DNA from: Tubiluchus corallicola
Taxonomy: Eukaryota > Animalia > Priapulida
DNA length: 64,000 bases
NCBI GenBank assembly: GCA_030141605.1
Contig: JAQGDQ010000173.1
Span: 248,001-312,000, forward strand
Direction of reading: 5' to 3'
Shown: positions 1 to 64,000 of the stretch, piece after piece
Layout of the letters: each line of letters starts with the position of its first letter
Numbering within the stretch: position 1 is the first letter of the stretch
Made by a program: the position numbers and the translations under genes
The notes under the pieces: generated by a model
What the model saw: the letters and a program-made list of their open reading frames with translations, nothing else
Database searches by the model: none
Told to the model about the DNA's origin: nothing

Positions 1-1066
1 ATTAAAGCTCGGCTTGTATAAATGTGGCATGTGCGAAACTGGCGGCTTTGTTATCAACTTATAGGTTCATAATAATTAATAAAACTCTAGTGTGCCAAAT
101 GAACTTTTGCTTGTGCAGAAGAAAATCTATATACCCAGTTATTACTGAGAGGTTCTATATACTACTGAGTGTTGCCAAATACACTTAGGATGAGTCCTGA
201 CACTTTTTGAGTGTGTCTGGAGAATTTCGTGGTTCCGTTATTAACGTAATTCCATTTTTACGAGTAATAGGGGCGCACAAGGGTAAGGGAAGGTATCCAT
301 TTGCTGGAGAGGACGTTGGCGATAATTCTGTCCCAGATATGATGCAGAATGAACACTTGCAAAAAGAGATGCTGAGTGTAAGAAGGGGCAAAGAAAAAGG
401 CACATAATCCAAAATTGTAATCCTAACTCTTATAGCTGTGAGTTGTTCTGTGTTAATGATATTTTCCAGTATTAATGTTTTAAATTTTTTGTCCTTTAAT
501 ATTGCTCAGAACTTTGCGCTATTGTTGAATATATAATAAACAGAATTTATTATAATTTTTATTCATTCTTTTACTTTTAATGTCAAATATCATTCTCTGT
601 GTGTAGTGTAGATGGTGAAATATTAGGAAGTCAAACGATGAGTCAAAAGTGGGCTTATTAGGAAGTAAATTATGTTTAGATTTCCATGCATTAAAATATA
701 AACGTTTGTGGTTCTATTTCGTTATTATTTGTCGCCGAATTGCAAAATACACCCATGGCATATACACAAAATAAAAGAGTTAAAAATAGGAGAAATTAAA
801 AAAGAAAATATGCTCACAACACCACAAATAATAAAAGATTTACAAGACAAGGATTTCACAAGTACACACCACAATTTCAATCTGCTTGTATTTAAAAAAC
901 CTTTATGTTTAATGTAACCGACATTAACATACTACATAAAAATAGTTTATTTAAAAGGCGAAATCCATCGTAATTTTATCTGTGTGGACTTATTGAATAA
1001 ATATATATATATATATATATATATAAAGTAATGCTTTAGATAGGTAAAAGTTTCTGATACTTTAAT

Positions 1067-1830
1067 CCAGACTCAAAAAGCTGCTGTTATACTTACTGGA
1101 AACCCTCCGTGCTCTTGGATCAGCCACCAGACTCAAAAACGCTGCTGTTATACTTACTGGAAACCCTCCGTGCTCTTGGATCAGCCACCAGACTCAAAAA
1201 GCTGCTGTTATACTTACTGGAAACCCTCCATGCTCTTGGATCAGCCACCAGACTCAAAAACGCTGCTGTTATGCTTACTGGAAACCCTCCATGCTCTTGG
1301 ATCAGCCACCAGACTAAAAAAGCTGCTGTTATACTTACTGGAAACCCTCCATGCTCTTGGATTAGCCACCAGACTCAAAAACGCTGCTGTTATGCTTACT
1401 GGAAACCCTCCGTGCTCTTGGATCAGCCACCAGACTCAAAACGCTGCTGTTATACTTACTGGAAACCCTCCGTGCTCTTGGATCAGCCACCAGACTCAAA
1501 AAGCCGCTGTTATACTTACTGGAAACCCTCCATGCTCTTGGAGCAGCCACCAGACTCAAAAACGCTGCTGTTATGCTTACTGGAAACCCTCCGTGCTCTT
1601 GGATCAGCCACCAGACTCAAAAAGCTGCTGTTATACTTACTGGAAACCCTCCATGCTCTTGGATCAGCCACCAGACTCAAAAAACGCTGCTGTTATACTT
1701 ATTGGAAACCCTCAATGCTCTTGGATCAGCCACCAGACTCAAAAAGCTGCTGTTATACTTACTACAAACCCTCCGTGCTCTTGGATCAGCCACCAGACTC
1801 ATAAAACGCTGCTGTTATACTTACTGGAAA
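1067..1830. repeat. 60/61-bp minisatellite, ~12.5 copies, unit contains donor TTCCA|gtaagt (minus)
   Basis: Unit ccagactcaaaaagctgctgttatacttactggaaaccctccgtgctcttggatcagcca. Confidence 0.95.
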
Positions 1831-2026
1831 TGCAGTTTTGCCTGCAACTGAAAATATTGCCTATGCGTAATTTTAGTAAATTTTTCTGAATCAAAATTAA
1901 TACCTAGACCAAGTCCTATTTCAGTTAATTGCTCCATATTCATACTAGAAATCTCTTTAAGGGTATACTGCAATGGCACTTGTTCTGATGCATCTGGTAG
2001 TTTGAAAATTACATGGTACACACACA
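1825..2026 (-). CDS. Probable internal exon of an unidentified gene (possible next exon 185-371)
   Basis: ctttcag|TG CVYHVIFKLPDASEQVPLQYTLKEISS...LQAKLHF CA|gtaagt; frame open between a good acceptor and donor. Confidence 0.5.
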
Positions 2027-2184
2027 CTGAAAGCTAATTAATTTTTGTTTTATTTACAGAAATTTTTAAAAATTCTTCCCCAAACACTTTTATTAACTTG
2101 GGTTTTTTTTAGTGATACAGTTCACAATGCTTTAAAACTCTGCATGCTGTCAGTTAATTAATAGCTCCTTGAATACTGAAGACT

Positions 2185-2510
2185 AGCACCATCTAGTGGC
2201 TGATCTTGCAGTAATATGTAGCGCAATATATCAACTTTTGGAATGCTGTTTATTGGCACCACCTAGTGTCCGACTTTGTAGTAGTTGTAGTAATCTGCAG
2301 TGGAGCATCGGAGCTTTAAGTGAATTGCTAATTGTTGGCAACATCTAGTGGGTGATTTTGTAGTAACATGAGATCAGTTTTCTCAATTTTTTGAATGCTG
2401 GTGGCAGGTGCCATCTAGTAGCAGACTTTGTAGTAATATGTACTAGAGTATCACAAGTTTACTTTAAATTCTCATTGCTGGCGCCATCAGGTATCCGATT
2501 TTACAGTAAT
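2185..2510. repeat. Degenerate ~70-80-bp repeat with CTCF-like cores
   Basis: gcaccatctagtggc, gcaccacctagtgtc, gcaacatctagtggg, tgccatctagtagc, gcgccatcaggtat. Confidence 0.55.
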
Positions 2511-2919
2511 ACTTTGTCAGCTATCTCAATTTTTCTTGAATGGTGACAGTGGATGCATTACCACTAGACTAAAACTAAAAGGCTCAAAGTGCTTAATGGT
2601 TTTTTAGAAGAGTAAGATATTGATTGAAATTGTTTAACTGAACTGATAACCAGGTAAAAGGCATAAAGTGTAAAAAATTGTGTCACAAAAACATCATATT
2701 TCTAAGCACGAAAGTAAAATTCAAAATGTGATCACAAAAAACAGTACAAATAAAGGCTTTATGAGAACAATAAATTATTTATTTACACATTCATAAAAAC
2801 TATAATACGGCACATTTGAAAAAATGTTTATTGAAAGTTAGATCTATAATAGCAATTTTTATTACTGTTGTTGCTTTGCTTTTGTTGTTGTTATTGGTGG
2901 TGGTGGTAGTGGTGTTGTG

Positions 2920-2920
<1 letters not shown>

Positions 2921-2969
<49 letters not shown>

Positions 2970-2980
2970 TACTATTAATA
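2921..2980. repeat. (ATT)n microsatellite
   Basis: Direct reading. Confidence 0.95.
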
Positions 2981-3377
2981 TAAATCACATATTAAGCTTT
3001 ATATTGACTTACATAGTCACACTATCAGGAGTGCCTATTATTGTTAAGATCCACGAAATATTTTTACTAAGTTTCTTTCACAATACCATTTTGTATGTAT
3101 ATTTTATTGTATTTTTCTCTTAATCTATGCTGACAAGGATATGCTGTAGCAGATAAACTTCTAGCCTGGATTTGCTGTTTTTCAACCAACAAAATGCACA
3201 GAATTGAACTACTTATCATTTGTCATTGTGTCTGCAGGGCAGTGCATTTCATGTCATAATGCAGTTATTTGATTTACAAGATTTTTTTCTAAATGAGCTG
3301 CACATGATGTAATAATAAAACCAACATTCTAAGCATTGTGAATATGTCTCTCGATAAGCATTTTAGTAGTTTCGTTG

Positions 3378-3389
3378 TGCGCATGCGCA
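3378..3389. promoter_or_regulatory. NRF1/ewg-type palindrome TGCGCATGCGCA in a putative bidirectional promoter
   Basis: Exact motif in a locally CpG-enriched stretch (3370-3470) between the two divergent candidate genes. Confidence 0.5.
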
Positions 3390-4574
3390 GTTGCTGTAGT
3401 TTCAAAGGCTAAGTGAACAGCTGTAACTACAATCGTCGCGTGACGTGTGGGTAAAGTAAAAGCGTCTGCCGCATCAGTTCAGTAACTTCAGTTGTTTTGC
3501 ATAAACTTTATTTAATTATGCATTATTCTGTGCTTAGAGAGCAGGATCTTGTGTACGAACAAGAAGAAATGAACTAGGTATAGGTTATAGCTCGATGTTA
3601 AATGTGTTACTATCACATCAGCATCAGCTGCGAGGCGTTGTCAAGTGTACACAAGTGCGTTGTCTGGTACACTTAACCTTTGACCTTTTCACGATCATCA
3701 TCAATTATGAAACTGGGAAAAGGCTTGTCAGAGGCCAAAGGCAATTTTTCAAAAACAATATTACAATAAAATTATGATAATGAACAGTTTGGTATGTTGC
3801 TATTAGAGGAGTGATGTTAAGTGAAAAAAAACAAATAAATAACTGTGCAGATAAGAAACCTGTTAAAAAGGTCTATTCTTAATTTTTGTTAATCTTGATA
3901 TGCACATTAACTAGTATAGCTAGCAAATGAAAAGATAGCACCCGATTTACAAAAAAGAGAACAAAAGAGCAACACGAAATAAACACGTGTAAAAGAAAGT
4001 CAAAGATTTAAATTAAGATTCAGAATAATATAAATTTTGCACAAAACACAATCAGAGAATAATGCAGTAAACATGGAAATTTTTTGTTTATTTATTGTAT
4101 TTAAATGAAACGAATGTACAGCTCAATGGTAGCTAGCTCGTATCTAACCCGGAAGGTCGAGGTACCAGCTCCAGACCGAGTAGTACCGCTGCTTCTTTGC
4201 ACAGGTGTCGTGTCTAAAGCCAGGTTAACTGAGCAACTAGGACAACTTTGTATAGTTAAGTATGTATTGAAGGTTTATATTTGTATTTCATACATGTAAT
4301 TTTGCATAAAGGGCACTGTGTGGAGCCTATAAAATAATCAAATATAATGTAATCATTGCGTAGTGAGAGCAGTTTTTCATAAAACCCTGTAGCAAACTCT
4401 TATAATTCTGAAGGAGTTAAATCACCAGTGGGACCAAAAAGCTCAAAATAAAGAATGAAGATTTTGTATTTACTTCATGGTGCACATATTTTTACCTAAG
4501 AAGCCAACCTGTAAAATTTCAGCTTTGTAACTTTAGCATTCGAGCTAAACACTGGACACACAGATGCACTCATA

Positions 4575-4684
4575 TGCATACACATGCGCACACGCACGCA
4601 CGCACGCGCGCGCGCGCGCGCGCGCACACACACACACACACCCTCACACACATGTACACGCACTCTCTCACACACACTCACACA
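4575..4684. repeat. (CA)n/(GC)n alternating purine-pyrimidine microsatellite
   Basis: Direct reading. Confidence 0.9.
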
Positions 4685-4770
4685 GGCTGTTTCCTTTATT
4701 AATCAATGGTATAGATGGCATATTATGTCAAAGCACTATATTTACTTAGTAAAATTGTTTATATTTGTAG

Positions 4771-5248
4771 GTACTTTCCACGTGCAACGGACTTTTCCAA
4801 TTTAATTACAAAGTATAGACATAGATGGCGCTTCTCTAAAGTTGATGACCTGATTTCAATCCAGAGGGAATACCAAGAGATGTTTGATAGTGACACGATG
4901 GAAGATGTGTCTGATGGAACAGCAAACTGTGCAATTAGTGAATTACCACTGAGGCGTAGCCAGTTTAAAACCAGCCTGATATCAGCAAGGTCCACTTTGA
5001 AACAGGTAATTGACTTGACTAACAAATTCAGTAAAGATGCTGACCACCCAGGTCAGTTCAGAAATTGGACAGCCTTGGTGGACCAATGTCTCGTGGAAGA
5101 CACAAAACTGCTGAAAAAAGACGATTTTTTGACCTTAGAGTCTGAAAGTGCTGGTCCTAGTGCAAGGAAGAAAGCAAGGCTTGACCAGAGCTCACCTGAG
5201 CTAGTGTCCAAGCGTCCAGCTTCAGGAAGAGTTGGAGATGGAGCCTAG
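4771..5248 (+). CDS. Probable terminal coding exon of an unidentified gene (possible ATG at 4880; NLS-like RKKARL)
   Basis: Acceptor tttgtag|G at 4770, long open frame with protein-like composition, stop TAG at 5248, AATAAA near 6165. No family recognised. Confidence 0.5.
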
Positions 5249-8200
5249 ACGTTAAAAAGATTCTACAAGCCTCCTCTTTCCAAGTGCAGTAAAGCTACAA
5301 ATGTTTAGGTGCCATTCACCGACTCAGTTGCCTAAACTAGGGTCACAAAAATTCCTGCTTGAAATCTCATTTTCAGAAAAATGTTGTGTGTCTTTAGTAA
5401 TTTAGTTGTTAGTCTTAAAAACACAAATGTTTGTATGTTTCTTCAGTAGAAAACAACAACAAACTCAAGACTTACGATATAATCTGGCTCCTAGATCACT
5501 TGTCCTCCTTATAAAGTGGTACCTTCCCCTCTGCCACCCAGCTTACAAACACTGAAGTATTATTAGGTGACATCATCCAATTTTCCTAGTGAAACCATTG
5601 TAACATAGATGCAATATACCATGGTAACAGCAGTCATCTCATTTGGTGGAGCATGAGCAGCTGAGGAGCTTATGAAGTTACAATGACGAACAGCCGGTTA
5701 AGAGGGGTATAATAGAAACCCAATGAGGTTACAAGAAAACAAATTAGGCCAACAATTAATGATAAAACTGTAGCTATTGTCACGTGTACATTGTTAGTGC
5801 TGTATACTCTCGTAAGTGTAATATTTTGATGTATTGCATTATTAAGAACATGATGTTTTTGTTTGATGCACTTTCTAGTTTGTGATGTTATTATACGTTT
5901 AATTTTGTGTTGAAATGTTCGTTTTAATGTCGTTATGTTATTGTATGTATTATTAATTTTGCTAAGTATAGTATTATACTACTGAGATTAGGCCTACAGT
6001 GTTTTTTACACTCGCGTACTCAGGCAATAATTTATGGCACTTTGCAAGATAGAAGCACTGAAAGATACTTGCCATACTATTTGTAAATAATTGCTATTAT
6101 TGTTAATTTATTTGGTAATTCTATGCACGAAATCAACTCAAATATTGAACACCACTTTTCTTCAATAAATGTGATGATTTAATATTTGTTAAAGCTATAA
6201 ATGTTTGTGGTGTACTAGTGCATTGTGTTTTGTGCTGTGTAACGACACTCATTAAGATTCGACAAAAATGTCAGTTCAGCATTGCTCCTTGATAAAGGTT
6301 TGTTTCAACAACAGTCTTTAACTTGATGAAAAACGAGTTGCACTAAAAAGAACAATGATTTTTGTTGTTCTTAAAAACCCTTGTCCAAAAATGATAAAAA
6401 GTTAACCTGTAATTTTTTTATTTTAAGACATAATACTAAATTCTTGATACCACATCATGCACACTCTACTCATGGACAATAATACCACTAAATTTTAAAC
6501 AATGTTAAACATCATAATAATGTCAACCAGTCACATGGTAAAAATTCACATTCTTTGCATTCTTTTCATTAAAAAACTAAACAGCCGTATTGTCAAATAA
6601 GCAAGTGCATCTGATTCTTTATATTTAGCTTTTACTATGCAACCATGTTTATGAAAATAATTCGTTAATTATACACAAAAATATGTATACATAAATATGT
6701 TAAAGAATTAACATTTTACTCTATCTATGCAGATAATAAAGACAATTCAATGTAATTCATTAATTTAACATGAAATGGCAAACAGCACTTGACAAATGGT
6801 ATGTTGCCTTCAAATATATAGATGACAGACAGATTCATGGACGGTAGTTGAAGTTAAGTATCAAACTAAATTTTAAATTGAATTGAACTTTAAATTTTAA
6901 TAAGAAAATCAAACACGTGAAATTTAATTTAATAAAAAAGAAAGCTATCATCAATAAATCTGTAAGATATATTTATTTATGAATATTTATGGATGCCAAA
7001 TTTGTTAAAGTGCATTATCTTTAACACTATTTTACAAAGCACAAAATCTTATAGAATATTCGTTGTTTGATAAACATGCAATGAAAATGATTTTTCACTA
7101 TTAATCGTACTTGAGAAAAAAGTATCATTGTTCATACAAAACTTACAAAATTTACCTTTTAAGAACTGCTTAACAAAGCCTAGTGTGTTGTACCAGCCAA
7201 TGGCAGGGTAGATAAGTCTAACTCTGCTGATTAATATTAATTATAAATTTAGATATTCTGGCATGATCATGTTATAGTAATCAATCCAAAAATTTTGTTT
7301 GAGATTAAATACAAGTTGGGAAAAATCTTAGCTAACTAAGTAGCCATTGAATATGCTGCATTTAGAACATGTCGAAATGGTGGCACTACTCTCATATGTG
7401 ACATAAACTTCATCTCCTGCTTCGAGATGAAGAATAGCAGAGTTTGATATCGTTTGCCACTCGCCACCTGCAACAAAATAATATTATTTTTAAGTACAAC
7501 TTGTGTAAGAGCGAATACTAATCACAAGGATGCATCAGTTTATCTTAATGTCAGGATTATTGTTAACATCACAAGCCGAGAATTTAAAAATTTTGATACC
7601 AAACTTGAAAAATAGTAAATACGAAAAAGTTATATGCAGGATGGATTTGAACTAGCGCCCTATTGCTTGCAAGGCAAACGCTCAGCACCACATTCCCTGG
7701 TGATCATGGTTATTCATTATATTACAGCTGGTTAACTAAATTAGCACTTAAAAAGTTAAAGCACACAAACTAGACAGATTTATTTTAACTAATTTGAATA
7801 TTTTTAGTTTAATTTGATTAAATATTGTTAAATTTTAGTGTTTTGTATATTGTAATGCAGACAGAATAATGATGATTGGCTGTCATGCCATAGTTGTGAC
7901 ATAGTGACTGTTTTCTAATTTTGATTGCCTCAATTTTGCAGGCTATGTAAAAACTTTAGAGGACCAACTCAATGACGTACATCATTTTAAGTGGCCTTTA
8001 CGTAACATGCAGATGCAGTTGCATTTTGGTGGATGCGGAATAGATAATATTGGTTTATATTATTTCCAAAGCATCATTTATGGAGCCTGTGGACGTGTTA
8101 TTATTTTCTCCAGCAATTCCCTATTAATTTTTTCCACAGTTCTGCAAGTAGAAAATGCATCAACATATGCATCCGATTTCTTAGAATGCCAAGTTAGACG

Positions 8201-9870
8201 AGACCCCTGAACTCGAACCCAGGAATAAAATGGCACAAGACTTTGTTGAAAAGACAGAATTGCAGTCTCTTGACCTCAATAGATGGTGAAGCTGAAGTGC
8301 AATTGGACACCTTTGGTCATCCTCGTCCACCTTACAGACCACATCGTACTTAACCTTGACAGTGATGAGGAAACAACGTGGAGTTTCTTTCCTGCCATCC
8401 CTCTGCCCGAAGCATCATTACTGGTCTGCAGCCCTATTCGAGAGCCTCTTTCCGAATCTAAAAATTCCATGTAGTCTTCGCCTCCTGTAAGATACACTGT
8501 AAGGTCTTACCTGTAGGACCTTAAACTGCTCGTACTGTGACCTATGATGCCCACTCCTAAACAATATGACCTCCTCGACACTAGAAGCAAAACCGGACTC
8601 AATCTTAAACTGCAGATCAAAATAATTTAATTTTTAAAATATTGAAAGAAAGCCTGCTCTTTTTTCCAAAAATTACTTACGACACAGGCATTTCGTCATT
8701 AAATTTTGCTAGATGTGTTAGTTTGTGACCAACTTCGCATGTTCGACAGCACAGCGGCAAATTTAAAATTCGTGTTTTTATCCTAAAACTTGCCTAGCTT
8801 TAGTACAACACACTGAGTATATTACAGAAGGATTGTACTTCAATTTTCGTTATGATCCCAGAGTAATCAACAAGGCAAATGATATTTGATTGGCTGCTAG
8901 GTAGTCTTTCCCAAAGTTCCCCTCTTGCCCAAAAACGGCTAAAATAAATTGGTCCTGCTAGAGTTGACTCGAACATGAGGGAACCAAATACAAATTTGCT
9001 AAAGTCTCTGCCATCTCCTGTCTGGGCTGACCAATTTGACAGAAATCAGCAGACAATGTAACCTGAGCAATCAGTTTTACTTGCGTTCACCTACCTGATA
9101 TTTCAACCAATGACAACCCCAATGAATCACTTTCCCGGTCATCTCCTTGTGAAACTGCAGCTGAACCTTTTGACTTACCAAAAACTTGCCCTAAACATTC
9201 TCGGCAACCTCCTTCTCAGGTGACTTCCGTTACTATGACCCTACAGGAAAACGTACTTGCCACCTTAAACGGCATTCCTTCTTCGATTCCTGTTGGCAGC
9301 AGTTTTTACTCAGTGAAATTACTTCAGCTGTGTAATATCATTTAAAAAACATTAATTTACTATGGCTTTGTCTGTTTTAACGTGCAAGAGCCATTACCTA
9401 GTAGCACGAATGATTTCAGTGATACTTCTTCGTAGCTCTAAGTTGTAAATATTTGTAAATTTCATGATGATGCTCACAAGCTTGATTTTCCAGACCTGCT
9501 TCCATTGGCAGATCTCGACTGAAGATCTTGAGTAAAGACACAAAATTTGCGGAAACAAAACTTCATTTTTTCTACAGGTCGGTTTTTGTATTAAAATGAT
9601 TCATCACAGCATTGAGCATTAGCTCAGTGGTGCAACTCAATGCTGTATTGCTAATTATCTTTTTTTAAGTTTTGATAAATGAAGTAATTTGCATTTAATC
9701 ATTGAAATAATGATAAACACAGTATGATGATGATGTTTATTGTGCAGGTACCGTGCTCTGCTCACTCCCTTGTTCTTCTTTAGCCTGTATGGTTATTCTA
9801 TCGATTAATTGATTTTTTACTTTATCTGTGGCTGTAACCTTTTGTTGCTCAGGTAATAAACAGATTAACG

Positions 9871-11183
9871 TTTTATTTTCATTTTATTTTATTTTATTTT
9901 ATTTTGTCAGATTTCACAGGCGTCGGATCTGTTCACCTGTGTGTTGCCTTTTGACTCGAGTCAAACTTGCCTACTCCAAATTCTTCCGTAAAGATACGGC
10001 ATCCGTCAATTCCGTGGGAACTGGATTTCTCCAAACCCAACAAAACTTGCCTTTTCGATACCGTAAAGGTACGGTATCCACCGGCGCCTCGTAGAGTAGT
10101 CGGATTTCCCCTAGGTATAAACCTTTCACACGTTTGGATGTAGGAACTCGAGTGGTAACATCCTGAGCAGGAGATAACCTAGGTCGCCCTCCTTTGCCTT
10201 CCCAGGAACTTTCTAAACACCATACATGAGCCTCTAATCGCCGAGCGGACTAGTTTGGCTCTGACGTTCAGAAGACCGAGTGTCTTCAGGAGAACGTCGT
10301 TCTCTCCTCCTGCCCATTCCCCACGAAAGCCCACACAGATGCCGTGCGACGAGGCAGTGGCAGAGCCGCACCGCTGTTTGACGGCATCGAGGATCGGTTC
10401 GTACTTCAGGGCCTTGTCCCTGCACCTGGCCCTCAGCGAGTAGATGTTTCCTGCTGCCGAGATGGTCGGATCGATAACGTACGTATGACCATCTTTGGTC
10501 GCCAGGATGTCGGGGTGGTACCTTGTTCTGTTGATCTCGAACCAAGGTTCCCTGACGACCGTAAAGCCCTGCCCCTTCAAGGCTTCGGCGAGCACCTCGC
10601 ACAGTGCATTGTGCCTTCGTGATATGGCATTGTTTACTGTTATGCACTGTTGAAGTACGTGAACCTGACTCTCTGCATGTCTCCCGCACCTGCGACATCT
10701 CCTGATTGCATTGGGTTGTCCTCTCGTGGTGTTAACTCTAACTGGTAGAGAGTTGGTGATCATCTTGAGAACCAAGATATAATCACCCCCGCTCAGGAGT
10801 GTGCTGCTACGTAGGTAATGGGTACTCAGTGGGTCAGCAGACACGGCTGCAAAACCCTTCCCATGCACTTTACCGTTGAATGCCGATAGATGTTTGCGAT
10901 CGTTATCCCTTTTTGCACGATTTATGTCTTTTGCGTTACTGTAGGCTTCGAGGCTCGCCACCCTCTTAGCCCACGCAAGCTCCCTATTCCACACTGGAGC
11001 AGATGCACTCATGTTCACCAGCGGATCTAGTGAGGCCTGCAATCGGCTGAGCATCTTGACTTTCATCAAAGGAACATCCTTTTCAAGACAAGAAAATCCC
11101 AGCCCTCCCTTCTTCATTGACATGTAGAAGAATGCATTCGGGACATCCGTCGCCATATGAAGTATACGTTTTAGGCTTGATCT
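9871..11183 (-). mobile_element. 5'-truncated R2-like (RLE clade) non-LTR retrotransposon
   Basis: ORF 10179-11156 extends in frame to ~11183 (RSSLKRILHMATDVPNAFFY...GGLG). It has the CCHC knuckle CRRCGRHAESQVHVLQQC, RHN, and the PD..D restriction-like endonuclease motif. ~270-nt 3' UTR and (AAAAT)n tail at 9871-9905. Confidence 0.88.
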
Positions 11184-14009
11184 TCAAAGGTTCAGTTACC
11201 AAATATTCAGGACCCATTTATCTTATAGCTTAAATAGGCTACACCGTAGGCCCCTCAAAATTGGGGAGAGCATGCTTAAAGATTTTTAGGTATATTTTTT
11301 ATTTCAGGAGGATATTTTAACTTTTTGCAACGATCTTTTGATTCATTTCAAAACTAAACTAAAATTTAAAAAGGAAGACTGAAAATGTAATTTTAAATAT
11401 AAGCAACTATTTACACTACTGTCGTGTTGAAATATGTGCTAATTTGGTTTACTATAAATAGAAAAATAGTGATAAATTTGTAAAGAATATTTTTATTGAC
11501 AAACAAAGGATAGCTCTTCTGGTTTATTTAGCACTGGGCTAGGTCTTTATTTCATCATAATCTGATCCTGAATGACACTTAAAAAACATGCTTGATTGCT
11601 TAAACTTGAACGCAAAGAGATCAACGTTAGGGCATTACACAGTGAGTGTGTGTACTTACTTATATCAATAAACGATCGATCAATGATTAATACTAGTGGT
11701 AGAGAAGACTGAATAACCTTGACTTTGTAAAAAAATCAGCTCACATTTCTTCTAATGTAATTTACACTAAGCTAATAAACAAGCAGTTGCAATCACTTTG
11801 CTTAAGCGAGAGAGTATAAATACACTTTTTGAATGCACATCTTAGTGTGGAATCACTTAAGCTTGGTCATGTTGTTGATGGTGGTGGGAGTGGTGTTGCT
11901 GCCTTTGTTGCTACTGTTGCTGTCTGGTATGCTGGTTTGTTGCTGTTGCTGTCATTGTTGATTTTGTTGCCACATTTATCTTTGAAAGTTATAGGGTGAA
12001 TGGGGGCCATTTTGTGTATGGAAAAATTTTCTGATTTGGGATGAAAAACGATTTTTTTTCAGGGAATGCCGAACGGCAATAACCTGAAGCAGTCAAATAA
12101 AAACGCTTCGACAGGACTAATTCAATGGTATTAGTTATGTCCAGATTGGATTTCCTTTTACCTCACCATGAGGGAAAAACGTACACTGTGTGTCATAGAG
12201 ACAAATAGGCCTGCTTCTGGAATTGAAATGTAGTTGCTTGCAACGCATCAGATGAAAGATCTCCATGAGGCGGACTGAGTGGTAAAACTTGAAAGGCGAT
12301 TAGTTGATCTTTGATACTTGGTTGCAGATTGACCATGGTATAGTTTGGCAACCAAACAAGGCAAATTCAATAAGCTCAAAATGATGGCTTTCAAACAAAA
12401 TGCTTACGACATTTCACGATCAAACACTGTAAATGTTCATTGCAAAGAATGATTGTCAACTTGTTTGTTTTTAAATTTAGTTTGATTTTTATACACAATA
12501 ATATTACCGAACTAATATCATTTCCTTCATAAATTACCTTTATGAACAAATACTGAATAAATGGCATAAAAGCGAAGATCTTGACTACCAACTCTGGTTT
12601 AATGCAAACGTAATCCATTTTGTGGATTTTGCCCTAGGGAAAAACATATGTGCTTATTAAAAAGTTAATATTTGCCTTTCGCAAGCTGTTAGGCTCGCAT
12701 GTGCTAAAGCTAAAACGGAATAGAAATGGAATTTTTAGTGTATCGACAATAAACCTTTTCGCAGTTACAGCAATTGATGTTGAGTCTAAAGGTCAAAGGT
12801 TTAGACATATACTTTACAACTCATTTATGTACACTTGACAACCTAGCATTCTAAGCTTTTGTGATAATAACAGTTTTAACAGCTAGCTGGAACCTTACCT
12901 TGTTCATTTTTTCTTGTTCCCAAGCAAGATCCTGCTATTAAATTACTCTACACACAGACTAATGCATAATTAGGCAAAGTCCACTTAAAAGAACAGAAGT
13001 AACTGAACGGACAAAGGCAGACGGCTTTCCTTTACCCACATGTCATGTGACAGTTATAGTTAAGATGGTGCAAAAAACTTGTGACCTACAGCAATAGCAA
13101 AGGCCTACAATGTCCAAGCCAAAAGTCACAACGTATTTAAATGTACTATAATATACACGAATAAAGCCACTAAGCTTGCCACTAAGCCACTGTGCCACTG
13201 TGTGGGTGACACATTCTTGCAGCATAAGGTGATGTGGACGAATGTTAGCATTTTATTCTCAATGCTTTAGCGAAGCGTCTATGAGTTTCCAAGCCTTTAA
13301 TTAAAAAAATAGTGCACTTTTCATGCGTTCATGTGTTATTTATATAACCCACTGAGTCCTTTAGTGAAAAAGGACATCAATTTACAGAAAATCTGAGGTA
13401 GTATGGTATCACTCCACTGAAAGTTCGATTATCTACAGGAAGTATAGCCGCACACATCTTCCTGTTGCAGCGTGTCCTGGAATGTTCCAGGAAGTTTACA
13501 TCAGCATTGTGGGAAGGATTATGGAGCATTTGACAAGCAATGGTCGTAAGTGAAGAACATCTAACATACTCGCAACATTCAGGAGAAAAATGTTGAAGAA
13601 AATGTTCAATAAGTGAATTCAGAAAGTGATACTTTCAGAAAAGGTGCGTATTTATAGCGTTGTAATTCTTGTTAATGACTGTGAAGGTGAGATGTTATTA
13701 TAAATACTGGTGGAGAGCGTTTCCTTCTACTTACTTATACAAAGTAATTTGACTGACTCGTGGCAAGGCAAACACAGAGATGATAATGATATATTTAATA
13801 ATTAAGAAAAAATACTAAAGCATAATTTTTTTAAATAATGCATGATTTTCCCAAAAATAAATCAAACTGCAGAAAGAAAAGAATGTCTAGTTACTGTAAT
13901 GTGGCGTAATTCTTGTGTGTTACATTGTGTAACATTCGTGGTCTTTGTAGTTTTAGCTTAAGTTTACAATTCCATCTACACAGGAAATTAGTTTGTGAGC
14001 GGATTAGGA

Positions 14010-14172
14010 ATTAGGGCTAAGGTTAGGGTCAGGGTTAGGGTCAGGGTCAGGGTTATTGTTGGGTTCGGGTAAGGGTTAGGGTCAGGGTTAGGGTTAGGGT
14101 TAGGGTCAGGGTTATTGTTGGGTTCAGGGTTAGGGTTAGGGTCAGGGTCAGGGTTAGGGTTAGGGTCAGGGT
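14010..14172 (+). repeat. Interstitial TTAGGG/TCAGGG telomere-like tract
   Basis: Roughly 25 hexamers, with a 60-bp higher-order duplication. Confidence 0.9.
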
Positions 14173-14932
14173 TCTAGGATTAAGGTTTGGATTGGGACTT
14201 AAATTATGTGGGGAATTGTAAACTCTTTTCGTACTTTTCAGCGAAATACAAAAATAAAATATCTTCACTTCTTTTAGGCAAGCTTTACAAGGTCTACTGT
14301 AGTCTGTAACAAAGAGAACGAGAAGTATGTTTCTCGGCTGGGGGGAGGGGGAAAGGGGGACAGAGGGGGACAATTGTCAGCTTCACTGTATGAAATGTCT
14401 GAAACCTGCAAATAATTCTTAAAGAAACGAATATAAAATAAGTGAGAAAATTTAATTTTAATTGAAGTTTAATTTGTTGGTAATAAAATAAACCACTCCA
14501 CATGTAACGAATTAAAAATGTGCGGCTTGACTATTAGAAATCCATACAATTGTCTTGTCTTTAAAGAAAATACAATAATATAAAAAATCTTTTAATTAGG
14601 CAATAGTTTGAATAGGATCTTAGATGTTCAAGTAAAATTTTATGAAACTTTCGTTTTGTCACCACAGAGTAAAAATGTACAGACAAAGGTTTTTTACTGC
14701 ATAAATCATCTATATGCAGTACCGTGGCTTTACAATATTATACATAAGTAAACAGAATTGTTAGCATTTTGTAGAAACGTGTCACATGCATCAAAGAATT
14801 CTGTTTCCATTCTGTTCTAACCATGAGTGCCTCAAAGCTTGAATAGGACGAATATTTACTTTTTAATAAGCAAATAAAGGTTTTTCTTTTTGGCAGCTTG
14901 GTAACAAACTATACCTTTCACTGGCTTAGAAA

Positions 14933-15284
14933 ATGATCAGTTTTGCAAGGATAAAGCTTCTCTTAGTTTTTGTTACGTTGTGCGCATGCTCAGAAGCTGT
15001 GGAAAAAGCAAGACCAACTTATAGGCGATTCGCTGGTGAAGATTTCATAACAGAGGAAAATTTTGATCCTCATGGTATAAGTCAAGTGGCAGTTGGTTAT
15101 GAGCCTCCTGTAAGTAAAACTACTGACTAACAATGTGATTTTATTTATCTAATTTTTTAACAATTAATTTCTTAAATTTGGCATTGATTTGCATTAGTAG
15201 CATGATAGCATGGTAAAAATTTCAGAGACAAGCAAACTAAATACAATCGACTTATCAGTGCAGATACGTGGTGTTTCCTACCCA

Positions 15285-15370
<86 letters not shown>

Positions 15371-15382
15371 CTCCTCCCTCTT

Positions 15383-15419
<37 letters not shown>

Positions 15420-16882
15420 CTCTCTCTTTCTCTCTCCTCCTCCTCCCTCTCTCTCTCTCTCTTTTTCTTTCTTTCTTTTCTCTCTCTCTCTCTCTCTCTT
15501 TTTCTCTCTTTATCTTTCTCTCTCTTTCTCTTTCTTCCTCACCCTTCTCTCTCTCTGACTTTCTCTTTCTCTCTCCTTCCTCCTTCTTTCCCCCTCTCTC
15601 TCTTCCTTCCTTGTTAAACCTATTTCACTTGCATAAATCACATACTACATCTTCGTTGTCTCCTTCAGTGGAACTTGTATGATAACGGACGTAGATGTAG
15701 CTTCAATACGGACTGCAAAAGTGCTTGCTGCGTGAGAAGGGAGGGTATTTATACGTGTCAGCCAATGGCTAAGGAAAAAGAGCCTTGCAGCATAGCACCT
15801 CTAAAAGGAGGGAGATATCACGAGTATTGTCCATGTGAGGAGGAAACCGGAAATAGACCAGGTAAACCTATAATTGCTTAATTTTTCTGGTATTTTGTGA
15901 TTCTGTTCTGAAAGAATCCTGTATTTTTACAGCTAATCTAAATGATGCTAATTTTCTTCGTACAAATTGCCACTTTTGTGAATTTAGATCTTAGGAGCTT
16001 TTTGCATTCGATTTCAATACAAATTTTAATAAGTTTGCATATTGGCAGTGTAAATATTTACATTTACGGTAGATTTCGCCTACATACTAACCCTAATAAC
16101 AAGTACAAAATGTACATTTCAGTTGCTTAGTAACGCAAAGATTAATGATAGAAACGTTTCCAAAATAAGTTAAAACAATTGAGATACTTTATGTCAACAA
16201 AAATACAGCACAGGTAAAGAACAAACATGTGACTACCAGGTAACAGCCTGAAAGCTTGGCTTGAAGATAAAAGGTTTACATTGCTGCCACAGATGGCGCC
16301 GCATGCAAAAATATTATAAGCAAAATTAAAAAATGCAGCTAAGTTTGCTGCACTGAGTGTACATTTGGGGTGACTATTCAAGAAATTATGAATACCTCTC
16401 CATGAGTGAGCGCCAATACGAGACTTGCTGAGTTCTAATTAGCCAGCATAATCCCAAAAGAACTTCTTCCCAACCAGGTCTAAGCCTTTCAGTGAGTTCC
16501 AGGGACAAATTAGCACAAGAGCATCCATCAATAATGAGCTTCATCAGCTTCCAGAGGAAGTGAGTAAAATTGTCTTTCCCTTTCCCCACACTGCTGAAAT
16601 ATTTAGATTCACCTTGTAAAATATTTGTGTGTAAAAATTAATTTCTTGTGTCTTGTGTCTTATACACGTGGCTCCTAGCTGTGAGCCCAAGTCTACTGTC
16701 AATTCCAAAACAAAGAAACTTTTAGCTACAATAATTGTAAGATTATTATACTCTTTCAACTTTTTTCAGGTCTCAAGTGCAGAAAAAGAGGTGGGCGACC
16801 GGATTCCGAGATAAAATGTCGTCGTTCACATGGCCGTAAACGTCCTAAAAATTCAAAACGTCATTTTTCCAAATTAACTTAA
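14933..16882 (+). CDS. Secreted prokineticin/astakine-like (colipase-fold) Cys-rich peptide; exons 14933-15109, 15669-15861, 16770-16882
   Basis: Signal peptide MISFARIKLLLVFVTLCACSEA; GT-AG introns in phase (CCT|gtaagt, ttcag|TGG; G|gtaaac, ttcag|GT); 10-Cys pattern CSFNTDCKSACC...C...C...YCPC...GLKC...C; basic C-terminal tail; stop TAA at 16880-16882. Confidence 0.85.
15287..15612. repeat. (CT)n-rich polypyrimidine microsatellite in intron 1 of the astakine-like gene
   Basis: Direct reading. Confidence 0.95.
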
Positions 16883-17604
16883 AAAAACTACCTAGTGTAT
16901 AGCAAAGTTTTACACAAATAAAGTTAGTTTACATTATGTAACAGTTTACCTGTATTACACACAGTCTGGACAATGGTACGTGTTCCCTTCTTTTACAGAC
17001 TACATTGGCAGCAAGATCCTACAGCATATTGACTGGGACAGTGATATTATACTGATGAGTTATTTCATCAAAAGCTTGATATTTTACTACCTCTTACAAA
17101 GTTTTAAGCTAAAATTGCGAAGCCATCTCAATACTGAATTTACTTTTAAATACGTAATTAAGTGAAACTCTTTTCGTCATTTGTATAATAGGATCTTTCT
17201 AACGATTCTTTAGAGAAACATGAGCTACACATAGATCAGTAATATATACATTTAGTAATTACATGATAACTGTTGTATTACTAACGTGTGTTAGTGTTTA
17301 TTATATTTCCTACAAAAATTTAACTTAATTTTAATAAAGATTTACATATTACTGTCAGTTTGCAACCTACAGCTCAGTCGAGACATTTTCTCTAAGTATT
17401 TCTTGCCACATCTACAGATCTCATACTCTCATACACTGATGGTTTATAATGAAAAGGTGTATTGAATGTTTAAATGATGTTTAGAGAAAGAAGCATTTGA
17501 GATGGCTTTGCCGGTCAGCCATCTTGTTTGCAGGAAGTCATGGTGGGAATTGAAAGCTATATTTTGCCAGCTGAAAACAAAAATAACGTGTTATGGGAGT
17601 CAGA

Positions 17605-17869
17605 AGAAGAGATCAGAATTCATGCAAAACACGTGATAACTATAGGTAACTAGAAACAGTAATTTCAGTTTATTTACTTCACTTCAATGGCACATCATAG
17701 TAGCATACACTTTACATACACGTATATCAATAATTTTATGGGCGTCACAAGAAGAGATCAGAATTCATGAAAAACACGTGATAACTATAGATAACTAGAA
17801 ACAGTAATTTCAGTTTATTTACTTCACTTCAATGGCACATCATAGTAGCATACATTTTACATACACGTA
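17605..17869. repeat. Two-copy direct duplication (~120 bp, period 145)
   Basis: agaagagatcagaattcatg...tttacatacacgta at 17605 and 17750. Confidence 0.9.
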
Positions 17870-20065
17870 AATCATGATATAACTTCAAGCTGCTTTAACA
17901 GATAAATTTTAACACTTATAGGTATAATGATTTGAATTTATGTTAGTCTATGACAATACTACTGCAGCAGTTTAAGAAACTTATTATAGCTTTGTAAGAA
18001 CAGCTGAATGTAAAATAGAAACGAGGAGGTAAAACTACTTACAAGGGTAAATACAGAGATAGAAATATGTAAAAAATATTTTGGCTAAAACAAGAAAAGA
18101 ACAGGTGTAAGAATTACAGTTACTATGACAGCATCGACATGCGGCCATGTGTGGCAATGAGTCAATACTGATAAATATTAATTACCAATAAGTATCAAAA
18201 TATGCTGGTTAGCACGCCGCCCTGTTATGGCTGATGGTAATTAAACCTAAAACTAAATTTAACAAATACTAATATAATTGTTTTGCAGATCATGATAGGG
18301 AAAATGGAAGAAAATCTGTGACATATAGGCCCAAATTATTCCACATAAGTGACCCCTTCAACTCTTTCATAGTGGTTACAAAATCCCAACATATAATCAA
18401 ACTATAGTACTTTTGCCATATGAATAAAGGCTGCATTGATCTCTGCACTGGAGAACCACCGCCTCTTTTTCTTATTCCAAACTAAATGCACTCTGTTTTT
18501 AGAAAACACATTGCTAGTAGACAATTGTTCTTAAAGCCTACTTAGGGAAAAAAGGTGAGAAATTAAGCAAAAAAAAAAAACAGCTGAGTCTCTGCGAACT
18601 ACGGTAATAAACTTAAAGTAGGTTTAACCAGTTGATGGCTTCATCATTTTCATCCCGTCTACATTTTTGGCTAATTTTACTCCAGCGAACTCGTAATAAG
18701 CATTTACAAACTGCGCATTGTTCATTTTTCATGATGCGGCTTTTTCTCCTCACAGCTTACGCCTTACGGATTATGATGTGACACAGGCCTAATGGTTTTG
18801 AAATGCTTGACAATCCAAAAACTAGCATTCGTACTATTACTGTGCAGCATACAAACCATTATTACATTAAATAGTAAGCTTGTCTGTTTAACACAGATAT
18901 TATAAGTGTACGCACAACAAGATAGTATAAGAAAATCATCAAAGCACAAACTATTTTGCCATAAAATCCAACATTTAATCCTCACTAAACAGGGCTTGTT
19001 GCCCTTTTCATGCATACTTTTAAAAAAAGGACAAGCTATTTAGCATATTGAGTTTATTTTACTACTAACACTGAAATTTAGAAAAATATATCAAATAAAT
19101 TTACAGAAAAACTGTCTATATAAAGCATTAAGTTAATAAAAAAACTACTGTTGAATAGAAATTTTCAGGCATGGCGGTAGCCAACGTTTAATGGAAAATT
19201 ACGATGTAACTGGTGTGACTTTTCATTAGCATATCATGGCTTTTCATAAGTGTGTGCCACTTAAACAAATTCAGACTTGTACAGCTTGCCTAATGTTCGA
19301 GCAAGTATATCACAAACGTGCCAATAAAAAAATAAAACAAAAAATCCTGAGGCAATACATAATTTGGAAATTGTAAGTGAATAAATATCATTAGCTAAAT
19401 AATAGATGCCTCTTTTTAGACTTAATTTATGTAGATTTACAAAGTATTACTGCCATTTTCTTCTGTAGTGAGAAGGCGATATTAGCTTCCTTGAAAACAA
19501 AAGAAAAATTAATAACTTCAAAGTGATGGAATCATCACAACTAGTTAAAAATCTTGATACACTTTAAAGAATTGTCTTAAATACATTTAAAATATGCACA
19601 CTAACAAATTTACTAATAAATTGACAAAAGAAACATTTTGTTACTACAGGACCTGAACTTATTTGTTATGTCAGCCAGTCAGGGCAGTCCGCCACTAGCC
19701 AGTAAGGGCACATTTTAAATGACAGTGTTGCGTACTACGCAATGTTAATTTTTAAGCTACGGCAACTAGTCACTGCCCAGGCCATGAAAGACATGCACCG
19801 CGCATTCAATAGCGTGGTCGCGACGAATGACCGAAATGACGGGAACACGTGACTTCGGCGGAGTATATAAGTCCGAAAATACGCGGGATTCCGTTCTTTT
19901 CGATTTATGTTGTTTGCGTTTTCGTAAATATCGTTAGTTTTGTTGATAAGAGAAGCTGGAGAAAATTATTAAATCGGAAGCAAAAATGGGCGGCGAGTCT
20001 TTTCTTTGTTTAGTCAATTTAGATTGCCAAGTTCACTCTTTGTTTTCCAGAGAATAAAAGTCATC

Positions 20066-21136
20066 GGCGCTATTACACTTTCGCACCGCCTAGCTTTTTC
20101 TAGGTTATTACTCGTTTTTAGGCTCGTATGTCATCATTCTATTATTCTTACGTCATCAGTGAATGTTTCCGCTAATCTAATTGTAATTTAATCGTATATT
20201 TAGGTATAATTACCAATAATTACGCTGTATTCACAGTTCTACGGCGCTATTACACTTTCGCACCGCCTAGCTTTTCCTGGCCTATTGGTTGTTTTCACGC
20301 CTGCAGACCAACAGGCGTAATATACACCATATTCCCATAATATTATTGCTGCGTACGCTTTATAAGTCCAGATTAAAATCAGATTAAAATCATGCATTAC
20401 TTAGCTACAGCCGCCATTAAAAGCTGCACGTGAATAACCGTGTTTACATCACTGATGCGCAATCGCTCTCGCGCAGTGACGTATATGGCCCTTAACCTGT
20501 ATTTTTAGTTTCTTCACATAATTTATGATTATTAGGGTTGCAGCTACAGGAGTTTGTATCGTATCGCGGGTGGGCCTGGAACGGAACAGTTATTTATCAG
20601 TAATTTTATTTATTACTGTAGTATTATTACTATTAGATTATAAAAAAGTAAAGGTTTTTTCTTTATTTCGTAAATGCGGTGAAGATGAAAGTGTGTCACG
20701 TGCCTTTTAAGTTAGGCCCTGATAATGCATAAACTAGTACGAAATTCGTCACGTGACCACACACACAAACAAAATGGCGATACTGTGTCGAACTGTGAAT
20801 ACAGCGTAATTATTGGTAATTATGCCTAAATAAGATTAAATTACAATTAGATTAGCGGAAACATTCACTGATGACGTAAGAATAATAGAATGATGACTTA
20901 CGAGCCTAAAAACGAGTAATAACCTATAAAAAGCTAGGCGGTGCGAAAGTGTAATAGCGCCCAGTTCTACACCTATACAGGGCGTAGCGCCATCTTGTTT
21001 GTGTGTGTAGTCACGTGACGAATTTCGTACTAGTTTATGCATTATCAGGGCCTAGCTTAAAAGCACGTGACACACTTTTATCTTCACCACATTTACGAAA
21101 TAAAGAAAAAACCTTTATAATCTAATAGTAATAATA
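20066..21136. repeat. Interleaved inverted repeats A-B-A'-B'
   Basis: A 20066-20240 is inverted at 20790-20961; B 20621-20779 is inverted at 20987-21136. Confidence 0.9.
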
Positions 21137-21137
21137 T

Positions 21138-21648
21138 TCTTCTGTAACTGTAAGAACTGTCGTGCTCTAACTTCTTTTCTTCTGTAATTGCAAGAACTGT
21201 CGTGCTCTATCTTCTATTCTTCTGTAACTGTAATTACTGTCATGGTCTGTCTTCCGTTCTTCTGTAACTGTAAGAACTGTCATGCTCTATCTTCCATTCT
21301 TCTGTAACTGTAAGAATTGTCGTGCTCTATCTTCTGTTCTCCTGTAACTGTAAGAACTGTCATGCTGTATCTTCTATTCTTCTGTAACTGTAAGAACTGT
21401 CATGCTCTATCTTCTGTTCTCCTGTAACTGTGAGAACTGTCATGCTCTATCTTCTATTCTCCTGTAACTGTAAGAACTGTCATGCTGTATCTTCTATTCT
21501 TCTGTAACTGTAACAACTGTGTTGTTCTATCTTCTATTCTCCTGTAACTGTAAGAACTGTCGTGTTCTAACTTCTTTTCTTCTGTAACTGTAATTACTGT
21601 CATGGTCTATCTTCCATTCTTCTGTAACTGTAAGAACTGTCATGCTCT
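21138..21648. repeat. 40-bp minisatellite, ~13 copies
   Basis: Unit ttcttctgtaactgtaagaactgtcatgctctatcttcta. Confidence 0.95.
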
Positions 21649-24640
21649 TGACCAATAACAGTTTAACTGATTCAATTTAGGAGCTTGGTTTCTAAATCAA
21701 TGTGCATTCAGAATTTCTTTTGTAAAACACCTCATCTCAAACACTAGAACAGACTAATGCGCAAATATATGTGTGGATTAATTTTGGCCTAATTATCGAC
21801 TGAACACATTCACTCATCATTAAAATGTGCTTTAGTTGGTAATTTACATCTAAATACATCATTTTTGCATTTTACCTTTTTACCATGCGCATCCAGTAAA
21901 CCTTTTCTATGGCTTTTTCTAAATATGTTTTGCGCACAAAATACTTTCAGTTATTTATTTTAGGCGCATTGTCTCACCACGAAATAAAAGTGAAAATGCA
22001 ATATGTCGATTTCTTTAAAATTGTCGAAACTACTTCGCTTGTCTATACATTATACGGGTAGTATCTGATAAAACAAAATGTGAGACGTGCTGACGTAGAA
22101 CTAGTCTACTCACAACTACAAAGATAATCAGATCATAAACTCAGGCACTCAACATCTTCAGTTGATTGTCGGTTGTCTACAGTTATTCCAGCATAGATAA
22201 GTGAATGTAACTAAGTGAATTTAAATTTCGTATTACTAGTAAGTCCACCTGTCTTTAAGTGTAATGTATCCTATGGTGGTCAGCAAAACCACAAATTATG
22301 CTGTTGCTGTTTACTAATGAAACGCGGCGGTTTATCAAAAGTAATTTACAAATTATGGTGGCGGTAATTTTTTACCCCCTGTTACCAAAATCGGTTGTAA
22401 AAAGTCGTGACCCTATAAGGGTTAATTGACGCTTAATTATCATCATTAATTAAAACAACTGAATCTTTTCGCAAAACTCCCCTAGACTGAAATTTCTTAA
22501 CAGTGAAAAGTAGAGAGCTCAAATTAAGATATGAACCTGACCAAATATTCGAAAACTCATTAATCAAACTTCATGTTTGCTGAGTATGTAATAAAACACT
22601 TGGTCGCCATCTTATCGTCCGAAGCTGCTTACACAACAGGAGACCCAGTAGTAGTAGTAATTTATTGGATGTAACAATGAAATTATGAGTGGAACAATTT
22701 TGCAGTCCAATACATTACATTAAGCAAATCGTCTGATGTGTCACCTAGAAAATAGCGCCTTTACTAAAGCTCATGTCGAGTACTTTCCTACTGGCACCAT
22801 TAAAGAGACCTGGAACTCTCCATCTCGCACAGCAGGAACTTCTCACGGAAACTGTTTTCCATCATAATCAACTATGTACCTGACGCGAATCAGTAAATAT
22901 CCGCGAGAAACGTAGGGAACAACAATTTTCTTTTTTTGTTAATGTGGAACTATTTGGCAGGGAGGCGGAGGAGTTGGGAACTATTTTTTAGCAGACGAAA
23001 AAAACCGCTTTTATGTTAAATTTGTTCATTTTGTGTGGTGTTATTTTATATCTTTATAAGTTTTAATAAAAGCATTTAGTGTTCTGAATAATGCATGTCT
23101 GGAGCATTTGTTTTTGCCGCCTGCGTTTATTATTTGCGGGTTGTCTGTCTTGTTCGAAACAAGTGTTTACCCGGATATCAGAAGGGGTATCAGAACATAT
23201 GATTTTCCCCTCGCAAAGGTAAGGTTTTTTGTTAAATTTAATCATCAATGACCAATGGTAAAGGTACTACTCCGAACGTAAAAGAAGGGCATTTTCTATA
23301 GTACCAGCCTCTCATTTCACTGATCTCACTGCTGCTTTGGGTTGCTTCATCTGCCTTGTTAGTTAGTCTCTTAATGCCTTACTGATTGTCTGTGCTCAAG
23401 ACATAGGCTACACCACCTTAAAGAAGTGCATCTTTACAATGTTTGAAATGGACTTTACAATCATCAAAGTTCAGCTTCTCATTCCTCTGCTGTTTGACTA
23501 GACGTAGCCTCGTTAATAGATTCGTTCTTAATGGCATTCGCAGCTTCTACAAAGCTTTTTGCATTAGCTACTGTTTGTTTTCGTGCTCTTTACTTTGTTC
23601 TACGCGAAGCGCTTAGCTGCCCCACCGGTACCATCAACAGGCCACTTCTCGTGTGAAATGACGAAAAAATTCCACTCATTTTGACTGCTAATATTTTTAA
23701 CTGCTATCATGATTAGTGATACTTATTTTCATATTTTAACTACTCATTGCACACAGTAGCAAAATTTGAAATGATGTGATTTGTGGAGGTTTTATATTCT
23801 CGGGGGAGACAAGTGAATTCACTTTTCAGTTAGTAACGCTATACGGCTTGCTGAGGTTGGGAAAATGCAACTAAGTTGGCATTTTCAAGACGTATCTCTC
23901 AATCTTGCTAATATAAATCCATGAAGCCACTACACTGCCTGTATGGATTTGATACTTCTGATTAGAGTGCATTATTTATTTTGAATAGATGGCTTCTTTA
24001 CCATTATACAAATTTTGCCAATGAAATATAGCATGAAGTCTTAAAACACGTTTTATATTAAAAATTTTATTACCACTACATTTTTACAAGAACTTAAAAT
24101 TTGAAAAATATAACATCGACTGCGCCAAATTATACGCCCTATACACCTTTTCGCTTGGAAATTCTAGATTGTTCCTGTTAAATGAAGTTTACAACCCCGT
24201 GTTTGTAGCAGTACATTTAGACATTTTGTTATAACAATGTAAAAACAGGAGTAAAATAAATAATTTATAAATAAGTAAATAAGTACATAAATATTTCAGA
24301 CTTGCTTAGCAATTTCTATAATTAACGAGTTAATTTGAACGTATATTATAATCGTATCTAACTATAATCACACAAAATTGGGCCATAATTGGAAAACACT
24401 ACAGAAAAGACCAACTAAGTCCATTATTATCAAATCACTGTCAGTCTAATATTTTCCTACCGGAGACATAAACTAATAGTTAAAGGGGAAGAAAAGGGGA
24501 TTTTAAAGTTTATCCCAAAAAAAACATTCCAAGCAAAGTTATACAACTTAGCATGACACTTAGCTATTTGAAAGACTTATGCAATTGGAAAAGAAAATTC
24601 TTGATAATTTAAAATGTTTGTGTCACCTGATAAAATGATA

Positions 24641-25031
24641 CTGCATCACTGCCCAGTGTGGTCACCACTGCATCACTGTCCTAGTGTGGTCACCACCGCA
24701 TCACTGTTCTAGTGTGGTCACCACTGCATCACTGTTCTAGTGTGGTCACCACTGCATCACTCTCCCAGTGTGGTCACCACTGCATCACTGTCCTAGTGTG
24801 GTCACCACCGCATCACTGTTCTAGTGTGGTCACCACTGCATCACTGTTCTAGTGTGGTCACCACCGCATCACTGTCCTAGTGTGGTCACCACTGCATCAC
24901 TGTCCCAGTGTGGTCACCACTGCATCACTCTCCCAGTGTGGTCACCACTGCATCACTGTCCCAGTGTGGTCACCACTGCATCACTGTCCCAGTGTGGTCA
25001 CCACTGCATCACTGTCCCAGTGTGGTCACCA
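24641..25031. repeat. 28-bp minisatellite, ~14 copies
   Basis: Unit gtgtggtcaccactgcatcactgtccca. Confidence 0.95.
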
Positions 25032-25367
25032 CAGATTCAACAAAAAACACATTACTGATCTTAATAACAATATATAACAATTTGAGTTTTCTATTATTAT
25101 ATTATATTACCTTAACTAAGCTTTAAACTTAATTAGCAAAGTGCGCGCTAAGAATGCTTTCATTATTTTTTTAAATTTTACGCAAACTTACCTAAACTTG
25201 TTTCAAATGACTTGAACTTAAATGACTGTGTGTAACGCTCTTTACGGGAGTATAAATGTGCTATCTTTATCAAGCGTTACTGCTAAGGCAAGCATTGTAT
25301 GCAATAAGATAGCATATAAATGATACGATTTAAAAAAATTAAGCATAATTTATGAAGAGTTTACGAC

Positions 25368-25575
25368 GAGATGGTTTAGTCTAGTGGTAATGCGTCTGCT
25401 TTCCGTCTGGGAGGTCGTGACTTCGAACCAGCGGCCGGGTCATACCAAAGACTTAAAAATGGTACCTGCTTCGCCCTGCCTGACGTGTGGTATTTAGGGT
25501 AAAAGTGGGGTAATAATAGTCTCTGTTATGTAGTTGTAGGTTGTTATTTACAGTCGGCGATAATAGTTCTTTGAA
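25368..25575 (+). mobile_element. tRNA-derived SINE
   Basis: A-box-like ggtttagtctagtggt, B-box-like gacttcgaacc, body gggtcataccaaagac...; second copy at 47380-47572. Confidence 0.8.
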
Positions 25576-26533
25576 CTAATGTATTATTATTATTAGAGTA
25601 TTTTCATGTGCTTTAAAGAAATCCAGCAGTAATAACCTAACAGTGATGTACAATGATAACAACAACTTTTTGAAAATGATAACAACAATGCTTTGAAAAT
25701 TGCAACAACAATAACAATTAAATGCAATACAGAGTGCACACGATGCAGGATCTATGTGCGGGAAACAAACTGACAGATCTGTGGGCTCAACAAGTGCTGT
25801 TTTATATATATGCATAGGTATATATGTCACATGCAGATTTTTATTAAAACGTCCTTAATTTTCTGTTTCGGATGAACTGACCCTGCTTGCTTTCATGTTT
25901 GGGATCGGTACAAGAATCTGCCCCAGACAAAACAAGGTCAGACCAATGAAATGCAATCATTTTAATCACGTGTCATCTAAGATCTGTATATTAAAGTTAC
26001 CTATGACACTGTTTGCTTCATACAGAGGTTGCTGTGTAGGTGTAATGTTTTATCCCACATAATTTGAGTCAAATAATTGTGTGTCGGATAGATTTTTTTA
26101 CCATTTTTTACATACTAGTATAAGTACTAGTATGAAGCTGTGTATGTGTAAGCTAATAATGTATATCTTCAGCAATGCAGTTTGCTGTTTTTTACAAAGT
26201 TCAGTGTAACTTGTATTAATGGGCAATCACTCCACGGATCTGCATGCAAATTCGTATGATCAATTCTTACACTTAACACACTCTTTTTAACTCTTTCTTT
26301 CATTGTTAAAGAAAATAACACATGCACAACTTATGCAGTTATTCAGCTTAAAACAAGAACTATCTCGAAAAGTATGCAATGCTGAATACTAATTATTTTG
26401 CAATGTTAGATAATTACAATGTAAATCTAGTTAATTCTCGGTACCACATAAATTTTAAAAAATTGCACCCTTCCATAATACGTGTGTGTGTGTGTAATGG
26501 ATGCCCTTATATTAAAACCTAGCCTACACATCA

Positions 26534-26587
<54 letters not shown>

Positions 26588-26631
26588 AAATGCTTTATTG
26601 CATGCATAATTTACTTAAGCACAATTAAGGC

Positions 26632-27719
26632 TCAAGCAAAAATTTCTTCAATATCCAGAGCCTGACTATTTTTTCTTGACTGTCGACGTCTCATTCGAGC
26701 TTGCTTGATTTGATTGAATCGTGTGAGTGAAGACACTCGCTTGGCTATGTACTCTGCAATGTCGTAATGTCGTTTATGTTTCATCTTCTTCACCATGGAG
26801 TCGTACGAATGCATAAGAAGTACCTTGAATATACCCAACACGTATACGAGGACGAAAGTCATGTAAATGGTGAAAAAGAGCGGGCCAAGTTTCGAATGAG
26901 CAGCATCGAAAACGCTGAACTCTCCACCTCGCACGATCATGTTAAACAAAGTTTCAAGACTCAAAATGAATGTAGTGAATTGCCTCGCTTCCAGACCAAA
27001 TACTAACATCCCAAACATTGCAAACGGTAGTAAGGTAAAAAGCAGAAACAAACAAAAATGCAACAGCGGTTTTATCGACAGCGCTAGACTGAAAAAATAC
27101 ACTGACATCATACGGTTAAAGATGAGAACATGCCACAGTTTGATGGTTACCAAGATGACCAACCACGCCAACCCACCCGTCAGCGAGAAATCTAACAAAG
27201 CGGCTTCATAGAAGCTGATGAACACAGATTTATCATTTTCGGAGTACCGCTCTAGTAATTTTCTCACGACTATCGCCTTCTTTGTGAACAAGATGATGCA
27301 TACGGTGGATAGCAGCACAATGACAAGCTCCACCCAGTTCCAGAATTTGCTGAAGTATTCCATTCGTTTATTATAAATCTTCTTGACTTCACGGTAGATG
27401 AAAATAAGCAGAAGCAAGACATAGATCACCTCGCTTGCAAGTAGAGACAAAGCATTCGACTGAACGTACTTGTATAGGTTCAGAGTGAATATGGACTGAT
27501 AGGGGAAAATTCCACCTGTCCCGTGGAACTCCACCATCAGATTGACGATGCTGAATAGCTGTGAATTAACACTGAAGAGAGTGAATTCGATCATCACAAC
27601 ACGAGTTTGGTCATCGATCCAGCGCGAGTTAATCAGGTGGTTGAATATTTGTCTGTTTACGGTCGTGTTGCGTGTTAGTTCTTGTACGTAGCCTCCGCCA
27701 CTGTACAGAGCAAAACGAC
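26632..27719 (-). CDS. PKD1L-like terminal exon: polycystin TOP domain end, channel TM segments and stop
   Basis: Acceptor ttttcgcag|GT; translation GRFALYSGGGYVQEL...RWIDDQTRVVMIEFTLF...FWNWVELVIV...LFG...LGPLFF; stop TGA at 26632-26634. Confidence 0.95.
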
Positions 27720-30700
27720 CTGCGAAAATAATCAATAATTAGACAATAATAACCATTTTCACAGATCCACTGATTGATGAAGATCGTGAAAAAGTCAAAG
27801 GTTAAGTGAACCTACCAACATTATCCAGACCAAACAACGCATTTGTTTACACTTGATAATGCCTCGAGACCCACGGTGTTGTAATAGTAATAGTTGTTGG
27901 AGTTAATCTAAGTCATAATTAAGCGTAATTTTGACGGTAATAATACGAGCAGCACATTTTTCAAACATTTTAACTGTTTACATAAGAATGACGGCAGTTA
28001 AATTATTCATCTTTGCATCAAGTGCTATGCAGAGTATCCAAATAAACCGCAAACCATACTTACCAAATAGGACAGCTGATAAACTTGTATTTCTGCTTTG
28101 ACACCTGGTGATGAAAATGAACAATATTTAAGATTACTTGCCTACTAATGGCAAAGTCTGTAACTCTGTAGTTGATTGGAAAGTCCACTTATCGGGAGGA
28201 TACCTCGGGTACTGTCGGTAGCGCCACCCGGAACGGTACGATACCTTATCCTGCAGCGGCCAGTAATAGTTTCCGACACACCGCCGTCCAAATGGCTGTA
28301 CTATCTGAGGAGGTTTACACAAACCTAAAGAGCAAATTTGCCGAGAAATGAAATCACCTTATTACAATAATTCCGACTTTGTAATCTTTCCTTTTTGTAA
28401 TAACAAGTTAAAAATGTTTTATCATGAACAATCAACGACGTCTCAAGCAAATGTGACCTGCACATTGTAATTGTTGTAAACTGAGAAGTTTTTTGAAGTT
28501 TTAACTAAAAGTAACGACACGAAATAGTATGACAAAATACTGGGTTTTGTGAACAAGTGGAACACCCACATACAGGAGGCACCAAAAAACCTTTCTTCAC
28601 ATATAACAGGTTTTAGACTTGTATTGTAATCAATGATTTTTATTAAAAACAAAAAGAATACAAGAAAATTTTAACTGCCCATTATGAAAAAAGGAGAGCC
28701 AAATGATTCCAGTTATGATTGGCTGACAGTTAAGTAATATAACTTAGTAACTTACACAAAACATGTCACTTATATTGAGTCAACATATTGAAGTACTATT
28801 GTACAGCTTAAGTAAAAACCTTTAGTTACACGAAGTTGTCTAAGTCTGACCACACCCACAAGCCAGGTGGAGGAGTCACGGGTGAATCCAGGAGCAACTG
28901 GATCACTATTATTATCCATGTTTTCCACAAATAAACTCGGTTCTAATGTGTTTAATAAGTAATCCCACATACTATCAACATCTTTTATCTAAAAGAAAAA
29001 TTAACAAAAAAATCAGAAGAAGTTTTGAACTAAAATGGAAGAAAACAGAATTTACATTTTACTTGGATGATTTAAATTAGGTGTCTTAGTTTTAGAGTAA
29101 TGGTGAAATGTAGGTATTGTAAATACTTTATTGTGGTACATTACACTAAGCATGTGGTACAACCTGCTGTTAAAAATTTGATACTGTAATGTAGAGACAG
29201 AATTCTCTTTAAACCATGAATTTTGAAAAGCAATTTTATTTCATTCACAGAAAAGCTTCCACTGACACTTAATGTTTCACTTTTCTCTGTTTAGGTCACG
29301 CAAGTTATGAATGCAAAGCTCTGGGTTCAAATCTTGCTTTCTTCATAATTTTCCAGCACCTTTCTTCTCAGTAAATTAGCTATTAGATTAATGATTGTGA
29401 GTAGTGATGCTTCTCTTAATGAGGGAACATGAAATAATAACGAAGTAAAACCTTCTGTGTTTGTAAAATCATTAAGACTTCTATCCAGCATTAGGCATTT
29501 CATAAATAAGAAATAAAAATCTTCCATTTCGAGAAGCCTTTGTAATTGTGGTGCAAATAACTCGAGGCATTGATTAACCAAGTTTCCGCTAAGAGCATAA
29601 AAAAACACTATGTAACTTTAATAAATTCTTAGAATCTTATCTTGTATGCCGATATCTGAGTATCATTAATAATACACTACATTGTTCAATATCAAATCCC
29701 GATATTGTTCATCCACAACAAACAAGAGTTGATGCGTTTCTTGGTTTACTGCTGAAAAATTTTGTTTGGTCATAAAAATTTTTTTAATTTAAGAAATTCT
29801 GTAGGCAAACATGTGTCAGTGCATTCGCCTGCCAGCAGCCCTGTCCACCCTCATTAATCCTTGCCATTTTTTCCTCCTTGCACCTCTTGCTTCCTGTTTT
29901 ACTACCAATAGAAGTTATATAATATTTCTTAATGATTTTAAATACCGTTATATGATTTCAGGTGTCAATGTATGTACTGTTTCAATTTTCAGTACACTAC
30001 TAATAAATACAGTTTAAACTAATAGCGCACATGTTATAGGTCTAAGAGTTACAACAAGTATCATTTATCTCACCGCATGTTATACAACATACAGTCAAAC
30101 CTGTTTATACCAAGGACCAAAAAAAGTTGGCATTAGGCCACGATGCCGAAGTTTGTTAAGTAGAGACTATTGTCTTGACTTAGCCGACGCTTTCGATGCT
30201 TAAAGGCGAGCTGAAAAGGAATAATTAGTACATCTGATCCCTTTTGGCTTGATTTCTAGCATTAAAAATGACTCCTGAGTCAAAACAATCGTCTGTGCTT
30301 AACAAACATGTTGACTTTTTGTGAAATACAGAAAACCCAATAATTACAAAGTGCAATTGTTCTCTAATTAGCATTTGGTTCGAAAACAATTTAGTAATTT
30401 TTTTTACATATTTCTTTATCTCGCTCGCGTTTGATTTCAACAATTTAGCAAGTGACATAAAGTACGATCAGTACAACAGTGAGTTTCTGCATATTACAGC
30501 CAGTTTATAACAGAAAATACTGAGCTTAGTAACAAAATAAGAAGTTACTGTTTTAGAAAGATGTTACAACCATTTTATTGCAGGGAGTACGGACCTTAAT
30601 GACACAACAGAAAGCTACTGTATCCAGTGGCGGCTCGTGTATAGGGGGAGTACGGACCTTAATGACACAGCAGAAAGCTACTGTATCCAGTGGCGACTCG

Positions 30701-33700
30701 TGTATAGAGGGAGTACGGAGACCTTAATGACACAACAGAAAGCTACTGTATCCAGTAGCGGCCCGTGTATAGGGGGAGTACGGACCTTAATGACACAGCA
30801 GAAAGCTACTGTATCCAGTAGCGGCCCGTGTATAGGGGGAGTACGGACCTTAATGACACAGCAGAAAGCTACTGTATCCAGTGGCGGCTCGTGTATGGGG
30901 GAGTACGGAACTTAATGACACAGCAGAAAGCTACTGTATCCAGTGGCGGCTCGTGTATAGGGGGAGTACGGACCTTAATGACACAGCAGAAAGCTACTGT
31001 ATCCAGTGGCGGCTCGTGTATAGGGGGAGTACGAACCTTAATGACACAGCAGAAAGCTACTGTATCCAGTGGCGGCTCGTGTATGGGGGAGTACGGAACT
31101 TAATGACACAGCAGAAAGCTACTGTATCCAGTGGCGGCTCGTGTATAGGGGGAGTACGAACCTTAATGACACAGCAGAAAGCTACTGTATCCAGTGGCGG
31201 CTCGTGTATAGGGGGAGTACGGACCTTAATGACACAGCAGAAAGCTACTGTATCCAGTGGCGGCTCGTGTATAGGGGGAGTACGGACCTTAATGACACAG
31301 CAGAAAGCTACTGTATCCAGTGGCGGCTCGTGTATAGGTGTTCCAGAACTGCAGCACCTCCTATTGTCACTCAATATTATCGATAATTTTCACTATAATA
31401 ATTCTTTTTCTTCAGTTCTTTCATTATACTTGTATGGAATCAGAGCATGTGAGGGAAGCATTGTTTGCTTCACAGCCCAGCATAGTGTGCTCACAGGTCC
31501 GGCAACGAGGCGTTTGGCTGTTGTGAGCTAGCAGCATGCACACGTCTGAGCGCAGGTAGAGAAAGTACTGTCGCTCACACTGTTTGTTGTCAGTTGTCAC
31601 ATGCTTAACGTGAACAGATCAAGTTTGAGCTGCGAAATTTAGAGTATCGGTAAGCAAAAAACATTTTTTAAGATTTTATCACGTTTATGTATACTTTCGC
31701 ATGTTTTTTCTTTAAAATTACAACTTCAAACTACAACATTAAAATTACGTATGTCCGTTTCATTTTACTCAGTATTAAAACAATGGCTAAAAATTTTCTA
31801 AAGCAAGCAGCCCCACTAATTTTAGTTACGAGTCGCCACTGACCATTATTAATAAAGTTGCACATAGGATAATGCTTACTTGAGAGAAACCAGTGTGTCC
31901 AGCATAGTCTCCATTTAGTACAAGATTGTTTACTGTCCTTGTCACCCAAAATGATCTGTAAATCAAGCTAAGATGATACAAAATGTACATACTTGGAGTG
32001 TATATAACATGAGTTAATGAGAGGGCAATATGTACATACTTGGATTGTATATAACATGAGTTAATGAGAAGGCAATATGTACATACTTGGAGTGTATATA
32101 ACATGAGTTAATGAGAGGGCAATATGTACATACTTGGAGTGTATATAACATGAGTTAATGAGAGGGCAATATGTACATACTTGGAGTGTATATAACATGA
32201 GTTAATGAGAAGGCAATATGTACATACTTGGAGTGTATATAACATGAGTTAATGAGAGGGCAATATGTATGTACTTGGAGTGTATATAACATGAGTTAAT
32301 GAGAGGGCAATATGTATGTACTTGGAGTGTATATAACATGAGTTAATGAGAAGGTATTATGTACATACTTGGAGTGTATATAACATGAGTTAATGAGAAG
32401 GCAATATGTACATACTTGGAGTGGGAGAGGGAATTTTAAAGTACAACCCGAAAAAGTTCCCATAAAAAGTTGTATTTACACTTAACTGTTTGAAAAACTC
32501 ATGTAATTGAAAAGGAAAATTCCAAATAATTTAAAATGTTCACGCACTCTGGTAAAACGGCACTGCATCGCCATCCCAGTGTGCATCACTGATTCACAAA
32601 AAACACATTATTGATTTTATTGACAATATAAAGTAATTTATTCTTTGCTAAGTTAGGGAAGAGTGAGCTACGAAAGCTCTGGATATGTTTTCAAACTTTA
32701 AACAGTTTTATTTAAATTTGCTCAAAATGACTTGTTGTTGTTGTTGTTGTAAGTGTTGTCATTAGTACTGCTGCTACTGTTGCTGTTGCCATCTCAATTC
32801 GTATAAAAAAATCTTGCTACTTGCCTTTCATCACGAAATCGATAGACGATGTTGGACAGAAAGATGATGAAAGTAAGGAAGAGAACTAACTCCCAGGTGG
32901 CTTCACTCATCACTTGTCGGTGTTTCCGGTGCTCTCTCGCCCTCAGTATCTGCTCTGTGGTGGGAGGAATGAACGTGTGCTGACTGCGACGCTTCATTGC
33001 GCTACTGAAACATGCAAAAGGGAGCAGCAAATTCTAGCTGTAGAAATATGACTAGAATTAACTGATTGGCTTCTTTGTGCAAAATCAAAAGTTACAAAGT
33101 CAGAACACAAATTGATTTCAGTTTGAATGAACTGTACTTCAAATGTTCCAAGTCAAGAAATTTCTCTTTCATGTTTTGAACGTTTAAACGGTTTAATTTA
33201 TTTACCGCAGTGACACGCACATCAATAAGAAAGATATCATGAGTAAGTAAGTGAGTATTTGAACCAGAAACTTGCATTTTTATGACACATGTCCAACCAT
33301 TAATGTTATTGAATCAGCACAGCCAAACTGGTCTGAAATCTCAATCTACAAGTGCACAATTAGTCAGAGCCCCCCTATCTGTTACACAGTGATATTTCGC
33401 AAAATTTTGAATACATTTAAAATTAGGAGTCGATTTATAAGCCTCAACACTTCCTCATCATATGAGGAGCATACATTGAGCACATCACACTTGTAGCAAT
33501 TAGCAGTGGCTAATTAACTGAAGGTGTTGAAAGACACATACACGCGCACACACATACACAACTTTTTCATCCAAAACAAATGCTTTGCAAACATCTGCGT
33601 TTCACTTTTGATCCGCAGTGAATAAAAAGAGATATCAAACTTAGACACAATCAGTACAAACAAGCAATTTTGAGGAAAGATAAGACTTTGATTCAAACTT

Positions 33701-36700
33701 TCAAGCAGACACGCAAATCTTGAAAAGTTCAGTTTAGTTTAACTATTTTCAAAAAACCAAAAATAATCATATACTGACCTACACACTTTGCATGCAAAAA
33801 AGGTATCAAAAATTTTACAAATTTACAATAAGTTAAGTTAGTAGTCAGCCAGAAATATGAAGTAAATCTTTTCATGATCAACATGCCTCCTGTACTTCTC
33901 ATGCCATTCCTCTAACCAATCGTAATCTTCTTGCAGAATTGGTATGTCAACTTTGCCCTGCTTGAATTCCCACGGCCTGGGAAAGTTGTAGGCAACGATG
34001 GCGGCGTACAAGACGACTTGGAGTGGATCAAAGATGAAGATGCTTTGAAAGACGGACAGAATCATAGACATCACCCAGTCAGCACTCTTAGCATAACCAA
34101 ACTTTAGACCGTACAGCATGACTAGGTACGAACACAAGACTGAAAGGAATATGGCAATGAACCATCCAACGTAAACGCAATACCACGGCAATGAGAACGA
34201 TTGCGACGTCTCTTTTGTGGTGCAAGTATACAGGCAATTTGGGAACGGGAGAGGATCGCGGTCATCATCAATCATGTCACCAGACATTGCCGAGACCCTT
34301 GAAAGCCTCGACTTTGCCTTTTTCAGATCAATGCGATGAATGCAACGGTACAGCCCACTTTCCGAGTACAGTTCGGAGGGTTGGTCGGTGTCAAAGTCAA
34401 TGTTTCGTTTCAGTTCCTGAAGTAATATCCATGTTCCATCAAGCTGGTCGGAGACTTCCCGGAGATCAGATTCTAATGTCTGGTGTGTCTGTCTGACCCA
34501 CTCCAACCAGTCATCTTCAGTTTCAAACGGAAGCAACAATCCGAATCCCAGATCACTCCTTTGCCAGCGTTTCCTGCTAGGAGATTCGCTCCTCAACTAA
34601 AAGAGAAGTCAGAATTAAATGTAATGTCAGAACAAAAAGAGAAGACTGGGCAAAAAGAAATGTAAAGTAGAAATAAGACAGGATAGAATAAGAGTGAAAC
34701 ACATAGACGAGCAAGACGATGCATAATTGCTGTATCTACCCATTGCACAACATGTCAAGTAATTTTGACTTACTGCTAATTTTGACTTCCATTTCTTGGA
34801 ACTTGTTTTGCTTCTTGGTGAGGATTGCAATGAAGGCGGAATTGGCAAGCTAAATAATAAAATAATAAAAATCAATACTTGAGAGCCATGACAGGTTCCT
34901 AAGCTGGGATTGTGGTGAAGGTGGAACTGAGAAGCTAAATAATAAAAATCAATACTTGAGAGCCATGACAGGTCCCTAAGCTGATGAAATTATCATAACC
35001 ACCTCAGATGGAGACACCCCGCACCTGTCTTGATTATTTTTTACTCGTGATATATTTTAAATAAAGGGAAAAAGAAAGATCCTTCTCTCAAATAAAGGGC
35101 CTCAAACAAAAACCATTTACCTCAAACAAGGGGCCACTTTTTTTAAAATTGGGTTTTCAGACTCATTGGTTTCTGTTTTTTAAAGTTGAAATTTTATTTT
35201 AAGTTAGATGAATGATTCAGTAAAACAAAACATTGAAATCTTTTAGCAGAGCCACTAAGTTTGAGGTGGCTCCAAGCTTGAGCCGTGCTAGACTGTAGCT
35301 TATACTAGCCAATAAGCCACTAAGTTTGAGGTGGCTCCAAGCTTGAGGGGTGCTAGACTGCAGCTTATACTAGCCAATAAGCCACTAAGTTTGAGGTGGC
35401 TCCAAGCTTGAGGGGTGCTAGACTGCAGCTTATACTAGCCAATAAGCCACTAAGTTTGAGGTGGCTCCAAGCTTGAGGGGTGCTAGACTGCAGCTTATAC
35501 TAGCCAATAAGCCACTAAGTTTGAGGTGGCTCCAAGCTTGAGAGGTGCTAGACTGTAGCTTATACTAGCCAATAAGCCACTAAGTTTGAGGTGGCTCCAA
35601 GCTTGAGGGGTGCTAGACTGCAGCTTATACTAGCCAATAAGCCACTAAGTTTGAGGTGGCTCCAAGCTTGAGGGGTGCTAGACTCCAGCTTATACTAGCC
35701 TATTGGCTAATCCGGACTTGTTTGAGAGATGACATTAAGAACAGTAATTCTTACAAGCTGGTGAGAACAAAACAGATTGACAGCTTTGCTTGCATCGCGT
35801 CTTAAATCCTCATAATAAAGGAACATCGATTTTTCTTACAGTGCCTTTGTCTTAGTCATTGTACGTTTGATCACATATAGTGTGTGATGCATATTCGGAC
35901 AATAGCCATCACGTTCGAATTAAAACGTATCTTGCATTACGGATTCCACATGCAAAAACCTTTGTTTAAATATAAACTTTTGCATATGCATCATGCATTA
36001 CGTATCACACATCACGCATTACATGCACATGCAACATGGAATCGTACCTCAAGGCTCCTCGGGCTTTCGTAACTTTTGGTAAAAATCTGTTTTTGGTTAC
36101 GGTTGTGCTCAAATATGTGCTAATTTGGTTTGTAATAAATATTTTTAAATCATCAGAACTATTTGCTGCTCAAAAAGATGGCAGCTGATAACAAACATAC
36201 AGAAATTCTATAAAAACTTGATAAAATCCTAAACCACGAAATTTATGATCACGAATAACCCAAGTTGTCGCAGCTCAAGAATAACAAACTGTGAGAGCAA
36301 CAGTACTTTCTCTACCTAGCATCAGACACTAGCAGAGCAGCGCACAGTGTGTCAACAGCCAAACAAACCACTGTGCAGGGCTGTGAAGCAAACAGTTCTT
36401 TCCTCACGTACCCTGGGTCTCTACCAGTATAAAGAAAGAACTAAAGAAAAAAGACCCATTATATGGAATATTATCAATAATATTGAGTGAAAACGGGGGG
36501 TGCTGAAGTTTCACAGTACCTATGCATTGTATTGTTAGGGAAACAATTTGATGATACATTTTTTTTTGTTATGCAGTTGTGTCATAATGCATGTTTTTTT
36601 AAGACTTGGATTTAACAGAAACTTGTAGTTCTTGGGGAGGTGCTGCCATCTTTTGGCTGTAAAATTAATTTACCTATTTCTTAAACTGTTTACTGTACAA

Positions 36701-38126
36701 TCTATTTACATACCATTTACTGGGTTTCAACTAAAGTTAATGAGCTGTAACAGGAGTCCTGGCTATTGTATGTTGGTCAGTAGATGTTCAGGTCTCATAG
36801 TCTGCTGGTGAATAATGTAATTGGTGAATTTCATAATGTAGTTTGTCAAGGTATGTTGCTTTAAATTATATTTTTGTGGTTTTTTTCTGATTTGCTAAAC
36901 TGAGAGGTTAGTGCTTTAATTTTTGTTATAGAGTGTTAAACTTTAGTGAATTATTAAGTTAAACTTCCCTAAATGTTGCTTTTACTTTTATTTCAGAGTG
37001 CAATTTATGTTGAAACCCCCCCCCCCCCTCTACACCGGCTTCACTTCTTTTTTTTTGACAATAAAGGAATCAACCTGCCTGTATCAAAGTGTTCATCATT
37101 TTTATTGGGTTACAACATGCAGACGGACAAACTGAACAAAACATGCATGAGCCGCTACTGGTTCTAACTACAGATTACTATTAAGTTGAGGTCAAACTTA
37201 GTATGAAATGGCACACAAATCATCTTCCAGGACACGTGGTTATATTATTGTAGCTTGTTGTCATTTAGAGTAAGAACTTGTGACAATTTCGACAGTTTCA
37301 ACTCTAAATTGAAAGTACATATATTTTTTAAAACGTTTTTGGGAATTGTTTTTAATTTGACTTTATTTTGACTATTCTAAGTTTATACTACATCTCTGAA
37401 GTAACATAGTGTGTGTAAATAGACATCAACCTATAAAAAAGTAAAATTTAAACCTAGATGAAGAAAAGAATTTCTGCTACTTTTTCTTAATTAAACAGGT
37501 AACAAAGGAAGAAAATGGCAGACTGGGCTACATGAATTTAACAATTTAGGACTTACCCGCGTTCAGAACATATTGTGGGTCTTCTCAGGGAACGACGTTG
37601 TTGAGTCTCGTGCTTCCGAGCGAAACGAAACAACAGAACGAGGAAAATGTGCACAGGATAGATGATACTGACACTCTCAATAACTATGCAAAAACACCAG
37701 AAACACCAGATGTGAACAGGTAAGATGAAAATGTAAAATTTATTGGTAATCATTAAACAATGCTGTATCAACGCATTTAACTCAGTCCTATGACACTGTA
37801 AAGATTACTAACAAATAATGTGCAGAAACGATACTGATTCGTCAAAACTTACCCACCATGACAGGCACTATAGAAAATTGTATGTTGCTAAATGCTACTT
37901 GATCTTCGGGATTGTCAGTGGGAATGCCAAAAAACATGATGTGCGTGAGCATTGTTGTGAGAAGCAGTGATAATACACATGTAGCTCGCTGAAAAGGAAC
38001 GTAATGTGAATGATCACTATTGTAAACAGAAGTGATAAAGCACCTGCACACACAGATGCAGGTCGTTGAAAAGGAACATAATGTGCATGATCACTGTTGT
38101 GAAAACATGTGATAACGCGCACGCAT

Positions 38127-38181
<55 letters not shown>

Positions 38182-41100
38182 GCTCGCTGAAAAGGAATAT
38201 ATAATAGCATGAGCATTGTTGAAAAAATGCATATGATATCCATGTAGTTCACTGAAGCAGAACATAACGTGAATTGTTATAAAAAGTTAAGATAATGTAT
38301 GGTTGATTCAAGAAATAAAACATGATGTGCACAAGCATTTTTGTGAACCGCAGACAGAACACATGATTCACTGAAAAAATGTAATGTGCAAAACCATGAC
38401 GGTCAAAAAAGTGTAGGATGAAACACATTTAGCTTGAAATACAACATAATGTGCAGAAGCAACACTGGAAAGAGAAAAAGATAACATTTCTTTGCATGCT
38501 AATGATTTCAAGTCATAATTTTCATGAGTACAGCTGTCGTGGCAAACACCACATGTAACTTTTTGAAACAAAACATAGTGTGCTTTCAGCAATTTGTGAA
38601 AAGAAGGCATAATACACAGGTGACTTACTGAAAAACATAAAATCCATGAGCATTATTGTAAGTACTTAGCAGATATAACACATAATGTAATGGAACAAAA
38701 TCCAATAAATTTCAATGAAGAAAATCATATGCAGCAGTTTTAATATAAGTAACCAGGAATTCTTTCAAGGTTATTTGCCCCATGGAAACCAAATCGCATC
38801 TAAATAAAGTGAAAATTTTGCGCAAAAAACTGACAGCATTTGCATTACAATGTTTTGTAATTTGTCTTCTGCTAGAGACGATTAGTTAGTTTCTCTCATG
38901 TTATGAACATTTACAATCTTTTTGTCATAATGGTAAACACAAGTGTTGCATTTACGTAACTGAATATGTGATACAAAAGCTTATGGTCACTTCAACACCA
39001 GCAAGTTTGTGCACTTTGCAAAAAGAAAAATGGTTCATTTGTCTGTTTTAAACTGAAACTTCTAACCTGAACTCTTGTGAAGTCACTCTGAGGTGGCTTC
39101 ATGAAAACACTCAACCACAGATGTCCATCCGTTAGATCGCCGAGCGCTTTCTCCTTGAACACGTGAACAAAAGTCTGCGAAAAGAACAGTTCGGTTTGCA
39201 CAACTTACATGTGAACAAAAGTCTGTAAGAACAGCAAGTTTGCAAAATTTACACATGAAAAGAAGTTTTAAAAAAGAACAGTTCAGTTTGCACAACTTAC
39301 ATTTGAACAAAAGTCTACAAAAAGTTTAATTTGCACAAGTTACAGTTGAACAAAAGTCTACAAAAAGAACAGTTCACTTTGCACAACTTACAGTTGAACA
39401 AAAGTCTGCAAAAGGAACAGTTCACTTTGCACAACTTACATTTGAACAAAAGTCTGCAAAAAGAACAGTTCAGTTTGCACAACTTATAGTTGAACAAAAG
39501 TTTGCAAAAAGAACAGTTCACTTTGCACAACTTACATTTGAACAAAAGTCTGCAAAAAGAACAGTTCAGTTTGCACAACTTACAGTTGAACAAAATTCTA
39601 CAAAAAGAACAGTTCACTTTGCACAACTTACAGTTGAACAAAAGTCTGCAAAAAGAACAGTTCACTTTTCACAACTTACATTTGAACAAAAGTCTGCAAA
39701 AAGAAAAGTTCAGTTTGCACAACTTACATTTGAACAAAAGTCTACAAAAAGTTTAATTTGCACAACTTACAGTTGAACAAAAGTCTACAAAAAGAACAGT
39801 TCACTTTGCACAACTTACATTTGAACAAAATTCTACAAAAAGAACAGTTCACTTTGCACAACTTACAGTTGAACAAAAGTTTGCAAAAACAACAGTTCAC
39901 TTTGCACAACTTACATTTGAACAAAAGTCTGCAAAAAGAACAGTTCAGTTTGCACAACTTACAGTTGAACAAAATTCTACAAAAAGAACAGTTCACTTTG
40001 CACAACTTACAGTTGAACAAAAGTCTGCAAAAAGAACAGTTCACTTTGCACAACTTACATTTGAACAAAAGTCTGCAAAAAGAAAAGTTCAGTTTGCACA
40101 ACTTACATTTGAACAAAAGTCTACAAAAAGTTTAATTTGCACAACTTACAGTTGAACAAAAGTCTACAAAAAGAACAGTTCACTTTGCACAACTTACATG
40201 GTGTTTTTTTTGGTTGGTAACAGTTCACTTTGCACAACTTACATTTGAACAAAATTCTACAAAAAGAACAGTTCACTTTGCACAACTTACAGTTGAACAA
40301 AAGTTTGCAAAAACAACAGTTCACTTTGCACAACTTACATTTGAACAAAAGTCTGCAAAAAGAACAGTTCAGTTTGCACAACTTATAGTTGAACAAAATT
40401 CTACAAAAAGAACAGTTCACTTTGCACAACTTACAGCTGAACAAAAGTCTGCAAAAAGAACAGTTCACTTTGCACAACTTACATTTGAACAAAAGTCTGC
40501 AAAAAGAAAAGTTCAGTTTGCACAACTTACATTTGAACAAAAGTCTACAAAAAGTTTAATTTGCACAACTTACAGTTGAACAAAAGTCTACAAAAGAACA
40601 GTTAAGTTGTCTGCGGCTAAGAGCAAAAGTTCTTCTACTTCTAAAGCTAGGATTGGTTGAAGTTGTTGAACATTTTTATCTATCTTAGCTATCTAAATTG
40701 TTTTTTGTTTGCCAGGCAGTTTTTGGGCTTCTTTGGTTTAAGGCTTCCTTTAAGATGATTTTTACTGGTGCTTCACTTGCTACTTTACTTAATAGGTGTC
40801 AAAACCATCTTAATCATTGGATCCTGACTTCTGAACTCCAAAGAATTTCTTTCGTTTTAGCACATAAATTTCCATTTTGATTATGGAACACATTTTGTGA
40901 ATAGCTAGAATGACCACACATGCCCTCGCGTACAGGCGCAGTCATGGAAACGGAGCGACTAGGCATAGGTAGTCCACACAGCAGTAGTATATGACTGCAC
41001 TGTAGAATGGTTGCCACCATTCACTTGAAATTTATGACGCAAGAGGTGGACCTTTCGTAAGCGCAGTATGGTTTTTATTATCCGCACATTACTCAAACTA

Positions 41101-44100
41101 ATTCAAACTTCTGCAGCACAGCAACTTCTGTCATTCATGCAAAAACATCAGATAATTAGCTACCTAATTTCGATGGAAATTGAATATGGGCCACTTAGCC
41201 TCAGCCAATGAACGACATATCACTGGCGTAAAATGAGAGCGACCAAGTGAAATGATCGTAACTTTAAAGTGATTTTACTAAAACACGAGTTGCTTATCAC
41301 ACTTTTAGTACCAAGTGTGCCTAATACTTTTCAAAAACATTGAAATAAGCCTAACTTCGCAGAAGGTTTCTTTCCTTTAAGATCACTTTTCGCTAGCGAC
41401 ATCTGTTAGGAAATATTTTCACTACTGACAGTCCACTGCTAGCATTTACATACCTGTAAGTTTTCAGGATCTTCTGGGTAAAGATGACAGTAGATTGTCT
41501 TTGGTCCAAGATCAACAGCCAACCAATCACCATAGATAAACACCCAAAACTTGTCTGAGTTTAAATCTCTTACGATTATTTTCCGCAGAAACCTGTAAAA
41601 TAAAAATGTGCTTTAGTGGCTTAGTGTGGTTTCACACAGTAAAGTAACACTGGGTTAGCTTAATATTTGGATTGGTGGGTGCAGAACTGTGTGACTAAAT
41701 TCTGCTGACTCAGACATTGCGTCTGCAGGCGGTTCTTCAGCTTCTTTGGTAGTTTAGTGGCTTCATCTGATGTCATTTAACAAAAAGTGAAACCATACCT
41801 TGCCGTGCAATTGCATAATTGTGAAAAATGTAAACATGGTGCAGATGTACTGACTTAGGACAAATTATTTTACTTACTTCAGATATAACAAAGTCCAGTC
41901 CTAGATGATATGATGTCAAATCAAACAGGACTGTCATGATGTAATGATGATCATGGTTTACATGTAATGATGACTACAACGGCATTTTGGAAACCAAAAC
42001 ACATTAACGACGACCTAATAAATTGTTGAACTCGTTATTTTAGGGTTCATCATGAACACCCACAATATTTACAAACATTTTCAGCACAGCAACCTCCCTG
42101 GACGTTTATCTTGTTTTCTGACTCACCATGACGGGTCACGTCCGTGGTTGTCGTGCCACACCTTGATGCTCTTTAGATCCCCCAGAGCGAAGCACGTGGT
42201 CATTATGAACCAATCAATTGAGCCGGTCATCATGAATGGTCGAAACCTGTCAATGAGGATGGTAGGGAAACTGTTCCCGTATTCACCTAGAATAGTCGTG
42301 AACATAATTTATGCAAGATTGGAAATTATAAAGCCAGAGAAAACAAAGAAATGCACCATTCACAAACGGCAGCCTATTAGTCAGTTGCTGATGTTAACAT
42401 GTAGATGGCAGCACCCAGTCGCACAAGAAAAATTAATTGTTGCTGGTTTAGGAAATCAGGTCGAGAGTTTTGGATTTGCGGGACAAGAAAGAAATCTATA
42501 AATGAGTAAACGGTTGTTCCATTGTTTATGTAATTATTTGTACTGATTATCTAAGTTAAATGAACTGTAAATCAACGTTAAAGCCAGACGTCTCAATGGA
42601 TTCCAACCATGAATTGTTTTACAGCCACACAAAACAAGTAATTTGTGTTTTGCTTGTTTTGACTTTGTGCTGAATAATAATTAGCAGTGTAAACCTGTTA
42701 CAGTTACATGGCTCGTTAACCCATCAGAGTCACATGGCTCGTTAACCTGTCAGAATCACATGACTCGTTAACCCTTCACAGTTGTACGGCTTGCTAACAC
42801 ATTACAGTCGCACGGTTAGTTAACCGGTTACAGTCACATGGCTCGTTAACCCGTCAGAATCACATGACTCGTTAACCCTTCACAGTTGTACGGTTTGCTA
42901 ACACATTACAGTCACACGGTTAGTTAACCTGTTACAGTCACATGGCTCGATACTTAATACTGAATCAGAGTTCTCACAACGTCATTTCACACTTAGCTAG
43001 TTCTCTAATAGCTAGTGAAGAAAGAGAAATTTTACGAAAAAGACAATGATGTCGTAAATATCTGTTAGGGTTCAGCGTATTAGCTTTAATTTTACTTTAA
43101 TACTATAGTCATACCTCCGTCGTCGACCGTCTCCGTACTCGTACAAATCGGTTTTTGGCCACATGTCAAACACGTGATGGACGCATGTGTGGCGAGCTGA
43201 GTAGAGCTGAGCGTAACTGATCGTTCCCGAGAGTAGTCACGCACAACATTTGAATCGCTTAACATCGCTAAGTGCTTTCTCTGCTTTTTTCATGCGAGAA
43301 TAATTATGTTTTTCATTCTAAGTAATTCTATTATGTTTTTATTATCAATTATATCTGGGGCATGTCGCTCGAATGGCCCGCTCCCACTTACCATTCATCT
43401 CCATGTTCGAGCCGGCGCAGGTGGCAGCAGGATGCCGCGGCACGTGGAAGCGCTCTGCAGAGGAGGTCAACAAAAGCACTTCTGGCATGAAATCAAGCGC
43501 GATAGTGTCTCCTCTTGGGCTGGACTGCTACCACCAAGTTTCCGATGATCTCACAGAGCTGCGGTCGTACGGCGAGGATTCAGGATGCTACCTGTGCTGG
43601 TCTGCCTCCACCTGGTGGGGCAGCAAGTAAATAACAAGTAAGCTAAGCGCTTTCTACGCTTACTTTTCTCTGCCTTTTCATGCAGGAACAATTATGTTTT
43701 TCGTTCTAAGTAATTCTATTATGTTTTTATTTCAATTATATCATATCTACTGTTTGAATAAGCATTTTTGCATTATATTTCGTTTAAGTAATAATTTACA
43801 GTTCATTTTGTGCTTGAGAACGGATTATTTGGCTTTACATTATTTCTTATGGGAATAAATGATTCGGTACTCAACCAAATCAGTTTTCAAACACTTTTTA
43901 GGAAAGAAAACAAAAATACTACTGCATATAACATTGATGCTGAAAATGTTATGCTACGGGAACAAACATTGACGGTTTACCATTACTAGACTGACAAAAA
44001 GCATAAATCTTCTAGTCTGGGAACTGAACCGGGGCCCGCTGTCATATATGACAGGAACTCAAAGACTTTCAAGCTGCAGCATTCTGTCAGAATTTTTCAC

Positions 44101-47100
44101 AACAATTTCAAAAATCTATAAAAAGCGATGCAGTAATTTTTTTAATTTACTAAACCATCAACATTGTATAACATGAAAATTAGATACCATTGAAAATGGT
44201 TGCCATGGTAAAGCTTGGCAGGGCCTACTTACTGAGTAATAAGTAATAATACCTGAGACTGAGGCAGTACTGGACTCTGGGTTACTGGAATCACTGGATT
44301 AACAGAGAAACGTTATATCCTAGTATTAATTTCCTGGTAGTCGCCCATTCACTTATTAACTAAACCCCGTGTTGCATAATTACTGCAGCCAATGCTTTAT
44401 ATATCTAAGCAATATGACTAGTACTTTATTTAGATGACTTGCGCACACTCACCATTCAGAATAATAAACACATTGGACGTAGTTCCTGCACCTTTCCTAA
44501 TACCCGTGTAAGTAATGATAAGATAAGCATGCTGGTCATTTGGGTTGTTGTCTTCTAGAAACGTAACGCCAACCTGTAAACAAAAACAACAACAACAGCA
44601 GTTATTTTTTTAACTAGATCTCAAGACCAGGTAATTTGGTGGATCCAGATCAGTTATAATTTGTATCATGAGTGCGTAAAACTATCAATTGCAAAAAAAA
44701 ATTAGAGCAGGTAAGAAAAAATGCGCCTAACAGTCTAATTACACGAATTAGTCTTCATTTTTTTAAAGAATTTGAATGATTTCTATTAAACTTTTTAGAA
44801 ATTTGCAAAAGTATCGCTTAGTTTTTTTATGCTGCTATACTTGTAGTGCAAGCAATACCAGTAATCTTCATGCTGAGGTTTCTTGCAGCAAGTAGCGAGC
44901 AAAGATAGCACTATTGTCACAACAATGTCTGTTAACAATTTAAGCCATCTACTTCCAGTAAAAGCGTACACTGGGGTTTTTTTTTGTTCAAACCAACTGA
45001 GTGTCAAACTTTCAAAATCAAAGTTCATCAATGTTTGCAGTGTTTTCACTTAAAGTTACTCAGTGACCTCGAAAATGGATAGGCGATACATCCCGAATCT
45101 GAGCACACCATCAGAATTGTACCATTTCTCATTTGATACACGTGTGCTTGCAAACAAAAACCACCTCTCATAAGTCGGCATACTCAAAACTATGTTACGA
45201 TGCCTTGGTATGCACCAAAAAATGTCAATTTCTTGTTTTTTTTATAAAAACCAACACTAAATATATTGGACTTTTATATTATAGCATCATATTATCAGGA
45301 AAATGTTCACAAATACTAAAAATCTAATTTTATGACTCTGTACCCACTTTTCTGTATAGAAACTAGTACTGCATTTGTAAAAAAAACTTGTAAACTCATG
45401 GGAGCAGCCATTTTGCTTCAGGTTGTTTTGTTGACAAGACCAGACCTTCATCAGGAAGAGCCATCTGCTGGATCTAAACACAACTTCAATGCACTCTTGC
45501 AAAGTCCATAGCAACTAACATTTGTCCGCCTGCTAAAGGCTTTGCAGAAACGCGGAAACAATGGCTAACTATAACAGTGATTTTCTCAAGATTACGTTTT
45601 TCAGTGCGCAGCATGCACCTGAACTTCAACGTTGATTACCATAGCTTAAAAACAACATAAAGCAAAGAGCTTGGTATCAAGGTGATCCTTCTGAAATTGA
45701 GATTCAGGATACATGAATAACTAGAAAAGTTTAATTGCCGACTTATGGACGATTTTGCTATGAAAGTACACATTTCTATCCCTCTGATTTAAAAACTATT
45801 TTACGAACCTGTAAAAAATCCGCTTTATCTTTCGATCTCACATACAGAATGACAAACAAATAAATGACCCAAACTAGAACCACGATGATGATGGTGATCG
45901 GATTGTCGAAAAATTGCAGGAAAAGGACGGCCTCTTTGAAGGGCATGATTCTGTTCGGGGCCACGAGGATGCTCCCTCCAAATGTACTCATGTGGTCACA
46001 CTTGCAATGTAACCTCTTTTCCGTTGTGAGCGGTCCAACCTGCAAATACAAGTGGAAAACAGTAAATTAGTAACATTAGTTTAATTGCCCAAAAACAGAT
46101 GGTGCCACTACTTAAAATAAAGCCTATTGATAAATTTAAATACTGCACCAGTGCAGAGAAGGATTGCTAAGCGGCGTGTCAAACAATATTTGGCAAATGT
46201 GTTGCTCAAGAGCTGTTTTTGCTGTATAATACAACATGATACCTGTTGTTTGCCTAGCAGTACGTATTAGAACTACGGCTGTAACAATACACCTGGGACA
46301 TGATACCTGTTGTTTGCGTAGCAGTACGTATTAGAACTACGGTTGTAACAATACACCTGGGGCATGATACCTATTGTTTGCCTAGCAGTACGTATTAGAA
46401 CTACGGCTGTAACAATACACCTGGGGCATGATACCTGTTGTTTGCCTAGCAGTACGTATTAGAACTACGGCTGTAACAATACACCTGGCGCATGATACCT
46501 GTTGTTTGGGTAGCAGTACGTATTAGAACTACGGTTGTAACAATACACCTGGCGCATGATACCTGTTGTTTGCCTAGCAGTACGTATTTGAACTACGGCT
46601 GTAACAATACACCTGGGACATGATACCTGTTGTTTGTCTAGCAATACGTATTAGAACTACGGCTGTAACACTACACCTGGGACATGATACCTGTTGTTTG
46701 CCTAGCAGTACGTATTAGAACTACGGTTGTAACAATACACCTGGGGCATGATACCTATTGTTTGCCTAGCAGTACGTATTAGAACTACGGCTGTAACAAT
46801 ACACCCGGGGCATACCTGTTGTTTGCCTAGCAGTACGTATTAGAACTACGGCTGTAACAATACACCTGGGGCATGATACAATGTATATCAGGCTACCAAT
46901 CTCACGATACGATGTGTATCACCATAAATCTGACATTGCAGGTTTTTTTTTGAAGTCATTGATAATAAATGCTAACGAAATTTTATCAAAGAACATTTTT
47001 AAAATTGCTAAATGCTAAAATAACTCGACAAACTCTTTGATTTTTATTTATTACTTGTGTCATCAAGTTAACACAAAGGCTATTTCGTTTGCATTGTGAG

Positions 47101-50100
47101 TCCTAAACAAAACAAAATATAACAAAATTTTACGTTTAAAAGTTGCTTGTGCAGAAAGAAACATAATTGAATTAAAATAATTCTTACGCTGCAACCTTTA
47201 TCCGTCCATTCTTCTGTCGTCTCATTCCAGTAAAGACACTTTGTCATGAAGAAACCAAGAGTAAAGTTCACTTTATTAATGACAGGCGGCGCTACAAGCA
47301 GAAAAGCATTAAAACACCAAAGCAACATCAAAATGTCATTGTTAAAAGGGATTCAAGGCAATCAAACCTGCAAAAAACCAGATGGTTTCGTCTAGCGGTA
47401 ATGTGCCCACTTTCCGTCTAGGAGGCTCATGAGTTCAATACAGCGGCCGGGTCATACCAAGGTCATTCCATACCTACCTGGCGCGTGGTATTTAGGGTAA
47501 AAGTGGGGTAATAATGGTCTTTGTTATGTAGTTGTAGATTGTTATTTACAGTCGTTCCAAAAGCTCTTTGAAGCTCATATTGATGGTTCCACTAAAACTG
47601 ACTTTACGCATTTCAAGAAATGAGCTCAAGTCGTTTAAGCTCGCCTAACTGAAATCTTTGATACTTTTCCATCGTCTTTCATCAGTGCTGAGTAGTGAAA
47701 TCTAATTAAATTCATTAAGATCTGTTGCTAATTAAGGCGAGCCGTTCATTATCATAACACCCTGTCATTACCATTTGTGTCTGAAACCATAACACATTTG
47801 CGTCTGAAAGATACAGCACCTGTTTTTTGTGCAACACTTCGAAATGTAGGCGCTAAGGCCCATCTAACTAGCGAACGGCGAAATGCATGCAACAGTGAAG
47901 AAAACAATGTTCGATCGGCGTTACAAACAGAGTCTTAACACGCGTGCACGCATGCACGCACGCATGCACACACACACACAGAATCTGAAATGCACTAAAT
48001 TTTGTGAAAATTGAACAGAAAATCATTATCATAGCCTACCAGGTGGCGTGTTATTCCGATGGAGCAGACACGGAAACGTCTTCACATTCACCGGAGGCAC
48101 TCCCTCCAACCACTGCCCACATGGACAGGTCATTTCTAGATATCCATCAACTATAAGTATCTACAACACAGAAAAACAGATTGCTCAAGCATAACAATGA
48201 TCTAATACAAGTAAAGCATGGATATAAACACAGTGAAAATATGTATATTAAAGTGCAAACTGCAAATCTTTTCCTCGACTTTGGTTAACAGGTATTGCTA
48301 ACAGTGTGCTATCTTTTATATGTTATCTTTAATTTAAGGTTTTCGGATCCCAACTCTGTTTTTTATATAAACACACACACACACACACACACACACATGC
48401 ACAAATCATTGTTAAAACGCAATAGCGTTGTCAAGCGAGTACTTGCTATGTATATATATATATATATATCCCCCTATATAAATACAAAAGTTGCAGAGGA
48501 TGCCCTTGGAAGAGACAAATCTTGAACCTCGAATCCTTGCTTGTGAGTAGACTGTAAGTAAATACCAGTCACCTTCTCTAACAACCAACTTGGACTAAAC
48601 CCTCCATTGTCGTGCCACACGGTAATACTGCGTATCAGACCCACGGATATGATACTGAAATCAAACCAGTCAACTCTGAAAATAAACAAATAATTTTAAT
48701 AAAATTTGTTATTAAAAATCTCACGAATAAATTTAATTACTTCACTGCCTTGTATGACCAGACCCTCCCGTCCTGAAAATGTTATTCTGACCGGTCCTGT
48801 ATGATGAGACCCTCCCGTCCTGAAAATGTTATTCTGACCGGTCCTGTATGATGAGACCCTCCCGTCCTGAAAATGTTATTCTGACCGGTCCTGTATGATG
48901 AGACCCTCCCGTCCTGAAAATGTTATTCTGACCGGTCCTGTATGACCAGACCCTCCCGTCCTGAAAATGTTATTCTGACCGGTCATGTATGATGAGACCC
49001 TCCCGTCCTGAAAATGTTATTCTGACCAGTCCTGTATGATGAGACTCTCCCGTCATGAAAATGTTATTCTGACTGGTCCTGTATGATGAGACCCTCCCAT
49101 CCTGAAAATGTTATTCTGACCGGTCCTGTATGATGAGACCCTCCCGTCCTGAAAATGTTATTCTGACCGGTCCTGTATGACCAGACCCTCCCGTCCTGAA
49201 AATGTTATTCTGACCGGTCCTGTATGATGAGAGCCTCCCGTCCTGAAAATGTAATTCTGACTGGTCCTGTATGACGAGAGCCTCCCGTCCTGAAAATGTT
49301 ATTCTGACCGGTCCTGTATGACCAGACCCTCCCGTCCTGAAAATGCAATTCTGACCGGTCCTGTATGATGAGACTTTCCCGTCATGAAAATGTTATTCTG
49401 ACCGGTCATGTATGATGAGACCTTCCCATCATGAAAATGTTATTCTGACTTGTCCTGTATGATGAGACCCTCCCGTCTTGAAAATGTTATTCTGACTGTC
49501 CTGCATGGTGAGACCCTCCCGTCTTGAAAATGTTATTCTGACTGTCCTGCATGATGAGACCCTCCCGTCTTGAAAATGTTATTCTGACTGTCCTGCATGA
49601 TGAGACCCTACCATTGTGAAAATGATATTCTGACTCTCCTGTATGATGACACCCTCCCGTCTTGAAAATGTTACTCAGAATGGCCTGTATGACGAAACTG
49701 TACATACTGTTATACTTAATATACAAAATTAACTGACACGCATACCAGTAGCAATGATGCCAGCAGCCATACATATGCTAGGCATACTTCATGAATCAGG
49801 TTACTGAAAATAAAAAGTGGTGCTGCCCTCTGTTGACTTTTCATGTGCTTTTCCTAATTTCTTGTTTTTCAATTACAATACAGTGGACTCTCGTTATAAG
49901 AATCACCTCGGGAGAAGGCAAAGTGATTCTTATAACGAGCACGACCCAGAATTGCTTTAAAAATTTTTATGCACATAAAAATGATTTATTTCCCGAAATT
50001 ACGCTAGAAACGACATGAAACAGCATAATGTTTTTCTGGCCTAAAAAGAACCTAAAAATTCCTAGACTAATGTTTCTATTTCATGGTTGGGTAAATATTT

Positions 50101-53100
50101 CATGATGCCAGAATTGCCTTAAAATTTTTTTAATGCACATAATTTTTGTCATAAAACAAACAAATTTGAAATCTCTGTGGTGTCCGCCACGCCCACTGCG
50201 CAGAACCATGCAAGCAGGGCGTGAGAGACAATGGAGTTGGCGCCAAAATTGATTCTACTATCGAAAGAAGGGTGATTCTTATACGAGCAGATTTTCACTA
50301 GGAAAATGCAGATTCAATTCGGGAAACGCGATTTTGATTCTTATATCGAGCTGATTCTTATACGTGTGATTCTTGTAACGAGAGTCCACTGTAGTACTTT
50401 TAGCTTTAGTAGTTATCAACCACGCTTGGACTGTAATGTAAATAACTAGATATTTTAATGACATCACGTGAGTATTGTTGAAATTGATTAAGATCATTGA
50501 GAAATTTCACTTTTTACACAACATATTCATTATTTTTACTACAATGAGTATTCCTTGGTTAAAAGAGTTAAAGGATCTAACAAGACGGATTCTTAAACTT
50601 TTGTAATGATCACAATTTTTATGCCAAGATGTTTTTTGGATTTGTGCATTTTAAACAAATTTACCGAGTATTTTATATTGTTCTGTACGGTTTCTGTAAA
50701 TACTGTTCTGTTCTGTAATTTAGCTATTTTTCAAGGGGTGCTGGAAGACTTTTCTCAAATAGCTAAGTTATCTAAAATAACAAAAAGCAGTCAACGGCAG
50801 TCTATAATTTTATATGTTTAACAAAATGTGACACAGAACTTTGGCTTTCACGAATTAATTTTTACAATTGCCTACAAGCTATGATAGAAAAAGTTAACTT
50901 TACCTTCCCCGTGCAAAGTTTTGCCTCTTCTCGAAGACTCTGAAAATGGGAGAGTCACCTCTTTCACCGTGGAGCATCACGTACACGGAAGCACTCGTAC
51001 CGGCAAATTTCACATCAGCAGTGTAAGTGACAATCTTGTATGGAGCAATGGTGGCTGCAAAACAAATACAAAACACAAACAATTATACGTAGATACAGTC
51101 AAACCGGTTTACACTGCTTGCTTTTGACATTATAGACAGTTTAACATTATAACAAGATGCATTAATACATACATGTCTATGCAATATAAACATTTTGTTT
51201 TGCCAAAAATTTGGGGGTTGAGTGAGGTCAGTATTACAAAGGGGGCATTATAATGAGGTTTCGCTGTATTTCCAATTAACGATGCACTTATGCCACACAA
51301 TCAAGAATATTTATAGTAGAAATTTGTTATATAAAACACTAGTGTTGCATATGTAATAGTGATAAGATGTATTATTGTATAAATAAAGTTATTCTTTAAA
51401 GTTTTTGTACTGTTGCCAAAGAAGCTTTTCACTGTATAAGGATTAACGACTGCAGTCATCATTAGCGATGGATTCCACAAGCAAAACACCAGTTATACAG
51501 GAACAAAACAACCAGCTATATAGGAACAAAACAACCAGCTATATAGGAACAAAACAACCAGTAATATAGAAACAAATTAACCAGCTCTATAGGAAAAAAG
51601 CAACAAACTATATAGGAACAAAACGACCAGCTATATGGGAACAAAACATAAAACTATATAGGAACAAAACAGCCAGCTATATAGAAACAAAACAACCAGC
51701 TATATAGAAACAAAAACAAACTATATAGGAACAAAACAACCAGCTATATAGAAACAAAACAACCAGCTATATAGGAACAAAACAACCAGCTATATAGAAA
51801 CAAAACAAACTGTATAGGAACAAAACAACCAGCTATATGGAAACAAAACAAAAACTGTATAGGAACAAAACAACCAGCTATATGGGAACAAAACATAAAA
51901 CTATATAGAAGCAAAAATCCACTTTAACAATATATATCCTAAAATTTTTAATAAAAGTTGTTTTATTTTTGTGATTTTATGAGCGCCAGGAATGCATTGA
52001 TTTGGTTTTTATTTCAATTAAATTTGTTAATCAATCTACAAGCACCACATCATAACTTTGCAAGAATTCCCGGTTTGAAAAAAAAACAAATTTATTGATT
52101 GATCCAAATCAAGTAAGCAAAAATTGACGATACCTTTCCAATTTTCAGTCACTTACCTTGTGATTCTGGCTTAGATTCATTTTTAATGCGTGCGGCTATG
52201 AGTGCGGGATTCTCCATCCACCAGTAAGTCGTACACTGCACCAGTGTCTCGTGGGTCACGTTCACACATGTTTCGTTCATGGGTTGTAAACATAATTCCT
52301 CTTGTCTCTGACACACTGCCGTACAATCGTTCGCCAGCGCAGAGTCACAAAGCGGTAGGCAACTGTAACAGGTAGCGTTACACTGAGACATGTCCAACAT
52401 ACAAGCATCTGTGTGCTCCACCGTACAATTGTTGTAAATGTCCCAACACGCCTGTCGTTTGGAATCCTCGTGCAGCGTCAACGTACAGTCAACATCTGTG
52501 CGGTGGATGCACGGTGCGACGGTTTCGCACTCAAATTCCTGGATGCACTTTTCACGCTGCTCTTCGCATAAGCCTTCGCAACACTTCCTACATTCACCTA
52601 CATCTATGATGCACTCAGTAAAACAAGCCGTTTGATAACGTTGACACCACTTCTTGGAGTAGAGTCGACATCCAGATAGCGTTTCTGCACAATTTCTCGA
52701 AATGTTTCTACAGTGATCCACCCAGTCATCATAACAAAGCTCCCTCTCTAGGCAAGAATCTACACTACATTTCTCTGCAATGCACTCCTCTGCATTCTCG
52801 GATGACGAGCATGTATCCACGGTAACACTGCATTCATCAGTCTCTCTGCACACCTCCTCCTTGCATTCAGTGTGGTTCTCCAATGAATAGCACGTATCCG
52901 TGGTAACACTGCACTCCATGACATGCTGTTTACAGGCCACTGACCGCTCGTAGCATGGAGGCATCCTTTCCGAATCAAACAGAATCCCTAGTTGGTAAGT
53001 GATGTTCTCGGGTAGAGGATTGTAAATGCTGAGAATGTAATTTGGTTGAACTGCTATGTATTCATCCTCGCGAGCAACAGGAATACGGTACAGCGGTCGA

Positions 53101-56100
53101 CGCCCATCATAGTCATCAATTACTGGCCGGTCATCCTGCTTGAATAAAACCTGTAAAATAGAAAAAAAACATGAATATGCTGGAATGAGAAACAAAAGTG
53201 GAAATTCACTGGGTAACTCATCGGGATTAACTCCTCACATTGTTTGTTTGTAACTTCCCACAATCACACAAAAAAGTTAACAATGTAGTCTTTAATTTAT
53301 TCCTAAACTGATTTTATATCTGTAATTATGTACAGTTTTAGCTCCAATGGGGGGGGGCTGTTTGCAGTGGGGTGCACTTGCATACTCCAGCGGGGGTGGG
53401 GAGCTGTTTGCAGTGGGGTGCACTAGCACACTCCAGCGGGGGGTGCTGTTTGCAGTGGGGTGCACGAGCACACTCCAGCGGGGGTGGGGGCTGTTTGCAG
53501 TGGGGGGCACGATCACACTCCAGCGGGGGTGGGGGGCAGTTTGCAGTGGGGTGCACTAGCACACTCCAGCACCAGCGGGGGGTCTTTTTGCAGTGGGGTG
53601 CACGAGCACACTCCAGTGGGGGGTGGGCTGTTTGCAGTGGGGTGCACTAGCACACTCCAGCTATAATTTCCTGTACATCATAAATTATGCTGAGCAGTTT
53701 ACATTGAAATTATTAGCACAGAAGTAGTATATTACATTCTCTGTGTGTCAATGATGCATAAACAAAACAGTTACATAAAACTGTTGCTTCAACATTAGCA
53801 GATGTTCTAGCAAGTTACCTTTAAAATGGTTCTATTGGATACATGTTTAAAAACGAGCACTAGGTGGCTCTCCGGGTTGTTGGTGATCGAATGTACGCTG
53901 ATGTGTTTGCTTTCCAGTGCCCTAGTGCTGCTTGTGTAATATGACTGAAACCACGTCAAGTCTAGACAAGTCAGCAAATAAAAACATTGTTAGCTGTGAT
54001 GATTTGAAATGTTTTAAAGATAAACGATAAGTCTAGACAAGCCAGTAAATAAAAACATTGTTAACTGTGATGATTTGAAATGTTTTAAAGATAAACGATA
54101 AGTCTAGACAAGTCAGCAAATAAAAACATTGTTAGCTGTGATGATTTGAAATGTTTTAAAGATAAACGATAAGTCTAGACAAGCCAGTAAATAAAAACAT
54201 TGTCAGTGTGATTATTTTAAATGTTTTAAAGATAAACGATAAGTCTGGACAAGTCAGCAAATAAAAACATTGTTAACTGTGATGATTTGAAATGTTTTAA
54301 AGATAAACGATAAGTCTAGACAAGTCAGCAAATAAAAACATTGTTAGCTGTGATGATCTGAAATGTTTTAAAGATAAACGATAAGTCTAGACAAGCCAGT
54401 AAATAAAAACATTGTCAGTGTGATTATTTTAAATGTTTTAAAGATAAACGATAAGTCTGGACAAGTCAGCAAATAAAAACATTGTTAGCTGTGATGATTT
54501 GAAATGTTTTAAAGATAAACGATAAGTCTAGACAAGCCAGCAAATAAAAACATTGTTAGCTGTGATGATTTGAAATGTTTTAAAGATAAACGATAAGTCT
54601 AGACAAGCCAGTAAATAAAAACATTGTCAGTGTGATTATTTTAAATGTCTTAAAGATAAACGATAAGTCTGGACAAGTCAGCAAATAAAAACATTGTTAA
54701 CTGTGATGATTTGAAATGTTTTAAAGATAAACGATAAGTCTAGACAAGTCAGCAAATAAAAACATTGTTAGCTGTGATGATTTGAAATGTTTTAAAGATA
54801 AACGATAAGTCTAGACAAGCCAGTAAATAAAAACATTGTCAGTATGATTATTTTAAATGTTTTAAAGATAAACGATAAGTCTGGACAAGTCAGCAAATAA
54901 AAACATTGTTAACTGTGATGATTTGAAATGTTTTAAAGATAAACGATAAGTCTAGACAAGTCAGCAAATAAAAACATTGTTAGCTGTGATGATTTGAAAT
55001 GTTTTAAAGATAAACGATAAGTCTAGACAAGCCAGTAAATAAAAACATTGTCAGTGTGATTATTTTAAATGTTTTAAAGATAAACGATAAGTCTAGACAA
55101 GTCAGCAAATAAAAACATTGTTAACTGTGATGATTTGAAATGTTTTAAAGATAAACGATAAGTCTAGACAAGTCGGCAAATAAAAACGTTGTTACTTGTG
55201 ATGATTTGAAAATGTTTTAAAGATAAACGATAAGTCTAGACAAGTCGGCAAATAAAAACGTTGTTACTTGTGATGATTTGAAATGTTTTAAAGATAAACG
55301 ATAAGTCTAGACAAGTCGGCAAATAAAAACGTTGTTACTTGTGATGATTTGAAAATGTTTTAAAGATAAACGATAAGTCTAGACAAGTCGGCAAATAAAA
55401 ACGTTGTTACTTGTGATGATTTGAAAATGTTTTAAAGATAAACGATAAGTCTAGACAAGTCAGCAAATAAAAACAGTGTTAGCTGTGATGATTTGAAATG
55501 TTTTAAAGATAAACGATAAGTCTAGACAAGTCAGCAAATAAAAATATTGTCAGTTGTGATCATTTTTCGCTGCACGAAAATGTGAGGATAATGTTTCCAT
55601 GAGAAAATAAAAATTTCAGAAATATTATAATTAACGTGACAATTGGCAGCAGCTTGGTTGTAACACAATTTCAGTATGTAATTGTAGCTCATGTTATTAT
55701 TAATTTGTAATAAAGAGTTAGTTATTCTTCTTCCATTAACTTTTCTACACTGACTATTACATGCTGTGCATACTGTGTTAATAAAACCAACTTTAGTTCC
55801 TTAACAGACAGTCGAGTAGTATTCTAGAAAGTACTCAAAACGCTGTGAGACTAGTTAAATGCCTGGCGATTCTAGAAAGTACTCAAAAGGTTGTGAGACT
55901 GTAGTTAAATACCTGGCGATTCTAGAAAGCACTCAAAAGGCTGTGAGACTGTAGTTAAATACCTGGCGATTCTAGAAAGTACCCAAAAGGTTGTGAGACT
56001 GTAGTTAAATGCCTGGTGATTCTAGAAAGTACTCAAAACGCTGTGAGACTAGTTAAATGCCTGGCGATTCTAGAAAGTACTCAAAAGGTTGTGAGACTGT

Positions 56101-59100
56101 AGTTAAATACCTGGCGATTCTAGAAAGTACTCAAAACGCTGTGAGACTAGTTAAATGCCTGGCGATTCTAGAAAGTACTCAAAAGGTTGTGAGACTGTAG
56201 TTAAATGCCTGGCGATTCTAGAAAGTACTCAAAACGCTGTGAGACTAGTTAAATGCCTGGCGATTCTAGAAAGTACTCAAAAGGTTGTGAGACTGTAGTT
56301 AAATACCTGGCAACTCTAGAAAGTACCCAAAAGGCTGTGAGACAGTAGTTAAATACCTGGCAACTCTAGAAAGTACCCAAAAGGCTGTGAGACAGTAGTT
56401 AAATACCTGGCGATTCTAGAAAGTACTCAAAAGGTTGTGAGACTGTAGTTAAATACCTGGCGATTCTAGAAAGTACTCAAAAGGTTGTGAGACAGTAGTT
56501 AAATACCTGGCAACTCTAGAAAGTACTCAAAAGGCTGCAAGACTGTAGTTAAATGCCTGGCAACTCTAGAAAGTACTCAAAAGGTTGTGAGACTGTAGTT
56601 AAATACCTGGCAACTCTAGAAAGTACTCAAAAGGCTGAGACTGTAGTTAAATACCTGGCAACTCTAGAAAGTACTCAAACGGTTGTGAGACTGTAGTTAA
56701 ATACCTGGCGATTCTAGAAAGTACTCAAAAGGTTGTGAGACTGTAGTTAAATACCTGGCAACTCTAGAAAGTACTCAAAAGGCTGTGAGACTGTAGTTAA
56801 ATACCTGGCAACTCTAGAAAGTACTCAGAAAGCTGAGACTGTAGTTAAATACCTGGCAACTCTAGAAAGTACTCAAAAGGCTGTGAGACTGTAGTTAAAT
56901 ACCTGGCAACTCTAGAAAGTACTCAAAAGGCTGAGACTGTAGTTAAATACCTGGCAACTCTAGAAAGTACTCAAAAGGCTGAGACTGTAGTTAAATACCT
57001 GGCAACTCTAGAAAGTACTCAAAAGGCTGTGAGACTGTAGTTAAATACCTGGCAACTCTAGAAAGTACTCAAAAGGCTGTGAGACTGTAGTTAAATACCT
57101 GGCAACTCTAGAAAGTACTCAAAAGGCTGTGAGACTGTAGTTAAATACCTGGCAACTCTAGAAAGTACTCAAAAGGCTGCAAGACTGTAGTTAAATGCCT
57201 GGCAACTCTAGAAAGTACTCAAAAGGTTGTGAGACTGTAAAATACCTGGCAACTCTAGAAAGTACTCAAAAGGCTGAGACTTTAGTTAAATACCTGGCAA
57301 CTCTAGAAAGTACTCAAAAGGTTGTGAGACTGTAGTTAAATACCTGGCAACTCTAGAAAGTACTCAAAAGGCTGTGAGACTGTAGTTAAATACCTGGCAA
57401 CTCTAGAAAGTACTCAAAAGGCCGTGAGACTGTAGTTAAATACCTGGCAACTCTAGAAAGTACTCAAAAGGTTGTGAGACTGTAGTTAAATACCTGGCAA
57501 CTCTAGAAAGTACTCAAAAGGCTGTGAGACTGTAGTTAAATACCTGGCAACTCTAGAAAGTACTCAAAAGGCCGTGAGACTGTAGACTCCTTCATGTCAT
57601 CATCAGCATCAGCATCAGATCTAGTAATAGAGATGCTTGCCACGTGAGTGTTGACAATAGTCGATGAATTAGACCAGATATAAGGATTTTCCTTCATATG
57701 ATACAGCTGTAATAGGAAAATGTACAACATACAAGCAAATATGAAATGCTATTCAACCTATTTATTATTTAAAGAAATCTGGATGAGGCTACATGTTCTA
57801 ATCTCAGTATGATTATTTACTCTTTGATGCTAAACTACTGCTAATAAAAGTGTGTTTGTGATGTTCAAAATGTATTTCACATTTCGCTAGTTAAAACTAG
57901 TTTACTAGCTTAAAGTAGCTTATTTATACTAGCCCCCGTGAGTTACAGGGGCGTAGCCAGGTTATAAAGTTAGGGGGGAGCAAGCACATAGACACATACT
58001 AAACAGTGCATGCCGCCATGAGTTACAGGGGCGTAGCCAGGTTATAAAGTTAGCGGGGGAGCAAGCACATAGACACATACTAAACAGTGCACGCCGCAGT
58101 GAGTTACAGGGGCGTAGCCAGGTTATAAAGTTAGGGGGGAGCAAGCACATAGACACATACTAAACAGTGCACGCCGCCGTGAGTTACAGGTGCATAGCCA
58201 GGTTATAAAGTTAGGGGGGAGCAAGCACATAGACACATACTAAACAGTGCACGCCGCCGTGAGTTACAGGGGCATAGCCAGGTTATAAAGTTAGGGGGGA
58301 GCAAGCACATAGACACATACTAAACATTGCACGCCGCCGTGAGTTACAGGGGCATAGCCAGGTTATAAAGTTAGGGGGAGCAAGCACATAGACACATACT
58401 AAACATTGCACGCCGCCGTGAGTTACAGGGGCATAGCCAGGTTATAAAGTTAGGGGGAGCAAGCACATAGACACATACTAAACATTGCACGCCGCCGTGA
58501 GTTACAGGGGCATAGCCAGGTTATAAAGTTAGGGGGAGCAAGCACATAGACACATACTAAACAGTGCACGCCGCCGTGAGTTACAGGGGCATAGGCAGGT
58601 TATAAAGTTAGGGGGAGCAAGCACATAGACACATACTAAACAGTGCACGCCGCAGTGAGTTACAGGGGCGTAGCCAGGTTATAAAGTTAGGGGGAGCAAG
58701 CACATAGACACATACTAAACAGTGCACGCCGCCGTGTCACATCACGAAATTATACTGCAAAAATGTGGCTCATTTCAAAAACACCAAAAGCGGATTGGTC
58801 AAATAAAGCATTGAAGAAAGAAAATTGTTCTATCGCCATGCAACAAGAGGTTAAAAATAGTTGAAAAGGTGCCCCTTTGCTCTTCCCTGTTAACTATGCC
58901 ACTGTGCAGTTATACCTCCACATCAAATACAGCACTCTCATTGTGTTCATCACTCAAATTGTTTGGAATCTTGAATTCACCTATGCCTTTGACTTGTAGA
59001 GTTTGACCTAAACACACAGAACAATTAAAATTACATCATGCATTATAAATTTCGTAATGTATGACAAAAAATGCTACAAAAATTAGATATATGAAAATTT

Positions 59101-61600
59101 TGTAATCATATCTTTATCACACTATCCCATTTTGTAAGAGTGCATCAACACGGGTACCAGCAAGCAGACGTAATGACACACATGCATCAACACGGGCGCC
59201 AGCAAGTGGACTCACTGACACACATGCATCAACACGGGTGCTGTCAGGTGGACGTACTGACACAAGTGCATCAACATGGGCGCCGAAAAGCGGACGCAAT
59301 GACACACGTGCATCAACATGGGCACTGACAAGCGGACACAATGACACACATGCTTCAACACGGGCACTGACAAGCGGACGCAATGACACACATGCATCAA
59401 CACGGGCACTGACAAGCGGACACAATGACACACATGCATCAACACGGGTACCAGCAAGCAGACGTAATGACACACATGCATCAACACGGGCGCCAGCAAG
59501 TGGACTCACTGACACACATGCATCAACACGGGTGCTGTCAGGTGGACGTACTGACACAAGTGCATCAACATGGGCGCCGAAAAGCGGACGCAATGACACA
59601 CGTGCATCAACATGGGCACTGACAAGCGGACACAATGACACACATGCTTCAACACGGGCACTGACAAGCGGACGCAATGACACACATGCATCAACACGGG
59701 CACTGACAAGCGGACGCAATGACACACATGCATCAACATGGGCGCCAGTAAGTGGACGTACTGACACACATGCATCAACATGGGCGCCGAAAAGCGGACG
59801 CAATGACACACGTGCATCAACATGGGCACTGACAAGCGGACGCAATGACACACGTGCATCAACATGGGCACTGACAAGCGGACACAATGACACACATGCT
59901 TCAACACGGGCACTGACAAGCGGACACAATGACACACATGCTTCAACACGGGCACTGACAAGCGGACGCAATGACACACATGCATCAACACGGGCACTGA
60001 CAAGCGGACGCAATGACACACATGCATCAACATGGCCGCCAGTAAGTGGACGCAATGACACACATGCATCAACACGGGCACTGACAAGCGGACGCAATGA
60101 CACACATGCTTCAACATGGGCACTGACAAGCGGACGCAATGACACACATGCTTCAACACGGGCACTGACAAGCGGACACAATGACACACATGCATCAACA
60201 CGGGCACTGACAAGCGGACGCAATGACACACATGCATCAACATGGGCACTGACAAGCGGACGCAATGACACACATGCTTCAACACGGGCACTGACAAGCG
60301 GACGCAATGACACACATGCTTCAACATGGGCACTGACAAGCGGACGCAATGACACACATGCTTCAACACGGGCACTGACAAGCGGACGCAATGACACACA
60401 TGCTTCAACACGGGCACTGACAAGCGGACACAATGACACACATGCATCAACACGGGCACTGACAAGCGGACGCAATGACACACATGCATCAACATGGGCA
60501 CTGACAAGCGGACGCAATGACACACATGCTTCAACACGGGCACTGACAAGCAGACGCAATGACACACATGCTTCAACACGGGCACTGACAAGCGGACGCA
60601 ATTACACACATGCATCAACACGGGCACTGACAAGCGGACGCAATGACACACATGCTTCAACACGGGCACTGACAAGCGGACGCAATGACACACATGCTTC
60701 AACACGGGCACTGACAAGCGGACGCAATGACACACATGCATCAACACGGGTGCCACATAATGAACAGGTGTTAGTAATTATTAGTAGCTATTATGTATGT
60801 ACTCACACACTATCTCATATTAGAACCATTGAACACAAGAAGTGTCAGCAACAACCATCTCACCTGCTAATTCGTTCATTTCTTTACGATCAACATAAAT
60901 TGTGACAAATTCAGACTCTAATATCTCCGCTTCTTCACTGGGGACTTTGTAGGTTTTAATTGAATCACTGACGTCTTTAATCACTTCCACGAAAGCCTCG
61001 GTTATTTGTTTCACCTGAAAGAAATCCACACGATCGTGAACCATGTAATGGAGATGCAAATGATCCAAATGCATTTTTTCTTTATGCAGCAAATTATGAT
61101 TTGATTGGTGTGTGACATAGTTCATAAGCAGCATCAGGACCAGTTTTATCATCATCATCATCATCAGCAGCAGCAGCAGCACTTGCAGATAGAAACCGCA
61201 TAATCACGAACAAAATAATATGAATAAGATATATAACGATTCTTTGATTATTTCTTACGGCGATTGATGATGATGGCAATGACAACAACCACGACAACAA
61301 TAAGTTTATAATCAAGTCCCGTTAATTAATTCAATCATTAATTAATGACTATAAATAATATAGGTAAACCATGTGACTATTAATAATATGATGATGAGGG
61401 TGATGATGGAGACGATGGTGATGATGATGATAAAAATAATAACAATGAAATTTTTATGAATAAAATCAACCTGTTTATGTTTCTCTGTTACTGTTCTAGT
61501 GTCTTCTTCACCGATATCTTCCTTATCATTGGCACTGCTATTGGCTCTTGATTGGGCTAGGACTCCAGTCAACACGTTTGATACACAACCCATTACCTCC
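26632..61600 (-). CDS. PKD1L2: Polycystin-1-like (PKD1L2-like) GPS/PLAT/multi-TM protein, 5'-partial, 24 exons in window
   Basis: Hand-spliced exons are all phase-consistent: 61471-61600, 60864-61014, 58916-59007, 57544-57706, 53819-53961, 52157-53150, 50904-51054, 48573-48675, 48040-48160, 47188-47291, 45809-46039, 44453-44573, 42127-42286, 41454-41592, 39067-39174, 37853-37988, 37557-37683, 34774-34849, 33887-34596, 32825-33004, 31880-31955, 28820-28988, 28142-28324, 26632-27719. Family motifs: GPS (CLYWNE..W...GC..CKCDHMSTFG), PLAT (VWHDN.G..PSW), 'HLWLSVF..P..S.FTRVQR.TC', 'YGLKFG', 'RLRQLRV', 'YSGGGY', 'RWID..TR.V.IEF'. The symbol is family-level; orthology was not tested. Confidence 0.93.
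27770..27890 (-). repeat. Dispersed repeat, inverted relative of 3605-3705
   Basis: cacttaacctttgac(c)ttttcacgatc and caagtgta(c/a)acaa(g/a)tgcgttgt are shared between the two sites. Confidence 0.65.
28142..28324 (-). CDS. PKD1L-like exon (TOP domain), GC donor
   Basis: tttag|GT TTG TGT AAA...CVGNYYWPLQDK...WTFQSTTELQTLPLV G|gcaagt; phase matches the next exon. Confidence 0.85.
28820..28988 (-). CDS. PKD1L-like exon (TOP domain)
   Basis: ttttag|IKDVDSMWDYLLNTLEPSLF...WLVGVVRLRQLRVTK G|gtttt. Confidence 0.88.
30582..31338. repeat. 63-bp minisatellite, ~12 copies, containing MITE terminus cagtggcggctcgt
   Basis: Unit gggagtacggaccttaatgacacagcagaaagctactgtatccagtggcggctcgtgtatagg. Confidence 0.95.
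31318..31841. mobile_element. Non-autonomous TIR element (hAT-like ends)
   Basis: cagtggcggctcgt...acgagtcgccactg; the internal part recurs inverted at ~36280-36520. No clear TSD. Confidence 0.6.
31880..31955 (-). CDS. PKD1L-like exon
   Basis: tttacag|A SFWVTRTVNNLVLNGDYAGHTGFSQ|gtaagc; bridges phase 2 to phase 0 exactly. Confidence 0.8.
31984..32423. repeat. 47-bp minisatellite, ~9 copies
   Basis: Unit aatatgtacatacttggagtgtatataacatgagttaatgagagggc. Confidence 0.95.
32825..33004 (-). CDS. PKD1L-like exon (TM segment), GC donor
   Basis: tttcag|T SAMKRR...ELVLFLTFIIFLSNIVYRFRDE AG|gcaagt. Confidence 0.85.
33887..34596 (-). CDS. PKD1L-like exon (two TM segments), probable GC donor
   Basis: ttttag|LRSESP...FSLPWYCVYVGWFIAIFLSVLCSYLVMLYGLKFGYAKSADWVMSMILSVFQSIFIFDPLQV...KYR AG|gcatgt. 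Confidence 0.88.
34774..34849 (-). CDS. PKD1L-like exon (cytoplasmic loop)
   Basis: tttag|C LPIPPSLQSSPRSKTSSKKWKSKLA|gtaagt; needed for phase continuity. Further small exons at 35-37 kb cannot be excluded. Confidence 0.7.
35250..35700. repeat. 65-bp minisatellite, 7 copies
   Basis: Unit agccactaagtttgaggtggctccaagcttgaggggtgctagactgcagcttatactagccaata. Confidence 0.95.
37557..37683 (-). CDS. PKD1L-like exon (TM3)
   Basis: gcatag|IESVSIIYPVHIFLVLLFRFAR...ER GG|gtaagt. Confidence 0.88.
37853..37988 (-). CDS. PKD1L-like exon (TM2)
   Basis: ttttcag|RATCVLSLLLTTMLTHIMFFGIP...VMV G|gtaagt. Confidence 0.9.
39067..39174 (-). CDS. PKD1L-like exon
   Basis: ttttcgcag|TFVHVFKEKALGDLTDGHLWLSVFMKPPQSDFTRVQ|gttaga. 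Confidence 0.92.
39163..40602. repeat. 48-bp minisatellite, ~30 copies, spanning the acceptor of exon 39067-39174
   Basis: Minus-strand unit gtaagttgtgcaaagtgaactgttctttttgcag|ACTTTTGTTCAAAT. Confidence 0.95.
41454..41592 (-). CDS. PKD1L-like exon (canonical PLAT, C-terminal part)
   Basis: ttttacag|G FLRKIIVRDLNSDKFWVFIYGDWLAVDLG...NLQ|gtatgt. Confidence 0.9.
42127..42286 (-). CDS. PKD1L-like exon (canonical PLAT)
   Basis: ttctag|GEYGNS...FMMTGSIDWFIMTTCFALGDLKSIKVWHDNHGRDPS TG|gtgagt. Confidence 0.92.
42690..42950. repeat. Degenerate ~25-bp tandem repeat
   Basis: Variants of cagtcacatggctcgttaacc. Confidence 0.8.
44453..44573 (-). CDS. PKD1L-like exon (canonical PLAT start)
   Basis: tttacag|VGVTFLEDNNPNDQHAYLIITYTGIRKGAGTTSNVFIILN G|gtgagt. 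Confidence 0.92.
45809..46039 (-). CDS. PKD1L-like exon (GPS cleavage motif and TM1)
   Basis: ttgcag|VGPLTTEKRLHCKCDHMSTFGGSILVAPN...DNPITIIIVVLVWVIYLFVILYVRSKDKAD. Confidence 0.93.
46237..46879. repeat. 64-bp minisatellite, ~10 copies
   Basis: Unit gatacctgttgtttgcctagcagtacgtattagaactacggctgtaacaatacacctggggcat. Confidence 0.95.
47188..47291 (-). CDS. PKD1L-like exon (GPS N-terminal part)
   Basis: ttgtag|PPVINKVNFTLGFFMTKCLYWNETTEEWTDKGCS|gtaaga. Confidence 0.92.
47380..47572 (+). mobile_element. tRNA-derived SINE (same family as 25368)
   Basis: Shares cagcggccgggtcataccaa...gtggtatttagggtaaaagtggggtaataat...ttatttacagtcg with the 25368 copy. Confidence 0.8.
48040..48160 (-). CDS. PKD1L-like exon (extra PLAT, C-terminal part)
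   Basis: gttgtag|ILIVDGYLEMTCPCGQWLEGVPP...PP G|gtaggc. Confidence 0.82.
48573..48675 (-). CDS. PKD1L-like exon (extra PLAT)
   Basis: ttttcag|A VDWFDFSIISVGLIRSITVWHDNGGFSPSWLLEK|gtgact. Confidence 0.9.
48750..49692. repeat. 47-bp minisatellite, ~20 copies
   Basis: Unit tgtatgatgagaccctcccgtcctgaaaatgttattctgaccggtcc. Confidence 0.95.
49881..50391. mobile_element. Tc1/mariner-pogo-type MITE
   Basis: TIRs cagtggactctcgttataagaatcac / gtgattcttgtaacgagagtccactg, with TA on both sides. Confidence 0.88.
50904..51054 (-). CDS. PKD1L-like exon (extra PLAT start)
   Basis: tttgcag|TIAPYKIVTYTADVKFAGTSASVYVMLHGERGDS...FARG AG|gtaaag. Confidence 0.9.
51490..51915. repeat. ~23-bp minisatellite
   Basis: Unit aaacaaccagctatataggaaca. 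Confidence 0.9.
52157..53150 (-). CDS. PKD1L-like large cysteine-rich exon
   Basis: ttttacag|VLFKQDDRP...38 Cys...KPESQ G|gtaagt; 994 nt with an open frame, and phases fit both neighbours. Confidence 0.85.
53348..53661. repeat. ~43-bp G-rich minisatellite, ~7 copies
   Basis: Unit gctgtttgcagtggggtgcactagcacactccagcggggg(tggg). Confidence 0.9.
53819..53961 (-). CDS. PKD1L-like exon (GAIN region)
   Basis: ttgtctag|AC LTWFQSYYTSSTRALESKHISVHSITNNPESHLVLVFKHVSNRTILK|gtaact. Confidence 0.82.
53958..55560. repeat. 71-bp minisatellite, ~22 copies, spanning the acceptor of exon 53819-53961
   Basis: Minus-strand unit ...tttttatttgctgacttgtctag|ACTT atcgtttatc... Confidence 0.95.
55822..57586. repeat. 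50-bp minisatellite, ~35 copies, made of the exon 57544-57706 3' end plus donor
   Basis: Unit ctgtagttaaatacctggcaactctagaaagtactcaaaaggctgtgaga (minus strand: ...PFEYFLELP G|gtatttaa). Confidence 0.96.
57544..57706 (-). CDS. PKD1L-like exon (GAIN region)
   Basis: attacag|LYHMKENPYIWSNSSTIVNTHVASISI...PFEYFLELP G|gtattt; the NPY.W motif is typical of PKD1L GAIN regions. Confidence 0.88.
57936..58737. repeat. 79/80-bp minisatellite, 10 copies, containing MITE terminus caggggcgtagccag
   Basis: Direct reading; complementary end ctatgccactg near 58904. Confidence 0.93.
58916..59007 (-). CDS. PKD1L-like exon
   Basis: gtttag|GT QTLQVKGIGEFKIPNNLSDEHNESAVFDVE|gtataa. Confidence 0.82.
59140..60756. 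repeat. 42-bp minisatellite, ~38 copies, with a 294-bp higher-order repeat
   Basis: Unit gcatcaacacgggcactgacaagcggacgcaatgacacacat; intronic. Confidence 0.95.
60864..61014 (-). CDS. PKD1L-like exon
   Basis: ctttcag|VKQITEAFVEVIKDVSDSIKTYKVPSEEAEILESEFVTIYVDRKEMNELA G|gtgaga. Confidence 0.85.
61471..61600 (-). CDS. PKD1L-like exon (most 5' exon visible)
   Basis: aattacag|G EVMGCVSNVLTGVLAQSRANSSANDKEDIGEEDTRTVTEKHKQ|gttgat. Confidence 0.75.
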
Positions 61601-63536
61601 CTGTAATTAAATGTTAATCAGGTTACGACTGTGAATGCCTGGGCTCTTGATTGAGCTAGGATTCCACCCAACACGTTTGATACACAACCCATCACCTCCC
61701 TGTAATCAAATGCTAATCAGGTTACGACTGTGAATGCCTGGGCTCTGGATTGGATGAGGACTCCACTCAACACGTTTGATACACAACCCATCACCTCCCT
61801 GTAATCAAATGTTAATCAGGTTACAACTGTGAATGCCTGGGCTCTTGATTGGATGAGGACTCCACCCAACACGTTTGATACACAACCCATCACCTCCCTG
61901 TAATCAAATGTTAATTAGGTTACGACTGTGAATGCCTGGGCTCTTGATTGGACGAGGACTCCACCCATGATACACAACCCATCACCTCCCTGTAATCAAA
62001 TGTTAATCAGGTTACGACTGTGAATGCCTGGGCTCTTGATGGGATGAGGACTCCACTCAACACGTTTGATACACAACCCATCACCTCCCTGTAATCAAAT
62101 GTTAATCAGGTTACGACTGTGAATGCCTGGGCTCTTGATTGGGCGGGGACTCCACTCAACACGTTTGATACACAACCCATTACCTCCCTGTAATCAAATG
62201 TTAATTAGGTTACGACTGTGAATGCCTGGGCTCTTGATTGGACGAGGACTCCACCCATGATACACAACCCATCACCTCCCTGTAATTAAATGTTAATCAG
62301 GTTACGACTGTGAATGCCTGGGCTCTTGATTGGGCTAGGACTCCACTCAACACGTTTGATACACAACCCATCAACTCCCTGTAATCAAATGTTAATCAGG
62401 TTACGACTGTGAATGCCTGGGCTCTTGATTGGACGAGGACTCCACCCAACACATTTGATACACAACCCATCACCTCCCTGTAATCAAATGTTAATCAGGT
62501 TACTATTGTGAATGCCTGGGCTCTTGATTGGTTGAGGACTCCACTCAACACGTTTGATACACAACCCATCACCTCCCTGTAATCAAATGTTAATCAGGTT
62601 ACTATTGTGAATGCCTGGGCTCTTGATTGGGCGAGGACTCCACTCAACACGTTTGATACACAACCCATCACCTCCCTGTAATCAAATGTTAATCAGGTTA
62701 CTATTGTGAATGCCTGGGCTCTTGATTGGTTGAGGACTCCACTCAACACATTTGATACACAACCCATCACCTCCCTGTAATCAAATGTTAATCAGGTTAC
62801 TATTGTGAATGCCTGGGCTCTTGATTGGTTGAGGACTCCACTCAACACGTTTGATACACAACCCATCACCTCCCTGTAATCAAATGTTAATCAGGTTACG
62901 ACTGTGAATGCCTGGGCTCTTGATTGGATGAGGACTCCACTCAACACGTTTGATACACAACCATCACCTCCCGTAATCAAATGTTAATCAGGTTACGACT
63001 GAATGCTCCTTGATTGGATGAGGACTCCACCCAACACGTTGATACACAACCATCACCTCCTGAACAAAACAGGTTACACTGTGAATGCCTGGGTTTGAGA
63101 ACTCCCAACACGTTGATACACAACCCATCACCTCCCTGTAATCAAATGTTAATCAGGTTACGACTGTGAATGCCTGGGCTCTTGATTGGACGAGGACTCC
63201 ACCCAACACGTTTGATACACAACCCATCACCTCCCTGTAATCAAATGTTAATCAGGTTACGACTGTGAATGCCTGGGCTCTTGATTGGATGAGGACTCCA
63301 CTCAACACGTTTGATACACAACCCATCACCTCCCTGTAATCAAATGTTAATCAGGTTACGACTGTGAATGCCTGGGCTCTTGATTGGACGAGGACTCCAC
63401 CCATGATACACAACCCATCACCTCCCTGTAATCAAATGTTAATCAGGTTACGAGTGTGAATGCCTGGGCTCTTGATTGGATGAGGACTCCACCCAACACA
63501 TACGATACACAACCCATTACCTCCCTGTAATCAAAT
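61543..63536. repeat. 99-bp minisatellite, ~20 copies, made of the acceptor plus first ~57 nt of exon 61471-61600
   Basis: Minus-strand unit atttgattacag|GGAGGTGATGGGTTGTGTATCAAACGTG...CAAGAGCC caggcattcacagtcgtaacctgattaac. Confidence 0.96.
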
Positions 63537-64000
63537 GCCAGAAATTCACAGAAAACAGCTTCTACAAACAACGTTAAATTAGAATCATCAGGGATGCTGA
63601 ATATTCTGAATATTCTTGAAGCTGTGCCTGAAGCCACAAAATACAATCATGATACAGTAACGTTAGAGCCTGATTCTAAGAATGGTCTCTATAATGTTTT
63701 CAGAATATGCAAATCGTATAGTTAATAATTAATAATTCATGCAAATAATAATAATAAAAATAAAAATAATAATTTATGCAAAATGCCTTTGTTATCATTC
63801 TAGTTTAGTTATTTCAGTGATCCAAAATCATATAAATAGTAATTTAGATGCAAAATAAAAAACATTACGATTGACAGATAAATTTAGAGCATCTAGAGAG
63901 ACCTAGGGATGACGTGCTTCTCGCTAGATATGATTTTATAAATTTTATTAATTTCTGGGGCACAATCAAAGCTAGAACTCACAAATATCCTAGATTTATG

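What the first reader, a model, noticed from the sequence alone, without database searches (positions are those of the whole stretch)
37853..63536. Recurrent splice-junction-seeded minisatellites: introns built from tandem copies of their own splice sites
Seen: at least four young arrays in one gene (99, 50, 71 and 48-bp units, ~20-35 copies each) have units that straddle an exon/intron boundary. So do one decayed array (38.0-38.7 kb) and one 2-copy duplication (34.85-34.98 kb). Each unit is unique to its junction. In all four young arrays only the copy abutting the exon keeps the ORF; reading into any other copy hits an in-frame stop within a unit. A second candidate gene (1067-1830) shows the same layout. 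Inference: this is a mode of intron growth by junction amplification, tolerated through exon definition. It creates banks of decoy splice sites that could tune productive versus NMD-bound splicing as a function of copy number, or seed new exons and introns.
Basis: partly seen in the sequence, partly recalled or inferred. Interest (0 to 1): 0.88.

Follow-up and report, generated by a model that had tools for sequence, protein, structure and literature searches.

The report
Splice-junction "mirage" repeats in polycystin gene
In an animal's polycystin-1-like gene, four short DNA pieces that straddle predicted exon-intron borders have been copied head-to-tail 20-36 times into the introns; this repeat type is already known from lancelets and a few human genes and is likely tolerated because splicing would use only the copy next to the exon.

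Summary
A 24-exon polycystin-1-like model on the minus strand reads 1,881 codons with no internal stop. Four of its 14 long minisatellites (99, 50, 71, 48 bp; 21-36 copies) straddle a splice junction, as do a decayed array and a two-copy duplication; five are acceptors, one a donor. DNA contigs show the 99- and 71-bp arrays in two studies, plus structural alleles, one joining the donor and acceptor arrays directly. The second locus (1067-1830) is not confirmed. These are "mirage" minisatellites, known from amphioxus (PMC3087553) and human F7, CBS and IFI6 (PMC1557585), where distal sites are mostly silent; this scan noted the same on other genomes. Enrichment is weak: 4 of 14 against 1.8 expected, P=0.09. 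The stop codons are near chance. No RNA covered the exons tested, so the decoy/NMD idea is untested. Small new points, both post hoc: all four arrays end 16-28 nt off a whole unit (P=0.002), and the 99-bp unit holds an inverted copy of its flank, hinting at template-switch seeding.

The parts
26632..61600 (-). Polycystin-1-like (PKD1L) gene, 24 predicted exons in the window, 5' end beyond the model; GPS, PLAT, TM and PKD-channel regions
   Evidence: 1,881 codons, no internal stop
61543..63537 (-). 99-bp acceptor mirage array, 20.7 copies; 41 nt intron side + first 58 nt of exon 61471-61600; part of the unit is an inverted copy of the far flank
   Evidence: head-to-tail joins in DNA contigs of X1, X2, X3
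61471..61600 (-). Predicted exon whose acceptor and first 19 codons are the last array copy
55823..57585 (-). 50-bp donor mirage array, 35.7 copies; last 42 nt of exon 57544-57706 + 8 nt of intron
   Evidence: unit in X1 and X2 contigs
57544..57706 (-). Predicted exon (aligns to Ptychodera polycystin-1-like 2, E=8e-4) whose donor is the first array copy
55566..55822 (.). 257-bp unique spacer between the donor and acceptor arrays of one intron; a contig in sample S1 joins the two arrays without it
53958..55565 (-). 71-bp acceptor mirage array, 22.7 copies, with a 212-bp higher-order period; only 4 nt of exon in the unit
   Evidence: X1, X2, X3 contigs, X3 joins the array to the exon
53819..53961 (-). 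Predicted exon downstream of the 71-bp array
   Evidence: frame continuity
39164..40603 (-). 48-bp acceptor mirage array, 30.6 copies; 11 nt of exon; many units also carry a GTAAGT donor 14 nt after the AG
   Evidence: not tested in other DNA
39067..39174 (-). Predicted exon with the conserved 'HLWLSVF...FTRVQ' stretch
   Evidence: (E=8e-6)
37931..38700 (-). Decayed ~65-bp acceptor array derived from the start of exon 37853-37988, with a (CA)n tract inside
34822..34983 (-). Two-copy duplication (spacing 77-85 nt) spanning the acceptor of exon 34774-34849; intron part 98% alike, exon part more diverged
1067..1830 (-). 60-bp array, 12.6 copies, with a donor-like motif; no exon or gene shown, status open

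Best explanation
These are 'mirage' minisatellites: short duplications that took in a predicted splice junction of a polycystin-1-like gene in a minisatellite-rich genome, were likely expanded by ordinary repeat turnover, and are likely harmless because splicing would pair the site nearest the exon's other end. Shown: the arrays, their overlap with the modelled junctions, an intact reading frame only through the exon-abutting copy, presence in DNA of two studies, and structural alleles. Inferred: seeding by a replication or repair slip (template switching with filler DNA for the 99-bp unit), expansion and homogenisation by unequal exchange or slippage, and silence of distal sites through exon definition (acceptors) or 5'-to-3' scanning (donor). 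Any rare distal use would give a premature stop and probably NMD, as a by-product, not a regulator.
For: Structure matches the description of mirages in PMC3087553, section 16, and of F7-type VNTRs in PMC1557585. The gene model is intact. Ten of 14 arrays in the gene touch no junction, and they lie no closer to exons than chance (median 188 against 232 nt, P=0.40). Four of 14 against 1.77 expected, P=0.088. Decoy sites are neither purged nor specially kept: AG or GT is lost in some copies and drifts to GC in 8 of 35. Higher-order periods (212, 290 bp), a decayed array and a two-copy seed show a birth-growth-decay series. The arrays are real: head-to-tail loose ends for the 99-bp unit in X1, X2 and X3; the 71-bp unit in X1, X2 and X3, circular and joined to the exon in X3.
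Against: Counts lean above chance: 5 of 15 (P=0.033), 6 of 16 (P=0.012) and 5 acceptors of 16 against 1.07 expected (P=0.003), though the two added cases were found by looking at junctions. All four junction arrays end 16-28 nt off a whole unit while 11 of 12 other arrays end within 14 nt (exact P=0.002, post hoc), which suggests they are not born quite like the others. Use of the proximal site was not observed in this organism. In human IFI6 and CBS two pseudo-sites are used besides the true one (PMC1557585).
Confidence: 0.68

Rival explanations
1. Acceptor regions are a real hotspot for seeding minisatellites: template switching near intron 3' ends makes an X-Y-X duplication with filler Y, which then expands. 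The arrays are still neutral, but the birth process is biased.
For: 5 of 6 echoes are acceptors; 5 of 16 against 1.07 expected. All 4 junction arrays have 16-28 nt present only inside the array. In the 99-bp unit this part matches the reverse complement of the touching flank at 12 of 14 nt (P=0.0017, one of 10 tests), and in the 48-bp unit at 7 nt (P=0.048). The far-end 99-bp acceptor scores higher (8.9) than the exon-abutting one (3.7), as expected if the far end keeps the ancestral context.
Against: One gene, post hoc tests. 5 of 6 acceptors alone is P=0.12, and 3 of 14 by the unbiased list is P=0.056. No inverted match for the 71-, 50- or 60-bp units; by eye their far edges look like a decayed copy (71) and a 13-nt deletion (50).
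Confidence: 0.22
2. The arrays are functional decoy banks: copy number tunes how much transcript goes to premature-stop isoforms and NMD.
For: Most copies keep the splice dinucleotide and score like the true site. Every distal read-in meets a stop. The three young array acceptors are among the weaker ones in the gene (leave-one-out 4.0, 3.5, -0.6; P=0.028, post hoc). Some distal use is reported for IFI6 and CBS (PMC1557585).
Against: Retention of sites follows from young, homogenised repeats. Stops are near chance. The weak-acceptor trend fades with all five sites (P=0.051) and is absent by pyrimidine content (P=0.66). [quoted passage not shown] Amphioxus mirages are reported not to disturb splicing.
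Confidence: 0.07
3. The arrays are assembly artefacts, or the gene is a relaxed pseudogene.
For: A stretch of the 99-bp array near 62940-63135 has scattered small deletions that look like noisy consensus.
Against: Head-to-tail joins and unit variants stand in independent DNA contigs of two studies; the 1,881-codon frame has no stop.
Confidence: 0.03

Closest known systems
Amphioxus 'mirage' minisatellites (Adh3, globins BflGb6 and BflGb9, troponin C, PGBD5). Seen: PMC3087553 passages and all of section 16; one passage of PMC3902484. The original Adh3 paper (Canestro et al. 2002) was not held and not read.
   Same: Tandem copies of an intron-exon boundary, at acceptors or donors, units of 10-160 bp, most keeping AG/GT, concerted evolution, differences between haplotypes, gene left intact; proposed there as a route to intron gain.
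   Different: More copies here (21-36 against 3-6 in BflGb6), six junctions in one gene, one intron made almost wholly of its own donor and acceptor copies, and an inverted-flank filler in one unit. Normal splicing was checked by RT-PCR there, not here. The host's phylum was not determined.
Human junction-spanning VNTRs: F7 intron 7 (37 bp), IFI6/6-16 intron 2, CBS intron 13, LMNB2, PDGF intron 4. Seen: 12 passages of PMC1557585.
   Same: First monomer spans the exon-intron boundary and repeats the donor up to 25 times; the 50-bp array here has the same layout.
   Different: Those listed are donor arrays, one per gene; here five of six cases are acceptors. F7 site choice was tested experimentally.
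[quoted passage not shown] Seen: 9 passages of PMC4974935.
   Same: A duplicated piece made of an intron 3' end plus an exon start carries its splice signals with it.
   Different: No new intron or exon is needed or shown here; the frame is complete with the arrays treated as plain intron.

Membership tests
Mirage minisatellite | Tandem unit spans an exon-intron boundary of the host gene | tested here: met
   Overlaps of 58, 42, 4 and 11 nt with modelled exons; echo test. Exons are predicted, not RNA-confirmed.
Mirage minisatellite | Many but not all copies keep AG/GT | tested here: met
   AG 19/20, 23/23, 25/30; GT 27/35 plus GC 8/35
Mirage minisatellite | Unit length within the reported 10-160 bp | tested here: met
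   48-99 bp against PMC3087553
Mirage minisatellite | Concerted evolution inside the cluster, edges less homogenised | tested here: met
   85-93% neighbour identity, higher-order periods; in the window the exon-abutting 99-bp copy differs at 3-8 of 58 nt from the 12 ungapped other copies listed. No tree was built.
Mirage minisatellite | Length or structure differs between haplotypes | tested here: inconclusive
   Structural alleles seen (spacer missing in an S1 contig); copy number cannot be read from contigs
Mirage minisatellite | Normal splicing is not disturbed | not testable with these tools
   No RNA holder listed; the intact frame is only consistent with it
Mirage minisatellite | Somatic instability (reported for Adh3) | not testable with these tools
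   Needs tissue-level reads
F7-type donor VNTR | First monomer holds the true donor; identical pseudo-donors follow | tested here: met
   50-bp array, 35 donor copies located
F7-type donor VNTR | Only the most upstream site(s) used | not testable with these tools
   No RNA
Intron gain by tandem duplication (Rogers model) | A new intron or exon formed from the duplicate | tested here: not met
   The frame closes without any extra exon; micro-exon-like signals exist in the 99- and 48-bp units but use is not shown
Polycystin-1-like (PKD1L) gene | GPS, PLAT, polycystin domain and PKD channel in order | tested here: met
   Pfam PKD_channel E=7.5e-37, Polycystin_dom 1.4e-18, GPS 5.9e-4 just under its cut-off; collinear tblastn to P0001 and P0002

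The most novel reading that the evidence does not exclude
Intron 3' ends are a hotspot where template switching creates an X-filler-X duplication across the acceptor, so the exon ends up using a newly assembled branch-point region while the ancestral acceptor context is pushed to the far end of the array; later expansion and deletion can leave an intron built only of its own donor and acceptor copies (as one S1 contig suggests), and the array can feed variant codons back into the exon.
Probability: 0.2. Interest if true: 0.58.

Novelty: new member of a known kind. Interest (0 to 1): 0.3.

Why it matters
The class is known, so the locus adds an example, though a dense one. It is a ready-made test of 3' splice-site choice: 20-30 near-identical acceptors stand upstream of the one that keeps the frame, where a simple first-AG scan would fail, and natural alleles differ in structure. 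If the acceptor bias and the filler signature hold genome-wide, they would address the origin of mirages, which PMC3087553 calls unclear. For annotation, such arrays will mislead gene predictors and short-read assemblies.

Tried and rejected
No whole genome is held, so no genome-wide enrichment test was possible. No RNA holder listed; the one guessed-RNA run, X6, covered neither exon in 60709-61641, which is no evidence either way. X3 had no cover on the spacer or the 50-bp unit, and X5 gave one low-depth contig: not used as evidence of absence. Contig depth sums were not used as copy numbers. A frameshift that I suspected by eye in exon 32825-33004 is not there. Two exon edges were one base off and fixed; reran the 14- and 16-array nulls with the fixed edges and gave the same values, while the 15-array value comes. 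Dropping the two arrays with transposon-like flanks gives 4 of 12, P=0.052. Non-junction arrays are not closer to exons than chance. Weak acceptors as a precondition: marginal by a small matrix, absent by pyrimidine content. Stop codons as a designed feature: rejected. The second locus as a gene: no support found; I ran no protein search on it and laid no reads on it. The host phylum was not settled: best named hits are 25-41% identical. Paper searches listed no genome-wide test of junction enrichment and one search found no paper with all five acceptor-array terms; the library lacks most subscription papers, so this is not proof of absence. PMC10078293 (10 passages) gave nothing on junction-spanning units. 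(template switching) was seen as a listing only; that mechanism is cited from general knowledge. No supplements were read; Additional file 4 of PMC3087553 (mirage alignment) may bear on whether filler DNA occurs in amphioxus mirages.

Full report
What the window holds. Tandem Repeats Finder lists 48 rows, with 14 long minisatellite arrays inside one gene on the minus strand; they make 13.5 kb of its 37.4 kb. The gene is polycystin-1-like: Pfam finds the PKD channel and polycystin domain in the last exon, and tblastn of two homologues aligns collinear exons from 61 kb to 26.6 kb. I set exon edges by AG/GT(GC) and phase; the 24 exons read 1,881 codons with no internal stop. The model is predicted, not RNA-confirmed. 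The host is an animal; its phylum was not determined.

The observation. Four arrays overlap exons: 99 bp (58 nt of exon, acceptor 61600), 50 bp (42 nt, donor 57544), 71 bp (4 nt, acceptor 53961) and 48 bp (11 nt, acceptor 39174). AG is kept in 19 of 20, 23 of 23 and 25 of 30 located copies; the donor is GT in 27 and GC in 8 of 35. Reading in from any distal copy meets a stop; only the exon-abutting copy is open. A decayed array of about 65 bp and a two-copy duplication span the acceptors at 37988 and 34849. A test of all 47 junctions for an echo in the adjoining intron flags these 6 at the floor P=0.005 and two more at P=0.01 with far lower scores. The 60-bp array at 1067-1830 has a donor-like motif, but only 6 nt of putative exon lie in its flank, so the second gene is not confirmed.

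Is it real DNA? One search listed 6 runs, none on record as RNA holding the gene. On 60709-61641, contigs of X1 and X2 (sample S1) and X3 (S2, another study) carry loose ends that are the next or previous 99-bp unit (motifs located). On 55495-55872, X1, X2 and X3 hold the 71-bp unit, X3 as a circular unit contig and as a 442-nt contig running into the exon; X1 and X2 hold the 50-bp unit. S1 could be related to the source of the window, but it differs from the window at several sites in all contigs; S2 is a separate study. Two structural variants appear. In S1 a contig joins the 71-bp array at 55543 directly to a 50-bp unit, without the 257-bp spacer, while the window's form is also present at about single-allele depth; a paralogous copy cannot be excluded. 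In X3, 107 bases are replaced so that the non-junction 42-bp array begins 6 nt after the donor at 60864. The 48-bp array was not tested in other DNA.

More than chance? I collapsed every array to one unit and asked how often a unit of that length, placed anywhere not wholly exonic, would straddle a junction. Expected 1.77 of 14, observed 4, P=0.088. Adding the decayed array gives 5 of 15, P=0.033; adding the duplication 6 of 16, P=0.012; acceptors alone 5 of 16 against 1.07, P=0.003. These larger counts are inflated, because decayed or two-copy repeats away from junctions were not counted. Five acceptors among six is P=0.12. So the data allow a roughly two-fold excess but do not establish it. 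The stops are unremarkable: shuffling the intronic part of each unit gives a stop in 0.6, 0.78, 0.58 and 0.27 of cases.

How the arrays began. All four junction arrays end 16-28 nt short of a whole unit, while 11 of 12 other arrays end within 14 nt of one (exact P=0.002; 0.004 against the 10 in the gene; post hoc; the 60-bp array was left out and also shows 24 nt). For the 99-bp unit the part found only inside the array begins with 12 of 14 nt matching the reverse complement of the flank that touches the far edge (P=0.0017, one of 10 tests); the 48-bp unit shows 7 nt (P=0.048); the other three show nothing. An inverted local copy at a duplication join is what template switching or polymerase-theta repair leaves (general knowledge; seen as a listing only). 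If so, the far copy keeps the ancestral acceptor context (score 8.9) and the exon-abutting copy (3.7) depends on filler. This is inference from one or two units.

How splicing copes (inferred). For the donor array the true site is the most upstream one, which is what F7 minigenes select among identical sites (PMC1557585, passages). For the acceptor arrays the true site is the last one, nearest the exon's donor, which fits exon definition rather than first-AG scanning. Distal use would give a premature stop. The 48-bp unit carries GTAAGT 14 nt after the AG in many copies, and the 99-bp unit a GT 4 nt after it, so micro-exons are possible on paper; none is needed by the frame. The three young acceptors score low in leave-one-out (P=0.028) but the trend is marginal with all five and absent by pyrimidine content.

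What is known. PMC3087553 (section 16 read) describes minisatellite-like duplications of intron-exon boundaries in amphioxus globins, names them mirages after the Adh3 work, reports normal splicing, haplotype differences and concerted evolution, and proposes them as a source of new introns. PMC3902484 (one passage) adds PGBD5 and troponin C. PMC1557585 lists human F7, IFI6, CBS, LMNB2 and PDGF. I reached these papers before seeing earlier notes of this scan, which report the same class in sea urchins, annelids, abalone, elephant shark and another polycystin gene; those notes are unchecked and are not counted as support. One of them prompted the acceptor-only test.

Verdict. A real and unusually dense set of mirage minisatellites in an intact gene: a new member of a known kind. 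The regulatory reading is untested and unlikely on precedent. The parts worth following are the possible acceptor bias with a filler signature and the allele whose intron is nearly all junction copies. Interest 0.30.

Noticed in passing
window 55543-55822; runs X1, X2: A contig in sample S1 joins the 71-bp acceptor array straight to a 50-bp donor unit, so that allele or copy lacks the unique spacer and its intron would be almost wholly junction copies.
   Followed up: partly
window 60751-60857; run X3: X3 lacks these 107 bases, so the non-junction 42-bp array starts 6 nt after the donor at 60864.
   Followed up: no
window 61568 and 61594: In X1, X2 and X3 the exon-abutting 99-bp copy carries the array-consensus letters where the window differs (one would change Thr to Ser), as expected if the exon start is homogenised with the array; S1 also has an allele of this exon with 8 differences in 48 nt.
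   Followed up: partly
window 55507-55560; run X5: One low-depth contig (3.7) matches the 71-bp unit at 48 of 54 nt with loose letters resembling a diverged neighbouring unit: perhaps an older version of the array.
   Followed up: no
window 48040-51054 and 52157-53150 (minus): The polycystin gene has a second PLAT-like unit before the GPS (three exons; weak tblastn to PLAT) and a 994-nt cysteine-rich exon with no Pfam hit.
   Followed up: no
window 32825 and 28142 (minus): Two predicted GC-AG introns in the gene.
   Followed up: partly
window 24640-25032, 30583-31338, 31979-32423: These arrays sit in or beside dispersed repeats with copies at 32478-32639, 36369-36510 and 24556-24647: transposon-associated minisatellites, unlike the junction arrays.
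   Followed up: partly
window 10179-11183 (minus): 334-codon frame like the C-terminal zinc-finger/endonuclease part of an R2-type retrotransposon (weak Pfam zf-RVT and Hjc hits; the R2 label is from recall).
   Followed up: no
window 14011-14173: Degenerate interstitial TTAGGG tract, 27 copies.
   Followed up: no
window ~7340-9500 (minus) and 15618-15881 (plus): By eye, exons of a C1q-like gene and a cysteine-rich astakine- or colipase-like exon (no Pfam hit for the latter; labels from recall).
   Followed up: no
window ~3420-3700 and ~12780-13080: By eye, two similar stretches in opposite orientation, perhaps duplicated first exons or element ends.
   Followed up: no
window 62940-63135: Copies of the 99-bp unit with many small deletions, possibly noisy assembly consensus.
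   Followed up: no
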